Origin: Macrostomum lignano
Lineage: Eukaryota
Reading direction: 5' to 3'
Assembly: GCA_002269645.1 (NCBI GenBank)
Contig: NIVC01002918.1
Coordinates: 1 to 64,000, forward strand
Length of the DNA: 64,000 nucleotides
The position numbers and the translations under genes were made by a program. This document shows, in pieces, positions 1-64,000 of the stretch (the stretch's first letter is position 1; every line of letters begins with the position of its first letter). The notes under the pieces are model-generated. The model was not told where the DNA came from. It did no database searches and was given only the letters and a program-made list of their open reading frames with translations.

Positions 1-11
1 GTCCCGGTTGA

Positions 12-410
12 ATATCACTGAGTATCTCTGAGTGTCATTGAGTATCATTGAGTATCATTGAGTATCATTGAGTATCGTTGAGTGTCACTGAGTGTCACTG
101 AGTGTCATTGAGTATCATTGAGTATCATTTAGTATCATTGAGTATCGTTGAGTGTCACTGAGTGTCACTGAGTGTCATTGAGTATCATTGAGTATCATTT
201 AGTATCATTGAGTATCGTTGAGTGTCACTGAGTGTCACTGAGTGTCATTGAGTATCATTGAGCATCATTGGCTATCATTAAGTATTATTGCGCAGTGGAA
301 TTGATCATTGAATGATATCGAGTATCATTGAGTATCATTGAGTATCATTTAGTATCTTTGAGTGTCATTGAGTATCGTTGAGTATCATTGAGTATCGTTG
401 GGCATCATTC
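12..410. repeat. 10-bp minisatellite (GAGTATCATT/GAGTGTCACT variants)
   Basis: Directly visible tandem array, degenerating after ~290. Confidence 0.95.
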
Positions 411-2725
411 AGCCTTGAGATCGCTAACTCGAATGTGTCCTTAGGCCAGTAGGCTTAATAATCAATTCTAACACCTCCTTACATCTTACTTTTTGCTCAT
501 GAAAATTCTGCATCTAGCGGCTCATCTTAAGTCATTACTACTAAGCACTACAAATTAAACTCACAATACTACTAATACTAACACTACAGTTTGTACTAGT
601 CTGCAGTTGCTAAACCAGTAAAGTCTAAATCAAGACAATGAAATCGTTAATAAATAAAATAATTGTTCGGTAGAGATTCCGTCTATTGGGGTTGGTGAGT
701 TGGTTAGGTTCAATTGACTTTAATCATGTTGCATTGATCATTGAAGCGTGATCAGTGACAATGAAGAAAAAAACTCTGGGAACCTGTGCTGGGCAACAGT
801 TCTCCAATGCAGCTTCTTCGCAAATGCGTAAGTGGGTTGCACTTCGCTCTCCGCGGCGTAAAAGAGCACAGCAATCTAGACATTGGGCAATTTAGAAATC
901 AGGAGAGAAATGGTAGGCGTAACAACAACAAACAACAAAATACGCAATTAGCGTCACAGGGCGCGCTTCAAGGCCAGGTCGCGAACGAACGCCACACCAC
1001 CGGCCGAATCCGGGGCGCCGGCGTCAGCCAGCAGGCAGTCGACGAAACGCAGAGTGCGCGCCTGCCCCGCCGGTAGGGTGCCTGCAGCGTTAGCAGCTGT
1101 TGCCAGCTGTTGGATCTGGTAAATCTCTTTAAATCTCTTTATTAGGACTTGCTAAGCATTACGGGAAATATCACTCAGCAACATCGAAAAGTCGCAATCA
1201 CATAAGATTCCGTCTGTGGTCGCCACTTTTGAGAGTGCAGGTAAAGTCTCTCAATCTTTGCGAGTGTCGCAACTCAGCTACGCCGCGGCAGACTTGAGTT
1301 GAGGAATGAAGTGGAGCAGCGATGTGAGAGGGTTGGGCGGATTAAAGCTACCCCGATCACTTTTCTCATGTCTTTTATTTCAGAATAAAAGTCCAAGTCC
1401 AAGAGAAATTGCTCACTGGCGCATAGAATTGTCGACTTTTTCAAAGTTGCTGAGTGTATTTTAACGATATATTATAGAATATTCATCAGCGAGAAAAACT
1501 TTTCGCTTACGGGCACAATGCACTGCGGCAAATCTGGGCGGCCAGTTCGTCCTGTCTGCGGCCAATTCTCATGGACCCGTTCTCTCTGGACCTCTCTGTC
1601 CAATTCAATCTTGTTATTCTTATCTTTTTCTCCCTAGCTGCCTTCTGATTGGCTCCTCAATCTCGCCTCTTTCCTTAGCCGCGCATTCCACCCCTCCGTT
1701 TATTATTAGGACTGTCGCGTTGTTTAGGAGTTCAACTAAGTAAGCACGATGATTTGGTAAAATAAACGATGTCTCTGTTTCGATATATTATTAGTCATAA
1801 ACGATGCTAACAAAATCGATACAAAAAATAATTATTGGCGGGGCGGTGGCGGGGCGCACGTGGACTAAATGGGGTGGTGTGCACACTAGATGTACGCAAT
1901 CAATAACTCAATAATAGTCATTTAATTAGTCATTTAGCGCAAGTACAGCGGCAGGCTCAAACGCTGCCTCATGGACTCAACCCTCCCCTCCAATTCAATG
2001 TCATAAATACCAATTTGGGCCCGGCGCCCCACCTTATTTCTCTACACTGACCGCTTTACACAGCCTATCGCTTAATCATTTGCTTAGCTCAATTCGGTTA
2101 GTTGCGAAGCTCGGCCATAGACTATGATTTTAGCGCCCTGTATTGAGAATTTTGATTTTAGCAGCTTTCGCAATCTCCCCAGTTTAGCCTATGATCTGTG
2201 GGCTCAGTTGCAGTGCAGTTCATTCTGAGCGCCTTTCCCCAGCTTGTATTCAGCAGAGGCGAGCGAGCAGCGAGCAAATCTGAGGCTTTGTTTTTTTTTA
2301 GCAAAGGACCTGACTGGGTAAGTTCAACTTCTGACAGATTCTGCTATGCCTAATAGGAGCTATATGGAATATTTGTTCGCAAAGAGATTCCATAGGGACC
2401 TATTTTATTGCATAGCATAGCTTTAAAGTAGAGACTTGACGTACAGTTTAGATGGCAATGCTTTACAGTTTTTGTTCTATGTTATATAAAAGCAATATAG
2501 ATTAAGAGAACTCTGTCATCGTGACAGCCTATCTGTCATGTCATTCTTTATTTCGACTTCTTGCTTTTTCAATTTAAATTTGCTGTAGCAGCAGCAGCAG
2601 CAGTCTAATGCTCTCTATTTACTGTTTGTTGAGTCTCCGAGATCTCAAACATAAGGTTAGAAATCAAATGTTTTACTTGATGGCAAGTGGCCCAAAACTA
2701 CGCTTGAGAAGTTTTGTGGGACTTC

Positions 2726-2944
2726 TTCAAGTTTATGTTGATAAAATAGTTGCAATTTTGATAGGATCATAAATTTGTCTCTATAAGGGTTTTTGATGGT
2801 GCTGATTTCAAATTTGAGATCCATTTTTTGGTAGCTTTAACCCAATTATATGTAGCTTAAAACCAACCACCGGGGCATGGGGAATGGGGGTTTTAGGGTG
2901 GGGAGATTCTTCATGGGGATTGATTTTATCAACATAAACTTGAA
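2726..2944. mobile_element. Small MITE-like element with 22-bp inverted repeats
   Basis: TTCAAGTTTATGTTGATAAAAT (2726-2747) is the exact reverse complement of 2923-2944; the same 22-mer recurs at 10390-10411. No TSD identified. Confidence 0.55.
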
Positions 2945-3346
2945 TAGAGGGCATGGAGACCTACTCAAAAATGTGTTGATGAATTCCGCCGTATTACAAC
3001 AAATAGCATATAAGAAAAAGACTTAAATGAAACACTCACCTTTATTAAATGCATCTTATATGTTGATCCTCAATTGACAAATTAGACAAACGGACACCGG
3101 GGTTCAATAAATAGCTTAGTATATAGATAACTTATACTCTAAGATACAATTTATAGTAACATATTTTGGCAACAGCAACACTCAATTTCAGAGGCAAACT
3201 AGCAATCTTCGCCCCCCGTTGGGGGACATCTGTATAGAATCTCTGTTCTCTACAAGTAACAAAAAGATAGCGAAATAAAGCCTTCACAAAGAAAACAGAC
3301 AAAATACTCAAATGAAGTGCAATGCAAAAAGAAATCATCGCAAGAC

Positions 3347-3459
3347 AGCAAGCATCCCCCACATAGCAAGCATCCCCCAGATTGCAAGCATCCCCCGAAT
3401 AGCAAGCATCCCCCAGATAGCAAGCATCCCCCAGATAGCAAGCATCCCCCAGATAGCAA
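3347..3459. repeat. 18-bp tandem repeat (AGCAAGCATCCCCCAGAT) x6
   Basis: Direct reading; explains the repetitive ORFs at 3132-3527. Confidence 0.95.
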
Positions 3460-5277
3460 GAATAAGCCGAATAAGCAAGGGACAAATTGAAACGGTTTTC
3501 CTAAATTTTTCTATTGTTACATATTAAATATGTTTGTACTCACAAAAGTATTGCTATTATCTCTGCGATTCTTGGTTGCTATTATCTCTTTGTGATTTTT
3601 ATTAGAATTATATAGCATAAAAATTACGCATTTCATGCACATTTGTACAAAGCAATGTAACATCCGTAAGAATGCAGTATTAGTATTTAAACAAAGATAA
3701 ATAGACTTGCCACACAGAAAGTAAGGTTTATCTGTGAAGAAATAAAAATGATAAGTTAAGGCATTTTTAAACAGTAACCTAGAGATTAGTCATTTTTTTA
3801 CATACACATTGGTTGATGACAACTCGCACTGAAATTAATTTGAGCCGAAAATTGTTGTTTTTATAATAATGCCCTACTATGACCATACATACAGAATAAA
3901 CTGCATGACGCGTACTAAAACGAACAATATTTGTACTGCAGTGGTCCTTAAAACAGATTTTATGAAAAGTTACAATGGCAAGAACAAATAGATGTTGCTT
4001 CTTGAATCTTGATTTAATACATATACATAAAAATCTTCAAAGTGTCTTTCACTTTACATATCAAATCTCCATTTTAAGTCAAGTTAATAATGGATAAGCC
4101 TAGTAGCTAAATTCAGTGGTGACTGCAAATCGTACGAAAACTTATATCAGTAATGAAGGACTTAAAAGGGCCTCGATTATTTCTCACTGTTGACTGTTAT
4201 CTTTTATTGGTTTTATAATTTCAAAAATGTGCAGCAGCAAAAGAATATTAATTGGTGTATTTTTATGGGAATATTATCCATTCAACAGCTCAATTTGACT
4301 TTATTGAATACATACTCATATCAACTATGCTGCTTTACTAATACATTGTTAAACAGTACCACCAAAATGTTGAATTCGTCCATTTTCTCTGCCCTTATTT
4401 CATTGATTATTCTACTTATAGATTATATTTTCCATAAAAAATACATACACCAAAATTTAAAGTCTTTATGCGATAATTAAGCTATCGCAGTCCATTCCTG
4501 CGAATACCAATAAAAGTGACTTCCAAAGTTATTACTTATTAGTAGTGTCCGAATCAGAATAAACTATTAACACAAAAAATGCATGAGAAACAAAAAGTAA
4601 ATTTCGGCAGTTTTTTATATATTATTATAGTAAATGTATAGTTTTGGCCAATAAATAAATAGAATTCTTGTGAACGAAGGCCGAAATGAAGAGTGAATTT
4701 CGTTAAATTACATTCACCAACAAGACAACTCCGAATATTTAGCACAATATTTCTTTGCACACATGCCTTGTATGATTTTCTTGCAAAAGGCTTACCAACA
4801 AGATAGCCCATTGCACAATTTATATACATTTAATTATTTTGGTGATTTATTACATTTAATTATCTGTTTTGACATGTTTATGTTTGACGCGGTGGCTGTT
4901 TTATGTACGACATGGTGGCTCTTTAGTGTTTGACATGGCGGCTCTTTTATGTTTTACATGGTGCCTCTTTAATGTATGACATTGTGGCTCCTTTTGTTTG
5001 AAGAACCAAAAAAACCAAAAGACTCATTATTAAAACGGATTTATCATAAGACAAAGAGCTTTACTTTACTTAAATTGGTAAAGTGCTCCTAAGGTGCTCC
5101 TAACTCAGCATTTTAGTCGTAGTTTAACTTACTTAATCACTTAATCAAATTTTTATTTATTTTTTAATCCATTTTTTACTTAATCAAATACTTAACCTAG
5201 TTAACAGCAAAAATAGTTATAAATAGTCAAAATACAAATAGTCAAATAGTTAACAGCACAGAAATTAAAAAAATGAT

Positions 5278-5869
5278 TCATTCTTCAACGACAGTGCTGC
5301 GGCTGCGGCTGCGGCTGCGGCTGCGGCGGCGAGGTAGGTCTCTGCACTCTGCCGCAATGTGGCCGCGCCGCAGGCAGAATCTGCAGAGTCCAACTGTGAA
5401 AAGAAAGCGATTAGATTTGTCAATATTAGTTTTGACGTATATTCACTTCACACGAAATGAGTGGTCAAACGAAAACTGATTTAGTCAAAACTACCCCTCT
5501 AAACAAACTCGTAATACAATTAACTTACGTGCGCGCATTTCGTCTCTCACAAATCGAGTTCGCGCTGAGCGCGAGTGTAGCTGCAGTTGATGCTGTTGCT
5601 GTTGCTGTTGCGGTTGTTGTTGTTGCTGTTGTTGTTGTTGCAGTTGTTGTTGTTGCTGTTGTTGTTGCTGCTCCTCTTGCTGTTGCTGCTGTTGCTGCAT
5701 CGGCCAGGGTGCCGGTGGGAGAATAGGGGTGGGTATGGGTTGGGATAGGGCATCCCAGTAGATGGGGGGGATAAAATACACCAGGAAATGGATAGGGATA
5801 GGGATAGGGATAGGGATACGGATAGGGATTGGGATAACTTAGGTAGGGATTACTTAGGTACGGATTCAT
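5278..5869 (-). CDS. Spliced Pro/Tyr-rich + polyQ + CCHC zinc-knuckle + RS-repeat protein (one frameshift at the C7 run 5764-5770)
   Basis: Donor GTAAGT at 5528 and acceptor TTTTCACAG ending at 5394 join the polyQ frame (phase 1) to ...DEMRA-LGLCRFCLRRGHIAAECRDLPRRRSRSRSRSRSTVVEE* (CX2CX4HX4C), stop 5280-5278. The ATG at 5869 is one base out of frame. Confidence 0.7.
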
Positions 5870-6798
5870 AGTACTGGAAAAAAGACTGGCGTGGGCTTTT
5901 AAACTTATTTTTTATTTTGTTCGGGCGTATAGTGAAATTGTTAAGAACAGAGTTGGTTATATATACTATAGTGTACAGTGGCCAAAACCAGATAATGGCT
6001 GCCTGCTCCACCACCCCAAATTTGCTGTTTTTTCACCCCCAAATCTCTTGTTATCTCTAGCAATGATTGGCTCACCCTGTCGGCTTTTGATTCCTGAGTT
6101 ATTTCTAACCAATCACCTAACTCCCCAGCCCAGCCTAATAAGCCTATATTTTGTTTTCAGTGGACAATGAGGGTGAGACATCATACTTAATCACCTCATT
6201 ATTGATTTTATCTGGTGTCTCTCTACCTCTGTCGTGAAAATTTAGCTACAAAATGCACTTTTAAGTTTAAGTGTAAGTTTCAGTTTTGTTTTGTAAAAAA
6301 TAACAAAAGTTATTATTATATAATTTGATATTATATCTGTTAGTATTTGTTCTTGTAGTCCAAAAAATCAATAACTTTCCGCGGCACGCGTAAACAGCCC
6401 AAATAAAGTAATTGCATGAAAAAAGTCTCAGCGATCCAGTTCGACCCAGCGGAGGGGTTGGCGCTGACTGCAGCCCCCAATCGACCCCAGCCTAAACCAG
6501 CGGACCAATCAGAGGCCACCAAAATTATAAAGGTGGCTAAAATTTACAAACAGGGGTGACTAAAAAATAGAATAGAGTGGACGGTAAGAAAAAGGCTATA
6601 ACAGAAAGTCGAGATGCTGACCAATCAGACGGCAGCGAGAAAATATTGAGAGTTGTTTTGGGACGAAGGGGTGGCTGCAGGGCTGCAATATATAATAAAA
6701 ACAAACTGTAAATGCAGTAAACTTTTCGCCTCAACTGTTTCAAGTCAAGCATCACTTTTATCTACTTTTAACTTAGATTCTTTAAGTAACGAAGAGAA

Positions 6799-8425
6799 AT
6801 GGAATCAAACCCTACGCCAGCCCAGAAGGTCAAATTCGGCATCTCTGCTCTTCTGCCCGGCTTGATGGATTCACCGGTCGTTGGTCTGATAACGAGACTG
6901 ACAAAAATCCACGCCTACGAGAACAACAAAGCTGGATCAGGCCAAGTGTTCTCCTTCACTTTGACTGACGAGACTGCAGACATCAGAGTGAGCGTTTTTG
7001 GCAAGGACCTGAAGTCATTGCTGGAAATGTGCCAAACGGTCGAGACAGTGCGCATTTCTGGAGGCTGGATCAAAAAGGCTGACCCAAGGTACAACACTAC
7101 GGAAAACGAGTATGAGATGAGCGTCTCAGTTGACAAAAGCGGCACCATCATGACTTCAAACGAGACGGTCAACAGGCGTCCCCGGGACTACAGGAGGATA
7201 TCGGAAATTTCTGCATGCCAAATGAAAACGTAAATATCTTGCACTTTGTGCCTTTATTTTCTTTTATACATTTCCTCGCTTTGCTTTACTTTAGGGTTAC
7301 GGTTAGAGTTAGGCTGAGGTTAGGGTTAAAAGCTTGACCGATTTTTTAAGATTTCAAGGCTTAATGGGGAGGGGGGCATCGATGAGATGTCAAGGGGGGA
7401 AATTGATATGCTAAGGCTTGTGGGGGGAATTGCTAACATGCCAAGGCTTACAAGGGACTGCTGAGGTATTGCAAAGAGACGCTACATGTAGTTTATTAAA
7501 AAACTTGTAATGCATTTTTTGGCTGCCCTACGGGGGGCGCTGATTGCTAGTCATTCAGCTAAATTTGCCCTACTCAAAAACTTTCACCGTACGACAGGAA
7601 AGTTGACGTTCGTGGCATCATTTCTGCAGTTGAGAAGCCAAAGGAAGTAAAAACTGGTGCCGGAAAGCTCGTCGATTTAGCAAAAGTTACCATCGTTGAT
7701 CGGTCCGGGTCCTCTGTGTCCTGCACTTTTTGGGCCAGTTCTTCTGCGCAGGTGAATAATTGGTCTATCGGCGACATTCTCGCGATTCATGGCTCTCAAG
7801 TCCAAGAGTACGCCCAGATGATAAGCCTCGGCTGTTCGCAAGCAGAAGTACATCACTGGCCAGAAAATTCGCAAGAGTTCTCCGACCTAACCGAGTGGTA
7901 CAACGGCGCCACAGCTAGCCAGCAGCATTTCGAGGCTGTGCGAGCGACACAGATTCCACCACCTGAGCAGCAAGCATCACATGATGAAGAAATGACATTA
8001 CACTACCCCGAACGAATGTTTCACCAGTTTAACAACATGCGAAGAATAAGACTGCGTTTCGGAAGCAAAGAGGTTAGTTTATTTCGAAAATGTGTGTTCA
8101 CTTTAGTTTAATCAAAGGCAGTTATTATTGTATACTTCTTATGAGTGTTCACTTCAATTTAATCAAAGACAGTTATAATTATATACTTTTCAAACCGAAT
8201 CCCACTTCACAGGTAACATTTTCACGAGATTCGAACAGCTGGAATCAGCAGATGCCCACAGGCTCTACACCTAGGCCTCTGTACTCGTACACGAGTGACA
8301 TGTCTCAGCAGAACAGCTGGAATCAGCAGGTACCCACAGGCTCTACACCTAGAACTCCGTACACTGGTGACTCGAGCACTCGAAATCAAGAATTTTTGAC
8401 ATCACCAGCAGAAGATGAAGACTAA
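6799..8425 (+). CDS. RPA70(RPA1)-like protein with two tandem OB folds (DBD-A/B only), 3 exons, ~372 aa
   Basis: Exons 6799-7229, 7598-8072 and 8213-8425 with GT-AG introns give one open frame. Motifs GQVFSFTLTDETADIRVSVF, ISGGWIKKADPRYN, KVDVRGII...TIVDRSG.SVSCTFW...GDILAIHG resemble RPA70 DBD-A/B. Confidence 0.85.
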
Positions 8426-8613
8426 TTTTTTCTTTTTGAATTTCTTCAAACTGAATTCGAACAGATATCAATCAGAACATTTTTTCCTCAACCTCTATTT
8501 CTGTGCTGTTGTCTTTTAACTTTCGCAAATTTTGAATTTATATTACATTGAGTATTATTAACTGATTGCTAACTGAACCTAGGCTGAGTACGACAGGATT
8601 GGATTAGAAGTTA

Positions 8614-9792
8614 CTAATCCTTGAAGGAATAGTAGTGTCGAATCCAATACAGAAGAGACCCCATAACACTCTTTTTGTGCAGCCGTCGAAATTGGAACTC
8701 ATTCAGATAAGATTGAAACAGTTCCTCAGATGTCCGATGCATACGCTTGTACTTCTTTTTACAGTGACACCACATGGATTCCACTGATTGCGTATGCACA
8801 TCACGATCAGCAGGAGAGACGAAGTTAAGTGAGTGGTTCACAGTCCGATGATTTGACAACCTATTATAAGCTTGCCATTCATCTGACATAATGATTGTGC
8901 CAGGCTCCACTCGCTCTTCTATTATGGGTAAAAGAGTCGCTGCAGAACAATCTTTTACCGGTATTAGAAAGATATGAGTAGAACCACGTTCAACCATGCC
9001 AAACACCCACTTCTGCTCACGCTGACGGCCTTTGTTGTACTTACGCTTGAAGTACAGGGACTCGTCAATTTCCACTATTTTATTTGGACCGCCTAACTTG
9101 AAGGGATGGTCTTCAAGATATTTGGTACAAATTTCACGGCAGAAATTGAACCAGTCCACTAGCGTTTGTTGGGACACCTTAGTCTCTGCTGCAATAAAAT
9201 CAAAGTCACCAATATCAGCAGCCCACCAAAAGATGATATGAAGGCACTGAAACAAACTAAGATGAGACCGCTCAAAAAACGATTTTGTGCGAATTGAGGT
9301 ATTGGTTCGGCAACTCTTGCAATACCATGTTGATTTGTCCGCCACACTTGATCTTTTGACTAATCCCATTGGACCCGAGCATGACGAACACAACATGGTA
9401 TTGGCGATTAGTCCGATTCTAACCAAGAATTGCAAAACCTCAGTCTCACTTTCGTGAAATTGAGTAATGAATGCGGTGTGTGTCGGATTATAATCTAGAA
9501 CATACCGAGCTTCCTCAATATTTACATTGAACATTTTAGTAGATGCTGCCGGTCGCCCACGACGCTTACCAGAAGCTTGTTTGACAACATCTTTGGATTT
9601 CGTAGAAGCTTTGGAGTCCGCATTATTGGCCGCACAAGCTCCCCCTGGTACAGCCTCTCGGTCAGCACCACGAGCAGCTTGATTGTCCATAAGTTGGTTC
9701 CATTGCTCCTCGAACCCTTGGACGTCTTCCTCAAACAAGTCATCTGAATCAGACGACACGAGAAACGAGAGAATCCACCAAAGAGTCAACAT
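8614..9792 (-). CDS. Merlin (IS1016/IS1595, ISXO2-like) DDE transposase, intact 392 aa
   Basis: CxxC...CxxC Zn finger, GGPNKIVEIDES, WVFGMVER, IIMSDEW, VNHS, HTQSVESMW, YLNEF motifs; D-D-E triad intact. Confidence 0.93.
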   Translation of the reverse strand: MLTLWWILSFLVSSDSDDLFEEDVQGFEEQWNQLMDNQAARGADREAVPGGACAANNADSKASTKSKDVVKQASGKRRGRPAASTKMFNVNIEEARYVLDYNPTHTAFITQFHESETEVLQFLVRIGLIANTMLCSSCSGPMGLVKRSSVADKSTWYCKSCRTNTSIRTKSFFERSHLSLFQCLHIIFWWAADIGDFDFIAAETKVSQQTLVDWFNFCREICTKYLEDHPFKLGGPNKIVEIDESLYFKRKYNKGRQREQKWVFGMVERGSTHIFLIPVKDCSAATLLPIIEERVEPGTIIMSDEWQAYNRLSNHRTVNHSLNFVSPADRDVHTQSVESMWCHCKKKYKRMHRTSEELFQSYLNEFQFRRLHKKSVMGSLLYWIRHYYSFKD

Positions 9793-10527
9793 AATTATAT
9801 CAGACCTTGGTTGAAGTCTATAACTAAATCTCGAATGAATTTGCTTACCGAAATCAAGTGCTGCTACTGCCTTAATACACTAGAATGAGTAATATAGTCT
9901 TGTACGGTTACTGGCTGGGAGTTGACAGGTGCAAAGGTGCGAAGTGCGAATGTTGGAAGGTAGCTTTGGCTAGGTGCAAGTGAAAGTGCGCAAGTGCAAA
10001 AAATCGAGCGGGTCGTGACGTGGCAGTTTTTAAAAAACGAACAGTGACGTGGCAAATTGTACATGCATTAAAACTAAATTGAAAAACTATTATTGGGGAA
10101 CTTAACAGACAATTGCGTATAAATTTGTAGATAGTAACATTCAATTTTCATTGGCCTAATGAACTTCTAGCACATGTGCTACTGGTTTAAAAGTCTAGTG
10201 GATACACTTTTGAATATGTATTCCTAGAAACTTTTTGTCACCGATCATCATTAAGAGAATAGGAATTAAGTAAATTATCATCCTATCAACCGTACAGGTA
10301 ATTCTCTACGCTTTTTGTTGCGTTTTTGTAATTTTGGTTGCCCCATAAGTGTCTACCGCAAGTTTCAGAAAAATTGGAAAATCGGAAGTATTTTATCAAC
10401 ATAAACTTGAAGAAGCCCGTTTTGTGCCGTGAGCTTTAATTATTACTCTTATAACATTTAGAATGTTTCACGAGCTAAGGCCACAGATAACTTTAGTCTC
10501 AGACACAACATCCCTCCCTCAGTTAGA

Positions 10528-11479
10528 ATGGGAAAGCCGGTCAGGTTTAGTCAATTTTGTCAAGTCTCTCACGTAGTATTCGATGACGAGGGAGGAAGGC
10601 CAGACACGAAGCAGGAATGCAGGAGGATGGGAGAGAGCAGGATAAGAGCGGCTTGCGACGGAGCGGACATATTGATCTTCACGGATGTTTCGGTTGATAA
10701 GGGAGGCAAAGGAGGGGGAAGTACGATAACGGCGCGGTGGTCGAAAGGCAAATGGTGGCCGGCGGACAGCTCGCGTCCTCGATGCAGGCGGAGCTTTACG
10801 CGTTGAAGGCGGCAATCAGGTGGCTGGCGATTAACAACAACTGGCACAAAGCTGTGATTGCGACAGACAGCAAAAGCTATTAAAAAGACCAGCAAGAACC
10901 CGATCGTCTGCAGCATTAGAAAAGCGCTGAGCGAGATGGAAGGGCGAGAGATGGTGATGCTGTGGATACCGAGCCACTGCGGGATCGTAGGGAACGAAGT
11001 GGCGGACGAATGGGCTATTCGGGCGGTCAGGGAAGTGAGCAATGAAGGAATTGGAGTCATGGCGAGCACGATGGCGAGGATGGCGAGGAGGCGGTGTAGA
11101 AGGAAGGTGTGGAGGCACGAGAGGATGAGGGCGACGTACGGCGGCTCGGAGGGACCAAGGAAAGATCCGGAGTTCACGAGCAGGAAGGAGGAGGTTAGTT
11201 TTACAAGATGGCGTACGGGACACTCGCTGGAGCTGGCAGCGTTTAGAAAGAGAATCGGGCTGCAGCAGGATGGAAATTGCAGGCAGTGTGGCATGGAGGA
11301 GGAGACCATCGAGCACATGGTGGCCTGCCCGGTTCTGGACAGCTGCTGGAGGGGATGGAGGAGCGGAGTTCTGAGTGAGGTTTGCATGAAGGCGGAGGAA
11401 GCGCTGAAGATGTGGGAGTGGTGGAAGAGGAAACCACCGGAAAGCAGCTAGACATCTACAACAACAACAACAACAACAA

Positions 11480-11482
<3 letters not shown>
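10528..11482 (+). mobile_element. 5'-truncated non-LTR retrotransposon A (RNase H + C-terminal CCHC, (CAA)n tail)
   Basis: IFTD, ELYALKAA, IATDS, WIPSHCGIVGNEVAD (RNase H, frameshifted), CRQC..EETIEHMVAC, stop 11451, (CAA)n 11458-11482 followed directly by (CAG)10. Confidence 0.9.
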
Positions 11483-11513
<31 letters not shown>

Positions 11514-11650
11514 CGCTACAACCGGCCGAGCGCGAGCAGCAGCAGCAGGCGCTACGACCAGCCGAGCTGGAGCAGCAGCAGGAGCAGCCGCAGGAGACGT
11601 AGGAGACGCAGGATCAGTCTACATCAGACTACATCAATTGGGTGAGAGGG
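11483..11650 (+). pseudogene. C-terminal polyQ fragment of the double-C2H2 gene family (inverted copy of 13373-13610)
   Basis: Near-identical to the reverse complement of 13373-13610 (QQQQALQPAERE...QETQDQS..DYINWVRG). Confidence 0.85.
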
Positions 11651-11945
11651 TTCCTAATTCGGAATAGGTTAGCTACAGATAAAATTATTATCCGGCCAAA
11701 TCCTGGTGATGAATCATGACATTGATCACCTTATTAAGTTAACGAAACTTAGTGTTCCTTTTTGTTCCTGTAACAAACTAACAATAATTGTATAACTATA
11801 AAGAACTATTGACTGTAAAACAATAACAACTATAACAACTATAACAACTATAACAACTATATCAAGTATATCAAGTATAAAAATTATAGCAACTATAATC
11901 TATCAATTATAGCTTATAGTTGTAGCTTATATCTATAGTTATAGC

Positions 11946-12106
11946 CATGGGCGGCGGGAGCTTGTGCCCCCCCCCAGAAAATGAGTCCAATTTGTTGTGC
12001 TTTTTCTGATTTTAGGCCCTAATTAGCAGTTACAAAGGTACCTGTGCCCCTTTGCCCTGTGCCCAGTGCCCCCCCCCCCCAAAAATGTTAGGCTCCGCCG
12101 CCCCTG
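11946..12106. mobile_element. hAT-like MITE, 161 bp, 8-bp TSD
   Basis: Imperfect TIRs CATGGGCGGCGGGAGC / GCTCCGCCGCCCCTG; GTTATAGC is duplicated at 11938-11945 and 12107-12114. Confidence 0.85.
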
Positions 12107-12199
12107 GTTATAGCTTATAACAACTATAACAATTAAAGAACTATTAACTATAAAACAGTAATTGTAATTTCGATAGGTTATCTGTTAATTGTTTGAAAT

Positions 12200-12865
12200 C
12201 AATCAAATCGGTCACTTTCGCTTCAACGCACGCCTTGTTGGCATAGTTTTTTTCCTTCAACTCCGAAAGTCCTTGCAATATGTTTTGCAATCGTTCAGCG
12301 AGCTCGTCCGGGCATTGTTTCCTCCATTTCGATAGGTTTCCTTAACCTAGTAAGTTTCATTTTTTCTAAATTTCCAGTATTAAGAAGCCAATCAGAAAAG
12401 TGCCATAGGATAAATTTTAAATTCCGAAATCGAAACTGCTCTGCGACTTTGGTGCTCTCCTCTGATTGAGTCACGGCAATGTGCGTATTCGTGCCATAGA
12501 CGCTAAGGAAGTTGCCACCAAATGCCACTGAGTCCTCGGGGGTGAAGACTGCATGGATCCACCCTGCCGGCACCAGCAATGTGTTTCTTGGCTGCAGCAC
12601 AACACGGTAGACTGGGCCTGTTGCTGTTTCGTCCAGGAAAGCATCCGAGTCGGCAGTTTGCCAGTGCTCATATGCGCGGATGTTTCGCTCAGTAGGCAGC
12701 ATTAGATAAGAAATTTTACAGCCGCTGGCTAGCGTGAACCAAAAGTCGCTTCCACCTAGATCTATGTGAAAATTGGTAAATGATTTCTTCGCACTGATCA
12801 GCACTGATTCGGGAAGAGCTGATTATAAGCGGCATAAATTATTAATGCTAAATTTGGCATTCGGA
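12200..12865 (-). pseudogene. KDM2/KDM7(PHF8)-like JmjC histone demethylase domain, copy 1
   Basis: SFTNFHIDLGG...GCKISYL.LPT...VPAGWIHAVFTPEDSVAFGGNFL; the H-x-D...H metal ligands and 2-OG Lys are retained; in-frame stops at 12823 and 12295. Confidence 0.9.
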
Positions 12866-13240
12866 AATACCGACGTCTCGCTAATCACAGCGACGGTAAT
12901 GTTTGGATCCTCGTCCACCAGAGCCCTGACAGCAGCGATGTTGGCTTCGGTCACAGCTGTGCTGGGTCGTCCAGACCGGGGGTCGTCGTTCAAGGAGGCC
13001 CGTCCGGCGTTGATGGACTCTATCCACCTGGCGACCGTGCGATAGGAAGGGGCTTGGTCCCCGACTACCTGGACCAGGTCTGCATGGATTTTGACCGCGC
13101 TTTCTCCGAGTCGTGAGCGCAAGAAAACGTAGAATTGCCACTGGTCTGGTTGCACTGGCTCCATTTTTGGCAGATTGTAAAACACCACCTTGCGTTGGCC
13201 ACGCACAAGTATAACACATTCGAGGGAAAAAAGTCATACT
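12866..13240 (-). mobile_element. Mariner (Tc1/mariner) transposase N-terminal double-HTH fragment
   Basis: MEP...GESAVKIHADLVQVVGDQAPSYRTVARW...SLNDDPRSGRPSTAVT.ANIAAVRALVDEDPNITV is the mariner PAI/RED signature; ATG at 13164; the DDD domain is absent. Confidence 0.88.
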
Positions 13241-13316
13241 CTATGGTTAAAACCAATATATGTCGGCGATTTCGTAAAAAAATTTCATCGCTTTGTGATA
13301 TGTACTTTTAGAGATA

Positions 13317-13979
13317 TTAGGTCAGTTGCCAAAACTTTTTGAATGCCCCTCGTAGGAACCCTCTCACCCAATTTATGTAATCTGATTTAGACTGATCCTG
13401 CGTCTCCTGCGTCTCCTGCGGCTGCTCCTGCTCCAGCTCGGCTGGTCGTAGCGCCTGCTGCTGCTGCTGCTCGAGCTCGGCCGGTTGTAGCGCCTGCTGC
13501 TGCTGCTGCTGCTCGCGCTCGGCCGGTTGTAGCGCCTGCTGCTGCTGCTGCTGCTCGCGCTCGGCCGGTTGTAGCGCCTGCTGCTGCTGCTGCTGCTGCT
13601 GCTCGGCTTGGTGCCACGTTGCAGGATGCGGTGGCAGTGGTCGGCCATTAACAATCTCTGTGCGGGCCACAGCTAGATAGGCTCGTGCGTACTCGCGTGC
13701 CTGCACTTGATGCTCTTTGCCCTTTATGGGCTTTCCCTTATGCTCATCGAGCTCCGGGTGGTGGCTTCTGTAGTGCGAGCGGAGCAGAACGCACGCCTCT
13801 CTACACACACAGCACATGCCGTGACCAGAGGTAACTGATCGCTCGAAGGTCGCAAACCATAAGGTCGCTGCGTCATCTTCGACGCGATGATCTGGGTGTC
13901 GACTTCTAGCATGGCATGCCAAGTTGTCTTTTCGCATTTCCGCTTCGCAGATGACGCAGTTTACATGGATTGATGGCAT
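13317..13979 (-). CDS. Intact intronless 220-aa protein: two C2H2-type Zn fingers, RPLPPHPxxWH motif, polyQ repeats
   Basis: CVIC.AEMRKDNLACHARSRH and CCVC...HYRSHH; ATG to stop is open; paralogs elsewhere in the window. Confidence 0.8.
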   Translation of the reverse strand: MPSIHVNCVICEAEMRKDNLACHARSRHPDHRVEDDAATLWFATFERSVTSGHGMCCVCREACVLLRSHYRSHHPELDEHKGKPIKGKEHQVQAREYARAYLAVARTEIVNGRPLPPHPATWHQAEQQQQQQQQALQPAEREQQQQQQALQPAEREQQQQQQALQPAELEQQQQQALRPAELEQEQPQETQETQDQSKSDYINWVRGFLRGAFKKFWQLT

Positions 13980-14397
13980 GATCGCTGTTCGCTGAGGGTG
14001 AAAGGTTTCGCACGAACTATTCCTATCCGATTTGCCGGGCAGGAATGTGAAAGAAATATACCAATAGTAAAGATATTAAAAGATTGATCGATTTAAATAC
14101 ATTTCAATCTCAATCAAAGACTGATTAATTGAGTGATAATCAGTCAATCAGTCAACCAGTCAATCATTCAATCTGTCAATCAGTCAGTCAATCATTAAAT
14201 AAATTAGTCAATCAGTCAATCAGTCAATCAATGTTTTGATGCTGTCCCTCTTTTGTCCTTATTTTGTCTTGGGCCGCCCCCGTGGCCGACCCACAGGGCC
14301 CACCCCCCCCCCGATTTATAATACAGTACAGTAAAAGTTTTTGTAATTTTAGAAAGCTTAATATCAACATTTGAATATGATTGCAATTTCTAACGAC

Positions 14398-14435
14398 TTT
14401 AACGCGTTTCGCACGCCATGGTGCATCGTCAGGAT
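14398..14435 (-). ncRNA. Minimal Penelope-type hammerhead ribozyme core
   Basis: CTGACGA-T-GCAC(CATGGC)GTGC-GAAA-CGCGT; palindromic stem III; stem I pairing is poor. Confidence 0.6.
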
Positions 14436-15060
14436 TTTATTAGAACGATTTGAGAAATTGAGATTGAAAGCGATTGATTAAATATTGGTTTTTGCAACGT
14501 ACACAGGTAAGGAGGGTAAGATTGAAAACAATTGATTACAACTTGGCTTTAACAACATACATAGGTATAGTAGGTAGGAGAGAGAATTATAGATTAAGAT
14601 TGAAAGTTAAACCAAATGTACACAATTCTTGTCCAGTGGTCAAAAGGCAGAATCAGGGGCGGTAGCTAGCTTAGGTAATTGAACGTCAAGCTAAGTGTAC
14701 AAAGCGTGCACGACTGTGTCACTCACTGTTCAGAAAACGCGGAGAACGTGACCTGCACCACTATGTTGTAATTGGGTGTTGAGATTCGAGGTCTGAGCTT
14801 TAATGTGCAGGGCCTCGAGAATTCTAAGTTTGGCGTCAGTATGGCTTTGGTCAATGATTTTAAAGTGTTCTTCTGGTTTGCAGTCATTGCAGTTAGTGCA
14901 TTCAAGGAGGTGAGTTTGTATAGCAGATGGTTTGAGCCAGTGTTCCCTGATCCTCGTGTGTAGGTGTCTTTTGGTTTTCCCCACGTAGGAGACGCTCTGG
15001 TCCACAGAGCAGTTAAATTGGTAGACAACACCTGCACGCAGAGTACAAGGAACACGCGAC
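14400..15060 (-). mobile_element. Penelope-like element 3' fragment (GIY-YIG endonuclease + 3'UTR)
   Basis: VVYQFNC...SYVGKTKRHLHTRIREH...LRILEALHIK...LNTQ; hammerhead core in the downstream UTR. Confidence 0.88.
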
Positions 15061-15290
15061 TTTAATCTGCTAACAAAGTTCCCAATCTTGTTCGTGTGGA
15101 AGACGACCCGGATGTTACGATTGAAAGAGGCAAAGAATTGCCTCTTTCAATTGCCTGCATTGTAATTTTGATAGGTTATCTGCTAATTATTCGAAATCAA
15201 TCAAATCGGCCACTTTCGCTTCAACGCACGCCTTGTTGGCACAGTTTTTTCCTTCAACTCCTTAATTTCGACAATTTATTCATACTATAC
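15060..15290 (-). pseudogene. Third fragment of the JmjC gene (C-terminal part)
   Basis: 15160-15262 is homologous to 12170-12265, immediately downstream of JmjC copy 1. Confidence 0.65.
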
Positions 15291-15816
15291 TAATTGATAA
15301 TTAAAAGAGCAGCGTGTATTGCGATAAAATTTAGACTGATAAAATAATTACATCGAAAATTATTGAAATATTAATAATAAGCACAGGATTCAAACAAGCA
15401 AACAATAAGCATACAAGTAAGCAAACAAATAAGTAAATATTTTACATTATATAGTATTAGTATATACATTATGCATTATTTACATCATACATTATACATT
15501 ATGCGTTATATATACACAGGGGCGTAGCCAGGAATTATGTTTGGGGGGCGTGAGTTAGGAAGCGCCAGTTTCTTTATAGGGGGGAGGGCTGCCAGTTTTT
15601 TTATAGGGAGGCACCAATTTTTTTAATGGGGGGGCGCCAATTTCTTTATAGGAGGGGGGCAGTTTATAGGGTTAGGGCGCCAGTTTCTTTATGGGGGGCG
15701 CCAGGAAAGCGGCAGCATTTCCAAAGGGGCGGTAAACCGCAGTTCTGGGGGGGGGGGCGCGACGTGAAGTTGATTTTAATAAGTGAAATGGGGGGCGTTG
15801 CAGACGTTGCAGACCT

Positions 15817-16140
15817 AGTCCCTGGCGTTCTTGATTGCCTCTTGAAATTGACAAGTCCAACGGAGAAGCATCACTGGCGCCAGGCGGATCGCTTGCTTCT
15901 TCGAGATCGGCCCAAATTTGCTCCCGTTGACATCTTCTCCCTGTAAGCTGTCGGGCTAGGGTAGATCGGGCTTTGGCTTGTAGGATCACGGTAGAGTACA
16001 AAATTTCGAATCTTGTTTTCGATGATCCTCCTAACTCGACGTTCGACTTTCGTTCGACGTTCGACGTTCGACGTTCGACGTTCCATTGCTGATGAGCAGA
16101 AAATTTGTTAAAAGGAGAATAGCTGGTAAAGGCACACGAA
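15817..16140 (-). repeat. Dispersed repeat X, copy 1 (copies at 20325-20540 + and 39515-39810 -); coding-like, contains PLDLS
   Basis: Near-identical segments at three places; (TTCGACG)n expansion at 16035-16082 only in this copy. Confidence 0.85.
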
Positions 16141-16480
16141 GGCTCGAATAAACTAAATATCCTAAGTAGTATCTCGAGTGTATGCTTAAGAAAATAATTT
16201 TCGCCCAGAAAATTGTCTGCGCAGCAGATAGGCAGGCATATTTGGAGTGAGAAAGTATTTGAGCACAGTTTAGCAGCGGCTTGGCCTGAATGCGCTCACA
16301 AAAACTGAACTTCCACTTTGCTTCAGCTGTACAAATTCATTGCAGGGTTGCGAGTTGCAGCAACTCCACTGTACACGGGGTGTTCTGAACTTCTCCCTGT
16401 CTGTGTTCGTTTCACGTTCATTTTGTTTATTCGTCCGAGTTTCACACCCGCGGCAAAACTGCGCTGTTCGCGTGAAGAAC

Positions 16481-16873
16481 GCGTTCGCCTCCCGATATCT
16501 ACGACGGCATGAGTTCGTCTGCGAATATGCTGGCGAGCTTATAGAGTCGCGAAAGTTCATTGACCAGCGTGTCGAGCACTACGAACAACATGGCCTCGAC
16601 ACCTGGTACATTTGTGAGGTTGTGCATCACTAAAAAAACTACGCGATTGACGCGCAGTACACCGAGCGACTCGGCCGCTTTCTGAATCACTCAAGGAGAA
16701 GTCCGAACTGTGTTGCCAGAATCATTTCAGTGCCTGTGGCCTACAAAACGTGCCGCCCCGCACTTTACTTCATTACGAATCGTGCGGTCGATAAGGGCGA
16801 GGAACTGCTGTTTGATTACGGCCCAGATGACCGAGAGACAATTAAAGCATGCACATGGCTTATTGACCGTTAA
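16481..16873 (+). pseudogene. SETD8/PR-Set7-like SET domain, copy 1 (in-frame TAA at 16631)
   Basis: EFVCEYAGELI...YAIDA..TERLGRFLNHSRRSPNC...LYFITNRAVDKGEELLFDYG...CTWL; lacks the N-terminal GxG motif. Confidence 0.88.
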
Positions 16874-16930
16874 ATGTTGTTGCCTGACCCTAAACATTGC
16901 TCAAACTAATTTCACAGCGCTTGGGGCCCC

Positions 16931-17968
16931 CCATGCACTTGCTGCTAATGCTTGAGCTACACCAACGGCTCCATTATTTCTAACGCCTACATTCTAATTC
17001 TTACTTACTCGATACCTTCTTAACAAATGATGCTGCACCATTTATGACGAGGTGACAACAAACAATGAAACTCAATCTGAAACGTGCGAAATTTAACAGT
17101 CCCAGACTTCTATTGTTCCTATTAAATTTGAAACAGTGGGACAAGGCCTCCTGCAGAGCAGCCCATAGAAATCTGAAACGTGCGAAATTTAACAGTCCCA
17201 GACTTCTTTTGTTCCTATAAAATTTGAAACAGCGGGACAAGGCCTCTTGCAGAGCAGGCCCATTGAAATTTTCTGGTGCCCAAGCTAATATTGGCTTTTA
17301 GAGGATTAACACATACCGTACAGGCCTAATTTTGCGCTCTATTCCTAAATATTTACACGTTGCTAACTGAGCGCAGGGCTACAACATAAAACTAAACATT
17401 ATGGAAACGCTTGCGTAAATAAGCGAAAATCGGTATCCTACAAGGCAACACGCGAATAATTCGATAAGCTAAGCGGGAGGGAATTAAGCAATCACGGTCA
17501 AATGGTCAATCCACCACTCAGCGGGGGTTAAAAGGGAGACTGACTACTAGTAAATAGACCTTCTCGGTTCTGTAGTCTATGATTGCGTGAGTGCCAGCTA
17601 GAAAAGCGCTGCCCTGACCCTAACGGCCTGCGTGTGAAAACATTCAAGGCTTATTTCTGAAAGTCATTTAGTTCCAATCTATTGTTACTATGGTTGAAGG
17701 TTACAGTTGAGGGACTTTCTATTCATATATTTTCCAATAATTGCTTGTGTTGTTAACCTTTAAAATTCGTCGAGATTTGTTACTATTTGGCTATGACGCA
17801 TTCACTCTGCTAGTTTCGTATCACCATTGTCTTGTAAACTTTTGGCAATACTAATTGCTTAAATGGCTTTCGACAAGCATAAAGGTCAAAGGTCAAACGC
17901 TGTTGTTATGTCATGCACGCGCACATGGAGATCGATATTTATGCATACACATAGTCAAATATAGACCC
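16931..17968 (+). repeat. ~1-kb repeat, inverted copy at 35507-36427
   Basis: Colinear reverse-complement similarity; this copy has an extra ~95-bp internal tandem duplication (17075-17255). Confidence 0.9.
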
Positions 17969-18312
17969 TAACCCAAACCCAAACCCTAACCCTAACCCTA
18001 ACCCTTCCCATATTTCCCATAGTTGACAATGACCCCCCGCTCATAACGATGATCCATAATATGACCGCAGATCTCCCAGATCCATATGTTACATCTATAT
18101 ATTTAGCCAGAGTGGTAAAATATCATCCCTAGCTGACACTTTATTCCCAGTAGACATTTTATTCCCAGCAGCCAATTTAGCTCCAACTAACAATCCTCAG
18201 ATGAAATTTCAAACAGAATTTTATTTGCTCTTGTAAATCTCAAAGTGTCCAATTATTTGTATATATTAAATTTTAAATACTACGATTGTAATTAATTATA
18301 CGAAGAGCTTAC

Positions 18313-18590
18313 CTTTTTAGCTTTTCGATTTCGTCTGCGAATCGATGCCAGGTCGACGGATGAGTCGGCATCTCAGCATCCGTCTGGAGCGCCTTTCTCG
18401 CTATAGGCACATATGCAACAGCAAATTGCCTTGCCAGCCTTTTGTGAGGCTTGCCTTGTAAAACAATACCATTCCATAACTTCACTCCTGTGTGACGAAA
18501 GTAATGTGGCGAATACTGAATATATTTTATATTCTTTATTGATATGATAAGAGTGCAGTAAGAGTACGTCCATACGGCGAAAGCAGCGCA
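18313..18590 (-). pseudogene. Diverged exon of the double-C2H2 family (not in the ORF-track frame)
   Basis: PHYFRHTGVKLWNGIVLQGKPHKRLARQFAVAYVPIARKALQTDAEMPTHPSTWHRF aligns with HYRHHH...NGQSMKGPAHIRLVRDYAQAYVPAARQAIQQDRPLPPHPSKWHRF; donor GTAAG at 18312. Confidence 0.75.
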
Positions 18591-19749
18591 ATCACATTTA
18601 AAAAGTAGGTAAGTAAATAGGGATTAACATCCATCGTAAAAAAGTAAATATATAGACATATTACTGATACAATAAATTTTACTTAAGCATGTAAATATAA
18701 TAACTTTTAATTGGCTTTTGCCTCATTTTTAACTCAAAAAATATTTTTTCCTCTTCGCTAACCAACTAACTAACTAAGATAAGTAATAAGGCGCTTCAGC
18801 CATTGGATAGGCTCTTACGCCACTAGGAAATAATTAGATTTCAGGTTGGGAGTGTACTAATCATGTACACTAAGTTCCTAAGCTAGGCTAAAAGAGACTG
18901 CAGTGACCATCAAGCCGAGCAGGCGACACCAGTCGGGCTGAGGGCGGGCCCTACCCCCAGCTGTCGGGGCGTCGCACCTACTCCAAACCACAAAACTAAA
19001 CCTCCCCAAGGCTATCAGGGGTCGATTGAACCTCGGAGGCAGCCCGTGTCTTCTCCTGGGATAGTGTACCTCCATATTATAGTCCGAAGACCTCCCCACG
19101 GCCGTGGCAACCCGGAGGAGCCTCCCCACCTACTGAACCCCGGGTACTCTTTGCCAAGACAGTCTCTTATCTTTGAAGCGACAGGAGGGCTGTTCGCCGG
19201 GACTATTTCACCCTTTGCTCCGCCAACCCGTCTTTTAAATTAGGGGCCGTGCCAACGGCCTCGTCCTGGTCAGACTCAGTCCTGGTTTTGGCCCACTCCA
19301 GCTTAAAGCTAGCCGTTCACCAGCAGACACTCCGAGGGAGACCGTCAGAGCATAAACGGATTTATGCCTGTTTTAAATAGTAGGCCTTTTTAAAACTTAC
19401 AAATACTATTTACTCTTTCAAATTAAAAAATACCAATATGCTTTTTTATTCTTCTTGCAACTCTTCCAATAATGCACTATTCCCCTGTACTTAGTAGGTC
19501 CAAATCTTTGTCATTGAACCCTTCTCTATCAGTCCCCCCTCTATTACCTAGTACATATCTTCTTTTTATACACAAAAATAACCGAAATCTCTTATTTCTT
19601 ACTCAAAACAAATATCTCGCTTCAAATTAATTACATCGGCAGAGCCCTTATATCTGGGCTGAACCGAGGGCCCCAACTTAGCCCTGATCGTTTATTAATA
19701 ATAAATATAATAGCTATACATATATGCAATACTGTAAGAGGACAAAAAT

Positions 19750-20049
19750 AATAACACCGTCTCACCTGGATGCTCGCGCCGGTAGTGGTCTCGAATGCTG
19801 GCACTCAGAGCGGCGTGGTGCAGATCATGCACATAACGCCGCTCTCTACCCGAACCTTGTGCTCCATCGTGCTGAACGAACGAAGGTCGGCAAACCTTCG
19901 GTAGATCGGTTAAGACGGTTAAGATCGGTTAGGCACGTTAAGACGAACTTAGAATGGTTCGTCTTAACGTGCCGCTGTAGGTTATCTAACCTCATTTGCT
20001 TGCAGCAAAGGGCGCACTCTTTATCTATCGTTTTCTTTTTCTCTGCCAT
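19750..20049 (-). pseudogene. Double-C2H2 family pseudogene
   Basis: CALCCKQMRLDNLQRHVKTNH, then across frameshifts EHKVRVESGVMCMIC and IRDHYRREHP. Confidence 0.8.
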
Positions 20050-20144
20050 TTTCGTGCAAAGAAATTACTTAACTTCGATTTTACTGCGAGTGCCTTTACT
20101 TATATACCCTAACCCTAACCCTGACCCTAAATTTTTAGGAGTTG

Positions 20145-20275
20145 CCAACCAATAGGAACTTGCCAACCAATAGGAACTTGCCAACCAATCTTGCCAACCA
20201 ATAGGAACTTGCCAACCAATCTTGCCAACCAATAGGAACTTGCCAACCAATCTTGCCAACCAATAGGAAATGTCT
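20145..20275. repeat. Tandem CCAAT-containing 18/13-bp repeats upstream of the 20049 ATG
   Basis: TTGCCAACCAATAGGAAC / TTGCCAACCAATC units, directly visible. Confidence 0.85.
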
Positions 20276-20909
20276 CGCTTAGCAGTCAGCCAAAAGGCAA
20301 TAATTAATTATCAATCTCACACCCGAAAACAAGATTCGAAATTTTGTACTCTACCGTGGTCCTACAAGCCAAAGCCCGATCTACCCTAGCCCGACAGCTT
20401 ACAGGGAAAAGATGTCAACGGGAGCAACTTTAGGCCGATCTCGAAGAAGCAAGCGATCCGCCTGGCGCCAGTGATGCTTCTCCGTTGGACTTGTCAATTT
20501 CAAGAGGCAATCAAGAACGCCAGAGACTACTAGGTCTAGGGTTTGCTTGTTTGAATCACTTACTTATATTATTATTTCGCTTTAATTATTTTATCAATCT
20601 AACTTATTACGCATCATATTTTTAGCTGTTTACTGCCTTTGTAATTACACATTTTTATACATGTATTAAAAATACGCGCTGCTCTTTTACATGTAATTAT
20701 CAATTTATCTGGTATTAATTAATTGTCATACTAGAAGACCATGAAATTCGTGTCGCAGTTTTTGCCTTCTTATCTCTTTTTCAAGCGTGTTTATTATGCA
20801 CAGGAACTGCTGGCTACTTAGTAGAAAAATTAGATAGAAATTTAGTAAATTTTCTAAGAAATTTAAATAGTAAGTAGCGTGCGGTAAGGCTGATTGATGA
20901 TACTCTACC

Positions 20910-21250
20910 AAATGCCACTGAGTCCTCGGGGGTGAAGACTGCATGGATCCACCCTGCTGGCACCAGCAATGTGTCTCTTGGCTGCAGCACAACACGGTAG
21001 ACTGGGCCTGTTGCTGTTTCGTCCAGGAAAGTATCCGAGTCGGCAGCTTGCCAGTGCTCATATGCGCGGATGTTTCGCTCAGTAGGCAGCATTAGATAAA
21101 AAAATTTACAGGCGCTGGCTAGCGTGAACTAAATGTCGCTTCCACCTAGATCTATGTGAAAATTGGTAAATGATTTCTTCGCACTGATCAGCACTGATTC
21201 TGGAACAGCTGATTCTAAGCGGCATAAATTATTAATGCTAAATTTGGTGA
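20910..21250 (-). pseudogene. KDM2/7-like JmjC domain, copy 2 (premature TAG, 3' truncated)
   Basis: Highly similar to 12520-12860; ends after EDSVAFG. Confidence 0.9.
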
Positions 21251-22649
21251 ATAGTTCCGGCGTTTAAATATTTTCAAACGCCGTTCCCTGCTTTTTAATA
21301 TTTAAAAATTTCATTACCTTACCTTGCCTTGCCCTACCTCTCTGACTGAAATAAATTAAGCAATCACTTATTGAAATTTCAATGCTATCCTGTAAATCGC
21401 AGTCGATCGTCTTAATTTGTGCATTACCTAGATTGACTGATTGACTGATTGACTGATTGACTGATTGACTGATTGACTGATTGACTGATTGACCGAGTAT
21501 CACTCAATTAATCACCAGTCTTTGGTTGAGATTGAGATTTATTTAAATCAATCAATCTTTCATTATCTTTGATAGATTAACAATAGGGACAATCTAGGCA
21601 ACAAAACAATGGGCCGTAAAGACGCCGTTGTCTGGCCCCAAGCCCAGAATGAAAAAGTCTGAGGGCGGCACTCTCTGCTTCAGGAATTTACAGTCTCTAT
21701 GTCTCTCTCTGTACTTGAGGCTTATCTATCTATTTCAATCAGAATTTTGTGGGGATCGCTAAAATTGACATGCATTTACAGAGTACAGCGTACAGAGTAC
21801 AGCGTACAGAGTACAGTGTACAGAGTACAGCGCGTACTATCCTAACTATCCTGAAAACAACTTTAGATCCCCCGCCTACCACTTGCGCTACAACATATAC
21901 ACAAATGGGAGTCAGGTAAATACATTTTCCTACTTGAATTTTAAGCAACAAATCAAAGAAAAATATTTTAGTTACTGTGTTCGCATCTCAATCTGATCTT
22001 TGACTGCTTTTGGATCTTGAGATAATGCCAGTACCGATGACGCGCGTCCAGATGACGCAACCGAGCGTGTGTCAGCAGCAGTCTACAAAAATCGGTAAAA
22101 TTTGGTGGAATACTGAGAGATGGAGCCTGATGAATCACAGACAGTGAAGGTATGTATGCAAAATAAAAAAAGTCATGCATCATCAGCAGATCAAAATGCA
22201 CGCACGCCAAAACCTCCCAAAATCTCAAAACCCAAATCCTTTAAATTACATTACCTTTACTGTAATTACTGATGCGCTTTGTTTTTTACTTACATTCATG
22301 AATTTGAAGTAAGAAAAATAGCACTTCAGACCCCCCTTCAGTTCAGTGGGACAGGAAGAACCCTTATTGCACAAAATTGTCATGAAATCCCCCTTCAGAC
22401 AATGAAAAGCAGAAAATGAAAGATTAAACCAGTTAATACCACCGGATGACTGGGCTTTTAACATAGAGTCATACATAGACAGCAGTGTTGGAACATTTTT
22501 CAAAGGAGGGCTATTGGTGGGGGGGCACTTCGCACATTATTTTTTTAATCTAAGGGCACCCTAACTCTCGCTGTTATGATGTCAGTTTGTGACATTGTGA
22601 CAACCAGGCCAATATTCAATTGTGTTGAAAGTAGTAATAAAAAGTGTGA

Positions 22650-22880
22650 AATGCTCCTCTCCTCTCTCATCTCCTTCCATCTCTTCTCCTCTCTCCTCTT
22701 CTCTTTCCTCTCCTCTCTCATCCCATCTCATATCCTCACCTCTTTCCCTTCCTCTCATCTCCATTTTCTTCTCCATTCTCTTCTCCCTTCTCTCCTCTCT
22801 CCTCATTCATCTCCCTTCTCTCAACCCTATCCTTTTTCATCTCTCATCTCGCCTCCTATCTTCTCCTTTATTTCTTCGCC
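22650..22880. repeat. Degenerate polypyrimidine (TCTCC)n tract
   Basis: Direct reading. Confidence 0.8.
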
Positions 22881-23799
22881 TCCTTTCACCTATGCTCATA
22901 TTTATTCTCTATTCCTTATCCTGTCTCCCTCGTCTGCATGGCCCGCAGTCATCAGGACTACTGGGCCCGCTTCGCTTAAGGGACCCAGCGAAGCGGACTC
23001 AGAAGGGCAGTCATGAGCTGGGTTCTCAATTCGGCCCTTGATGACTGAGGTAACAAGTTTGCTGACCCCTGCACTAAAAGCACTAGGCACATTAGATAAA
23101 AACTAATGAAATGGGAATGGGATGGGATGGAATGGGATGGAGAACAACATCAACTATTATATACAGTGGCGTAGGCACCGGTATGGGAATGTATCCTTCC
23201 GTGGGCCTGGTCGGTGGGTGTAAGAAATTAGGAAAGCATAGTGCATGCTAGTGCAGCAAGTCAAAAACGATTTTCATTTACTAAAGCATTCAGTAGAAAT
23301 TTTTTTTGAATAACGTTTTCACAAAATTGTGAAATTTTCATAGAATTGGAAACTTGACTGGCCGTCCATAGCTACCCAGCACCTACGTATTTGATTTATG
23401 GCACTTAATTTTCCTGTGAAATTGGGCCAGCAAGTACAAGTAGCAGCAGCTACTCGTATTCCTGCATCCCCCGGGAGAAATTCCTGGCTAAGCCCCTGAT
23501 TATATGTCCACATACCCGATTGAGGGTGATGGCCATTATTAACTTTTAACACTTTTTTAAATTTTTGATGTACCCTCCGAAAAAACATTAAAAAGACCCA
23601 GAAAAGCCAAAGCCCAAAACGGGCCAACACTTGTTTACAATTCAAAAAGGGCATTCGCAGGATCATGCCAAAAAGTGGTCCGACACCCTGGTCATAGACT
23701 AATTATACTTGTTTTCTGTTAAAAATGTTATCTATTAAAGCTGGAACTAATAAACTAAACAAAAGCAAAAAATAAAGCAAAAAGGAAGCAAAAAACTCA

Positions 23800-24210
23800 C
23801 ATCTTGCTGGCTCGCTGCCCGCTCAATGAATCGATGCCACTTCGAAGGATGCGGTGGCAAAGGGCGATCCTGCTGAATGGCCTGTCGCGCTGCAGGCACG
23901 TATGCCTGCGCATAGTCACGGACAAGCCGTATATGAGCTGGACCCTTCATGGACTGGCCGTTGTGCTGCACTACGTCTGCGTGGTGGTGTCGGTAGTGGT
24001 CGCGCATCTGCTGGCTTCTAGGCAATCAGCAATGCAGCACATGCCAGCATTTTCGACCCGCACTTTGTGCTCAAAGATAAGGAACCATCGCAGTTCATGA
24101 ACGCGATGTAGGAACGCTTTGTGCATTAAGCCGCAATGGCGCTTGAGATTGTCAAGCCTCATTCTCTGGCCGCAGAGCGCACATTCTTTACTTTTTTCGT
24201 TAGATGCCAT
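23800..24210 (-). pseudogene. Double-C2H2 family paralog with one frameshift near 24020
   Basis: MASNEKSKECALCGQRMRLDNLKRHCGLMH...CCIADC / MRDHYRHHH...RPLPPHPSKWH; donor GTGAGT near 23800. Confidence 0.85.
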
Positions 24211-24829
24211 GCCAATCGGCAAATACAATTAAAAGCCAAAGGATCGATTTGGTAGCTTTATTATATAGCAGTTAAAACTGGACATCTACATGACATTGGT
24301 CGCTTATCCAATTGACGGAGCTTTGACCCTATACATACATATTTGGCTGTCTACAATTGGCTAGAAAGTGGGGTGGGGTCAGTGGGGTGGGGTCGTAGTT
24401 GGGGTCTCTTTCGCACGTTGCACCCAAAGAAAAGAGTTGTGAAAACAAAAGATTAGTAGCATGAGAAAGTTATAGAGTGAGTTGCTTAGGAAACGGAAGG
24501 GGGACAACGGGGTCGAGTATGGTTGAGAAAAAGGGTCAGTAAAGCCAGAGAGGTAGAGATGGATGAAAATATGAGACACAACTGAGATAGAAGATCTATC
24601 AATCATCTATCAATCTATCATCTATCATCTATCAATCTATCAATCTATCAATCATTTATTCCGTCAATCAATCATCAATGTTTTGTTGCCTATGCTGTCC
24701 CTCTTTTGTCCTTATTTGCCCCCTATCTTGGGCCGTCCCGTGGCCGACCCTAACCCTAACCTTAATTAACCCTAACCCACCGATAAAATAATGTTTTATG
24801 GTTTCTTCAATAGAACTCAGAAGCCGTTG

Positions 24830-27800
24830 TTCTCAGGGTTATGGAGCTCACTCTTCTGTCTTTAGTTTGAGCCGCTCTAACGGCCTTAAAAGCGTTCTCA
24901 GTGACTCAAAAAGCGTTCTCAGGGACTCAAAAAGCGTTCTCAGGGACTCAAAAAGCGTTCTCAGGGACTAAAAAAGCGTTCTCAGGGACTAAAAAAGCGT
25001 TCTCAGGGATTCAAAAAGCGTTCTCAGGGACTCAAAAAGCGCTCTCAAGGTTATTTATGGAGCTCACTTTTCTGTTTTTAGTTTGAGCAGCTCTAACGGC
25101 CTCAAAAAGCGCTCTCAAGGTTATGGAGCTCACTTTTCTGTTTTTAGTTTGAGCAGCTCTAACGGCCTCAAAAAGCGTTCTCAGGGATTCAAAAAGCGTT
25201 CTCAGGGACTCAAAAAGCGCTCTCAAGGTTATTTATGGAGCTCACTTTTCTGTTTTTAGTTTGAGCAGCTCTAACGGCCTCAAAAAGCGCTCTCAAGGTT
25301 ATGGAGCTCACTTTTCTGTTTTTAGTTTGAGCAGCTCTAACGGCCTCAAAAAGCGTTCTCAGGGACTCAAAAAGCGCTCTCAAGGTTATTTATGGAGCTC
25401 ACTTTTCTGTTTTAAATTTGAGCAGCTCTAACGGCCTCAAAAAGCGTTCTCAGGGACTCAAAAAGCGCTCTCAAGGTTATGGAGCTCACTTTTCTGTTTT
25501 TAGTTTGAGCAGCTCTAACGGCCTCAAAAAGCGTTCTCAGGGACTCAAAAAGCGCTCTCAAGGTTATTTATGGAGCTCACTTTTCTGTTTTTAGTTTGAG
25601 CAGCTCTAACGGCCTCAAAAAGCGTTCTCAGGGACTTAAAAAGCGTTCTCAGGGACTCAAAAAGCGTTCTCAGGGACTAAAAAAGCGTTCTCAGGGACTC
25701 AAAAAGCGTTCTCAGGGACTCAAAAAGCGTTCTCAGGGACTCAAAAAGCGCTCTCAAGGTTATGGAGCTCACTTTTCTGTTTTTAGTTTGAGCAGCTCTA
25801 ACGGCCTCAAAAAGCGTTCTCAGGGACTCAAAATGCGTTCTCAGGGACTCAAAAAGCGTTCTCAGGGACTCAAAAAGCGCTCTCAAGGTTATGGAGCTCA
25901 CTTTTCTGTTTTTAGTTTGAGCAGCTCTAACGGCCTTAAAAAGTGTTATCAGGGACTCATAAAGCGTTCTCAGGGACTCAAAAAGCGTTCTCAGGGACTC
26001 AAAAAGCGCTCTTAAGGTTATTTATGGAGCTCACTTTTCTGTTTTTAGTTTGAGCAGCTCTAACGGCCTCAAAAAGCGCTCTCAAGGTTATGGAGCTCAC
26101 TTTTCTGTTTTTAGTTTGAGCAGCTCTAACGGCCTTAAAAAGTGTTATCAGGGACTCATAAAGCGTTCTCAGGGACTCAAAAAGCGTTTTCAGGGACTCA
26201 AAAAGCGCTCTTAAGGTTATTTATGGAGCTCACTTTTCTGTTTTTAGTTTGAGCAGCTCTAACGGCCTCAAAAAGCGCTCTCAAGGTTATGGAGCTCACT
26301 TTTCTGTTTTTAGTTTGAGCAGCTCTAACGGCCTCAAAAAGCGTTCTCAGGGACTCAAAAAGCGTTTTCAGGGACTCAAAAAGCGCTCTCAAGGTTATGG
26401 AGCTCACTTTTCTGTTTTTAGTTTGAGCAGCTCTAACGGCCTCAAAAAGCGTTCTCAGGGACTTAAAAAGCGTTCTCAGGGACTCAAAAAGCGCTCTCAA
26501 GGTTATGGAGCTCACTTTTCTGTTTTTAGTTTGAGCAGCCCTAACGGCCTTAAAAAGCGTTCTCAGGGACTCAAAAAGCGTTCTCAGGGACTCAAAAAGC
26601 GTTCTCAGGGACTCAAAAAGCGTTCTCAGGGTTATGGAGCTCACTTATCTGTTGTTAGTTTTAGCAGCTCTAACGGCCTCAAAAAGCGCTCTCAGGGACT
26701 CAAAATGCGTTCTCAGGGACTAAAAAAGCGTTCTCAGGGACTCAAAAAGCGTTCTCAGGGACTCAAAAAGCGCTCTCAAGGTTATTTATGGAGCTCACTT
26801 TTCTGTTTTTAGTTTGAGCAGCTCTAACGGCCTTTAAAAGCGTTCTCAGGGACTCATAAAGCGTTCTCAGGGACTCAAAAAGCGCTCTCAAGGTTATGGA
26901 GCTCACTTTTCTGTTTTTAGTTTGAGCAGCTCTGACGGCCTTAAAAAGTGTTATCAGGGACTCAAAAAGCGTTCTCAGAGACTCAAAAAGCGTTCTCAGA
27001 AACTAAAAAAGCGTTCTCAGGGACCCAAAAAGCGTTCTCAGGGACTAAAAAAGTGTTCTCAGGGACTAAAAAAGCGTTCTCAGGGACTCAAAATGCGTTC
27101 TCAGGGACTAAAAAAGCGTTCTCAGGGACTCAAAAAGCGTTCTCAGGGACTCAAAAAGCGCTCTCAAGATTATGGTGCTCACTTTTCTGTTTTTAGTTTG
27201 AGCAGCTCTAACGGCCTTAAAAAGTGTTATCAGGGACTCATAAAGCGTTCTCAGGGACTCAAAAAGCGTTCTCAGGGACTCAAAAAGCGTTCTCAGGGAC
27301 TCAAAATGCGTTCTCAGGGACTCAAAAAGCGTTCTCAGGGACTCAAAAAGCGCTCTCAAGGTTATGGAGCTCACTTTTCTGTTTTTAGTTTGAGCAGCTC
27401 TGACGGCCTTAAAAAGTGTTATCAGGGACTCATAAAGCGTTCTCAGGGACTCAAAAAGCGTTCTCAGGGACTCAAAAAGCGCTCTCAAGGTTATTTATGG
27501 AGCTCACTTTTCTGTTTTTAGTTTGAGCAGCTCTAACGGCCTCAAAAAGCGCTCTCAAGGTTATGGAGCTCACTTTTCTGTTTTTAGTTTGAGCAGCTCT
27601 AACGGCCTCAAAAAGCGTTCTCAGGGACTCAAAAAGCGTTCTCAGGGACTCAAAAAGCGTTCTCAGGGACTCAAAAAGCGCTCTCAAGGTTATGGAGCTC
27701 ACTTTTCTGTTTTTAGTTTGAGCAGCTCTGACGGCCTTAAAAAGTGTTATCAGGGACTCAAAAAGCGTTCTCAGAGACTCAAAAAGCGTTCTCAGGGACT

Positions 27801-30800
27801 CAAAAAGCGTTCTCAGGGACTCAAAATGCGTTCTCAGGGACTCAAAAAGCGTTCTCAGGGACTCAAAAAGCGCTCTCAAGGTTATGGAGCTCACTTTTCT
27901 GTTTTTAGTTTGAGCAGCTCTAACGGCCTTAAAAAGTGTTATCAGGGACTCATAAAGCGTTCTCAGGGACTCAAAAAGCGTTCTCAGGGACTCAAAAAGC
28001 GTTCTCAGGGACTCAAAATGCGTTCTCAGGGACTCAAAAAGCGTTCTCAGGGACTCAAAAAGCGCTCTCAAGGTTATGGAGCTCACTTTTCTGTTTTTAG
28101 TTTGAGCAGCTCTGACGGCCTTAAAAAGTGTTATCAGGGACTCAAAAAGCGTTCTCAGGGACTCAAAAAGCGTTCTCAGGGACTCAAAAAGCGTTCTCAA
28201 GGTTATGGAGCTCACTTTTCTGTCTGTCTTAGTTAACCCTTAACCCTAATGGTGAGTTGCCATGAGTACAATTTCCATGAGTTTCGCAGCTCAGCTCATG
28301 AGGTAGCCAGCTCGCTCACACTTTGGCTGCACAAAAATTTATAAATTTGTACTCAATTGTACTCAATTGTGCGGCACTATGACGGTTATGCAGCCAGCAT
28401 CAAACCCCGCCAGCTACCCTCAATTAGAATTTTGTGGGGATCGCTAAAATTGACATGCAGTTTTGCTACTGCAAGAAGTAATATATAAGTGGATGTTTGT
28501 ATCTTAGTAAAATTTTGTAGTAAAAATGAAAATTGTTAATGTCCAAAACTTGTGAATTTGAATTCTTGGCAAATCATATTCTCAGATGTAAAGCTGCTGT
28601 CTGTTTTTTCTGCACAAGCTAACCCATTAATGACCTAAATAAAATTCACCAATATCGATCAGTGTAGTCTGTACTCATCAAGATTGAGTCTGTACCTCAC
28701 CAAATAAATATCGTTTAGCTGCACCAATTCTGTTTTTAGTTCTGAGCTCACTTTTCTGTTTTTAGTTTGAGCAGCTCTAACGGCCTTAAAAAGTGTTATC
28801 AGGGACTCATAAAGCGTTCTCAGGGACTCAAAAAGCGTTCTCAGGGACTCAAAAAGCGCTCTTAAGGTTATTTATGGAGCTCACTTTTCTGTTTTTAGTT
28901 TGAGCAGCTCTAACGGCCTCAAAAAGCGCTCTCAAGGTTATGGAGCTCACTTTTCTGTTTTTAGTTTGAGCAGCTCTAACGGCCTCAAAAAGCGTTCTCA
29001 GGGACTTAAAAAGCGTTCTCAGGGACTCAAAAAGCGCTCTCAAGGTTATGGAGCTCACTTTTCTGTTTTTAGTTTGAGCAGCCCTAACGGCCTTAAAAAG
29101 CGTTCTCAGGGACTCAAAAAGCGTTCTCAGGGACTCAAAAAGCGTTCTCAGGGACTCAAAAAGCGTTCTCAGGGTTATGGAGCTCACTTATCTGTTGTTA
29201 GTTTTAGCAGCTCTAACGGCCTCAAAAAGCGCTCTCAGGGACTCAAAATGCGTTCTCAGGGACTAAAAAAGCGTTCTCAGGGACTCAAAAAGCGTTCTCA
29301 GGGACTCAAAAAGCGCTCTCAAGGTTATTTATGGAGCTCACTTTTCTGTTTTTAGTTTGAGCAGCTCTAACGGCCTTTAAAAGCGTTCTCAGGGACTCAT
29401 AAAGCGTTCTCAGGGACTCAAAAAGCGCTCTCAAGGTTATGGAGCTCACTTTTCTGTTTTTAGTTTGAGCAGCTCTGACGGCCTTAAAAAGTGTTATCAG
29501 GGACTCAAAAAGCGTTCTCAGAGACTCAAAAAGCGTTCTCAGAAACTAAAAAAGCGTTCTCAGGGACCCAAAAAGCGTTCTCAGGGACTAAAAAAGTGTT
29601 CTCAGGGACTAAAAAAGCGTTCTCAGGGACTCAAAATGCGTTCTCAGGGACTAAAAAAGCGTTCTCAGGGACTCAAAAAGCGTTCTCAGGGACTCAAAAA
29701 GCGCTCTCAAGATTATGGTGCTCACTTTTCTGTTTTTAGTTTGAGCAGCTCTAACGGCCTTAAAAAGTGTTATCAGGGACTCATAAAGCGTTCTCAGGGA
29801 CTCAAAAAGCGTTCTCAGGGACTCAAAAAGCGTTCTCAGGGACTCAAAATGCGTTCTCAGGGACTCAAAAAGCGTTCTCAGGGACTCAAAAAGCGCTCTC
29901 AAGGTTATGGAGCTCACTTTTCTGTTTTTAGTTTGAGCAGCTCTAACGGCCTCAAAAAGTGTTATCAGGGACTCATAAAGCGTTCTCAGGGACTCAAAAA
30001 GCGTTCTCAGGGACTCAAAAAGCGCTCTCAAGGTTATTTATGGAGCTCACTTTTCTGTTTTTAGTTTGAGCAGCTCTAACGGCCTCAAAAAGCGCTCTCA
30101 AGGTTATGGAGCTCACTTTTCTGTTTTTAGTTTGAGCAGCTCTAACGGCCTCAAAAAGCGTTCTCAGGGACTCAAAAAGCGTTCTCAGGGACTCAAAAAG
30201 CGTTCTCAGGGACTCAAAAAGCGCTCTCAAGGTTATGGAGCTCACTTTTCTGTTTTTAGTTTGAGCAGCTCTGACGGCCTTAAAAAGTGTTATCAGGGAC
30301 TCAAAAAGCGTTCTCAGAGACTCAAAAAGCGTTCTCAGGGACTCAAAATGCGTTCTCAGGGACTCAAAAAGCGTTCTCAGGGACTCAAAAAGCGCTCTCA
30401 AGGTTATGGAGCTCACTTTTCTGTTTTTAGTTTGAGCAGCTCTAACGGCCTTAAAAAGTGTTATCAGGGACTCATAAAGCGTTCTCAGGGACTCAAAAAG
30501 CGTTCTCAGGGACTCAAAAAGCGTTCTCAGGGACTCAAAATGCGTTCTCAGGGACTCAAAAAGCGTTCTCAGGGACTCAAAAAGCGCTCTCAAGGTTATG
30601 GAGCTCACTTTTCTGTTTTTAGTTTGAGCAGCTCTGACGGCCTTAAAAAGTGTTATCAGGGACTCAAAAAGCGTTCTCAGGGACTCAAAAAGCGTTCTCA
30701 GGGACTCAAAAAGCGTTCTCAAGGTTATGGAGCTCACTTTTCTGTCTGTCTTAGTTAACCCTTAACCCTAATGGTGAGTTGCCATGAGTACAATTTCCAT

Positions 30801-33380
30801 GAGTTTCGCAGCTCAGCTCATGAGGTAGCCAGCTCGCTCACACTTTGGCTGCACAAAAATTTATAAATTTGTACTCAATTGTACTCAATTGTGCGGCACT
30901 ATGACGGTTATGCAGCCAGCATCAAACCCCGCCAGCTACCCTCAATTAGAATTTTGTGGGGATCGCTAAAATTGACATGCAGTTTTGCTACTGCAAGAAG
31001 TAATATATAAGTGGATGTTTGTATCTTAGTAAAATTTTGTAGTAAAAATGAAAATTGTTAATGTCCAAAACTTGTGAATTTGAATTCTTGGCAAATCATA
31101 TTCTCAGATGTAAAGCTGCTGTCTGTTTTTTCTGCACAAGCTAACCCATTAATGACCTAAATAAAATTCACCAATATCGATCAGTGTAGTCTGTACTCAT
31201 CAAGATTGAGTCTGTACCTCACCAAATAAATATCGTTTAGCTGCACCAATTCTGTTTTTAGTTCTGAGCTCACTTTTCTGTTTTTAGTTTGAGCAGCTCT
31301 AACGGCCTTAAAAAGTGTTATCAGGGACTCATAAAGCGTTCTCAGGGACTCAAAAAGCGTTCTCAGGGACTCAAAAAGCGCTCTTAAGGTTATTTATGGA
31401 GCTCACTTTTCTGTTTTTAGTTTGAGCAGCTCTAACGGCCTCAAAAAGCGCTCTCAAGGTTATGGAGCTCACTTTTCTGTTTTTAGTTTGAGCAGCTCTA
31501 ACGGCCTCAAAAAGCGTTCTCAGGGACTCAAAAAGCGTTTTCAGGGACTCAAAAAGCGCTCTCAAGGTTATGGAGCTCACTTTTCTGTTTTTAGTTTGAG
31601 CAGCTCTAACGGCCTCAAAAAGCGTTCTCAGGGACTTAAAAAGCGTTCTCAGGGACTCAAAAAGCGCTCTCAAGGTTATGGAGCTCACTTTTCTGTTTTT
31701 AGTTTGAGCAGCCCTAACGGCCTTAAAAAGCGTTCTCAGGGACTCAAAAAGCGTTCTCAGGGACTCAAAAAGCGTTCTCAGGGTTATGGAGCTCACTTAT
31801 CTGTTGTTAGTTTTAGCAGCTCTAACGGCCTCAAAAAGCGCTCTCAGGGACTCAAAATGCGTTCTCAGGGACTAAAAAAGCGTTCTCAGGGACTCAAAAA
31901 GCGTTCTCAGGGACTCAAAAAGCGCTCTCAAGGTTATTTATGGAGCTCACTTTTCTGTTTTTAGTTTGAGCAGCTCTAACGGCCTTTAAAAGCGTTCTCA
32001 GGGACTCATAAAGCGTTCTCAGGGACTCAAAAAGCGCTCTCAAGGTTATGGAGCTCACTTTTCTGTTTTTAGTTTGAGCAGCTCTGACGGCCTTAAAAAG
32101 TGTTATCAGGGACTCAAAAAGCGTTCTCAGAGACTCAAAAAGCGTTCTCAGAAACTAAAAAAGCGTTCTCAGGGACCCAAAAAGCGTTCTCAGGGACTAA
32201 AAAAGTGTTCTCAGGGACTAAAAAAGCGTTCTCAGGGACTCAAAATGCGTTCTCAGGGACTAAAAAAGCGTTCTCAGGGACTCAAAAAGCGTTCTCAGGG
32301 ACTCAAAAAGCGCTCTCAAGATTATGGTGCTCACTTTTCTGTTTTTAGTTTGAGCAGCTCTAACGGCCTTAAAAAGTGTTATCAGGGACTCATAAAGCGT
32401 TCTCAGGGACTCAAAAAGCGTTCTCAGGGACTCAAAAAGCGTTCTCAGGGACTCAAAATGCGTTCTCAGGGACTCAAAAAGCGTTCTCAGGGACTCAAAA
32501 AGCGCTCTCAAGGTTATGGAGCTCACTTTTCTGTTTTTAGTTTGAGCAGCTCTGACGGCCTTAAAAAGTGTTATCAGGGACTCATAAAGCGTTCTCAGGG
32601 ACTCAAAAAGCGTTCTCAGGGACTCAAAAAGCGCTCTCAAGGTTATTTATGGAGCTCACTTTTCTGTTTTTAGTTTGAGCAGCTCTAACGGCCTCAAAAA
32701 GCGCTCTCAAGGTTATGGAGCTCACTTTTCTGTTTTTAGTTTGAGCAGCTCTAACGGCCTCAAAAAGCGTTCTCAGGGACTCAAAAAGCGTTCTCAGGGA
32801 CTCAAAAAGCGTTCTCAGGGACTCAAAAAGCGCTCTCAAGGTTATGGAGCTCACTTTTCTGTTTTTAGTTTGAGCAGCTCTGACGGCCTTAAAAAGTGTT
32901 ATCAGGGACTCAAAAAGCGTTCTCAGAGACTCAAAAAGCGTTCTCAGGGACTCAAAAAGCGTTCTCAGGGACTCAAAATGCGTTCTCAGGGACTCAAAAA
33001 GCGTTCTCAGGGACTCAAAAAGCGCTCTCAAGGTTATGGAGCTCACTTTTCTGTTTTTAGTTTGAGCAGCTCTAACGGCCTTAAAAAGTGTTATCAGGGA
33101 CTCATAAAGCGTTCTCAGGGACTCAAAAAGCGTTCTCAGGGACTCAAAAAGCGTTCTCAGGGACTCAAAATGCGTTCTCAGGGACTCAAAAAGCGTTCTC
33201 AGGGACTCAAAAAGCGCTCTCAAGGTTATGGAGCTCACTTTTCTGTTTTTAGTTTGAGCAGCTCTGACGGCCTTAAAAAGTGTTATCAGGGACTCAAAAA
33301 GCGTTCTCAGGGACTCAAAAAGCGTTCTCAGGGACTCAAAAAGCGTTCTCAAGGTTATGGAGCTCACTTTTCTGTCTGTC
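24830..33380. repeat. Compound minisatellite: 66-bp (or 70-bp) head unit plus variable runs of a 21-bp unit, in ~2.6-kb higher-order repeats
   Basis: 21-bp CAGGGACTCAAAAAGCGTTCT; 66-bp period measured (25081 to 25147). Diagnostic variants recur at offsets 2543/2609 and spacers at 2522/2630. Confidence 0.97.
28225..28730. repeat. ~500-bp non-satellite spacer (copies at 30747-31252 and 33377-33882)
   Basis: Three apparently identical copies punctuate the satellite; they share a 34-mer with 21741-21775. Confidence 0.95.
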
Positions 33381-35506
33381 TTAGTTAACCCTTAACCCTA
33401 ATGGTGAGTTGCCATGAGTACAATTTCCATGAGTTTCGCAGCTCAGCTCATGAGGTAGCCAGCTCGCTCACACTTTGGCTGCACAAAAATTTATAAATTT
33501 GTACTCAATTGTACTCAATTGTGCGGCACTATGACGGTTATGCAGCCAGCATCAAACCCCGCCAGCTACCCTCAATTAGAATTTTGTGGGGATCGCTAAA
33601 ATTGACATGCAGTTTTGCTACTGCAAGAAGTAATATATAAGTGGATGTTTGTATCTTAGTAAAATTTTGTAGTAAAAATGAAAATTGTTAATGTCCAAAA
33701 CTTGTGAATTTGAATTCTTGGCAAATCATATTCTCAGATGTAAAGCTGCTGTCTGTTTTTTCTGCACAAGCTAACCCATTAATGACCTAAATAAAATTCA
33801 CCAATATCGATCAGTGTAGTCTGTACTCATCAAGATTGAGTCTGTACCTCACCAAATAAATATCGTTTAGCTGCACCAATAACTTAAACTTTAAATCATA
33901 ATAACGAGTATCATCAATCAGCCTTACCGCACGCTACTTACCATTTAAATTTCTTAGAAAATTTAATAAATTTCTTACTAAGTAGCGAGCAGTTCCTGTG
34001 TATACTAAACACGCTTAAAAATGAGATTATTAACTTGACTACTTGAAAACAATATACAGGCATAAGCATAATCGCATTTTCATACATGTATAATTCTACA
34101 GGCTGAACAGCTAAAATATGATGCGATATAAGTATATTTTATAATAAAATGATTAATAAAATGATTAAATCGAAAATGATTAATGAAATAATAAGCAAAC
34201 GAGGATATACATTATATATTATACATTATACATTATATATACATCATACTGCGACCCGAATTTCATGGCCTTCTGACGGCTGCGACGGCTTCGACGGCTC
34301 CGATGGCCCATAGGGCGATGGCCAGATGGCCCAGTCACTGGCCTGAAGAGGCGGCGTTCCTGGCGCCGTAGGCCATGAGAACTCTGGGAGTAAAGATAGC
34401 AGAGGTGGGCCGCGTGTTAGATAAGAGTTGGCAGCAGTCATTCGTATTTGCCCCCCCCCTAGATGGGTAGAATCTGGGAAGCAGGGCGTCACTATATTTT
34501 GGGAGACTTATTATCATATAGCGTCTTTTTCTAAGTGAATAATAAGGGGCGTTTGGTTTCAAAATTGTAGATGGCTGACGTTTTTTGTAGTTTTCCGGTC
34601 ACGGAGACAAAACTTGTCAAGACATTCTATGATTGCTTGTTTTTTCTTAGTGGTAAAAACTAAGGCGGACGGGCATCTTAATCCTAAAATCTAGCCATTG
34701 ATCCAAATGAGTCATCTGGTGACGGGACTTACCAAAAAACGCAGGTCGAAGCTCAGCGCCGAAGTATCGTCAGTTAGCCATGTATGGCTTTTTGCCTGGC
34801 CTCTTGAAAAAGGCATGTCCAGAAGTTCAGCATTTCTGGTGCGAGTCGAGTCGCCTGCTTCTTCGATATTGGACCAAATTTAGAGCCGTTGATTGACTAC
34901 TTTCTCTTGATAGTTTTTAGGGGTGGGATGGACCGGCTCTCGGCTTCCCGGGCCTCTGTACAGGACGAATTTAATAATTTTCTTTTTTATTACGCGGCGA
35001 ACAGGTTTGTTCATTGTTGCTATTAATGCAAACTAGTTTTATATTTAGTATAGATCGAAGATAGTATATTAGTTGTATATGCGGACTTAAAAGTCAACTC
35101 AACTCCTCTATATATTATGCCCCTAACCCCACACAACCCGCCGCTAATAGTGAGTCAGTGTACGGGCTGGCTGTCGTCTATGCCTCATGTAAATATCTCT
35201 GAAAATAAGGCAGTATTAAACAGTAGCAACGTTAATTTAACAGTCAAGTAACCAAGCGTTGCGCAAACAATGAAACTATATTGGTGTGAATCTACAAAAC
35301 GCAACCTACATCGACAAGAGCCACGAATTTGTTAGGATTAGGAGGTTAATTGATATACCACTCTAAATACCAACAGTACGTACTTTCTATTGTTGCTGCC
35401 GTATGTTAAGCAGCAAATCAAATTACAGGGATTTAGCAGGAAATTAGCACAAATTATCATTGCGTATAGGGAGGCGATTTTAATTTCGTTTTTTTTAGTC
35501 TTGGAA

Positions 35507-36427
35507 GTCTATATATGACTCTTGTGTATGTATGAATATTGATCTCCATGTGCGCGTGCACGAGATAACAACAGCGTTTGACCAAGGTGTTGTTTATGCT
35601 TGTCGAAAGCCATTTAAGCAATTAGTATTGCCAAAAGTTAAGCAGACAATGGTGATAGGACACTAGCAGAGTGAATGCGTCAGAGCCAAATAGTAACAAA
35701 TCTCGACGAATTTCAAAGGTGAATAACGGAAGCAATTATTGGAAAATCAATGAATAGAAAGTCCCTTAACTGTAACCTTCCACCATAGTAGCAATAGATT
35801 GGAACTAAATGACTTTCAGAAATAAGCCTTGAATGTTTTCACACGCAGGCCGTTAGCTTTTCTAGCTGGCACTCACGCAGTCATAGATTACAGAATACAG
35901 AAGGTCTATTTACTAGTAGTCAGTCTCCCTTTTAACCCCCGCTTAGTGGTGGATTGACCATTTGACCGTGATTGCTTAATTCCCTTCCGCTTAGCGTATC
36001 GAATTTTGCGCGTGTTGGCCCGTAGGATACCGATTTTCGCTTATTTACGCATTATGTTCAGTTTTATGTAGTAGCCCTGCGCTCAATTAGCAACGTGTAA
36101 ATATTTAGGAATCGAGCGCAAAATTAGGCCCGTACGGGATGTGTTAATCCTCTAAAAGCCAATATTAATTTGGGCACCAGAAAACTTCCATGGGCCTGCT
36201 CTGCAGGAGGCCTTGTCTCACTGTTTCAAATTTTATAGGAACAATAGTAGTCTGGGACTGTTAAATTTCGCACGTTTCAGATTGAATTTCATTGTTTGTT
36301 GTCACCTTGTCATAAATGGTGCAGCATCATTAGTTAAGAAGGTATCGAGTAGGTAAGAATTAGAATAGGTGAGCGTTAGCATAATGTAGCCGTTGGTGTA
36401 GCTCAAGCATTAGCAGCAAGTGCATGG
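35507..36427 (-). repeat. Inverted copy of 16931-17968
   Basis: Reverse-complement match along its length. Confidence 0.9.
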
Positions 36428-36805
36428 CAAGTCCCGCCACGAGTAAGGCTCCCAGCAGCGGCGCTTGCCAGGGCGCATCAGCTTCGGCCAGGGGTGCTAG
36501 CGGAGGCACTGCTACCCCGGCGCCAACTGAGCCACGGGCGGCCGGGGGACTGCACGCGGTGACAGTGGCGGCGGCACCGGCGGCACATCGGCACCTGGCG
36601 CCAGTCCCGTTTCCGCCCTGTTGCGTTTGGGCGGCAGGTCACAAAGGTGTTCAAAGACCCTCTTAAAAGCGTGCGACTCCCCTCTTAAAAGCGTGCGATT
36701 CCCCTCCTAAAAGTGTGTAAAGCCCCATCTACAAGCGTGCGAGGCACCTCTCAAAAGTGTGCATAGCCATAACATAAGACATAAGACATTAGATTAACAT
36801 AAGAC

Positions 36806-38210
36806 AGAGAAGAGAAAAAGAGAGGAGAGTTGAGGAGAGGAGAGGAGAGGAGAGGAGAGGAGAGGGGAGGAGAGGAGAGGAGAGGAGAGGAGAGGAGAGG
36901 AGAGGAGAGGAGAGGAGAGGAGAGGAGAGGAGAGGAGAGGAGAGGAGAGGAGAGGAGAGGAGAGGAGAGGAGAGGAGAGGAGAGGAGAGGAGAGGAGAGG
37001 AGAGGAGAGGAGAGGAGAGGAGAGGAGAGGAGAGGAGAGGAGAGGAGAGGAGAGGAGAGGAGAGGAGAGGAGAGGAGAGGAGAGGAGAGGAGAGGAGAGG
37101 AGAGGAGAGGAGAGGAGAGGAGAGGAGAGGAGAGGAGAGGAGAGGAGAGGAGAGGAGAGGAGAGGAGAGGAGAGGAGAGGAGAGGAGAGGAGAGGAGAGG
37201 AGAGGAGAGGAGAGGAGAGGAGAGGAGAGGAGAGGAGAGGAGAGGAGAGGAGAGGAGAGGAGAGGAGAGGAGAGGAGAGGAGAGGAGAGAGAGGAGAGGA
37301 GAGGAGAGGAGAGGAGAGGAGAGGAGAGGAGAGGAGAGGAGAGGAGAGGAGAGGAGAGGAGAGGAGAGGAGAGGAGAGGAGAGGAGAGGAGAGGAGAGGA
37401 GAGGAGAGGAGAGGAGAGGAGAGGAGAGGAGAGGAGAGGAGAGGAGAGGAGAGGAGAGGAGAGGAGAGGAGAGGAGAGGAGAGGAGAGGAGAGGAGAGGA
37501 GAGGAGAGGAGAGGAGAGGAGAGGAGAGGAGAGGAGAGGAGAGGAGAGAGGAGAGGAGAGGAGAGGAGAGGAGAGGAGAGGAGAGGAGACGAGACGAGAT
37601 AAGAGGAGAAAAGGAGAGGAGAGGAGAGGAGAGGAGAGGAGAGGAGAGGAGAGGAGAGGAGAGGAGAGGAGAGGAGAGGAGAGGAGAGGAGAGGAGAGGA
37701 GAGGAGAGGAGAGGAGAGGAGAGGAGAGGAGAGGAGAGGAGAGGAGAGGAGAGGAGAGGAGAGGAGAGGAGAGGAGAGGAGAGGAGAGGAGAGGAGAGGA
37801 GAGGAGAGGAGAGGAGAGGAGAGGAGAGGAGAGGAGAGGAGAGGAGAGGAGAGGAGAGGAGAGGAGAGGAGAGGAGAGGAGAGGAGAGGAGAGGAGAGGA
37901 GAGAGAGAGGAGAGGAGAGGAGAGGAGAGGAGAGGAGAGGAGAGGAGAGGGGAGAGGAGTGAGGAGAGGAAGACGAGAGAGGAGAGGAGAGGTCAGGAGA
38001 GGAGAGAAAAGGGGAGAGGAGTGAGGAGAGGAAGACGAGAGAGGAGAGGAGAGGTCAGGAGAGGAGAGAAAAGGGGAGAGGAGTGAGGAGAGGAAGACGA
38101 GAGAGGAGAGGAGAGGTCAGGAGAGGAGAGAAAAGGAGAGAAGTGAATAGAGGAGAGTAGAGGAGAGGACAAGAGAGAATATGAGAAGAGAGGTGAGAGC
38201 TGAGAGCTGA
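36806..38210. repeat. (GGAGA)n pentanucleotide polypurine tract, ~1.1 kb nearly pure then degenerate
   Basis: Direct reading; explains the RRGEE ORF. Confidence 0.98.
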
Positions 38211-39946
38211 GAGCTGAGAAGACACAAACATAGTGGGCTGGATTGCTATTGTGAAGATTCAAAGGACCCAAGGGCCCGATAGGTTTGTGGGCCACATGTG
38301 GCCGACCTGGGAGTTTGCCGACCCCTATTTTAGGATTTAGCTTTTTTACTTTGGCGTCACTGATCGAAATTCCGAGTATGCCGGAATCCAAAGACTCAAA
38401 CCGCTGCTGGCGCTGCAACTAGCTCGTAAAATCGCTAAAATTCCGTCAGATAAAACAATAGTAGAGACAGCGCCAAGAGGAACTGAAGGAGGCAGCCAAG
38501 AGATCCAGAAAATGACTGAATGTTGCAATTTTCATTCATTTTAGATTGCAGTTGCACAATGCTTTAATTAGTTGAATATTCGAGCATTTTTAGACTTTTG
38601 GCTACTTTCAACACAATTGATATGATATGATTGAATATTGCTCTGGTTGTAACAATTAATGTCACAAAATGACATAACAGCAGGAGTTAGGGTGGCCTAG
38701 ATTAAAAAAAATTATGTGCAATATGCCCTCACACCAATAGCCCCCCCCCCACTTTGAAATATGTTCCGACACCGCTGGTTCAAATGCCGTTCTCAGGGCT
38801 TTGACTTACCCAGTTGACTAAGCAAAATAAGTAACATTACATAAAACTGCCGACTAGTGTGTCAGTAAGTAATTTAGTAACTTTTTTGTAGGACCGTGCA
38901 ACGTTATGGAACTAACTGTACGTAGTCACTCTCCATAGATAGCTTTTAAATTTCTACAGGGCTTAGGCTTAGGCTTAGGCTTAGGCTTGACTTAGGAAAA
39001 GATGCGATCACATAAAATCGGCAACTAATGTGTTTCTTGTTTTTTTACCAATTAACATAATTGAACACGTATAAACTCACTTTTCTGCTATGAACATCAC
39101 TTTTTGATGAACAGTGTAGGAATAAAACTTTTCCTAGTTGCAGTAGCTTTCAAAATTACTGCTGCTAGTACAAGCTAGCATAGTTGCATAAGTTTACTTG
39201 CTATGCCGGTATTCTGCAAGGTAATGATAGCAAAGTTTACATAACTGCTCAAAATAACGAACAAGCGAAAATCCTGGGGATTTTCAGGAAGATTTGAAAC
39301 GAATAGAAAATATATATATATATTATACATATTAAACATATAATAATAAAAAATATTACCATATACATTCATCAAGTTAAAACTACAATAAGTACAGAGA
39401 GAATCAAGGAAAATACGAAGATAGGCATGTAACAACATTAAGCAAACATTAGCAGAATGCAAAACAAGCCAAAGAGGCAAAAAATCAAAAGCAAAAAGGC
39501 AAAAGCAATGCATCCTAGTAGTCCCTGGCGTTCTTGATTGCCTCTTGAAATTGGCAAGTCCAACGGAGAAGCATCACTGGCGCCAGGCGGATCGCTTGCT
39601 TCTTCGAGATCGGCCCAAAGTTGCTCCCGTTGACTATCTTCTCCCTGTAAGCTGTCGGGCTAGGGTAGATCGGGCTTTGGCTTGTAGCTCGTAGGACCGC
39701 GGTAGAGTACAAAATTTCGAATCTTTTTTTTGATGATCCGCCTAACTGAACGTTCCATTGCTGATGAGCAGAAAATTCGTTAAAAGGAGAATAACTGGTA
39801 AAGGCACACAGCAGTCAGTGCATTTGACAGCTATCGACTCAATAAACTGGAATTTATAACCACAAGTTTCTTCGAGGGTTGACTTTCCCGAAATATGCTT
39901 TCTTCTAATTGGTTGATAATTTAGGAGGTATGTAAGAAATTTAGTT

Positions 39947-40891
39947 TGTAGTGACCTTCGCGAAAGTTCGATGCATTTGAATCATTTAATTTCTAGAAAT
40001 TTCCCCGTAGAGTACAAATTAAATTCTCGAAATTTCTCTCACAGTAACTAATTTCAATACTCGCATTTATAAATATTCAATGTATAATTTATTACAGTAA
40101 AGCAGTACTACAATTAATGCAAATCTAATAGGAATCAATAATTAATATTTGTTTTGTTATAATGCTTAGAATTTTCTAGAAGTTTCCGGCGATGCTCCTG
40201 ATGGCTATAAATATACAGCAGCTCAGCTGGAATCATTTCACGTATCTTCTTCTAGATTCCAGTAACATTATTCTATAAACCCATTAACCAGTTGAACCAC
40301 CGCCTTGCTCTCGTCTCATTACTGATAAACCCGCTACAACTGGTCCGGCGAGGCGCCGAAGCCCCGTCAGGGGCAGGACAACAAACCAACATGTAAAAAT
40401 ATCGCCTGAACTTTCGCCCGTCATCATCACCGTCAGCACATCGCATGTACCCACTACAACTTCCTTAGGTCGGTGGTTCAAATCCGCCTCGCCGGACCAG
40501 TTGTAAGGGTTTAAAGTAAATAAAAGGAAAGGAAAAGAGCTAGGCGGTGGTTCTTATTATATTTGTTTAAAAGACAGCGGAGTAAGAAGTAAGGAAGTAA
40601 AAATTATCCGCTGTGGGCACCGTATATTTATAGCCATCAGGAGCATCGCCGGAAACTTCTAGAATATTCTAAGCATTATAACAAAACAAATATTAATTAT
40701 TAATTCCTATTAGATTTGCATTAATTGTAGTACTGCTTTACTGTAATAAATTATACATTGAATATTTATAAATGCGAGTATTGAAATTAGTTACTGTGAG
40801 AGAAATTTCGAGAATTTAATTTGTACTCTACGGGGAAATTTCTAGAAATTAAATGATTCAAATGCATCGAACTTTCGCGAAGGTCACTACA
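39947..40891. mobile_element. Non-autonomous element of two inverted LTRs (39947-40338 +, 40502-40891 -) with two inward-facing PBSs and a 4-bp TSD
   Basis: Each arm runs TGTAG...TACA and is followed by AC-TGGTCCGGCGAGGCG. The first 270 bp of the arms are ~99% identical and end in a TATA box. AGTT lies at 39943-39946 and 40892-40895. Confidence 0.85.
40462..40499 (+). other. Copied 3' half of a tRNA (Tyr-like) including CCA = extended PBS of the minus-strand LTR
   Basis: TCCTT-AGGTC-GGTGG TTCAAAT CCGCC-TCGCCGG-A-CCA: T arm, acceptor 3' strand, G72/A73 as in eukaryotic tRNA-Tyr, and genomic CCA. Confidence 0.75.
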
Positions 40892-42129
40892 AGTTAGCGT
40901 TTGTCGGGTAGCAGCAAGATTTAACCCATTTCGAATAAGTTATAGAATAAGCTGCTGCATTGCTGTGTCACAGTTGTGTTCAAAACATTCTGTCTATTCA
41001 AATTTTACTTCTGAATGCACCGTAGCAACATAGCAACGACGCTGGCCAATAATGCAGTCAACTGCATGGTCTATTCAACGCCTCAGTTGCGTGATGCACG
41101 TGATGCAATAACAGGAATAGGCTAAGCAGAAGTTCGGCAGTTCGAGTCCGCATTGAAGCAGCAAATTTATCTTTGTGACCTGTAACAAAAATCATTGTCA
41201 TGCAGATGTTAAATATTTAAATTTAAAGAGGGTATTAGTAATCTGGGTGAGCAGTGAGCCGTACAATGCTGAACAAATTTCTAGATTGATGAAAGGATCA
41301 TTGCAGTTTGCTGAGGATACTGAGGGGCCAGCCGAGAGGAGAACTGCAGACTGCTGAGGGGATAAATGAGAATTATTAAGGAAACACTTGCTGACTGTAG
41401 ATGAATTGACTGCAGACTGCTGAGAGGGGAATTGCAGATTGTCAAAGGGATCGTTCATGATTTAAAACCTTCAAGACTTAAAAGCGTACAGTTGCAAACT
41501 ATAGAGGGACTAATGATGTACAGAGTTTTGAGTGTATTGTTGAGGGGATTACTGCGGACTGTTAAGTGAATTATTGTAGTTAGCTGAGAATACAATTTTC
41601 TAGGCCACTGAGGGATAATTGTTTAGTCTGCAGGCTGCTAAGAGTATGACTGCAGTTTGTTTGCAGGATTAGAAGAGATAGTTTATTTCAGGTTGTTGTG
41701 GGGATAACTGCCTATTTCTTGGGGAGGGGTTAACTTCAAACTGCTGAAGTTACTAAACTTCTTGAATAGTATTTAGATGCTTTTAGTAGAAGGTCGGTAG
41801 TTCGAGCATGAGATTGTATTGGTAATCTGGGAGAGGAGTGCTGATCTGACGCATACAATAAAGTGCTAAATATGTAAGAGGATTGCAAATCAAATTTAAA
41901 CTGCAAGTTGCAAACATTTCAAATGGTTTGATTATTGAAAAGCATATGGAGATTAGTGGCCATCTGCTCACTGATTGTACAAAACAGTGCTGTTAAACCA
42001 TTGCTAAACTGCTGGTGATAAATTGCAATGAAAGGGATCCCCGTTAGCTTTGACATCCCAACAAAGCTCAACAAAGGTAATAGCGAAAAAAGAATCACCA
42101 TGTCAACCATAAAAGAAGTGCTCTGTCGA

Positions 42130-43520
42130 ACATAAAATACTCATTGGGAATTGCTAAGATGTCAAGGCTCATGATAGACATTCTAAGATATCGTGTCAAG
42201 GTTCAAATTGCTTTGATGTTAAGGTTCATTTAGGAAATTGTTGAGATATCAAAGCTCACTAAAAATTCTTTGCTGTCAAGGCTCATGAAAATAATTACTG
42301 GAATGCTTTGGCTGTTTGGGGAATTGCCTAAATTGTTAGGGTAAGAGTAAGATGTAAACCATAAATGAATTTGGCTTTCAAACATAAAATACTCATTGGG
42401 TAATTACTAAGAGGTCAAGGCTCATGGGGGATCTGAATTATACTGTGGCTCAATGCTCAGGGTGAATTGTTGTGATTGCAACACATTGGTATTTTGCAAA
42501 ATTTTGTCGCTAAAAAGGGGTTGCTGAAATATCATGGCTCATTGGGGAATCGCTGGGATGTCAAAACTAACGGGGATCCCTATAATGCTGTAGGCTGTGA
42601 CTCTTGGCCGTCTTGGGTTATTGCAGAGCTTCTTAGGTTCACAGGGAAATGGCTGAGATTTCAAAGGCTCCTAAAGGAATAGCTTAATTCACGAAATGTC
42701 AATGTTCTTTGGGTAATTGTTAAAATGCTGTGGTTCATGGTGAGAATTGCTGAAATGCTGTCAGTGACTTAGGAGGGTTAGGGTTCAATCATAAGACATC
42801 ATAAGTGCCAAAATGCCAAGATAACATAGGTTAGTGCCGAGGTTAGTCGTTAAATTTCCAGGCTCATGTAGAAATTGCTAACATTTCAAAAGCTCATTGG
42901 GAAATTTCTGAAATTCGGCTGTAGGTTAAGGCTTGTGGTTTTAGTTCAATTATAGTTATAGAGCGATGATTTTCGTGTCAATCATAAATGATTCATAGGG
43001 GAATTGCTAAGATTAAACGCTCTTGGGGCAAATTATACTTAAATGCTTTGGCTCTACTGGGAGTCGCCGACAGGTCAAGGCTTTCGGTGAAATTTAGATT
43101 ACGAAGCTTATGAGGACGTTACTTTAGTGCCGAGGCTCAAGGCTCATGCTGGAACTTGCTAACATGCCAAGACTCAGTTATGGGTTAGGGTTGGGGGCTT
43201 AGGTGAGCTTTGTTTCAATCATAGATTAACCGCTGTCAACTATCAATTAAAGACTTGCTAAGATATCAAAGCTCGTGGGGAATCGCTGAGTTAACAAGGC
43301 CCATAAAAAATTTGAGTTATCGAGGCTCATAAGGGTATTGCTGAATTTTTGGGAGAGGGGAGTTGGATTGTTAGAACTTCAAGGCTTACAGCGCTGGTAG
43401 AATTGCGAAGATTTCGAGGCTCGAGATCAATTGCTGCGATGTCAAGGCATACTGGCGGAATTGCTGAGATATTTCAAGGCTCATGAACGATAGCTGAATT
43501 GTTGGGGGAGGGGGGTGTTA
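42130..43520. repeat. Highly degenerate ~28-bp minisatellite (GGGAATTGCTAAGATGTCAAGGCTCAT-like)
   Basis: The motif recurs many times; related units occur in RPA-like intron 1 (7350-7470). Confidence 0.7.
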
Positions 43521-44823
43521 GGTTATTGGGCGATTGCCAGATAGTCAGGTAGTACGAGCGTACGTCTGAAGTAGCGCATGCAATTCAGATAATGAAATAG
43601 TACACACAAGTGATGCTGATTTCTGCTAATAGGAAATACCAGCGCATTTATTAAAGATTTGATTATCTGCTATAGGCTAATAAAGAGAGAGGGTCTAAAG
43701 CCGTCAGGGATTTGCATATTGAGCTCCTGCTGCGGGCCAGAATATGCCCCGGCCAGTGACGATGTGCACCAACAGTTTGTGCTTGAAAGGATAAGCTCTA
43801 TTTGCTGATTGAGAAATGGTTTTGGGCTGAGTGGGAACCTTTTTGGACTGATGAAGATTTTGATTCATGGTAATCATGGCAATTTGGTGTCATTTTGAAG
43901 GCCCCCAGCGGGGGCTAAATGGCTAGTCTTATACTAATATGCTTGCTCATTTTTGAATCTTAAGCGCTGAAATATATTCGCTTTGATGGCTTTGCCGATA
44001 GAGTTTATTGTTGTTCCGGTCACCACACCAGGCTCGTATTAATCGAATCATTTTGCTGACCCCTTGAAGAAGGTGAGCTTTTCAACCCTGTGAGCAAGTC
44101 ATGAATTTTTAAGTCAGATTTGTTAATAAAATTTGTTAATATTGTCTGATTTTTTCGGCAATATCCAACCCATGACTTACATACAACCGCCTCTAACAAT
44201 CCTTTAATTTCGATGCATGCGGGCAGTGTACTCATCAAGATTGTAAACTTTATCCTCCTCACCATTTATATTAGCCTAAAAAATATTTTTTCTCAATGTG
44301 CGGTGCTGTGGACTGCCCTAAAGCCGGCCTCGAACTTCAAACCGCCCCTCTATCATCAGAATATTGTAGGAATTCCTGCTCGGAAAATTGCAGCAACAAC
44401 AGTACATACGTACTACGAGCCATACTAGCGTTTAGAGAGTTGTCACTCTCCAATATTGGTTAAACTTTCCTGTAACAATGTATTGAAATAACATTGTTTA
44501 AAATCGCTGTTATCTCTAAGTTAAGCTAAGGCAGTAGCTAAACAGCAAAAAATATGCTGCGATATAAGTATATTTTATAATGAAATGATAAATTAAATAA
44601 TTAAATCGAAAATAATTAATGAAATAATAAGCAAACGAGGAAATACATCATATATGAGACATTAATCCATTATATATTATACATTATACATTATATATAC
44701 ATCATACATTATATACGTTACACATTTTATATCAATTTTTGACGAGTACGCAATACGCTGCGAAATTAGCATGAGCAATGTTTAGCAATGAGCAAAGGTC
44801 AGGCAACAGTCAACAGTCAACAG

Positions 44824-45225
44824 TCAATATGTACATGCCTCACCTGTCTCTCGATCATTTGGTCCGTAATCAAAAAGCAGTTCTTCGCCCTTATCCACCA
44901 CGCGATTTGTAATAAAATAAAGTGCGGGCGGCGCAAGCTTAAAAATGTACCAAGTGTCGAGACCACACTGTTGGTAGTGCTCAACACGCTGGTAAATGGT
45001 CTTTCGCGACTAGGTTAGCCCGCCAGCATATTCACACACGAATTCATACCGTCGTAGAGATCGGGAGGCGAACGCCCCCTTCCCCTTATTTCCGGCATCA
45101 GCGACGACAACGGCCCTATCGTCACTGGCTATTATAAGGGATATTATATCCGCCTCCGGATTCCACCGTCTCTTCCTTTTGCGCATCATAAACGGCGATC
45201 TGGCAATGCCAAGCTTCAGCGCCAA
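44824..45225 (-). pseudogene. SETD8/PR-Set7-like SET domain, copy 2 (TAG at 45010, internal deletion of the NHS motif)
   Basis: VVADAGNKGKGAFASRSLRRYEFVCEYAG...LYFITNRVVDKGEELLFDYGP; homologous to 16481-16873. Confidence 0.88.
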
Positions 45226-45324
45226 GAGCGACGAGAGCGCTTGAAAAAATATTTGGGCAGAAAATTTTATATTTTGAAACTTGACTGCTCAATATTTTTT
45301 AATGAGAATTCTTTAATGATTTTC

Positions 45325-45435
45325 AGACAGACAGACCAGAGAGACCAGAGAGACCAGAGAGACCAGACAGACCAGACAGACCAGACAGACCAGACAGACT
45401 AGACAGACTAGACAGACTAGACAGACCAGACAGAT
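45325..45435. repeat. 9-bp tandem repeat (CAGACAGAC/CAGAGAGAC)
   Basis: Direct reading. Confidence 0.9.
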
Positions 45436-46822
45436 CGAAGTGTGGTTATACTCTCGAGTGCTTATACAGTGGTTATACAGTATAAGTAGAGGTACCGTTT
45501 AGTACGAGCTATATGCTCTCCCGGCGTTATGACGCTCTGGCAAGAACTCGCTGCAGCCCAACAAGCTCCCCAGAAATTAGTGAACTTAAGCAGGCGGCTT
45601 ACCAGTGACCAAAACGAGCAAACCAGAGAAATAGAGATGGGCCGCGCCGGCCAGCCAATCAAAACCCTGCCTAGGGGGAGGGGGCAGCACCCGCGCCAAA
45701 ACCGGCCCGGCCGCAGCCAACCAGCCCTGAGCACGGACAGGGGGCACGGCTGGAGAGGGGCACCCGCAAAGTTCGGCCGCCGACTAGACCCTGCCACGCC
45801 CGCCAAACCCTAGCCAGCCCCAAAGTGCATCGCGCATTGCAAACCGACAAGGGCGCATACACTACAGAAGCTTTTCGGGGTTCGAAAGCTAGTGTTGTCA
45901 TGATTTTGGCTAACGTCTTGACGACAAGATTGCTAAGGGACTCAGATATGGAGGGAGGGGGCCCGCTATCGTCAATCTCTCCACCTTCCGCTGTGGTTGC
46001 ACTCACTATGCTCTTATCTTTTGTGTCACCTCAACCTTCCCGGTCTCACTATAATTAGATAGATGGAAGATATATAAATGAAGCGAAAAGAAACCACATA
46101 CAGTACAAGCACAATCACAATTTCTTTATTTAAGAAATTACCCGAATCGGGTCTTTGTGAGGTTATACGCTGGTATAATTGAAAAATGAAACGGCAAGCA
46201 AAATAAAATAAGAAATTAGAATTACATGCATACCATAATAACCTAACATAACAATAACATATACTCGTATTAAAACGAAATGTGACGGAATACTGGTACA
46301 ACGCAAAAAGGGGTTAATTCAATGCTGCAGAATACTGGTACAACGCATGGCCAAAGTCAAATGAATGTTTTATGCTCACTAAACGAAAATAAGCTAAGTT
46401 TTCTTTCTCAGCCTCGACCGGTGGGACTTCCACCGATTGATATACATTGTCATATCGTCCTCCACTTCTTTTCGGTTGATTAAACGCAGGGACTGGTGTG
46501 GTTCCACGTTGTACAAAAAGGCTCGTTTGCTTGGTGGAATCGGGACATTGCTAGATAGTCTATTTAATTACAGCAGCTAATCAATAACGGCGATGATTTT
46601 ATTGATTTGATTGGCGAAGACCCATTAGGATTTTTCATCCTTTGTTGGGATTCAGCGCGCTTTTCCGCCGTTGTCAAAGCTCGGGAGTATGAATCCGATG
46701 CTGCTTTTACAGAACAGAACAGGCAGTACAGAAAAATTTTACATTGAATGAACTAGTGAACGTGAAAAAAATTCCCAACAAGCTTAATTCCCGCAAAATT
46801 AAAATGCTTGTTTAATTAATGA

Positions 46823-47980
46823 TTAGTTTAATATTTGTCTTAAATCAGTTCCCCTGGTCAGCTTCCGGGTCGGGTCGTCTGGCTCCTTTTCGGCACGTTG
46901 GTCGTTAGCTCGCCTGGCTTTCATCAGTTCACTGCGCAACCGCCGAAACGCCAACTGCAGTCGCGAATGAGGGACGTGGGCCTTCACAATCCGAACAAGA
47001 AATGACTGTACCACGTCCAGGGTCTTCTCCGCTACGCAGTCCCTTGACCGGCCTGTCAATGACTTTGTACACAGGTCCTCCTCGCTGAAAACAGCACGGA
47101 GAAGCGCTCTGAGTACAAGCATCTGGGTATGCTCGCTTTCCGCTCCCCGTGTGTTTCCACTGCGGACATAAGCGTTGAGTAGCTGCAGGCCTTGATCTGT
47201 AGTACTCTTGGAAGGGGTTGAATTTTGGGCTGCAGAGAGACTCCAGCGCCGTCACTGTGCCACTGTGTCAGTGTTCCGACTGCGACAGCTTTTATCGCAT
47301 CAGCGAATTGGCAGATGCTGCCGAACTGCCGCATCACTCCGTCGTTCGCACGGGCACGGTCCTGCTGGGCCTGAGCAAGAGGTGGTATTTGATGGTGAGG
47401 TGTGGCTCTAAGAATTGGAAGGAATATTTAGTTTCATTTTTAGTGCCTCAGAAGAAGGGCCGTACCTCACCTCAATTAGTGCCGCCTGCATTTTGTCCAG
47501 ATCGCGCTCCATGCTCCCAACCTTGAGGAGCAGCTCTGCATTTTCTTTGGCCAACCGGTCAAACATCAGATCTTGGGCTGCCAGATCTGTCTGCAGCTGA
47601 CCCACAGTCAGCTGGAGAGCCTGGTTGCAGTTTCCTGCAACTTTACGTCCCGCACGGCGCACTGCGAGCATGTGCGTGGCGCTACAGGAGAATTTAGGGG
47701 GGGGTGTTTTAAACATTCTCTCCCTGGCTGTGGCTTCCCGTTCGTCAGCTGGACCCCAGAATAAAATTGTAGGATACCGCCAGCTGTTAGCGGGCGGCTT
47801 CCTTGCCCAGAATACGGATACTTCGTCCCATCTGTGATGCCTGTTAGTTGGTGGTGGTTCACAAAAAAACAGTGCCATTCATTACACGAAAGCTTCCTGC
47901 TTCTTTAAGTTTAAACTGTACCACCCGCCAGGACGACCCACCTAATGCGACGGCAAACGCAGCGAATGGGGTGGCAGCGG
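46823..47980 (-). pseudogene. Second gene of the CACTA-like element: coiled coil + BEN-like domain (frameshifted/spliced)
   Basis: WRVVQF N-terminal motif, heptad region LQLTVGQLQTDL...MERDLDKMQAALIE, C-terminal RALLRAVFSEEDLCTKSLTG...LDVVQSFL resembling the BEN LFTxEELxxxSLTG motif. Confidence 0.6.
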
Positions 47981-49681
47981 AGCCGGTGGCCGCACCGGTG
48001 GCCGCGCCGGTGGACGCGCCGGTGGCCGCACCGGTGGCCGCGCCGGTGGCTGTGGAGGCGGTTGGCAGTCGCTTCAGCCGGTGCAACCGGGCATCGGCTC
48101 GGTTGTTCACCCGTGGCTGAGCAGCGGCCGCACAGAAAAATTGAAGACAGTGGGCATTTGGAGCATCATCGTACCTCCGCCGGGCTGGTACATAAAGCAA
48201 AGCTCCTAGCGTCTTCAGCAGCTCGCTTCGGGAGGCTGCCCGACTTATCGGCTGTGCGGCGGCGAGTCTGGCGACCCGATGATATTTCGCTGAAAAGATT
48301 GTTACGGTAGCTACCTTGAATTTCAGAAGTTGAATGCAACTGTCAGAGTAAGAGGGTCCGTTCTGCAAATTCCATATGGGTTCTAATACATTTGAAGGGG
48401 TTGACTGAATTTTGGGAAAAGTGTTTAGTCTGATAGCAAGTAAACAAGTAAACAATTTGTGCGATTAAATGGCAGCATTCAGCCACGAACCTGCCCTCGA
48501 GTCCGGCTTGTTTGAGCCAAGCAGCTGCGTGAGCGTCCACTTGACGGGGCCCTCGCACAACTGATGCAAATAGCACGGTGGGGTTGCTGTAAAAGTGTGG
48601 TTCTTTTACTGTGAGCTTAGCAGCCCAACTTAAACAATAGCCCCAATGTACCCAATGAGCCTCAGAGGGGACAACGCCTTAAGGCCGAGGTTACCATCTC
48701 GCAACTCGACGCCTACGCGCGCAAGGTGTACAGTGTCACGCAGACACCGCACCTGAGGCTGCTGAAAGCCACGCTTTGTAGCTAGGGCGACATCAGCTAC
48801 TGCCACGTCCCGTGGGTAGAAGCGCGTCTTTCCTTCATCAACGAGAGCAGTACGGATGTAAAATTTAGCACACCCGTGGACAGCGTTAAAGCGCTTAACG
48901 CCAATTGTCTCAGCCCGCTGTGGCGCGTCCATCACGAACAGCAGTGGATCAAAACGGATAACACCGGCCTGAGTCGCATCAGGGCCGCACCCTCTTCTGC
49001 ATGCAACTCCATCCAGGCTCAGCACCAGTAGCCGCAGGTCACCACGCTGTTGGCTTTCAGGCGGTCCGGTAGCTCCACCACGGACAGGTACACAGGACAG
49101 ATTTCCATGACGGAATGGCGGAACGCCTGTTGCAAATAAAATGAAGCGTTGAATTGTTCGACTGTAATTAATTTGTCAGAGCGTTTAACCATCCAGATCA
49201 CGGGAGAAAACTGCAACTAAGAAAGTCTCCTTACTTACCGGAAATCCGTCAAAGCAAACAACGTAACTCCGGTCCTGTCGGGAGTCCAGAGAAATGGAAG
49301 TCTTAAATTTGCAGTACCCTTCAGAAGAGCCAAGTCCAAGAAAACCAGGCTTGCACTTCTGGTCTGCAGGGAATATGACTTTCTGGAGCAATCCTTCCGC
49401 CTCTATCTGCAACTGAAGCTGCTTACGTACGTCCATCTGCCAGTACGTGCAGATCTTGTCCGGCGTCAGTGCAGCTGTGCAGTTGTCACAGACAGTGTCA
49501 GCTGTATCCACTCGAGCGAGGCACTTCAGGCAGAAATTGGTGCATTTGGGTTTCCGTCGACGCAGCCCTAAGGCCTGGCGCAAAAGATGCTTCGACGTGG
49601 GAATGCACCCACTAGCAGGCAGAGTCTCGTCGATCAAAATCAGGACAGCACGGACGACGCTACCATTTTAAACGTACCTGG

Positions 49682-50850
49682 TAGATAGATACAAAAAAGC
49701 GCTCACTCAGAGTCAGCAAACACCAAAGATTATATTAACAGATTAAAATCAAAGGTGAACAATATTTCGGCCTATTGCCTGGCCTTCGTCAGGGTCGAAA
49801 AGCAAAGCTTATAATCCGATTTAGTTTATATTGTTACAAAGAAAAAATTCGAGAAAATTAATAAATGCGGGAGATAAAGATCAGTTTGAATACGTTCAAA
49901 AGTCCGACGGGTGCTGGGCCGCACGTTGTGCTCCTAATTGAGCAGGGTGTACAATGCAGTTGCAGGTTATTGATCTGAAAATGGTTACGACGTGGCAATG
50001 GTGAGAGTGGACAGCTTAGACGGACAGAGAATGTCTTGAATCGAGCTCGATCTGGTGTACGCCGCCACAGTGTCCAGCTCACGAGCATTGTCTGAGATCA
50101 CCGTGCGGACTCGGTGTACAAAGCGGGCAGAGTGGTCAGTGTGCGGAATCACTATGGGAATGCAAGCATGATTGGTCGTTTCAACCGTGTTTAGGCCACT
50201 TGGGAATCGGGTGCTAAGCAAGCCGATCAGTTTTTGTTCCATGTTCCTTCTACGGCGCTGGGCTCCTTTCTTGTCGGCTTTGCACTCAGTGCTCAAGTAT
50301 CGACTGTCTCGACACTGGCGCGTCTTTTTTCAACTTGATGTCGCTCAGGTGGGCTTATATTCTGACTTTTAGAGCACCACCTGTCTCCCCAATGTAGACG
50401 CAGTGACCATTACAAGTCTTACAGAGAATCGCATAGACCACGTCTCTGGAGTCACAGCAGACTCTTTGGTTGATTCTGTAGACAATTTTAGTGGCATTTA
50501 TTAGTGTCCATACAGGTGGCAGCTCGAATTTTTGCATCTAATAAAACCGAATTCCCACCTGCAGTCCATGTAGTTACCTAGTTGAGTGAGAGCAGAGGTT
50601 TTTGCGTCTTGAATAATTCGGACAGAATACCCACTGCTGGCCTGGTCGAAGTCTACGTTGAAAGTACAGCGGCGAGCATAGCGAAGGAACTGAGATTGGA
50701 CAATGCCTTTATGCGTAGGATGTATGCGTAGGATTAAAAGAGTCTGGGTAAACAGTTGGTGAGAGTCTGGGTTAAACAGTTGGTGAGAGTCTGGGTTAAA
50801 CAGTTGGCGAGAGTCTGTGGGTTTGAAGTAGATAGAATAATAGATAGATA
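49682..50850 (-). mobile_element. Scrambled Penelope-like fragment (RT thumb, GIY-YIG, linker, 3'UTR)
   Basis: HPTHKGIVQSQFLRYARRC, VVYAILCKTC..YIGETGGALKVRI, EQKLIGLLSTRFPSGLN; flanked by an imperfect 36-38-bp direct repeat (49644-49681 / 50851-50886). Confidence 0.85.
49755..49800 (-). ncRNA. Minimal Penelope-type hammerhead core
   Basis: CTGACGA-A-GGCC(AGGCAATA)GGCC-GAAA-TATT; stem I is not clean. Confidence 0.55.
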
Positions 50851-50981
50851 GACAGCACGGATGACGCTACCATTTACTTTACCTGGTCACAATTTCTGCA
50901 TTGCAACAACAAAGCTCCCGTACGTATGCCCACTTCCTGGATCATGCAGTCTTGAATGAGCTTCGTAATCGGAACTGCTGC

Positions 50982-52346
50982 TTCTTCTTCTTCTTCTTTG
51001 GAGCGCCTCCGTTCCGGCTAGGCCGATCTGGAGGGGGCGTGGATCCCGAGGGGAGCCGCCCCATGCTGCGTAGTAGTCTGACGATGGCCTCCGGGGACCC
51101 CATCAGGTCGCCCGGGCCAGGCCGCTTCTTCTCCGGAAATGGTCACCGCGGGGGCAGTGGAGGAGCAGATGCTCAGCCGAGTCCTCCGCGCCACACTCGG
51201 GGCAGGCGGGGGACTGTTCCAAGCCCAGGCGGTGTCTGGTGCTAAAGTTGATGGTGCTGGCGCCGGACCGAAGCTGGTTGACCAGGACCTGGAGACGTCT
51301 AGGGAGGCTGGTCGGCGGCTGCAGTCTCGGCGGCAGGACTCTGGCGTCCAGCATTCTGCGAGAGCGACGAGCGGCTGCCCTTGCCGCGTCAAGCTCGATC
51401 GGCACCGCCTGTTGGTCGAGCCCGGCCGCGTTGGCGGCGGCGCGGTCGGCCGCCTCGTTGCCGGCGACCCCGCAGCGGGATGGCACCCAAGCGAAGTGAA
51501 CAGGGCGGTTCATGGCGATCAGGTTGAGGAGTTTACTCCAGCAGTCCGCGGCAACTGAGTTTTGCTGGCACAGGGGTCCGGCGCTGAGCGCCTGGATGGC
51601 GCTGAGGCTGTCCGTGGCGATAGTTATGGCGCCCGTGGGCGGTGCCGGGTGGCGGGCGATGTCTAAGGCCTCCCTGATGGCGCAGAGTTCTGTGGTAAAG
51701 CTGCTGCAGAGCGCGCCAGCCTGAGTCGCTCGCTGCCGCCGATGCTGAGTTCGACTCTGGTCTTGCCGCGGTTCTCGTTGGGGCACAGCGTGAAAGTGCT
51801 GTAACTGCACTTCCCAGTGCTGAGCACGAACTTGTTCTGGTCGCACCAGCGGGCCACGGAGTGCAGGGCCGGTTGCACGATGTGCCCGCAGCTTTCGAGG
51901 TCCGTATGGCGCGCCAGGATGGCCGAGTCGTCGGCATACAGACTGATCTCGGCTTCCGGCGATGCTTCCGCGATGGCAGTTGGCAGGTCGTTAACGTAGA
52001 CCAGCCAAAGCAGAGGGGCGATCACCGAGCCTTGGGGCAGGCCTTCCCGGAAGATGCGCTCTCTGCTGAGGCTATTGCCGAATCGGACGCGCGCTCTCCT
52101 GTCGCTTAGGAAGCTGTTGGTCCAGCGCAGGACGCAGGCGGGGACTCCCAGCTTCTCGAGCTTGCAGATCAGAGACTTCCGCCACACCTTGTCGTAGGCT
52201 CTGCTGAAGTCGAGTAAACAGAGGATCGCTCTAAGCGCAGGAGTCTCTTCCAGCCCGTCAAAGATAAGCTGGGCGATGCGGGCGATCTGCTCTTCGCACG
52301 AGGAAACCAGCTTGGACTTTGCTGAGAGTGCCCTTGGATTCCAGCA
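50982..52346 (-). mobile_element. 5'-truncated non-LTR element B (RT domains + partial RNase H + CCHC, (GAA)n tail), 11-bp TSD
   Basis: LDFSRAYDKVW, GLPQGSVIAP, YADD; internal deletion to TELCAI..IATDS..WVPSRCGVAGNEAAD; CPECGAEDSAEHLLLHC. GGAACTGCTGC is duplicated at 50971-50981 and 52347-52357. Confidence 0.92.
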
Positions 52347-52359
52347 GGAACTGCTGCTG

Positions 52360-53754
52360 CTTCTTCTTCTTCTTCTTCTACGCAGCCCCCGCGTCGCCGC
52401 TGTCCGGCGGCTGGGGGGGGGCGACCTGCAGGCCGCCCCATCATCCTCAGATACCGGCAGATTCCGCCCGCGTCGTTGAGGTCGAGAGGGTGAGCAAGGC
52501 GGGCGGAGTCTCCGCGTGGACACTGCTGCAGGAGGTGCTCTTCTGTGTCTTCGTCTCCGCAGTCCGGACAGAGCGGAGTCTCGGTAAGGCCGATACGGTA
52601 GCGGGTGGGCGCGCAGGCTGTGCTGCAGCCGGCCCTCAATTGGCAAACCGCCACCGTCTCGCCACGAGTCAGGCCGCCGTAGCGCTTCCAGGGCGAGCTA
52701 CGATTCGAGAGCTTGAGATCGAGGTGTCGCCTGGCTCGTTTGATGGCAGCCCTGGCGGCTTCGAAGGCGATGGGCTGGTCCTGCGTCAGGTCCGAAGCCC
52801 GGTTCGCCGTCTTGTCGGCTCTTTCGTTGCCATCGACGCCGACGTGGGCCGGCACCCAGGTAATGCGGACCGGGCGGGCTTCTTGACTGAGCAGGCTCCA
52901 CACCAGCTGTCCCATGGGCTCGCGTTGGTCAGCTGGCCCGCGCTGCAGGGTGAGGATGCCCGCCAAGCTGTCCGTGAGAATGTCGATGCTGCCCCCGTGT
53001 GGTTGCTGGAGCTGTAGGCAGCGGCGGATGCCTAGAGCTATAGCCGCTAGCTCCGCCGTCGTGCTGCTGCAGATGGAGCCAGCGGCTGTCGTGTGTACTT
53101 CGCCCCACAGGAGGGTGTGCAGGACGGCCGCGCCACGGCCGTCCCGGTAGCCGTCCGTGGCGCTGCCGTCTGTCCAGATGACGATATCGTGTTGAGGTCT
53201 GGATTCCAGGGCGTTGATGGCTCTCTCCCGTCTGATGCTGTCCGGCACTTTGCGGCCGCAGGTGACCTGCAGGCTGGTGTCGAAGCTGACTTCGCTGGGT
53301 GACTGCCATGGCGGCTCGGGCATTGGGAAGGGGGCGCGCTTCCCCGCTGGCTCGAAGGCGTTGATGCCGAGCTCCAGTGCGGCGCGCCTCCAGCAACCAC
53401 GGAAAGGCCTGCGGTAGTCGCTCTCCAGCAGGACCCGGTCATCCACCGGGTGTTGCTCCCGTAGCCACGCCTCGTGAGCACGGGATTTCAGGCGGGGCGG
53501 GCAGGGTCTAGCGGCAGTCTGGTGCACCGGGACCTCCCCGGGCAGCCTCAGAGCCCGTTCCCGCAAGGTCGCCGCTCTCTCCAGGATCCGGTGTCCGATG
53601 GGCGGCAGGTCTGCGGCCGCGAGGAGCGCCCTGACGTTCGTGGGCTTAATGCACCCCGAGACGATCCTGGCGCAGCAGAACTGTTGCCGTTCGATGAGAA
53701 GCCTGCTGCTCGGCGCCGCAAAGGCACCCCAGATTCCGCACGCGTAGTCGGCGT
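52360..53754 (-). mobile_element. 5'-truncated non-LTR element C (RNase H with DEDD intact + CCHC, (GAA)n tail) inside a (CAG)n tract
   Basis: WTDGS, TAELAAI, LTDS, WVPAHVGVDGNERAD, CPDC..DTEEHLLQQC; (CAG)9 on the 5' side (53755-53781) and (CAG)3 on the 3' side (52351-52359). Confidence 0.92.
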
Positions 53755-54639
53755 GCTGCTGCTGCTGCTGCTGCTGCTGCTATGGAAGTCTCCGTCGGAC
53801 AAGGGTGCAGCCTGCTCGATATTTACGTCATCCTCGACGTCACCCCGATGATCTCCGTCTCCATTATCATCCAACCATCCTGCCTCCTCTAACAGCACAT
53901 TGGGGAATCCGTTTGCTCAACCTCCAGGTGGATAGTCGGTTCTGCAGCACCGTGGTCTTCTACGGGGATCTCATTTTAGGTCGGCATCAGCAGCTTTGCG
54001 CTCCCTGCGCCGATAAACCTTCCACTGGGCCGCCCTGTCAGCCATAATAGCGTTGCAGACATTTTCGGACAAGTATTTTGTGATGAGGTGCTTGTTAAAT
54101 AAATAGACTCCTACTCTAAACTGCCAGTGTTCGTACAACAACTACTAGCTACATTGACTGAAAAGGGTATAAAAATAATTGAGACGACGATACACGAGAA
54201 TTTAAAAATCCACATGCAGTCCAAAAACGTGCGTACATACTTGTGTATACACGTGTATATACTTGCAATCTTACAGTGGGAACCAAGAACCACCAGAACT
54301 CTGTTGAATCAGGAGGTAAAACTCTTAATTGTTGCACATTTTTGAAGGCTCGCTCGTTTACGTGTGTACTCATGCGTTGTCGAGGCTTTAATTCCTGTTA
54401 AATCTACATCATTCTAGTGGTCCTTGGTTCATACTGCTATATAACCCTGGCGTCCACCGGCGTCACATACTCATGAACGGAGGTAGCATCTATTCCTCAT
54501 TTGAACGGATGTAGCAGTTAAATAATATTCTCATCCAAGATATTCACTCATGAACGGAGGTAGCAGCTATTGCTCATTTGGAGTACATGATATTTGGAGT
54601 ACGCTGTCTAGCAAGGCAGACCAGTTAATCGGATTCGGG

Positions 54640-54783
54640 CCTTGGCGGAGAGGCAGTGGGTGGCTCAAGGCGCCATTAACATTAACGCGGGCGGAGCGGT
54701 CGCAAAGGAAGGCAAAGCACCATCTGACCAGGGGGCCGGGGCCTGGAGGTCCAGCATGATGTGGACGAGCATTTGCCTCCACA
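54640..54783 (-). mobile_element. Non-LTR RT fragment D starting directly after a (CAG)4 tract
   Basis: VWRQMLVHIMLDLQAPAP/LVRWCFAFLCDRSARVNVNGALSHPLPLRQG corresponds to the RT domain 3-4 region. Confidence 0.7.
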
Positions 54784-55128
54784 CTGCTGCTGCTGCTATG
54801 GAAGTCTCCGTCGGACAAGGGTGCAGCCTGCTCGTTATTTACGTCATCCTCGACGCACCCCGATGGTCTCCGTCTCCATCATCATCCGACCATCCTGCCT
54901 CCTCTAACAGCACATCGGGGGAATCCATCTACTCAACCTCCATATGGACAGTCGGTTCAGCAGTACCGTGGTCTTCAACAGGGACACCAGCCGCCTTATT
55001 TTGGGCGTCCTGTCGCTGTTAAGCGAGACGCTCACGACGCCTCCGTTGGCGAAGTGGGTCACCGCGACGCAACCGTCCTGTTGGGTCGGCATCGGCGTCT
55101 TTTGCCAAGCGAGAAAGCGGCACCTGTT
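54784..55128 (-). pseudogene. Duplicate of the CACTA-like transposase N-terminal exon
   Basis: Highly similar to 53782-53960; acceptor TTTTCTTAACAG near 55128; internal stops. Confidence 0.75.
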
Positions 55129-57453
55129 AAGAAAATAAAAATAACTAGTCTTTGTTGCAGTAAATTAAATAATAAGAGCGAAGTGAGTGGCGCAGGGCCC
55201 AAACTAGTATATTTATTTGTTGTATCCCTGCAGCCCCCGGCCCGGCAGTAGGGTGGTCCTACAGGGTACAGTATCGTGTACAAGTGGTCCTTGCTTAGCC
55301 TGCGCGCGGGCGCTAAGGCGAGCACTTCCCCGGACAGTCTGGGGCGTCAGGACGCACCCACGCAGCCTTCCCACGCGTCGGGACGCAGTGGTGCGGGCCG
55401 CCTTCAGAGAGGCGTCGGGACGCACTGGCTGGCGTAGAGGCGTAGAGACGTACGGTAGGTATCCTTCCGACGTCTCCCTCCCAACTAGCTGAGTCGGCGT
55501 CTGGACACACGGACTCTCTGCTCCCCCCCTAGGCAACCGAAAGAAGGAAGGCAGAATGCACACTTACTCAGCTGGCGGCTGTCGCTCAGGACCGGTGCGG
55601 GTAGGTGGCCTTATCGATATATTTCTATTTCAAGTAATCGTAGCACGATCGTAACTATGGCTGTCTAGCGCCGTCGGAAAGCAGGTTTCACGGAGAGGTG
55701 AATGGCCGAGACGCGCACCGCTCCAACCCGCCGCGAGCGATGTTAAATAGCACACGCCCGCGGAGGGGGGAGGGCCACGCGCTCTCCACCCCACCACTTC
55801 ACCAACCCCCCCCAGCCAACCCCCCCGGGGACGGCAGCCCCAAGCCCGCCGCCGGACCAGCCAATCACTACGCGACTAGCTGGCCGCGACCAATCGCCGC
55901 GCAGGGCGAGCGAACAAATTCCAAAACTCAAACCGACTTAAGCCTCTGGCTGCGGCAACGCAAAAAGGGGGGGAATAACAAAAAACCCGTAGGCCAACAG
56001 GTGACTCAGCCCGCCGGGGCTAGGTGCACAGGCACCGCAAAAGTGCACAACACAACATATTATTATAACTTAGGGGGTTAAGTCCAGAAAAAAAGGAGGG
56101 GTGGAGTGGACTAAAGAGAGGCGAGAATGGAGAGCAGATCAGAAGGCGGCGAGGAAGAGATAAGAATATCAAGATTGCACTAGACAGAGAAAGAGAGAAA
56201 ACAGAGCATAGGCGTAGGAAGGTTTCAAAAAGCATGGCCTTACTGCCCCCCCCCCTGTTCTCCAGGAAAAATTCCCTTTATTTGACATACTAAATCATTG
56301 ATTAGTTATATTAAACAAAGTAATATCTAGCTACTGCTATCATACTACTGCTCCTCCAGCAAACGATCAGAATCCGGCGTACGTCTTGAATGACGAAGTA
56401 GCAGCCTGTCGATTAGCCATCGCAGTGCTAGAAGCTGCATTTGGCAACTGCGTGGCCCAACCCACCAAAGTGTCGTGGATTCCAAGACAGTCCTATCTAC
56501 ACAAAAATCTCTTTCAGGTCTAGCAGCTGTACGTCTTATACTTTGCCTGAAGGGACCCGAAAGCTGCAACTTTCTCCAAGGTTTCGACCTCTTCCTTTCC
56601 TGACCGGCTCATTCCTAATGTCACGTGCGACACCATTTAGACCTCGCAGTCTGCCGGTTTCGCTCTGTAGAAACGTGAACAGCCGCTTTCGTCGACCCGA
56701 ATCCACGACTTTTGTGAGTCGGAGTGGATAGAGGGCATTGAATGGATTTAGCCGATCAGGTGAATTTTCCCTGGGATGGAGAACTCGCGCAGCTCATACA
56801 CGCACATGTAATTTGCCGTTTCTAGGTAGAGGTACGACTCCTTGTTGCGACTGACTCAATTGAGATCGCCAACTCGAAAGCGTCTTCAGCCGAGCAGCCT
56901 TAATAATAAAATTTATAACGCTGGGGTTACTTTTTGCTCGTGAGAGTTCTGTGTTCTGCTGCTCATTCTAAATCATCAATACAAAGCATTATACGCTCGT
57001 AATGAATACAGAAAAATAAACTCCCAATCACAATATACTAAATACTAATACTAATTGGAAACAACTTTTACGTCAGAAAATTTTTATTCATGTAATTATT
57101 ATTAGTCTCAAAGTATGTAGACAAGTGTAAATCATGAAGGGTTGCTGAGTTAGTTATGCAAATTTACATGTATGTGTAACAGTTTAAATTAACCCTATAA
57201 AGTAATTTAGAACATAGGACCGTATAGTGCGAGAAATAGTAGAAAGAATGTGCATAGAGATAATTGTCAGCATCAAATTATGAAGTCGTTTCTATCACCA
57301 GACTTTTAAAAATCGCATGGGAAAACGAAAAGGCAGCTGAAACGTTTTGATAAAATTTAAATTTATCAAACAGATAAACAATAATCGGATCCAACAGATC
57401 AAAAAGTTCTTCATAGCCTTCCAAAACGGCATGTAGGCGCCAGCCAACATTGT

Positions 57454-57510
57454 CTATTCGATGCCGTGCATCCTCATCCTGGCCTCCAATTCAGCAAGCT
57501 TTGCCTTCTG
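57454..57510 (-). pseudogene. Fragment homologous to the C-terminus of the 60-kb ORF
   Basis: [18 protein letters not shown] vs QRAEIAELENKMRIHGIK. Confidence 0.55.
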
Positions 57511-58212
57511 AGGTCCAACGAGGGGTCGGTGCGCTCGTCTGGCCGCTGGCTTTTTCGGTCAGGGCCAGCCGAGGTTTTCTCATCGCGCCTGCGACGGGTG
57601 ACGACCTGAAAGCCGTCATTTTGAGATGCCCGTGCAGCGGGGTGGAGGTAGACGCACCTGAACGAGGTGCGGGGGTTTCCGAGGGGTTCGCGGCAGAGTC
57701 AACCTCCCTGTTGGAGGGTTGGGGGATTGACGGACCCCCGGCCCCGGGAATTGTCGGCTCCCGAGCCGCGTCAGGTTTTGAATTATCTATGCAGAGTAGT
57801 CTGGAAAAGAAAACCTGAAATGTAGAAAATTGGGAGGGTGGTAACCGCTCGGGGACTGGATATACCCCCAGCCAGCTCCGTGGAGCTACCCTCTGCCACG
57901 GTAAACAGCAGAGAAGCTTTGGGTTGCCGTCTTAACCCAGGATTGCTCCCAGGCGAGGCTCCGGTCCACACTCTGCAAGATCAGGGGCGGGAGGCCGGCT
58001 GCGGGCTTGGGACACAGGCGCCAGGTCGGATTGACAGCCAACGCCCGAGCTCTCCCCCACAGGAGCGGCCCTGGAGAACCTGTGTGGTATCAGTTGCAAC
58101 TATAGGCTGTCGATGGGTAGTTGGCGCTTAGCCAGCAGCCAACTACTTAGCAGCCACCTGCCTTGCATAAAGGCAGCAGGGGGGATTCGTCCTCCACCAG
58201 CAGACCAAAACG

Positions 58213-58626
58213 AGGAAAATGAATCCGAAAATCAACATTGTGTGAGTAACGACGCGTTTCGCACTCCTAGGTGCATCTTCGGGTTTATTTTTTCAACAAC
58301 GAAATTAAACAGGTTTTGCGAATAAATATGTGGAGTTGGTTATAGGTATATAGGTATACCTATATACCATATATATATAGGTATAGGTATAAATATAGGT
58401 ATAGGTATAGGTATAGGTATAATATATAGGTATAAACGTATAGGTATGTATAGGTATAAATATATAGGCATATAGGTAGGTATATAGGTATAGCTATAAC
58501 CAACTCCACATATTTATTCGCAAAACCTGTTTAATTTCGTTGTTGAAAAAATAAACCCGAAGATGCACCTAGGAGTGCGAAACGCGTCGTTACTCACACA
58601 ATGTTGATTTTCGGATTCATTTTCCT
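58213..58626. repeat. Perfect 133-bp inverted repeat around a (TATAGG)n spacer; each arm carries a hammerhead-like core
   Basis: 58213-58345 is the reverse complement of 58494-58626. Arm: AAC-CCGAAGA-T-GCAC(CTAGGA)GTGC-GAAA-CGCG-TC-GTT. Confidence 0.9.
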
Positions 58627-58880
58627 TTTACTAGCCAAGCGAGCTACACTACCCAAAACGAGGAAGCTGGCCGCTTCCACGCCAGGCCTAAGCGAAGGAG
58701 GACGAGAAAAGCCTCCTCGGAAACGAAAACTGGCGGATGTCACAGAGTCCCTCGGTTTAAATTGCCATTTGCCCCCCTTGCTGGTTTCTTGCTGGTATCA
58801 AAAAATGCAATTTTGCTTTTGCATATTTTGCATTGCATTTTCACAGTACACTGTTTGATATCTAATATGTTTATAATATT

Positions 58881-59137
58881 CTCCAGCTCACATCTTTAGC
58901 TCACATCTCCAGCTCACATCTCCAGCTCACATCTCCAGCTCACATCTCCAGCTCAAATCTCCAGCTCACATCTCCAGCTCACATCTCCAGCTCAAATCTC
59001 CAGCTTACATCTCCAGCTCACATCTCCAGCTCAAATCTCCAGCTCACATCTCCAGCTCACATCTCCAGCTCACATCTCCAGCTCACATCTCCAGCTCAAA
59101 TCTCCAGCTTACATCTCCAGCTCACATCTCCAGCTCA
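58881..59137. repeat. 13-bp tandem repeat (CTCCAGCTCACAT) ~x20
   Basis: Direct reading. Confidence 0.95.
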
Positions 59138-60047
59138 CTTCCGATATTCACACTGTTGTACCATAAGCGAACTATAGCTCTCCTTGGGTGATCGCCAATG
59201 CACTGAGGAATCGCCTGGTGGTCCTTGGTTCGATCTGTCGTTGCTCTTCTCAATTGGGCAATTTGGGGAAGGCAGAGAATTTTTGAACCAACACGCAACC
59301 AACAGCTCTTGATGAGGGAGTGTCACTTCAGCCTCTCCTGACTGCTCGCAGGGTCTCAGTCAGCCCTGTGTTGGTACAATGACCTATTTGTCTTAGATGC
59401 CGTCTCCTGGGTGTCTCGGACCTCCTGGATAAAAGCACAGCTAAAAGTAAAATGTGCAGCTCGAGGTTCCCTGTTGAAACAGCAGGGAAGAAAACTCTGG
59501 GTTTTCCATATGAGCCCATTTTTAAAAAATTGGATTTCGAAGTTTAATATTTCTCTATTTTTATGTTTAATAACATATTTTAGTGGTTTGTCAAGTTTTG
59601 GTCAATAGTATTTGAGTGAGTTAAAAAAGCTACGAAATAGAAAGTGCCAATTCATGTGAGCATTTTTACTCACAGTTTAGATAAAAAGGTGGACCAGGTC
59701 AGCTTCCAGGCACTTATACAAGATTTGTGTCGAGTACGAGAGAAATTTAAATTGTTGAAGGTTATTAAACTCTTAGAGATCTAAACATTTGGAAACAGAG
59801 AATTTAATATACCTTAGTAATTGGATGGAGTTGACTAGGATACATAGTGATGTACCATTTTAAGTAGTCGCCAGAGTAAATTGACAGCTTTTTGAGACAG
59901 TGATGAATATATAGTTTTAACAATAAAAATACGGGAAACGAGGAAAATAAATTCAATAAATAATTAAATCAATAATTTTCAGTATTCCGTGATAGTTGTA
60001 AGTAAGTAAAGTAAATAAAGTAAGTATTGTAAATAAAGCTAGTTAGT

Positions 60048-61109
60048 TTAGTTAAATAATGTTGCGTAGGAATGTTCCATCCATTTGATGCCGTGAATCC
60101 TCATCTTGTTCTCCAACTCGGCGATCTCTGCCCTCTGCTCATCGAGCTGCTCCTGCAGCAGAGCGATGCGGTCGTCCTTCTCCAGGTCTTTGCGAAAGAA
60201 TTCCAGTGCGGTCTGCAGCGCTTCGATCGCCTTCTTGTCCAGCTGGATGGTTTCGGCTTTGTCTCCGCTGCTCTTCAGCTGCTTGGCGATGACTTCCAGT
60301 TGGTTTGAGTCGTCTCTGAAGCCTCTGGCCAGCTCACGCATCGCCTTCACGTCGACCACAGTGTTCCTCGCCACCACACCGGCCCCAACCACACAACCAG
60401 CAGCGGCAATCCAGGCGAGTCCGCCGGTGAAGAAGCCGAGAGCCGCGAGCCCGATCGCTCCGAGCGCCAGGCCGGTAGTCGCTGCCGCTCCCCTGTTTCT
60501 CGTGCTGTTCGCTTTCTTCTCCAGCTCATCCGCTTTCTGCTTCAGCTTATCAGTGAGTTTCGTGGCGATTTGCTGTGCTTTGAGCAAGTGGCCGATGAAG
60601 TCATCGAATGCGGCTGAGAAGTCGCTTGCCATTTTATGAGTAGATATGAGAATCTCACAGAACTCCTTGACTAGTTCTGGAGGGACGCTGCTCTTGATTT
60701 TTGTTGTCACGAATCTCTCGAACACTTGGATCTCTTTCCCGAATTTCTGGAGCCAGACTTCCAGCTTGGATCTGGAGTTCCGAACTTCTACCAGCTGCAG
60801 CTTCAGTTCCTTCAGCTGCGGCTCATTGGGCAGGTCGAGTTGCTCCACCACGCCGGCGTGCTTCTTCGTTTGCTCGATAACTCTGTACAGCTCGGTTCTA
60901 TCGTCTTGGAGCGACTTCATCGTTTTGACAGCCTTGCTGATGCCGCTCAGGACGTCGCTGATCTCTCCCAGCTTCTCAGCCATGACTCCGATGTCTACTG
61001 CTTGTGGTCCACCGTATTCTATGGAAACAGCTCTACCTATAGCCTTAGCAAATCTTCTCAGAAGTTTAAACAGGTAAATCTGAGACAATGGTTTTCCAGC
61101 AGGTACCAA
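60048..61109 (-). CDS. Intact intronless helical coiled-coil protein with a central ~40-aa Gly/Ala hydrophobic hairpin (alpha-PFT/APOL-like architecture); alternative start at ATG 60983
   Basis: 353-aa ORF with strongly C/G-ending codons, amphipathic heptads, and segment GAAATTGLALGAIGLAALGFFTGGLAWIAAAGCVVGAGVVA. Confidence 0.8.
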   Translation of the reverse strand: MVPAGKPLSQIYLFKLLRRFAKAIGRAVSIEYGGPQAVDIGVMAEKLGEISDVLSGISKAVKTMKSLQDDRTELYRVIEQTKKHAGVVEQLDLPNEPQLKELKLQLVEVRNSRSKLEVWLQKFGKEIQVFERFVTTKIKSSVPPELVKEFCEILISTHKMASDFSAAFDDFIGHLLKAQQIATKLTDKLKQKADELEKKANSTRNRGAAATTGLALGAIGLAALGFFTGGLAWIAAAGCVVGAGVVARNTVVDVKAMRELARGFRDDSNQLEVIAKQLKSSGDKAETIQLDKKAIEALQTALEFFRKDLEKDDRIALLQEQLDEQRAEIAELENKMRIHGIKWMEHSYATLFN

Positions 61110-61416
61110 GAGGAAGCAGACTTAATTGGGAATGTAAAAAGATTATCAAAATGCAGCTACTCGTATGACTGGCGCTACCCTCCTTGGCTCAGCTTATTTT
61201 GCCACTGTTCGAGTTCCTCCCGGTTTAAATGTGCATTCAAAGTTCCCTTTTCGAGACGCTCAGAGACACCACCAGTAGAGCAAAAATGACTGTTCATTTA
61301 GTTCCGTGTTTCGGTTTGGACTGAAAATGCTTGAGAGAATTGAGCAGCCAGTAGACAGCTTTCCAGGAAAGCTAACAAGTAGGAACAACTGCAGAGTTCC
61401 TATGCGTCTTTGTTTC

Positions 61417-64000
61417 TGTTGGACTCTGACTGACTGATCATTTATGGACTGTGGGCTCTGGGGTCAGTGTTTGGGGTGGGTTTTGTCTGGTGAGGGTTTG
61501 CGTACTCTGTGTACATCGTTGCTCTTTCTCCATTTTCACCTGCTTACCGTTGATCTTCACAAAACAGAAGTCAGCTGGCTTAGTTGATGCTCTGATGTTC
61601 TGAGCTGCCGATGTTGGTGTCGTGAAGTCGTTGACTAGTTGCAGCTGCTGAACAAACTCAGTGATCTGATCTACAGTCAGCTCTTGCGTCATCTCACGCT
61701 CCAGAACCTTGTTTCTCGTGTCGTGGCTTGCGTGAGGCCAATGTTAAAATTAACGAGTCAAAGTGCGTTATGGAGGCTAGCATCCTGAAGTTTCTGGGGC
61801 ACGTCATCGATTCTGAAGGCATCAAACCAGACCCAGGAATGGTTGAGAGAGTGCTACAGGTAGCGAGCCCCAAGAGTAAAAAGGACCTAGAGAAGTTTCT
61901 AGGACTCGCACAGTTCTACGGCCGACTGATTCCCAACTTCTCCGAGCGCTGCCGAGTATTGCATGAGCTGAGGAGGAGCGACAGTGCATTCGATTGGAGC
62001 CCGGCAGCCGAGGCTGCCTTTGCCGAAGTAAAAGCATGTCTTGCCTCCGAGCCGTGTGTCAAGCCATACGACATCAATGCGCCAGTCTGCCTTCGTGTTG
62101 ATGCTAGTGAAAAATCTGTAGGCGCTGTTCTGACTCAAGCAGGTCACCCGGTGATGTACCTATCGAGGATGCTCACCTCCGCGGAGTCCAACTACTCTAA
62201 CATTGAAAGGGAGCGCTAGCCGTAGTTTGGGCAGTTGAGCGAGCGAAGAAAATGTTGATCGGGAAAAAAATTATCTTGCAAACGGACCATGAGCCTCTGA
62301 GATTTATTTTCAACCCGAGCAAAAGCCTGTCAAAAACAGCATCAGCTAGGCTGACTAGATGGGCCTTGAGACTGTGTGCATTCGATTACTCTGTGAAATA
62401 CATTCCAGGAAAGCAGCTACTGGACGCTGATGCCTTGTCAAGGCTCAACTACACTGCAGAAGTCGACGAGGACACGGTGCATCAAGCGGATTCAGTGCTG
62501 AGCGCAGATGACTGCGGCGCGTCTGGGCTGGTGACTCGGCAGGAGCTCCGGGAAGCTACCCTGAACTGCTCGGTGCTGAAGAGACTGCAACAGAGAATCC
62601 GAACCGGGCGTTGGGGTCAGGTTTCCCAGGTTGAGCGACCCTTTAAAGCCTGTAGAACTTCCCTGTCGACTGATAACGGCTTGGTGATCCATGGAACTCG
62701 AGTGGTACCTCCAGCAGTGCTTCGTCGGCGGATTCTGGAAGCGGCTCATGATGAAGTGCATCCTAGCTTTGAAAACACTAAGGCCCACATCTGCAAGGAA
62801 TTCTGGTGGCCTGGATTGGATCGAGATGTGCGACAGTATGTGGAGAGATGCCGGACATGCGCTGAGTCCCGCCCACTGTCTAATCGCAAAATCGACATTT
62901 GGCCACCGGAGACAACTCCATGGAACCTCGTCCACATGGACCACTGCGAAGTCTCGGGAGTCGGCCTGCTGCTGCTACTGTCGGACGCTTACTCAGGCTG
63001 GCCTGAAGCCATTCCTGTTCCGGACAAGTCGACGGACACTGTCGAGAGTCCTGAGAGCTGTCTTTGCTCGCAACGGTGTGCCGCAAACCTTGGTATCCGA
63101 CAACGCACCAGAGTTTAAATCGACCCGACTGTCTCAGTGGCTGAACTCAATCGGCTGCAGGGAGGTCCACACTCCGCCATACCACCCGGCATCAAACGGA
63201 CAGGCTGAACGGCTCGTAAGGAGCCTGTAGGACGGCCTGAGAACCTGGAACCGAGTTGTCCCATTTCAACAATTCCTGCAGAAGCTGCTCCTGACCGTGA
63301 GGACTGGCCGGCCGAGTGGATCTAGACCAGCGTCACCGGACATCATGATGCGGGGGAGGAGGCTGCGTCATCCTCTATCAATGCCTGAACAAGTCGGAGA
63401 TGCTATCTAGCTTCGGATGCGCCCAGAGACCGGACCCGTCAAGGCTAAGTTCGTGGTTCAGCATGGCCAAAATACTGCTCTGGTGACGCCAACTGATTTG
63501 CCGTCTGGAGGACTGCGTCTGGCCCACCGCAACCAATGGAGCGACTGTTGGTTCTTGAGGCACAGACACTATAACACCAATTTTGATGTAGCCTATAGCT
63601 AACTCGGTAATTTCTTAAGTGCTCCAGTTGAGCAGCTCTTACTATCACTTTTATTTATTGTGGCCTTAGAACGAGGCACCGCTCATTCAAGTTGTACTGT
63701 AATGCTAGTGGCGGTCATGCCATAGATAAAAGCCTATATCAAATTAAGACATCTAACAGCGACCGTCCAGAGCGACCGTCCAGAGCCTGAGCATCTGCAG
63801 CCCCCAGCTGGTACGCCCAAGATGGTCGTTCCGGAACCAGCTGACAAGCCGACGGTTCAGAATGACAGCGCGAATACTGGTGGGCCTTCCTATGAGCTCC
63901 AACCAAGACGTCCGGTCTGCTACAAGTGCTAATTTGATGGGGGGGGTAGTGTTGGACTCTGACTGACTGATCATTTATGAACTTTGGGCTCTGGGGTCAG
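61417..64000 (+). mobile_element. Defective Gypsy/Ty3 LTR retrotransposon (RT end, RNase H, integrase; 3' LTR starts at 63950 after the PPT)
   Basis: LTR start TGTTGGACTCTGACTG at 61417 and 63950; KFLGHVI, VDASEKSVGAVL, YSNIERE, TDHEPL, H-H-C-C, HMD..SDNAPEF..NGQAER; frameshifts near 62215 and 63050, TAG at 63228. Confidence 0.93.

What the first reader, a model, noticed from the sequence alone, without database searches (positions are those of the whole stretch)
10528..54795. RNase-H non-LTR retrotransposons repeatedly inserted at (CAG)n tracts, in one orientation
Four distinct non-LTR fragments abut CAG runs on their sense strand. A: (CAA)n tail then (CAG)10 of a polyQ exon. B: 11-bp TSD GCAGCAGTTCC. 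C: flanked by (CAG)9 and (CAG)3, stacked on B. D: starts right after (CAG)4 in the paralogous exon. Microsatellite-targeting non-LTRs are established (e.g. Waldo/Mino at AC-type repeats, SART/TRAS at telomeric repeats); a CAG-specific group that hits coding polyQ/polyS tracts would be unusual. Target specificity is an inference from n=4.
Basis: partly seen in the sequence, partly recalled or inferred. Interest (0 to 1): 0.75.

Follow-up and report, generated by a model that had tools for sequence, protein, structure and literature searches.

The report
LINE fragments sitting in CAG repeats
Four broken copies of RNase H-carrying LINE retrotransposons, from at least three families, each border a CAG repeat in the same orientation; this fits a preference for inserting into CAG tracts, a target not yet described for LINEs, but one window cannot prove it.

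Summary
The window holds exactly four fragments of RNase H-bearing non-LTR elements (A on the + strand; B, C and D on the - strand), and every one borders a CAG run on its own sense strand. A has its stop codon, then (ACA)9, then (CAG)10. C lies between (CAG)8-9 and (CAG)3. B lies directly downstream of C, between two copies of GCAGCAGTTCC. D starts right after (CAG)4. Positions followed by a CAG hexamer make up only about 0.3% of each strand, so chance is not credible.

The CAG runs at A's 3' side and at the 5' sides of C and D belong to the flanking repeated sequences, not to the elements' tails. The tails themselves are (CAA)n and (GAA)n, as in distant relatives.

What stays unproven: strict CAG specificity rests on only three loci, two of them 1 kb apart. 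The flanks are not shown to be coding exons: they have no homologues, and both exon2 copies are frameshifted. A is not shown to be a simple insertion, because its 5' flank is unrelated to exon1. The endonuclease and the RT clade are unknown, since no 5' part is present. I could reach no close relatives and no other genomic copies.

Verdict: a plausible new target motif for a known kind of element, the microsatellite-targeting LINE. Moderate interest.

The parts
10528..11451 (+). Element A: 5'-truncated, decayed 3' part of a non-LTR ORF2 (RNase H plus C-terminal Cys/His motif), ending in stop TAG at 11449-11451
   Evidence: Pfam RNase_H E=3.4e-9 and zf-RVT E=1.7e-4, the latter 22.6 bits against a 27.5-bit cut-off. 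Two frameshifts and stops in the three-frame translation. Nearest relatives are P0004/L006 at 41% and P0002/L004 at 37%.
11458..11484 (+). A's own tail, (ACA)9 = (CAA)n, 6 nt after the stop codon
   Evidence: Relative L006 has TAA followed directly by (AAC)5, and L015 ends in (AAC)5.
11483..11512 (+). (CAG)10 abutting A's tail, in phase with it (CAA CAA CAG CAG); first CAG tract of the exon1-like copy 1
   Evidence: The paralogue has (CAG)8 at the same place, 13578-13601 on the - strand.
11483..11719 (+). 'Exon1' copy 1: the 3' part of a CAG-containing 36-42 bp minisatellite ORF, lacking everything upstream of its first CAG tract
   Evidence: 91.6% identity to the inverted copy at 13353-13513. 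Reading frame read.
13317..13979 (-). 'Exon1' copy 2: 220-aa ORF with two C2H2-like motifs and [(CAG)5-8 + 24 nt] x4, interrupted near its 3' end by a mariner end. It serves as the unoccupied reference for A's junction.
   Evidence: No homologue among 1.84e9 representative proteins. The only Pfam match is a weak low-complexity hit.
54796..55123 (-). 'Exon2' copy upstream of D: acidic ORF remnant ending ...DGDFH(S)n, with one stop and one frameshift
   Evidence: 91.6% identity to 53768-53968.
54784..54795 (-). (CAG)4 at D's 5' junction
54610..54783 (-). Element D: about 175-bp fragment of a non-LTR RT (the VWR...W..FL.DR.ARV...G region), truncated at both ends and frameshifted
   Evidence: 41% over 34 aa to B's RT, and 35% to the RT of L036. 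No Pfam hit.
53782..54040 (-). 'Exon2' second copy, upstream of C; its homology with the first copy ends inside the CAG tract
53756..53781 (-). (CAG)8 (9 AGC units) at C's 5' junction
52379..53755 (-). Element C: 5'-truncated in the RT thumb region, then RNase H and a CxxC...H....C motif. The ORF is open over all 472 codons and runs into the tail, so this looks like the youngest copy.
   Evidence: Pfam RNase_H E=5.6e-12; translation.
52361..52378 (-). C's tail, (GAA)6
   Evidence: GAA-rich tails also occur in relatives L005 and L019.
52347..52360 (-). GCAGCAGCAG-TTCC between C and B: the remaining CAG tract, and the 5' copy of B's 11-bp duplication GCAGCAGTTCC (52357-52347)
50999..52350 (-). 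Element B: 5'-truncated in RT (starts ...FLLESKG...QAGF). It has RT motifs, an internal deletion into RNase H, a CxxC...H....C motif, frameshifts and one stop.
   Evidence: Pfam RVT_1 E=1.1e-20 and RNase_H E=5.4e-8.
50981..50998 (-). B's tail, (AAG)6
50971..50981 (-). 3' copy of GCAGCAGTTCC, followed by the unique flank GATTACGAAG...

Best explanation
A, B, C and D are dead, 5'-truncated copies of APE-type I-group LINEs. In distant relatives the ORF2 has the order endonuclease, RT, RNase H, Cys/His motif. These elements have almost no 3' UTR and carry short trinucleotide tails, (CAA)n or (AAG)n.

Each copy integrated by target-primed reverse transcription into a pre-existing (CAG)n.(CTG)n tract. 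The first nick was in the CTG strand, so the element's sense strand is always continuous with CAG.

Each insertion splits the tract: (CAG)a-element-tail-(CAG)b. The leftover tract can be hit again, which produced the C-on-B stack in one tract. B, being decayed, probably came first, and the still-open C came later.

Inferred priming logic: the ...CTG-3' primer pairs with two of three bases of an AAG or CAA tail unit. It would pair perfectly if donor transcripts read a few units into the CAG tract downstream of the donor copy, as is known for R1-clade site-specific elements.

Shown: the junctions, the orientation, family diversity, the native origin of the CAG at three junctions, and non-randomness. 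Inferred: endonuclease specificity, the priming mode, and that the preference holds genome-wide.
For: - Every RNase H-LINE fragment in the window abuts CAG on its sense strand.
- CAG-hexamer positions are about 0.3% of each strand.
- C has CAG on both sides, and B has an 11-bp duplication that begins in CAG.
- The CAG at A's 3' side and at the 5' sides of C and D sits at the same position in a paralogous copy of the flank, so it is target sequence and not tail.
- Three or four families are involved: B and C share 41-46% aa identity, and A shares about 30% with both. Their decay differs, with C fully open and A, B and D frameshifted. This points to several events over time.
- Relatives are APE-RT-RNase H ORF2s of about 1250 aa with short microsatellite tails, including (AAC)5 and (GAA)5, and no CAG tracts at their 3' ends.
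- The nearest relative of A (L006, 41%) has TAA-(AAC)5 followed by GACAGCAACAGCAG.
Against: - There are only three independent loci, two of them 1 kb apart in tandem paralogues.
- A's 5' flank is unrelated to exon1, so a plain insertion into exon1 is not shown.
- There is no empty-site copy of exon2. Joining the flanks gives only 30 further open codons, about 24% likely by chance.
- D lacks a 3' end.
- Several CAG tracts in the window are unoccupied (2589-2603, and the inner tracts of exon1).
- At the 3' junctions of B and C the CAG units could come from the RNA.
- No endonuclease sequence is available.
- Distant relatives with the same tail types are not in CAG tracts.
Confidence: 0.55

Rival explanations
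1. The junctions are RNA-level or recombinational chimeras, not endonuclease-targeted insertions. In this view the RT switched template between LINE RNA and a CAG-containing transcript. One version runs from exon1 RNA, copied up to its CAG tract, onto the (CAA)n tail of A RNA. Another runs from the 5' ends of C and D RNA onto exon2 RNA. Alternatively, ectopic recombination or slippage joined CAG-like tracts. CAG would then matter only through microhomology or RNA/DNA hairpins.
For: - It explains why A's 5' flank is not the upstream half of exon1.
- All partners lie in the same orientation, as in known L1 chimeric retrocopies (own knowledge).
- The CAA/CAG and AAG/CAG junctions are in phase and share two of three bases.
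- D's 5' end shows 1-3 nt of possible microhomology.
Against: - It needs the same acceptor position, the 3' edge of the CAG tract, in two separate exon2 events.
- It does not explain the CAG on C's 3' side or B's 11-bp duplication.
- C is intact while B is decayed, which argues against a single composite event.
- No poly(A) or outer duplication was found around the composites.
Confidence: 0.17
2. 'Exon2' is not an exon but the 3' end of another retroelement, X, whose tail is (CAG)n. X-C-B is then a head-to-tail array formed because these LINEs insert into, or jump onto, existing microsatellite tails in general. On this view there is no CAG-specific recognition and no coding sequence is hit.
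For: - The two exon2 copies are homologous exactly up to the CAG run and diverge after it, as copies of a tailed retroelement would.
- The exon2 ORF runs into its CAG run without a stop, just as the ORFs of B and C run into their tails.
- Both copies are decayed and lack homologues.
- The same picture holds for A: an upstream tail abuts a 5'-shortened downstream unit.
Against: - Exon1's CAG tract is clearly internal to its ORF in copy 2.
- X shows no RT, RNase H or Cys/His similarity upstream of the tract.
- X shows no tRNA- or other RNA-derived head.
- Only two copies are known.
- Even under this reading, C, and B or D, still entered a CAG tract.
Confidence: 0.15
3. Endonuclease-independent capture: CAG/CTG tracts form hairpins and break or nick often, and LINE cDNAs are used to patch such lesions. 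The association would then reflect tract fragility, not element specificity.
For: - Endonuclease-independent L1 insertion at DNA lesions and the fragility of CAG tracts are both established (own knowledge).
- A's missing upstream flank and D's truncation at both ends resemble the deletions seen at such events.
Against: - The strict single orientation in 4 of 4 cases, and B's clean 11-bp duplication, are typical of endonuclease-dependent TPRT.
- Other retroelement types in the window (Penelope-like, Ty3/gypsy) do not sit at CAG tracts.
Confidence: 0.08
4. Coincidence or passive accumulation: LINE debris and CAG-rich repeats are both enriched in this transposon graveyard without any mechanistic link.
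For: The window is a dense mosaic of transposons and satellites.
Against: The junctions are exact to the base at three loci, while only about 0.3% of positions qualify. The orientation is uniform.
Confidence: 0.05

Closest known systems
Waldo (ACAY)n and Mino (AC)n, R1-clade microsatellite-specific LINEs of insects (Kojima & Fujiwara 2003/2004, as summarised in PMC3812793)
   Same: They are APE-type LINEs found inside one microsatellite in a fixed orientation. They have no poly(A), and the 3' end is continuous with the target repeat. They belong to the I group, in which RNase H occurs (PMC4640811).
   Different: The target motif here is the trinucleotide CAG. Each element keeps its own distinct trinucleotide tail, (CAA)n or (AAG)n, between the ORF and the target. 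R1-clade membership is untested. The tracts lie inside ORF-like repeated sequences rather than in anonymous microsatellites.
Koshionbo (TTC)n and Kibi (TC)n of teleost fish (Kojima & Fujiwara 2004; PMC3812793)
   Same: These are LINE families specific for a tri- or dinucleotide repeat. Several related families share one target.
   Different: They lack RNase H and belong to a different group (Tx1/L1 group, from my own knowledge). Their target motif also differs.
Dong (TAA)n of the R4 clade, Togen (TG)n of the NeSL clade, and some HERO families (PMC3812793, PMC4640811)
   Same: They are non-LTR elements that target microsatellites.
   Different: They encode a restriction-like endonuclease rather than APE, and have no RNase H downstream of RT. 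They are unrelated lineages.
I factor and other I-group LINEs (I, Nimb, Ingi, Loa, Tad1, Outcast, Loner) with RT-RNase H-Cys/His ORF2 and microsatellite tails, for example (TAA)n in the I factor (own knowledge; clade list from PMC4640811)
   Same: The domain order matches, the 3' UTR is short, and there is a trinucleotide tail instead of poly(A). Metagenomic relatives show the full APE-RT-RNase H ORF2 and a variety of short tails.
   Different: These clades are, as far as I know, not known for microsatellite-specific insertion. The fragments here always abut CAG.
L1-mediated chimeric retrocopies (U6-L1, mRNA-L1) made by RT template switching (own knowledge)
   Same: They consist of a 5' part from another RNA fused in the same orientation to a 5'-truncated LINE.
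   Different: Those junctions are scattered. Here they fall at the same CAG tract repeatedly, and CAG also follows the LINE tails.

Membership tests
Non-LTR retrotransposon, I group (RNase H-bearing) | LINE-type reverse transcriptase domain | tested here: met
   B has RVT_1 at E=1.1e-20. D matches the same RT motif weakly. A and C are truncated downstream of the RT core.
Non-LTR retrotransposon, I group (RNase H-bearing) | RNase H domain downstream of RT, followed by a Cys/His motif | tested here: met
   RNase_H hits in A, B and C (E from 3e-9 to 6e-12 for A and C; 5e-8 for B). CxxC...H....C is aligned in all three.
Non-LTR retrotransposon, I group (RNase H-bearing) | N-terminal APE-type endonuclease | not testable with these tools
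   All four copies are 5'-truncated. Only distant relatives (25-34% identity) show Exo_endo_phos upstream of RT.
Non-LTR retrotransposon, I group (RNase H-bearing) | Placement in a named clade (I, Nimb, Ingi, Loa, R1, Tad1, Outcast, Loner) by RT phylogeny | not tested
   No reference set such as Repbase was available, and only a partial RT (B) is present.
Microsatellite-specific (sequence-specific) LINEs | Copies flanked by the same microsatellite on both sides | tested here: inconclusive
   Met for C, with (CAG)8-9 and (CAG)3, and for B, with (CAG)3 and (CAG)2. For A only the 3' side is seen, and for D only the 5' side.
Microsatellite-specific (sequence-specific) LINEs | Fixed orientation relative to the repeat strand | tested here: met
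   4 of 4 have CAG, not CTG, on the sense strand.
Microsatellite-specific (sequence-specific) LINEs | The majority of genomic copies lie at the target, shown by a genome-wide flank survey | not testable with these tools
   The source genome could not be reached. Exact-ORF look-ups failed, and no relative above 41% identity exists in the protein or metagenome collections.
Microsatellite-specific (sequence-specific) LINEs | The target repeat is not part of the element's own templated tail | tested here: met
   The paralogous flank copies carry the CAG tract at the same position. The tails of relatives lack CAG runs. The few CAG units right after the tails of B and C remain ambiguous.
Insertion into coding polyQ/polyS exons of host genes | The flanks are exons of a real, conserved or expressed gene | tested here: not met
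   Exon1's N-terminus has 0 hits among 1.84e9 representative proteins. ORFs beside exon2 have no homologue and no Pfam domain. Both exon2 copies carry a frameshift or stop. Expression was not testable.

The most novel reading that the evidence does not exclude
A lineage of RNase H-bearing I-group LINEs, old enough to have split into families only 30-45% identical in protein, has kept a strand-specific preference for (CAG)n.(CTG)n tracts. This would be the first CAG-targeting LINE group and the first microsatellite-specific one outside the R1, Tx1, R4, NeSL and HERO lineages. Because CAG tracts are typically coding (polyQ/polySer), its natural targets would include open reading frames.
Probability: 0.25. 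Interest if true: 0.7.

Novelty: new variant of a known kind. Interest (0 to 1): 0.5.

Why it matters
Microsatellite-specific LINEs are known for ACAY, AC, TC, TTC, TAA and TG repeats. None of the reviews or papers I could search lists CAG.

A CAG-directed APE endonuclease and RT would add a new target class. It would also show convergence or long retention of specificity across diverged families.

CAG/CTG tracts are the classic unstable, often coding, repeats. Such elements would therefore be a natural source of interruption and length change in polyQ/polySer tracts. They could also serve as a model for how 3' tail and target pairing guide TPRT.

If instead the pattern comes from template switching or tract fragility, it would illustrate how structured repeats capture LINE cDNAs.

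Tried and rejected
1. Reaching the source genome. Exact look-ups of two window ORFs found nothing.
2. Close relatives of the elements. A protein search with C gave one 30% hit. A profile of A, B and C gave 38 hits, the best 41% to A and 34% to B. A metagenome scan gave 80 loci, all at most about 44% identical over short stretches. None can serve as extra copies of the same families.
3. 3' ends of the relatives. They are useful for defining the tails but show no CAG tracts, apart from the CAG/CAA-rich flank in L006.
4. Whether the flanks are genes. Exon1's N-terminus has no homologue among 1.84e9 representative proteins. The ORFs downstream of B have no homologue and no Pfam domain.
5. Outer target-site duplications around the A+exon1 and exon2+C+B composites. 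Only chance 9-mers turned up.
6. A 42-bp similarity between A's 5' flank and 2718-2759, near an unoccupied (CAG)5. It is just a short dispersed repeat.
7. SINE or RNA-gene origin of exon2. There are no Rfam or tRNA matches.
8. Literature on a CAG-specific LINE. None was found.

I rejected the idea that CAG is simply the tail, because paralogous flanks carry the tract. I rejected a single insertion followed by duplication for C and D, because homology between the two exon2 copies stops inside the CAG tract.


Full report
**Setting.** The window is a transposon-rich stretch of eukaryotic, animal-like DNA, with overall GC around 42% and GC-rich islands. It holds:
- large satellites;
- an ISXO2-like DDE transposase ORF, RPA-like OB folds and a JmjC fragment;
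- a mariner HTH remnant, a Penelope-type GIY-YIG domain and a Ty3/gypsy pol.

No RNA genes were found. I could not identify the organism. Exact look-ups of window ORFs found nothing.

**The observation.** tblastn with the four fragments shows that they are the only RNase H-type LINE pieces in the window.

*Element A* (+ strand, 10528-11451) has RNase_H (E=3.4e-9) and a zf-RVT motif (E=1.7e-4, 22.6 bits, below Pfam's 27.5-bit cut-off), and is frameshifted. Its stop TAG is followed by ACATCT, (ACA)9 and (CAG)10.

From the CAG run onward the DNA is 91.6% identical to an inverted copy at 13353-13513. That copy is part of a 220-aa ORF (13317-13979, - strand), in which a (CAG)8 tract sits at the same position, preceded by unrelated coding sequence. 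So the (CAG)10 next to A belongs to the flank. The (CAA)n run is A's own tail. The nearest relative, L006, likewise has TAA followed directly by (AAC)5.

*On the - strand* the order is as follows.
1. An acidic ORF remnant ('exon2'...DGDFH) ends in (CAG)4. It is followed at once by D, a 175-bp RT fragment that is 41% identical to B's RT motif and 35% to that of L036.
2. About 570 bp further on, a second exon2 copy (91.6% identical) ends in (CAG)8-9.
3. It is followed at once by C. C is 5'-truncated in the RT thumb, has RNase_H at E=5.6e-12, and has 472 open codons running into its tail.
4. C ends in (GAA)6, then GCAGCAGCAG-TTCC.
5. Then comes B (RVT_1 E=1.1e-20, RNase_H E=5.4e-8, an internal deletion and frameshifts). 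B ends in (AAG)6, then GCAGCAG-TTCC, then unique DNA.

GCAGCAGTTCC therefore brackets B.

B and C are 41-46% identical in protein with no DNA similarity. A is about 30% identical to both.

**Is it more than chance?** Positions followed by a CAG-phase hexamer are 0.31-0.35% of either strand. Three independent loci (A; the C/B tract; D) hitting such positions exactly has a probability of about 1e-7. In 310 kb of fetched relatives' loci there are only 12 runs of three or more CAG or CTG units, and none lies at a LINE 3' end.

**Tail or target?** Homologues are distant, at most 41% identical, but they are informative.
- Five full-length relatives encode APE, RT and RNase H in one ORF2 of about 1250 aa; one of them also has a zf-RVT match.
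- They end in short microsatellite tails with varied units: TTA, CACT, AAGGT, CCTAA, AAC and GAA.
- L005, 33-34% identical to B and C, has a GAA-rich tail.

So (CAA)n and (GAA)n are the elements' own tails, and CAG is not a generic tail component.

At three junctions the CAG tract is shared with a paralogous copy of the flank: A's 3' side and the 5' sides of C and D. At those junctions the CAG is target DNA. The two or three CAG units after the tails of B and C could come from either the RNA or the target. In repeat-targeting LINEs these two sources are indistinguishable.

**What is not supported.**
- The flanks are not shown to be host exons. The N-terminal 126 aa of exon1 have no homologue among 1.84 billion representative proteins. 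Its 'polyQ' is a 36-42 bp minisatellite.
- The ORFs downstream of B have no homologue and no Pfam domain.
- Both exon2 copies carry a stop or a frameshift.
- Joining the two flanks of the C+B stack keeps the frame open for only 30 more codons, which is not significant.
- A's 5' flank is unrelated to exon1, and no outer duplication was found. A may be an insertion with loss of the upstream flank, or a chimera.
- D has no 3' end.
- No endonuclease sequence is present.

**Most likely mechanism (confidence about 0.55).** Several families of I-group LINEs integrate by TPRT into (CAG)n.(CTG)n tracts, nicking the CTG strand first. This gives the uniform orientation, the split tracts around C and B, and B's 11-bp duplication beginning in CAG. 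It also allows repeated use of one tract: B is decayed and therefore probably older, while C is still open and probably younger.

The tail units are in phase with CAG and differ from it by one base (AAG and CAA). A ...CTG-3' primer would therefore pair partly with the tail. It would pair fully with transcripts that read into the CAG downstream of a donor copy, the logic known for R1-clade elements (own knowledge). The endonuclease specificity and the priming mode are inference.

**Rivals.**
- RT template switching or recombination at CAG tracts. This explains A's odd 5' flank, but not the CAG 3' of C or B's duplication.
- Exon2 as the (CAG)n-tailed 3' end of another retroelement, with tail-directed stacking. 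The two copies do end exactly at the CAG run, and the ORF runs into it as in B and C. But exon1's tract is clearly internal.
- Endonuclease-independent capture at fragile CAG tracts. The orientation and the duplication argue against it.
- Coincidence, which the statistics reject.

**Comparison with known systems.** Microsatellite-specific LINEs are established:
- Waldo (ACAY), Mino (AC), Kibi (TC), Koshionbo (TTC) and Dong (TAA) (PMC3812793);
- Togen (TG) and some HERO families (PMC4640811).

[quoted passage not shown] I found no report of a CAG-specific LINE in the held library. If the preference is real, this is a new target motif, possibly in a clade not known for microsatellite specificity. 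That makes it a new variant of a known kind. Clade assignment and genome-wide specificity remain to be tested.

**Verdict.** Interest is moderate, 0.5. The decisive test is a genome-wide survey of flanks and empty sites, plus recovery of full-length copies.

Noticed in passing
window 24888-33400: About 8.5 kb of satellite built from a 21-bp unit (CTCAAAAAGCGTTCTCAGGGA) mixed with a 66-bp unit. It is organised in a higher-order repeat of about 2.5 kb: three near-identical blocks end at 28233, 30755 and 33385 with TTAACCC and TTGTACTCAA motifs.
   Followed up: no
window 36820-38197: (GAGAG)n pentanucleotide array of about 274 copies (1.4 kb), with extreme purine/pyrimidine strand asymmetry.
   Followed up: no
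window 7291-7328, 17965-18005, 20106-20130, 24747-24778: Short interstitial runs of the telomere-type hexamer (TTAGGG/ACCCTA). Some lie near Penelope-like GIY-YIG remnants such as 14733-15146 on the - strand (GIY-YIG, E=1e-4).
   Followed up: partly
window 11483-11719 (+) and 13317-13979 (-): Inverted, tail-to-tail pair of an orphan ORF with two C2H2-like motifs and a [(CAG)n + 24 nt] minisatellite. Copy 2 is cut at a TA by a mariner end (HTH_48 remnant at 12826-13233), and that mariner is itself truncated by a JmjC-domain fragment. The ORF has no homologue in 1.84e9 representative proteins.
   Followed up: partly
window 12517-12857 and 20907-21247: A JmjC-domain-coding fragment is duplicated at 96% identity 8 kb apart. 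This suggests a gene fragment captured or carried by a mobile element or by a segmental duplication.
   Followed up: no
window 8617-9879 (-): Intact-looking 392-421 aa ORF with an ISXO2-like (IS1595-type) DDE transposase domain (E=5e-25). It lies next to RPA-like OB-fold ORFs at 6790-8108 (+).
   Followed up: partly
window 11944-12100: About 155-bp insert with terminal inverted repeats (GGGCGGCGGGAGC ... GCTCCGCCGCCC) and poly-C/poly-G runs, sitting inside an (AACTATAAC)n array. It looks like a MITE.
   Followed up: no
window 52361-52420 and 50981-51040 (- strand): The ORFs of C and B have no in-frame stop before the tail and read through (GAA)n/(AAG)n and CAG. In C a TAG lies one frame off, directly before the tail. 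A and its relative L006 have their stop 6 and 0 nt before the tail. These elements therefore have essentially no 3' UTR.
   Followed up: partly
L006 660-780: In the closest relative of A (41%, from an ENA metagenome contig) the block [(AAC)n ... GACAGCAACAGCA(G/A) ATGTAAGTAAAGCAC] occurs twice in tandem. This may be a tail-only second insertion with a duplication of about 29 bp starting in CAG/CAA-rich DNA.
   Followed up: partly
window 61665-63227 (+): Ty3/gypsy-type pol remnant (RT_RNaseH_2, Integrase_H2C2, rve) with frameshifts. A 357-aa coiled-coil ORF without clear homology lies at 60051-61121 (-).
   Followed up: partly

What the first reader, a model, noticed from the sequence alone, without database searches (positions are those of the whole stretch)
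12200..45225. Repeated chromatin writer/eraser cassette: SETD8-like SET + KDM2/7-like JmjC + zinc fingers amid shared flanking repeats
Two SET copies, two or three JmjC copies and five zinc-finger copies are interleaved with shared AT-rich blocks (15290-15515, 20540-20910, 33900-34250, 44540-44720) and repeat X. In two places a zinc-finger exon lies upstream of JmjC on the same strand (13979 to 12200; 24210 to 20910). Established: SETD8 writes and PHF8/KDM7B erases H4K20me1. Inference: an amplified, possibly mobile module that carries paired chromatin modifiers with a sequence-specific DNA-binding partner, perhaps to control its own chromatin state.
Basis: partly seen in the sequence, partly recalled or inferred. 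Interest (0 to 1): 0.72.

Follow-up and report, generated by a model that had tools for sequence, protein, structure and literature searches.

The report
Decayed SET, JmjC, zinc-finger gene patchwork
This stretch of an unidentified animal-like genome holds broken copies of a SET8-like histone methyltransferase gene, a KDM2/7-like JmjC demethylase gene and a private C2H2 zinc-finger exon, scattered through a repeat-rich patchwork; they were copied at very different times, so they are gene-family wreckage rather than one amplified, self-regulating mobile cassette.

Summary
The domain calls hold up. There are two SET8/KMT5A-like copies, two KDM2/7-like JmjC copies and four fragments of an orphan C2H2-type zinc-finger exon. 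The four AT-rich blocks are related to each other. A zinc-finger exon lies upstream of each JmjC copy on the same strand.

The "cassette" reading does not hold:
- **Copy ages differ widely.** The JmjC pair has dS about 0.025 and dN/dS about 1.6. The SET pair has dS about 0.5 and dN/dS 0.19. The zinc-finger paralogs are saturated at synonymous sites.
- **Order and orientation differ.** SET has no fixed position relative to ZF/JmjC, and the second "cassette" holds only SET.
- **No mobility signs.** No transposase, reverse transcriptase, helicase or integrase lies inside, and no terminal repeats or shared outer boundaries were found.
- **Every enzyme copy is disabled** by stops, a deletion or truncation at repeat junctions.
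- **The shared flanks are small interspersed repeats.**

Three short (CCCTAA)n tracts sit exactly at block boundaries beside an 8.6-kb satellite. My best reading is a birth-and-death cluster of lineage-specific chromatin genes inside a subtelomere-like duplicon and transposon mosaic. No close relatives were found in any collection searched, so genome-wide linkage and mobility remain untested. A telomere-associated giant-element reading is not excluded.

The parts
12295..12857 (-). JmjC copy A. It holds the core and C-terminal helical part of a KDM2/7-like JmjC domain. The HxD...H iron triad is kept. One in-frame stop lies at 12823-12825. The N-terminal third of the domain is missing.
   Evidence: Pfam JmjC 2e-6. 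PDB best hits are ceKDM7A 4.8e-28, PHF8 1.1e-27 and KDM2A 3e-26. Frame view.
12858..13206 (-). N-terminal HTH fragment of a mariner-type transposase. It abuts JmjC A in the same frame and replaces the JmjC N-terminal part.
   Evidence: Pfam HTH_48 8.9e-6, HTH_32 6.8e-7 and HTH_29 2.9e-6. The junction is defined by the alignment with copy B.
13353..13550 (-). Poly-Q / CAG-rich tail of the ZF_A ORF. It is a copy of the sequence that follows the LINE ORF2 stop at 11452-11656(+), with the same end point. It is probably a 5'-truncated LINE 3' end.
   Evidence: blastn 85-92% identity. End points. LINE RNase H and zf-RVT at 10858-11451.
13602..13979 (-). ZF_A. It has two C2H2-like fingers plus a conserved helical region ending in HPxxWH. 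It starts at an ATG and lies inside the only intact ORF (13317-13979, 220 aa).
   Evidence: No Pfam family matches. Exhaustive HMMER search finds only generic C2H2 arrays.
14069..14310 (-). T' module upstream of ZF_A. It consists of a decayed G-rich tract, a conserved ~70 nt stretch, a (TGATTGAC)n microsatellite and a conserved ~90 nt stretch.
   Evidence: Alignment with 24595-24750 and 21423-21570.
15159..15261 (+). Copy of the JmjC A 3' flank (12161-12264), 93% identical. This is all that remains of a possible third JmjC copy.
15270..15516 (+). AT-rich block AT1.
15816..16137 (+). Short interspersed repeat d1. Other copies are d2 20324-20534(-), d3 39514-39809(+) and d4 34785-35019(+).
16463..16873 (+). 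SET copy 1. It is SET8/KMT5A-like and intronless. It has one in-frame stop, is 5'-truncated relative to copy 2, and ends 'TWLIDR*' as SET8 ends 'PWLKH*'.
   Evidence: Pfam SET 3e-14. PDB KMT5A 2.2e-14..
16931..17966 (+). Repeat f1. Its partner is f2 at 35507-36427(-), 90-93% identical. Both copies have the same 3' end, '...ATATAGAC'.
17966..18007 (-). Short telomere-type tract of about 7 (TTAGGG) units at the end of f1.
18312..18518 (-). ZF_C2. This is the C-terminal half of a ZF exon and ends at AAAAG|GTAAGC.
19761..20049 (-). ZF_C1. This is the N-terminal two thirds of a ZF exon, with two frameshifts. TATATAAG lies about 50 bp upstream of its ATG.
20107..20130 (-). Short telomere-type tract of 4 (TTAGGG) units, 58 bp upstream of the ZF_C1 ATG. 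It is preceded by a 31-bp tandem repeat (20159-20269) rich in CCAAT-box-like motifs.
20541..20905 (-). AT-rich block AT2. It includes the 134-bp 'R-left' part that is shared with AT3 and cuts off JmjC B.
20907..21428 (-). JmjC copy B. It holds the N-terminal part and core of the domain, intronless over 174 codons. It has two in-frame stops and is truncated after '...SVAFG' by the AT2 repeat.
   Evidence: tblastn with fungal JHDM1 P0001/P0002, 6e-28. Pfam JmjC..
21423..21669 (+). Third, permuted T' copy abutting the JmjC B start, followed by a sub-threshold twister-P1 ribozyme match at 21613-21669(+).
23804..24210 (-). ZF_B. This is a full-length ZF exon with one frameshift. It starts at an ATG and ends at GAT|GTGAGT.
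24595..24765 (-). T' module upstream of ZF_B, with a (TTAGGG)3 tract at 24748-24765 on the border of the satellite.
24800..33400 (.). Complex satellite built on a 21-bp unit with ~2.5-2.6 kb higher-order repeats. It separates the two halves of the finding.
33906..34249 (+). AT-rich block AT3 (R-left plus core). No JmjC is attached to it.
44537..44732 (+). AT-rich block AT4, immediately 3' of SET copy 2.
44824..45189 (-). SET copy 2. It starts 'MMRKRKRRW...'. It has one in-frame stop and a ~129-bp internal deletion. It shares ~40 bp of 3' flank with copy 1.

Best explanation
The region is a decayed cluster of lineage-specific chromatin-gene paralogs embedded in a duplicon and transposon patchwork. 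The patchwork looks subtelomeric or otherwise heterochromatic.

Two ancestral gene types were involved:
- A gene whose first coding exon encodes two C2H2-like zinc fingers, and whose downstream exon(s) encode a KDM2/7-type Fe(II)/2-oxoglutarate JmjC demethylase domain.
- A small intronless gene encoding little more than a SET8-like SET domain behind a basic N-terminus.

These genes were copied by DNA-level duplication and unequal recombination at different times. They were then broken by insertions and deletions at the ends of small interspersed repeats (AT block, d, f, T', a mariner fragment, a LINE tail). All enzyme copies in the window are now pseudogenes, so nothing here acts on chromatin today.

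Shown: the domain identities, the disabling lesions, the discordant copy ages, the absence of mobility genes, and the telomere-type tracts at block boundaries. Inferred: that ZF and JmjC belonged to one transcript, that intact functional paralogs exist or existed elsewhere, and that the setting is subtelomere-like.
For: **Copy ages**
- The JmjC A/B shared 341 bp is 96.5% identical. It has 10 non-synonymous changes (two are stops) against 2 synonymous, giving dN/dS about 1.6. This is a recent copy of an already unconstrained sequence.
- SET1 versus SET2 gives dS 0.52, dN 0.096 and ratio 0.19, and each copy has its own stop or deletion. They descend from different once-functional paralogs.
- ZF paralogs are 33-45% identical at the protein level, with pS 0.69-0.99 against pN 0.30-0.50. 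This is an ancient, selected protein family.

**Arrangement and context**
- All six ZF and JmjC pieces lie on the minus strand within 12 kb, as in a tandem array.
- JmjC A and B break at different points against unrelated repeats, a mariner HTH and R-left/AT2.
- Pfam scans of stop-to-stop segments of at least 48 aa (11.6-24.8 kb) and at least 40 aa (33.4-36.8 and 38.2-46 kb) find only SET, JmjC and the mariner fragment.
- AT, d, f and T' recur with different neighbours.
- Three (CCCTAA)n tracts in one orientation sit exactly at block boundaries, where none is expected by chance. An 8.6-kb satellite and a 1.4-kb (GAGAG)n array lie alongside.
- The flanks are a transposon graveyard: IS1595 transposase, LINE RT/RNase H, Gypsy pol and a DUF3504 (Crypton-like, from memory) fragment.
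Against: - Two unrelated chromatin-enzyme families lying together within 33 kb, twice for SET, is not explained by a plain host-gene cluster and hints at some form of linkage.
- The SET pattern (purifying selection between copies, each then killed independently) is also what transposon-borne genes show.
- No intact ZF-JmjC or SET relative was found in 1.84 billion representative proteins or in the other collections. The existence of functional parent genes is therefore inferred, not shown.
- The splice phases of the ZF_B donor and the nearest JmjC_B acceptor do not match directly.
- The species and the chromosomal position are unknown.
Confidence: 0.55

Rival explanations
1. Telomere-associated giant retroelement array, Terminon-like. 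On this reading the blocks are units added one after another to a chromosome end. Each unit is bounded by short telomeric repeats, and the ZF, JmjC and SET genes are cargo or host genes trapped between units.
For: - Three (CCCTAA)n tracts in one orientation lie at block boundaries.
- Two different repeats, T' and f, begin at the same nucleotide next to such tracts.
- A twister-like ribozyme match lies next to a T' copy.
- A 5'-truncated Penelope-like GIY-YIG fragment lies at 14730-15005.
Against: - No Athena-type or other RT lies within 11.6-46 kb.
- The ribozyme hit is below Rfam's threshold, is on the wrong strand for a 3'-terminal fold next to (CCCTAA)n, and has no match in the T' copy next to the tract.
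- The genes would be antisense to such units.
- The GIY-YIG hit is weak (E = 0.01).
Confidence: 0.12
2. One reading: a mobile DNA cassette (transposon, Helitron or other large element) carries SET, ZF-JmjC and flanking repeats as one unit and has been amplified.
For: - Several copies of each part lie within 33 kb, and the AT and d repeats are shared next to them.
- SET copies diverged under purifying selection, as genes of an active element would.
- TE-chromatin gene fusions are known, for example SETMAR and SET-TE fusions (bioRxiv 10.1101/2021.11.30.470311).
Against: - The copy ages of the parts are discordant.
- There is no constant order or orientation, and the second 'cassette' lacks JmjC and ZF.
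- No transposase, Rep/helicase or integrase lies inside.
- No terminal inverted repeats bound any unit. The only long inverted repeat, 39946-40892, encloses 405 bp.
- No relatives were found in viral or metagenome collections.
Confidence: 0.1
3. Ordinary processed pseudogenes (retrocopies) of the host's canonical SETD8 and KDM7/KDM2 genes that happened to land in a repeat-rich region.
For: - The SET copies are intronless throughout, and the JmjC coding sequence runs 170+ codons without an intron.
- SET1 is 5'-truncated relative to SET2.
- LINEs are present nearby.
Against: - No poly-A tail or target-site duplication is visible after the shared 3' flank.
- The JmjC scores about equally against the KDM7, PHF8, KDM2A and PHF2 structures (1e-24 to 5e-28), and the closest database relatives are only 43-46% identical. 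The SET match to KMT5A is weak (2e-14). This looks too divergent for recent retrocopies of canonical orthologs.
- SET1 and SET2 diverged under selection, which dead-on-arrival retrocopies do not.
- The ZF exon with splice donors upstream of JmjC argues for genomic rather than mRNA-derived copies.
Confidence: 0.08
4. Assembly artefact: collapsed or mis-joined repeats create an apparent patchwork.
For: The region is dense in satellites and near-identical higher-order repeats, which are hard to assemble.
Against: - The copies differ by 3.5% to more than 50% and have distinct lesions and junctions, which is not what collapse or duplication errors produce.
- The junctions fall at defined repeat ends.
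Confidence: 0.05

Closest known systems
KMT5A / SETD8 / PR-Set7 (H4K20 mono-methyltransferase)
   Same: It is the best solved-structure match for the SET copies (2e-14). The NHS and ELLxDYG motifs are present. The protein ends a few residues after a 'WL', with no Cys-rich post-SET region.
   Different: - The match is weak (2e-14).
- The ORF is a short, SET-only reading frame of about 185 aa behind a basic N-terminus, and it is intronless.
- Phe replaces the residue that aligns with SET8 Tyr334. From memory of the literature, that residue controls mono- versus di-methylation.
- Both copies are disabled.
KDM7 / PHF8 / PHF2 and KDM2 (JHDM1) JmjC demethylases
   Same: They are the best matches for the JmjC copies (1e-28 to 1e-24; fungal JHDM1 43-46% identity). 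The HxD...H triad and the 2-oxoglutarate Lys are kept.
   Different: - No PHD, CXXC, F-box or LRR domain was found anywhere in the region.
- A private C2H2-like double finger lies upstream instead.
- Phe sits at the position I recall as PHF8 Tyr257.
- The substrate cannot be inferred, so the pairing 'PHF8 erases what SETD8 writes' is a resemblance and not a result.
SETMAR and other transposon-chromatin gene fusions (bioRxiv 10.1101/2021.11.30.470311)
   Same: A mariner HTH fragment is joined in frame to a chromatin-enzyme domain (12858-13206 to JmjC A). SET domains are known to be fused to or captured by transposons.
   Different: Here the junction carries a stop codon and removes the N-terminal third of the JmjC fold. 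It is a wreck and not a domesticated fusion. The SET is SET8-like, not the SETMAR type.
Terminons / telomere-associated Penelope-like elements (PMC6431247)
   Same: Short telomeric-repeat tracts in one orientation separate the blocks. Host-like genes lie between repeat units. A self-cleaving-ribozyme-like motif lies nearby.
   Different: No RT is present. The ribozyme match is a sub-threshold twister rather than a hammerhead, and it is not at a 3' end next to the tract.
Subtelomeric duplicon mosaics, e.g. human subtelomeres (from general knowledge)
   Same: The region is a patchwork of blocks copied at different times. Interstitial (TTAGGG)n islands lie at block boundaries. Satellites and multi-copy gene-family pseudogenes are present.
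   Different: The chromosomal position is unknown here, and the tracts are very short (18-42 bp).
JmjC proteins with C2H2 fingers: plant REF6/ELF6, yeast Gis1/Rph1 (from general knowledge)
   Same: The concept is the same: a JmjC demethylase aimed at DNA by C2H2 zinc fingers.
   Different: Those proteins belong to the KDM4-type JmjN+JmjC clade and carry their fingers at the C-terminus. Here the JmjC is KDM2/7-type with the fingers in an upstream exon, and the link between them is unproven.

Membership tests
KMT5A/SETD8-type SET domain | SET fold with NHS and ELxY/FDY motifs, scoring above the family threshold | tested here: met
   Pfam SET 53.7 bits against a cut-off of 22.4 for copy 1. Copy 2 scores 21.6 bits, just below the cut-off. 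The motifs RFLNHS and EELLFDYG are visible.
KMT5A/SETD8-type SET domain | Closest to KMT5A rather than to other SET clades | tested here: inconclusive
   The top PDB hits are KMT5A at 2e-14. KMT2C/D follow at 4e-10 to 2e-9. No tree was built, and the database relatives are at most 33% identical over the domain.
KMT5A/SETD8-type SET domain | Intact reading frame | tested here: not met
   Copy 1 has one stop and is 5'-truncated. Copy 2 has one stop and a ~129-bp deletion.
KMT5A/SETD8-type SET domain | H4K20 mono-methylation activity | not testable with these tools
   Phe sits at the position aligned with the first Tyr of the SET8 LYDY motif (alignment). From memory, that Tyr is Tyr334, the product-specificity switch.
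KDM2/7 (JHDM1/PHF8) JmjC demethylase | JmjC domain with the HxD...H iron triad and the 2OG-binding Lys | tested here: met
   Pfam JmjC 28.7 bits against a cut-off of 24. FHIDLGG, GCKISY and WIHAV align with PHF8.
KDM2/7 (JHDM1/PHF8) JmjC demethylase | Accessory reader or targeting domains of the family (PHD for KDM7/PHF8; CXXC, PHD, F-box and LRR for KDM2) | tested here: not met
   None of these appears in Pfam scans of the ORF segments across 11.6-46 kb.
KDM2/7 (JHDM1/PHF8) JmjC demethylase | Complete domain in an open frame | tested here: not met
   Copy A lacks the N-terminal third and has a stop. Copy B has two stops and lacks everything after 'AFG'.
Mobile element carrying the three genes | A transposase, RT, integrase or Rep-helicase inside the unit | tested here: not met
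   Only SET, JmjC and a 115-aa mariner HTH fragment were found.
Mobile element carrying the three genes | The same internal order and orientation, and shared outer ends (TIR or TSD), in each copy | tested here: not met
   SET is + at 16.5 kb and - at 45 kb. The second region has no JmjC or ZF. No bounding inverted or direct terminal repeats were found.
Mobile element carrying the three genes | The parts of one copy show the same divergence from the parts of another copy | tested here: not met
   dS is 0.025 for JmjC and 0.52 for SET, and is saturated for ZF.
Mobile element carrying the three genes | Copies at unrelated loci, or insertion polymorphism | not testable with these tools
   The source genome is not in any searchable collection.
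Processed pseudogene | Intronless copy with a poly-A tail and target-site duplication | tested here: not met
   The copies are intronless, but neither SET copy has a poly-A tail or TSD after the shared 3' flank.
C2H2 zinc finger | C-x2-C-x11-12-H-x4-5-H spacing, beta-beta-alpha fold and a family-level score | tested here: inconclusive
   - The spacing is visible in copies A, B and C1.
- No Pfam hit was found.
- The profile search hits only generic C2H2 arrays, at 2.5e-9 or weaker.
- The AlphaFold model has mean pLDDT 59.5. It gives beta-beta-alpha for finger 1 only.
Subtelomeric duplicon mosaic | Interstitial telomeric tracts at duplicon boundaries, satellites, and blocks of different ages | tested here: met
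Subtelomeric duplicon mosaic | Location next to a chromosome end | not testable with these tools
   The window has no chromosomal coordinates.

The most novel reading that the evidence does not exclude
The ZF-JmjC and SET8-like genes are cargo of a previously undescribed telomere-associated or giant mobile element family in an under-sampled animal lineage. Under this reading, units are added at chromosome ends, which would explain the (TTAGGG)n tracts at block boundaries and the ribozyme-like motif. The element would bring its own DNA-targeted histone demethylase and methyltransferase, and active copies elsewhere in the genome would be under purifying selection.
Probability: 0.12. Interest if true: 0.75.

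Novelty: new member of a known kind. Interest (0 to 1): 0.33.

Why it matters
As it stands, this is an ordinary kind of object: pseudogene fragments in a duplicon and transposon mosaic. It warns against reading co-located domain hits as a functional cassette.

Three things are still worth a follow-up:
- The zinc-finger exon has no detectable family among 1.84 billion representative proteins. It may define a lineage-specific way of aiming a KDM2/7-type demethylase at DNA.
- The SET8-like family evolved under selection as several paralogs. Intact members probably exist elsewhere and could be unusual minimal methyltransferases.
- Telomere-type tracts lie exactly at block borders. If the locus proves subtelomeric or element-built, it would show how chromatin-enzyme genes are shuffled at chromosome ends.

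Tried and rejected
- **Exact-ORF look-ups to identify the genome** (ZF_A, IS1595 transposase): not on record.
- **Homology search with ZF+JmjC:** only two fungal JHDM1 fragments.
- **Homology search with SET:** hits at most 33% identical over the domain.
- **Homology search with the intact IS1595 transposase, to name the species:** best hits were 42-47% identical, in molluscs, arthropods and cnidarians, so the species is not in the database.
- **Exhaustive HMMER with the ZF profile:** 18 weak hits, all generic C2H2 arrays.
- **Viral contigs with JmjC:** nothing. The ZF alignment was too divergent for that tool.
- **Metagenome contigs with JmjC:** nothing. With SET there were two spurious 41-residue matches.
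- **Rfam at gathering threshold:** nothing. There are no tRNAs. A permissive whole-window search found nothing. No ribozyme lies in the T' copy next to the 24.75-kb telomeric tract.
- **AlphaFold model of the ZF:** confidence was too low (pLDDT 59.5), so no fold search was run.
- **Considered and dropped:**
  - A giant-virus or Polinton origin, because no viral hallmark genes and no viral-contig relatives were found.
  - A Helitron capture, because RPA-like OB folds lie at 6.8-8.1 kb but no Rep/helicase is present.
  - The (TCAATCAG)n 'repeat c' as a meaningful shared block, because it is the microsatellite inside T'.
  - The GTGAGA 'donor' after the ZF_A poly-Q tail, because it coincides with the end of a LINE-tail copy.

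Full report
**What the window is.** The 64-kb window is eukaryotic, animal-like and repeat-rich.
- The flanks of the finding carry an intact ISXO2/IS1595-type transposase ORF, two LINE RT/RNase H remnants, a Gypsy pol, a DUF3504 (Crypton-like, from memory) fragment and RPA-like OB folds.
- The IS1595 protein's best relatives are only 42-47% identical. They come from molluscs, arthropods and cnidarians.
- Exact-ORF look-ups fail. The source species is therefore not in the searchable collections and stays unknown.
- An 8.6-kb satellite (21-bp unit, ~2.5-kb higher-order repeats) occupies 24.8-33.4 kb. A 1.4-kb (GAGAG)n array sits at 36.8-38.2 kb.

**Checking the observation.** The domain calls are right.
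- *SET.* There are two copies, at 16463-16873(+) and 44824-45189(-). They match Pfam SET. Among solved structures they are closest to KMT5A/SETD8 (2e-14).
- *JmjC.* There are two copies, at 12295-12857(-) and 20907-21428(-). They match Pfam JmjC. Among structures they are closest to ceKDM7A, PHF8, KDM7A, KDM2A and PHF2 (5e-28 to 1e-23). Fungal JHDM1 is 43-46% identical.
- *Zinc finger.* A conserved exon-like ORF occurs as ZF_A (13602-13979), ZF_B (23804-24210), ZF_C1 (19761-20049) and ZF_C2 (18312-18518), all on the minus strand. It has two C2H2-like fingers and a helical tail ending in HPxxWH.
- *No further copies.* A profile search of all six frames finds none.
- *The supposed third JmjC* is only a 103-bp copy of the JmjC 3' flank (15159-15261).
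- *The supposed fifth zinc finger* (11444-11656) is just the poly-Q tail of the ZF_A ORF. It directly follows the stop of a LINE ORF2. It ends at the same nucleotide as its copy inside ZF_A. It is therefore most simply a LINE 3' end, and ZF_A has taken in a 5'-truncated copy of it.
- *AT-rich blocks.* The four blocks are related to each other.

**State of the copies.** Every enzyme copy is dead.
- *JmjC A* has lost the N-terminal third of the domain to a mariner HTH fragment joined in frame at 12857/12858. It carries a stop six codons before the conserved core.
- *JmjC B* keeps the N-terminal part but has two stops. It ends after '...SVAFG', where a repeat (R-left/AT2) begins. The same repeat end recurs at 33906 with no JmjC attached.
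- *SET1* has a stop and is 5'-truncated. *SET2* has a stop and a ~129-bp deletion.
- *ZF_A* is the only open ORF (220 aa). ZF_B has one frameshift, C1 has two, and C2 is a half copy.

**The key test: were the parts copied together?** They were not.
- The 341 bp shared by JmjC A and B are 96.5% identical. They differ by 10 non-synonymous changes (two nonsense) and 2 synonymous changes. That gives dS about 0.025 and dN/dS about 1.6. This is a recent copy of a sequence already drifting.
- SET1 and SET2 differ at dS 0.52 and dN 0.096, a ratio of 0.19. Their lineages separated long ago and stayed under purifying selection. Each was then killed separately.
- The ZF paralogs are 33-45% identical as proteins. 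Their synonymous sites are saturated (pS 0.69-0.99), while pN is 0.30-0.50. This is an old, selected protein family.
- A cassette amplified as a unit would give similar divergence for all its parts.
- SET also has no fixed place. It is on the plus strand downstream of AT1-d1 at 16.5 kb. It is on the minus strand with AT4 on its 3' side at 45 kb. The 33.9-45.2-kb 'cassette' holds no JmjC or ZF at all.

**Mobility.**
- I scanned every stop-to-stop segment of at least 48 aa in 11.6-24.8 kb, and of at least 40 aa in 33.4-36.8 and 38.2-46 kb, against Pfam. The only hits were SET, JmjC and the mariner fragment.
- No inverted or direct terminal repeats bound any unit. The one long inverted repeat (39946-40216 / 40622-40892, 99%) encloses only 405 bp.
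- The 'shared flanking repeats' are small interspersed elements with ends of their own. The d repeat has four copies (15816, 20324, 34785, 39514). The AT block has four copies and usually precedes d. The f repeat has two copies with the same 3' end. These elements recur with different neighbours.

**Is ZF-JmjC one gene?** It is plausible but unproven.
- Both JmjC copies have a ZF exon 0.5-2.4 kb upstream on the same strand.
- All six ZF and JmjC pieces share one strand.
- ZF_B and ZF_C2 end at strong donors (GAT|GTGAGT, AAAAG|GTAAGC).
- JmjC B begins just after an AG behind a (TCAATCAG)n run.
- Against a simple reading, the nearest phases do not match, and about 65 residues of the N-terminal JmjC region are not found between the two exons.
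- The ZF and JmjC ages in units A and B disagree. At least one adjacency is therefore secondary, for example from unequal crossing-over in a tandem array.
- The ZF profile finds nothing but generic C2H2 arrays among 1.84 billion representative proteins. No intact ZF-JmjC protein could be shown to exist.

**An unexpected feature.**
- Three short telomere-type tracts, all (CCCTAA)n on the plus strand, lie at 17966-18007, 20107-20130 and 24748-24765. None is expected by chance. Each sits exactly at a block boundary.
- Read on the minus strand, the first (TTAGGG)n tract is followed by the end of repeat f1. The other copy of f has the same end without a tract.
- The second tract is followed by TATATAAG and, 58 bp from the tract, by the ZF_C1 ATG.
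- The third tract is followed by a module, T', that also precedes ZF_A, where the tract is decayed and G-rich.
- A third, permuted T' copy abuts JmjC B. It is followed by a sub-threshold twister-P1 ribozyme match (21613-21669, 37.6 bits against a threshold of 67.2, E = 2.8e-5 in a 13.5-kb search). The core nucleotides are kept, but the hit is lost in a whole-window search.
- These tracts, together with the satellite, fit a subtelomere-like duplicon mosaic (general knowledge of such regions).
[quoted passage not shown] However, no Athena-type RT is present, and the ribozyme is on the wrong strand and in the wrong place for that model.

**Function.** Nothing here can act today.
- The ancestral JmjC keeps the iron triad and the 2OG lysine. 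It has Phe at the position I recall as PHF8 Tyr257.
- No PHD or CXXC domain was found in the region, and the JmjC matches KDM2A about as well as PHF8. Its substrate is therefore open.
- The SET has Phe at the position aligned with the first Tyr of the SET8 LYDY motif. From memory of the literature, that residue is Tyr334, and changing it shifts SET8 from mono- towards di-methylation.

**Verdict.**
The interpretation as one amplified, possibly mobile, self-regulating cassette is not supported by the evidence in the window.
- My best reading (about 0.55) is a birth-and-death cluster of lineage-specific chromatin genes wrecked within a subtelomere-like duplicon and transposon patchwork.
- A telomere-associated or giant-element origin (about 0.1-0.2 taken together) cannot be excluded without the rest of the genome.
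- External searches for relatives all came back empty.

Noticed in passing
window 17966-18007, 20107-20130, 24748-24765: Three short telomere-type tracts, all (CCCTAA)n on the + strand, lie exactly at block boundaries. Two of them are 58 bp and 538 bp upstream of zinc-finger start codons. None is expected by chance.
   Followed up: partly
window 21613-21669 (+): A sub-threshold match to the type-P1 twister ribozyme (37.6 bits against a gathering score of 67.2; E = 2.8e-5 in 13.5 kb). The core nucleotides are kept and the optional stem is missing. It lies next to a T' repeat copy. The hit is lost when the whole window is searched.
   Followed up: partly
window 14069-14310, 21423-21620, 24595-24747: A repeat module T' has an internal (TGATTGAC)n microsatellite. 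It lies upstream of ZF_A and ZF_B on their strand. A permuted copy lies on the opposite strand, abutting JmjC B.
   Followed up: partly
window 12823-13206 (-): A mariner-type HTH fragment is joined in the same reading frame to the JmjC core. This is a SETMAR-like juxtaposition, but there is a stop codon at the junction and the JmjC N-terminal part is lost.
   Followed up: yes
window 24800-33400: A complex satellite is built on a 21-bp unit (CTCAAAAAGCGTTCTCAGGGA) mixed with a 66-bp unit. It is organised in ~2.5-2.6-kb higher-order repeats, with about three near-identical copies.
   Followed up: no
window 36820-38197: A 1.4-kb (GAGAG)n array with strong GC and AT skew.
   Followed up: no
window 39946-40892: A foldback structure: two 271-bp arms, 99% complementary, 405 bp apart. 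No coding signal was found. It could be a foldback/MITE-like element or a recent inverted duplication.
   Followed up: no
window 20159-20269: A perfect 31-bp tandem repeat (3.6 copies) full of CCAAT-box-like 'CCAATAGG/ATTGG' motifs. It lies just upstream of the telomeric tract and the TATA-like box of ZF_C1.
   Followed up: no
window 8614-9792 (-): An intact 392-aa ISXO2/IS1595-type transposase ORF (Pfam 4e-25). Its nearest database relatives are only 42-47% identical, in molluscs, a sea spider and a jellyfish.
   Followed up: partly
window 6799-8111 (+): Two adjacent ORFs encode RPA-like OB folds (REPA_OB_2 2e-11). They appear intronless. No Helitron Rep/helicase was found nearby.
   Followed up: partly
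window 14730-15005 (-): A weak GIY-YIG match (E = 0.01) with a Penelope-like endonuclease look. It is probably a 5'-truncated Penelope-like element.
   Followed up: no
window 60048-61109 (-): An open 353-aa ORF is predicted to be coiled-coil with a Gly/Ala-rich hydrophobic stretch. It has no significant Pfam family and lies next to a Gypsy pol remnant (61.7-63.2 kb).
   Followed up: no
window 50000-54000: A GC-rich (57-64%) LINE remnant with RT and two RNase H segments on the minus strand. Its base composition differs sharply from the rest of the window.
   Followed up: no
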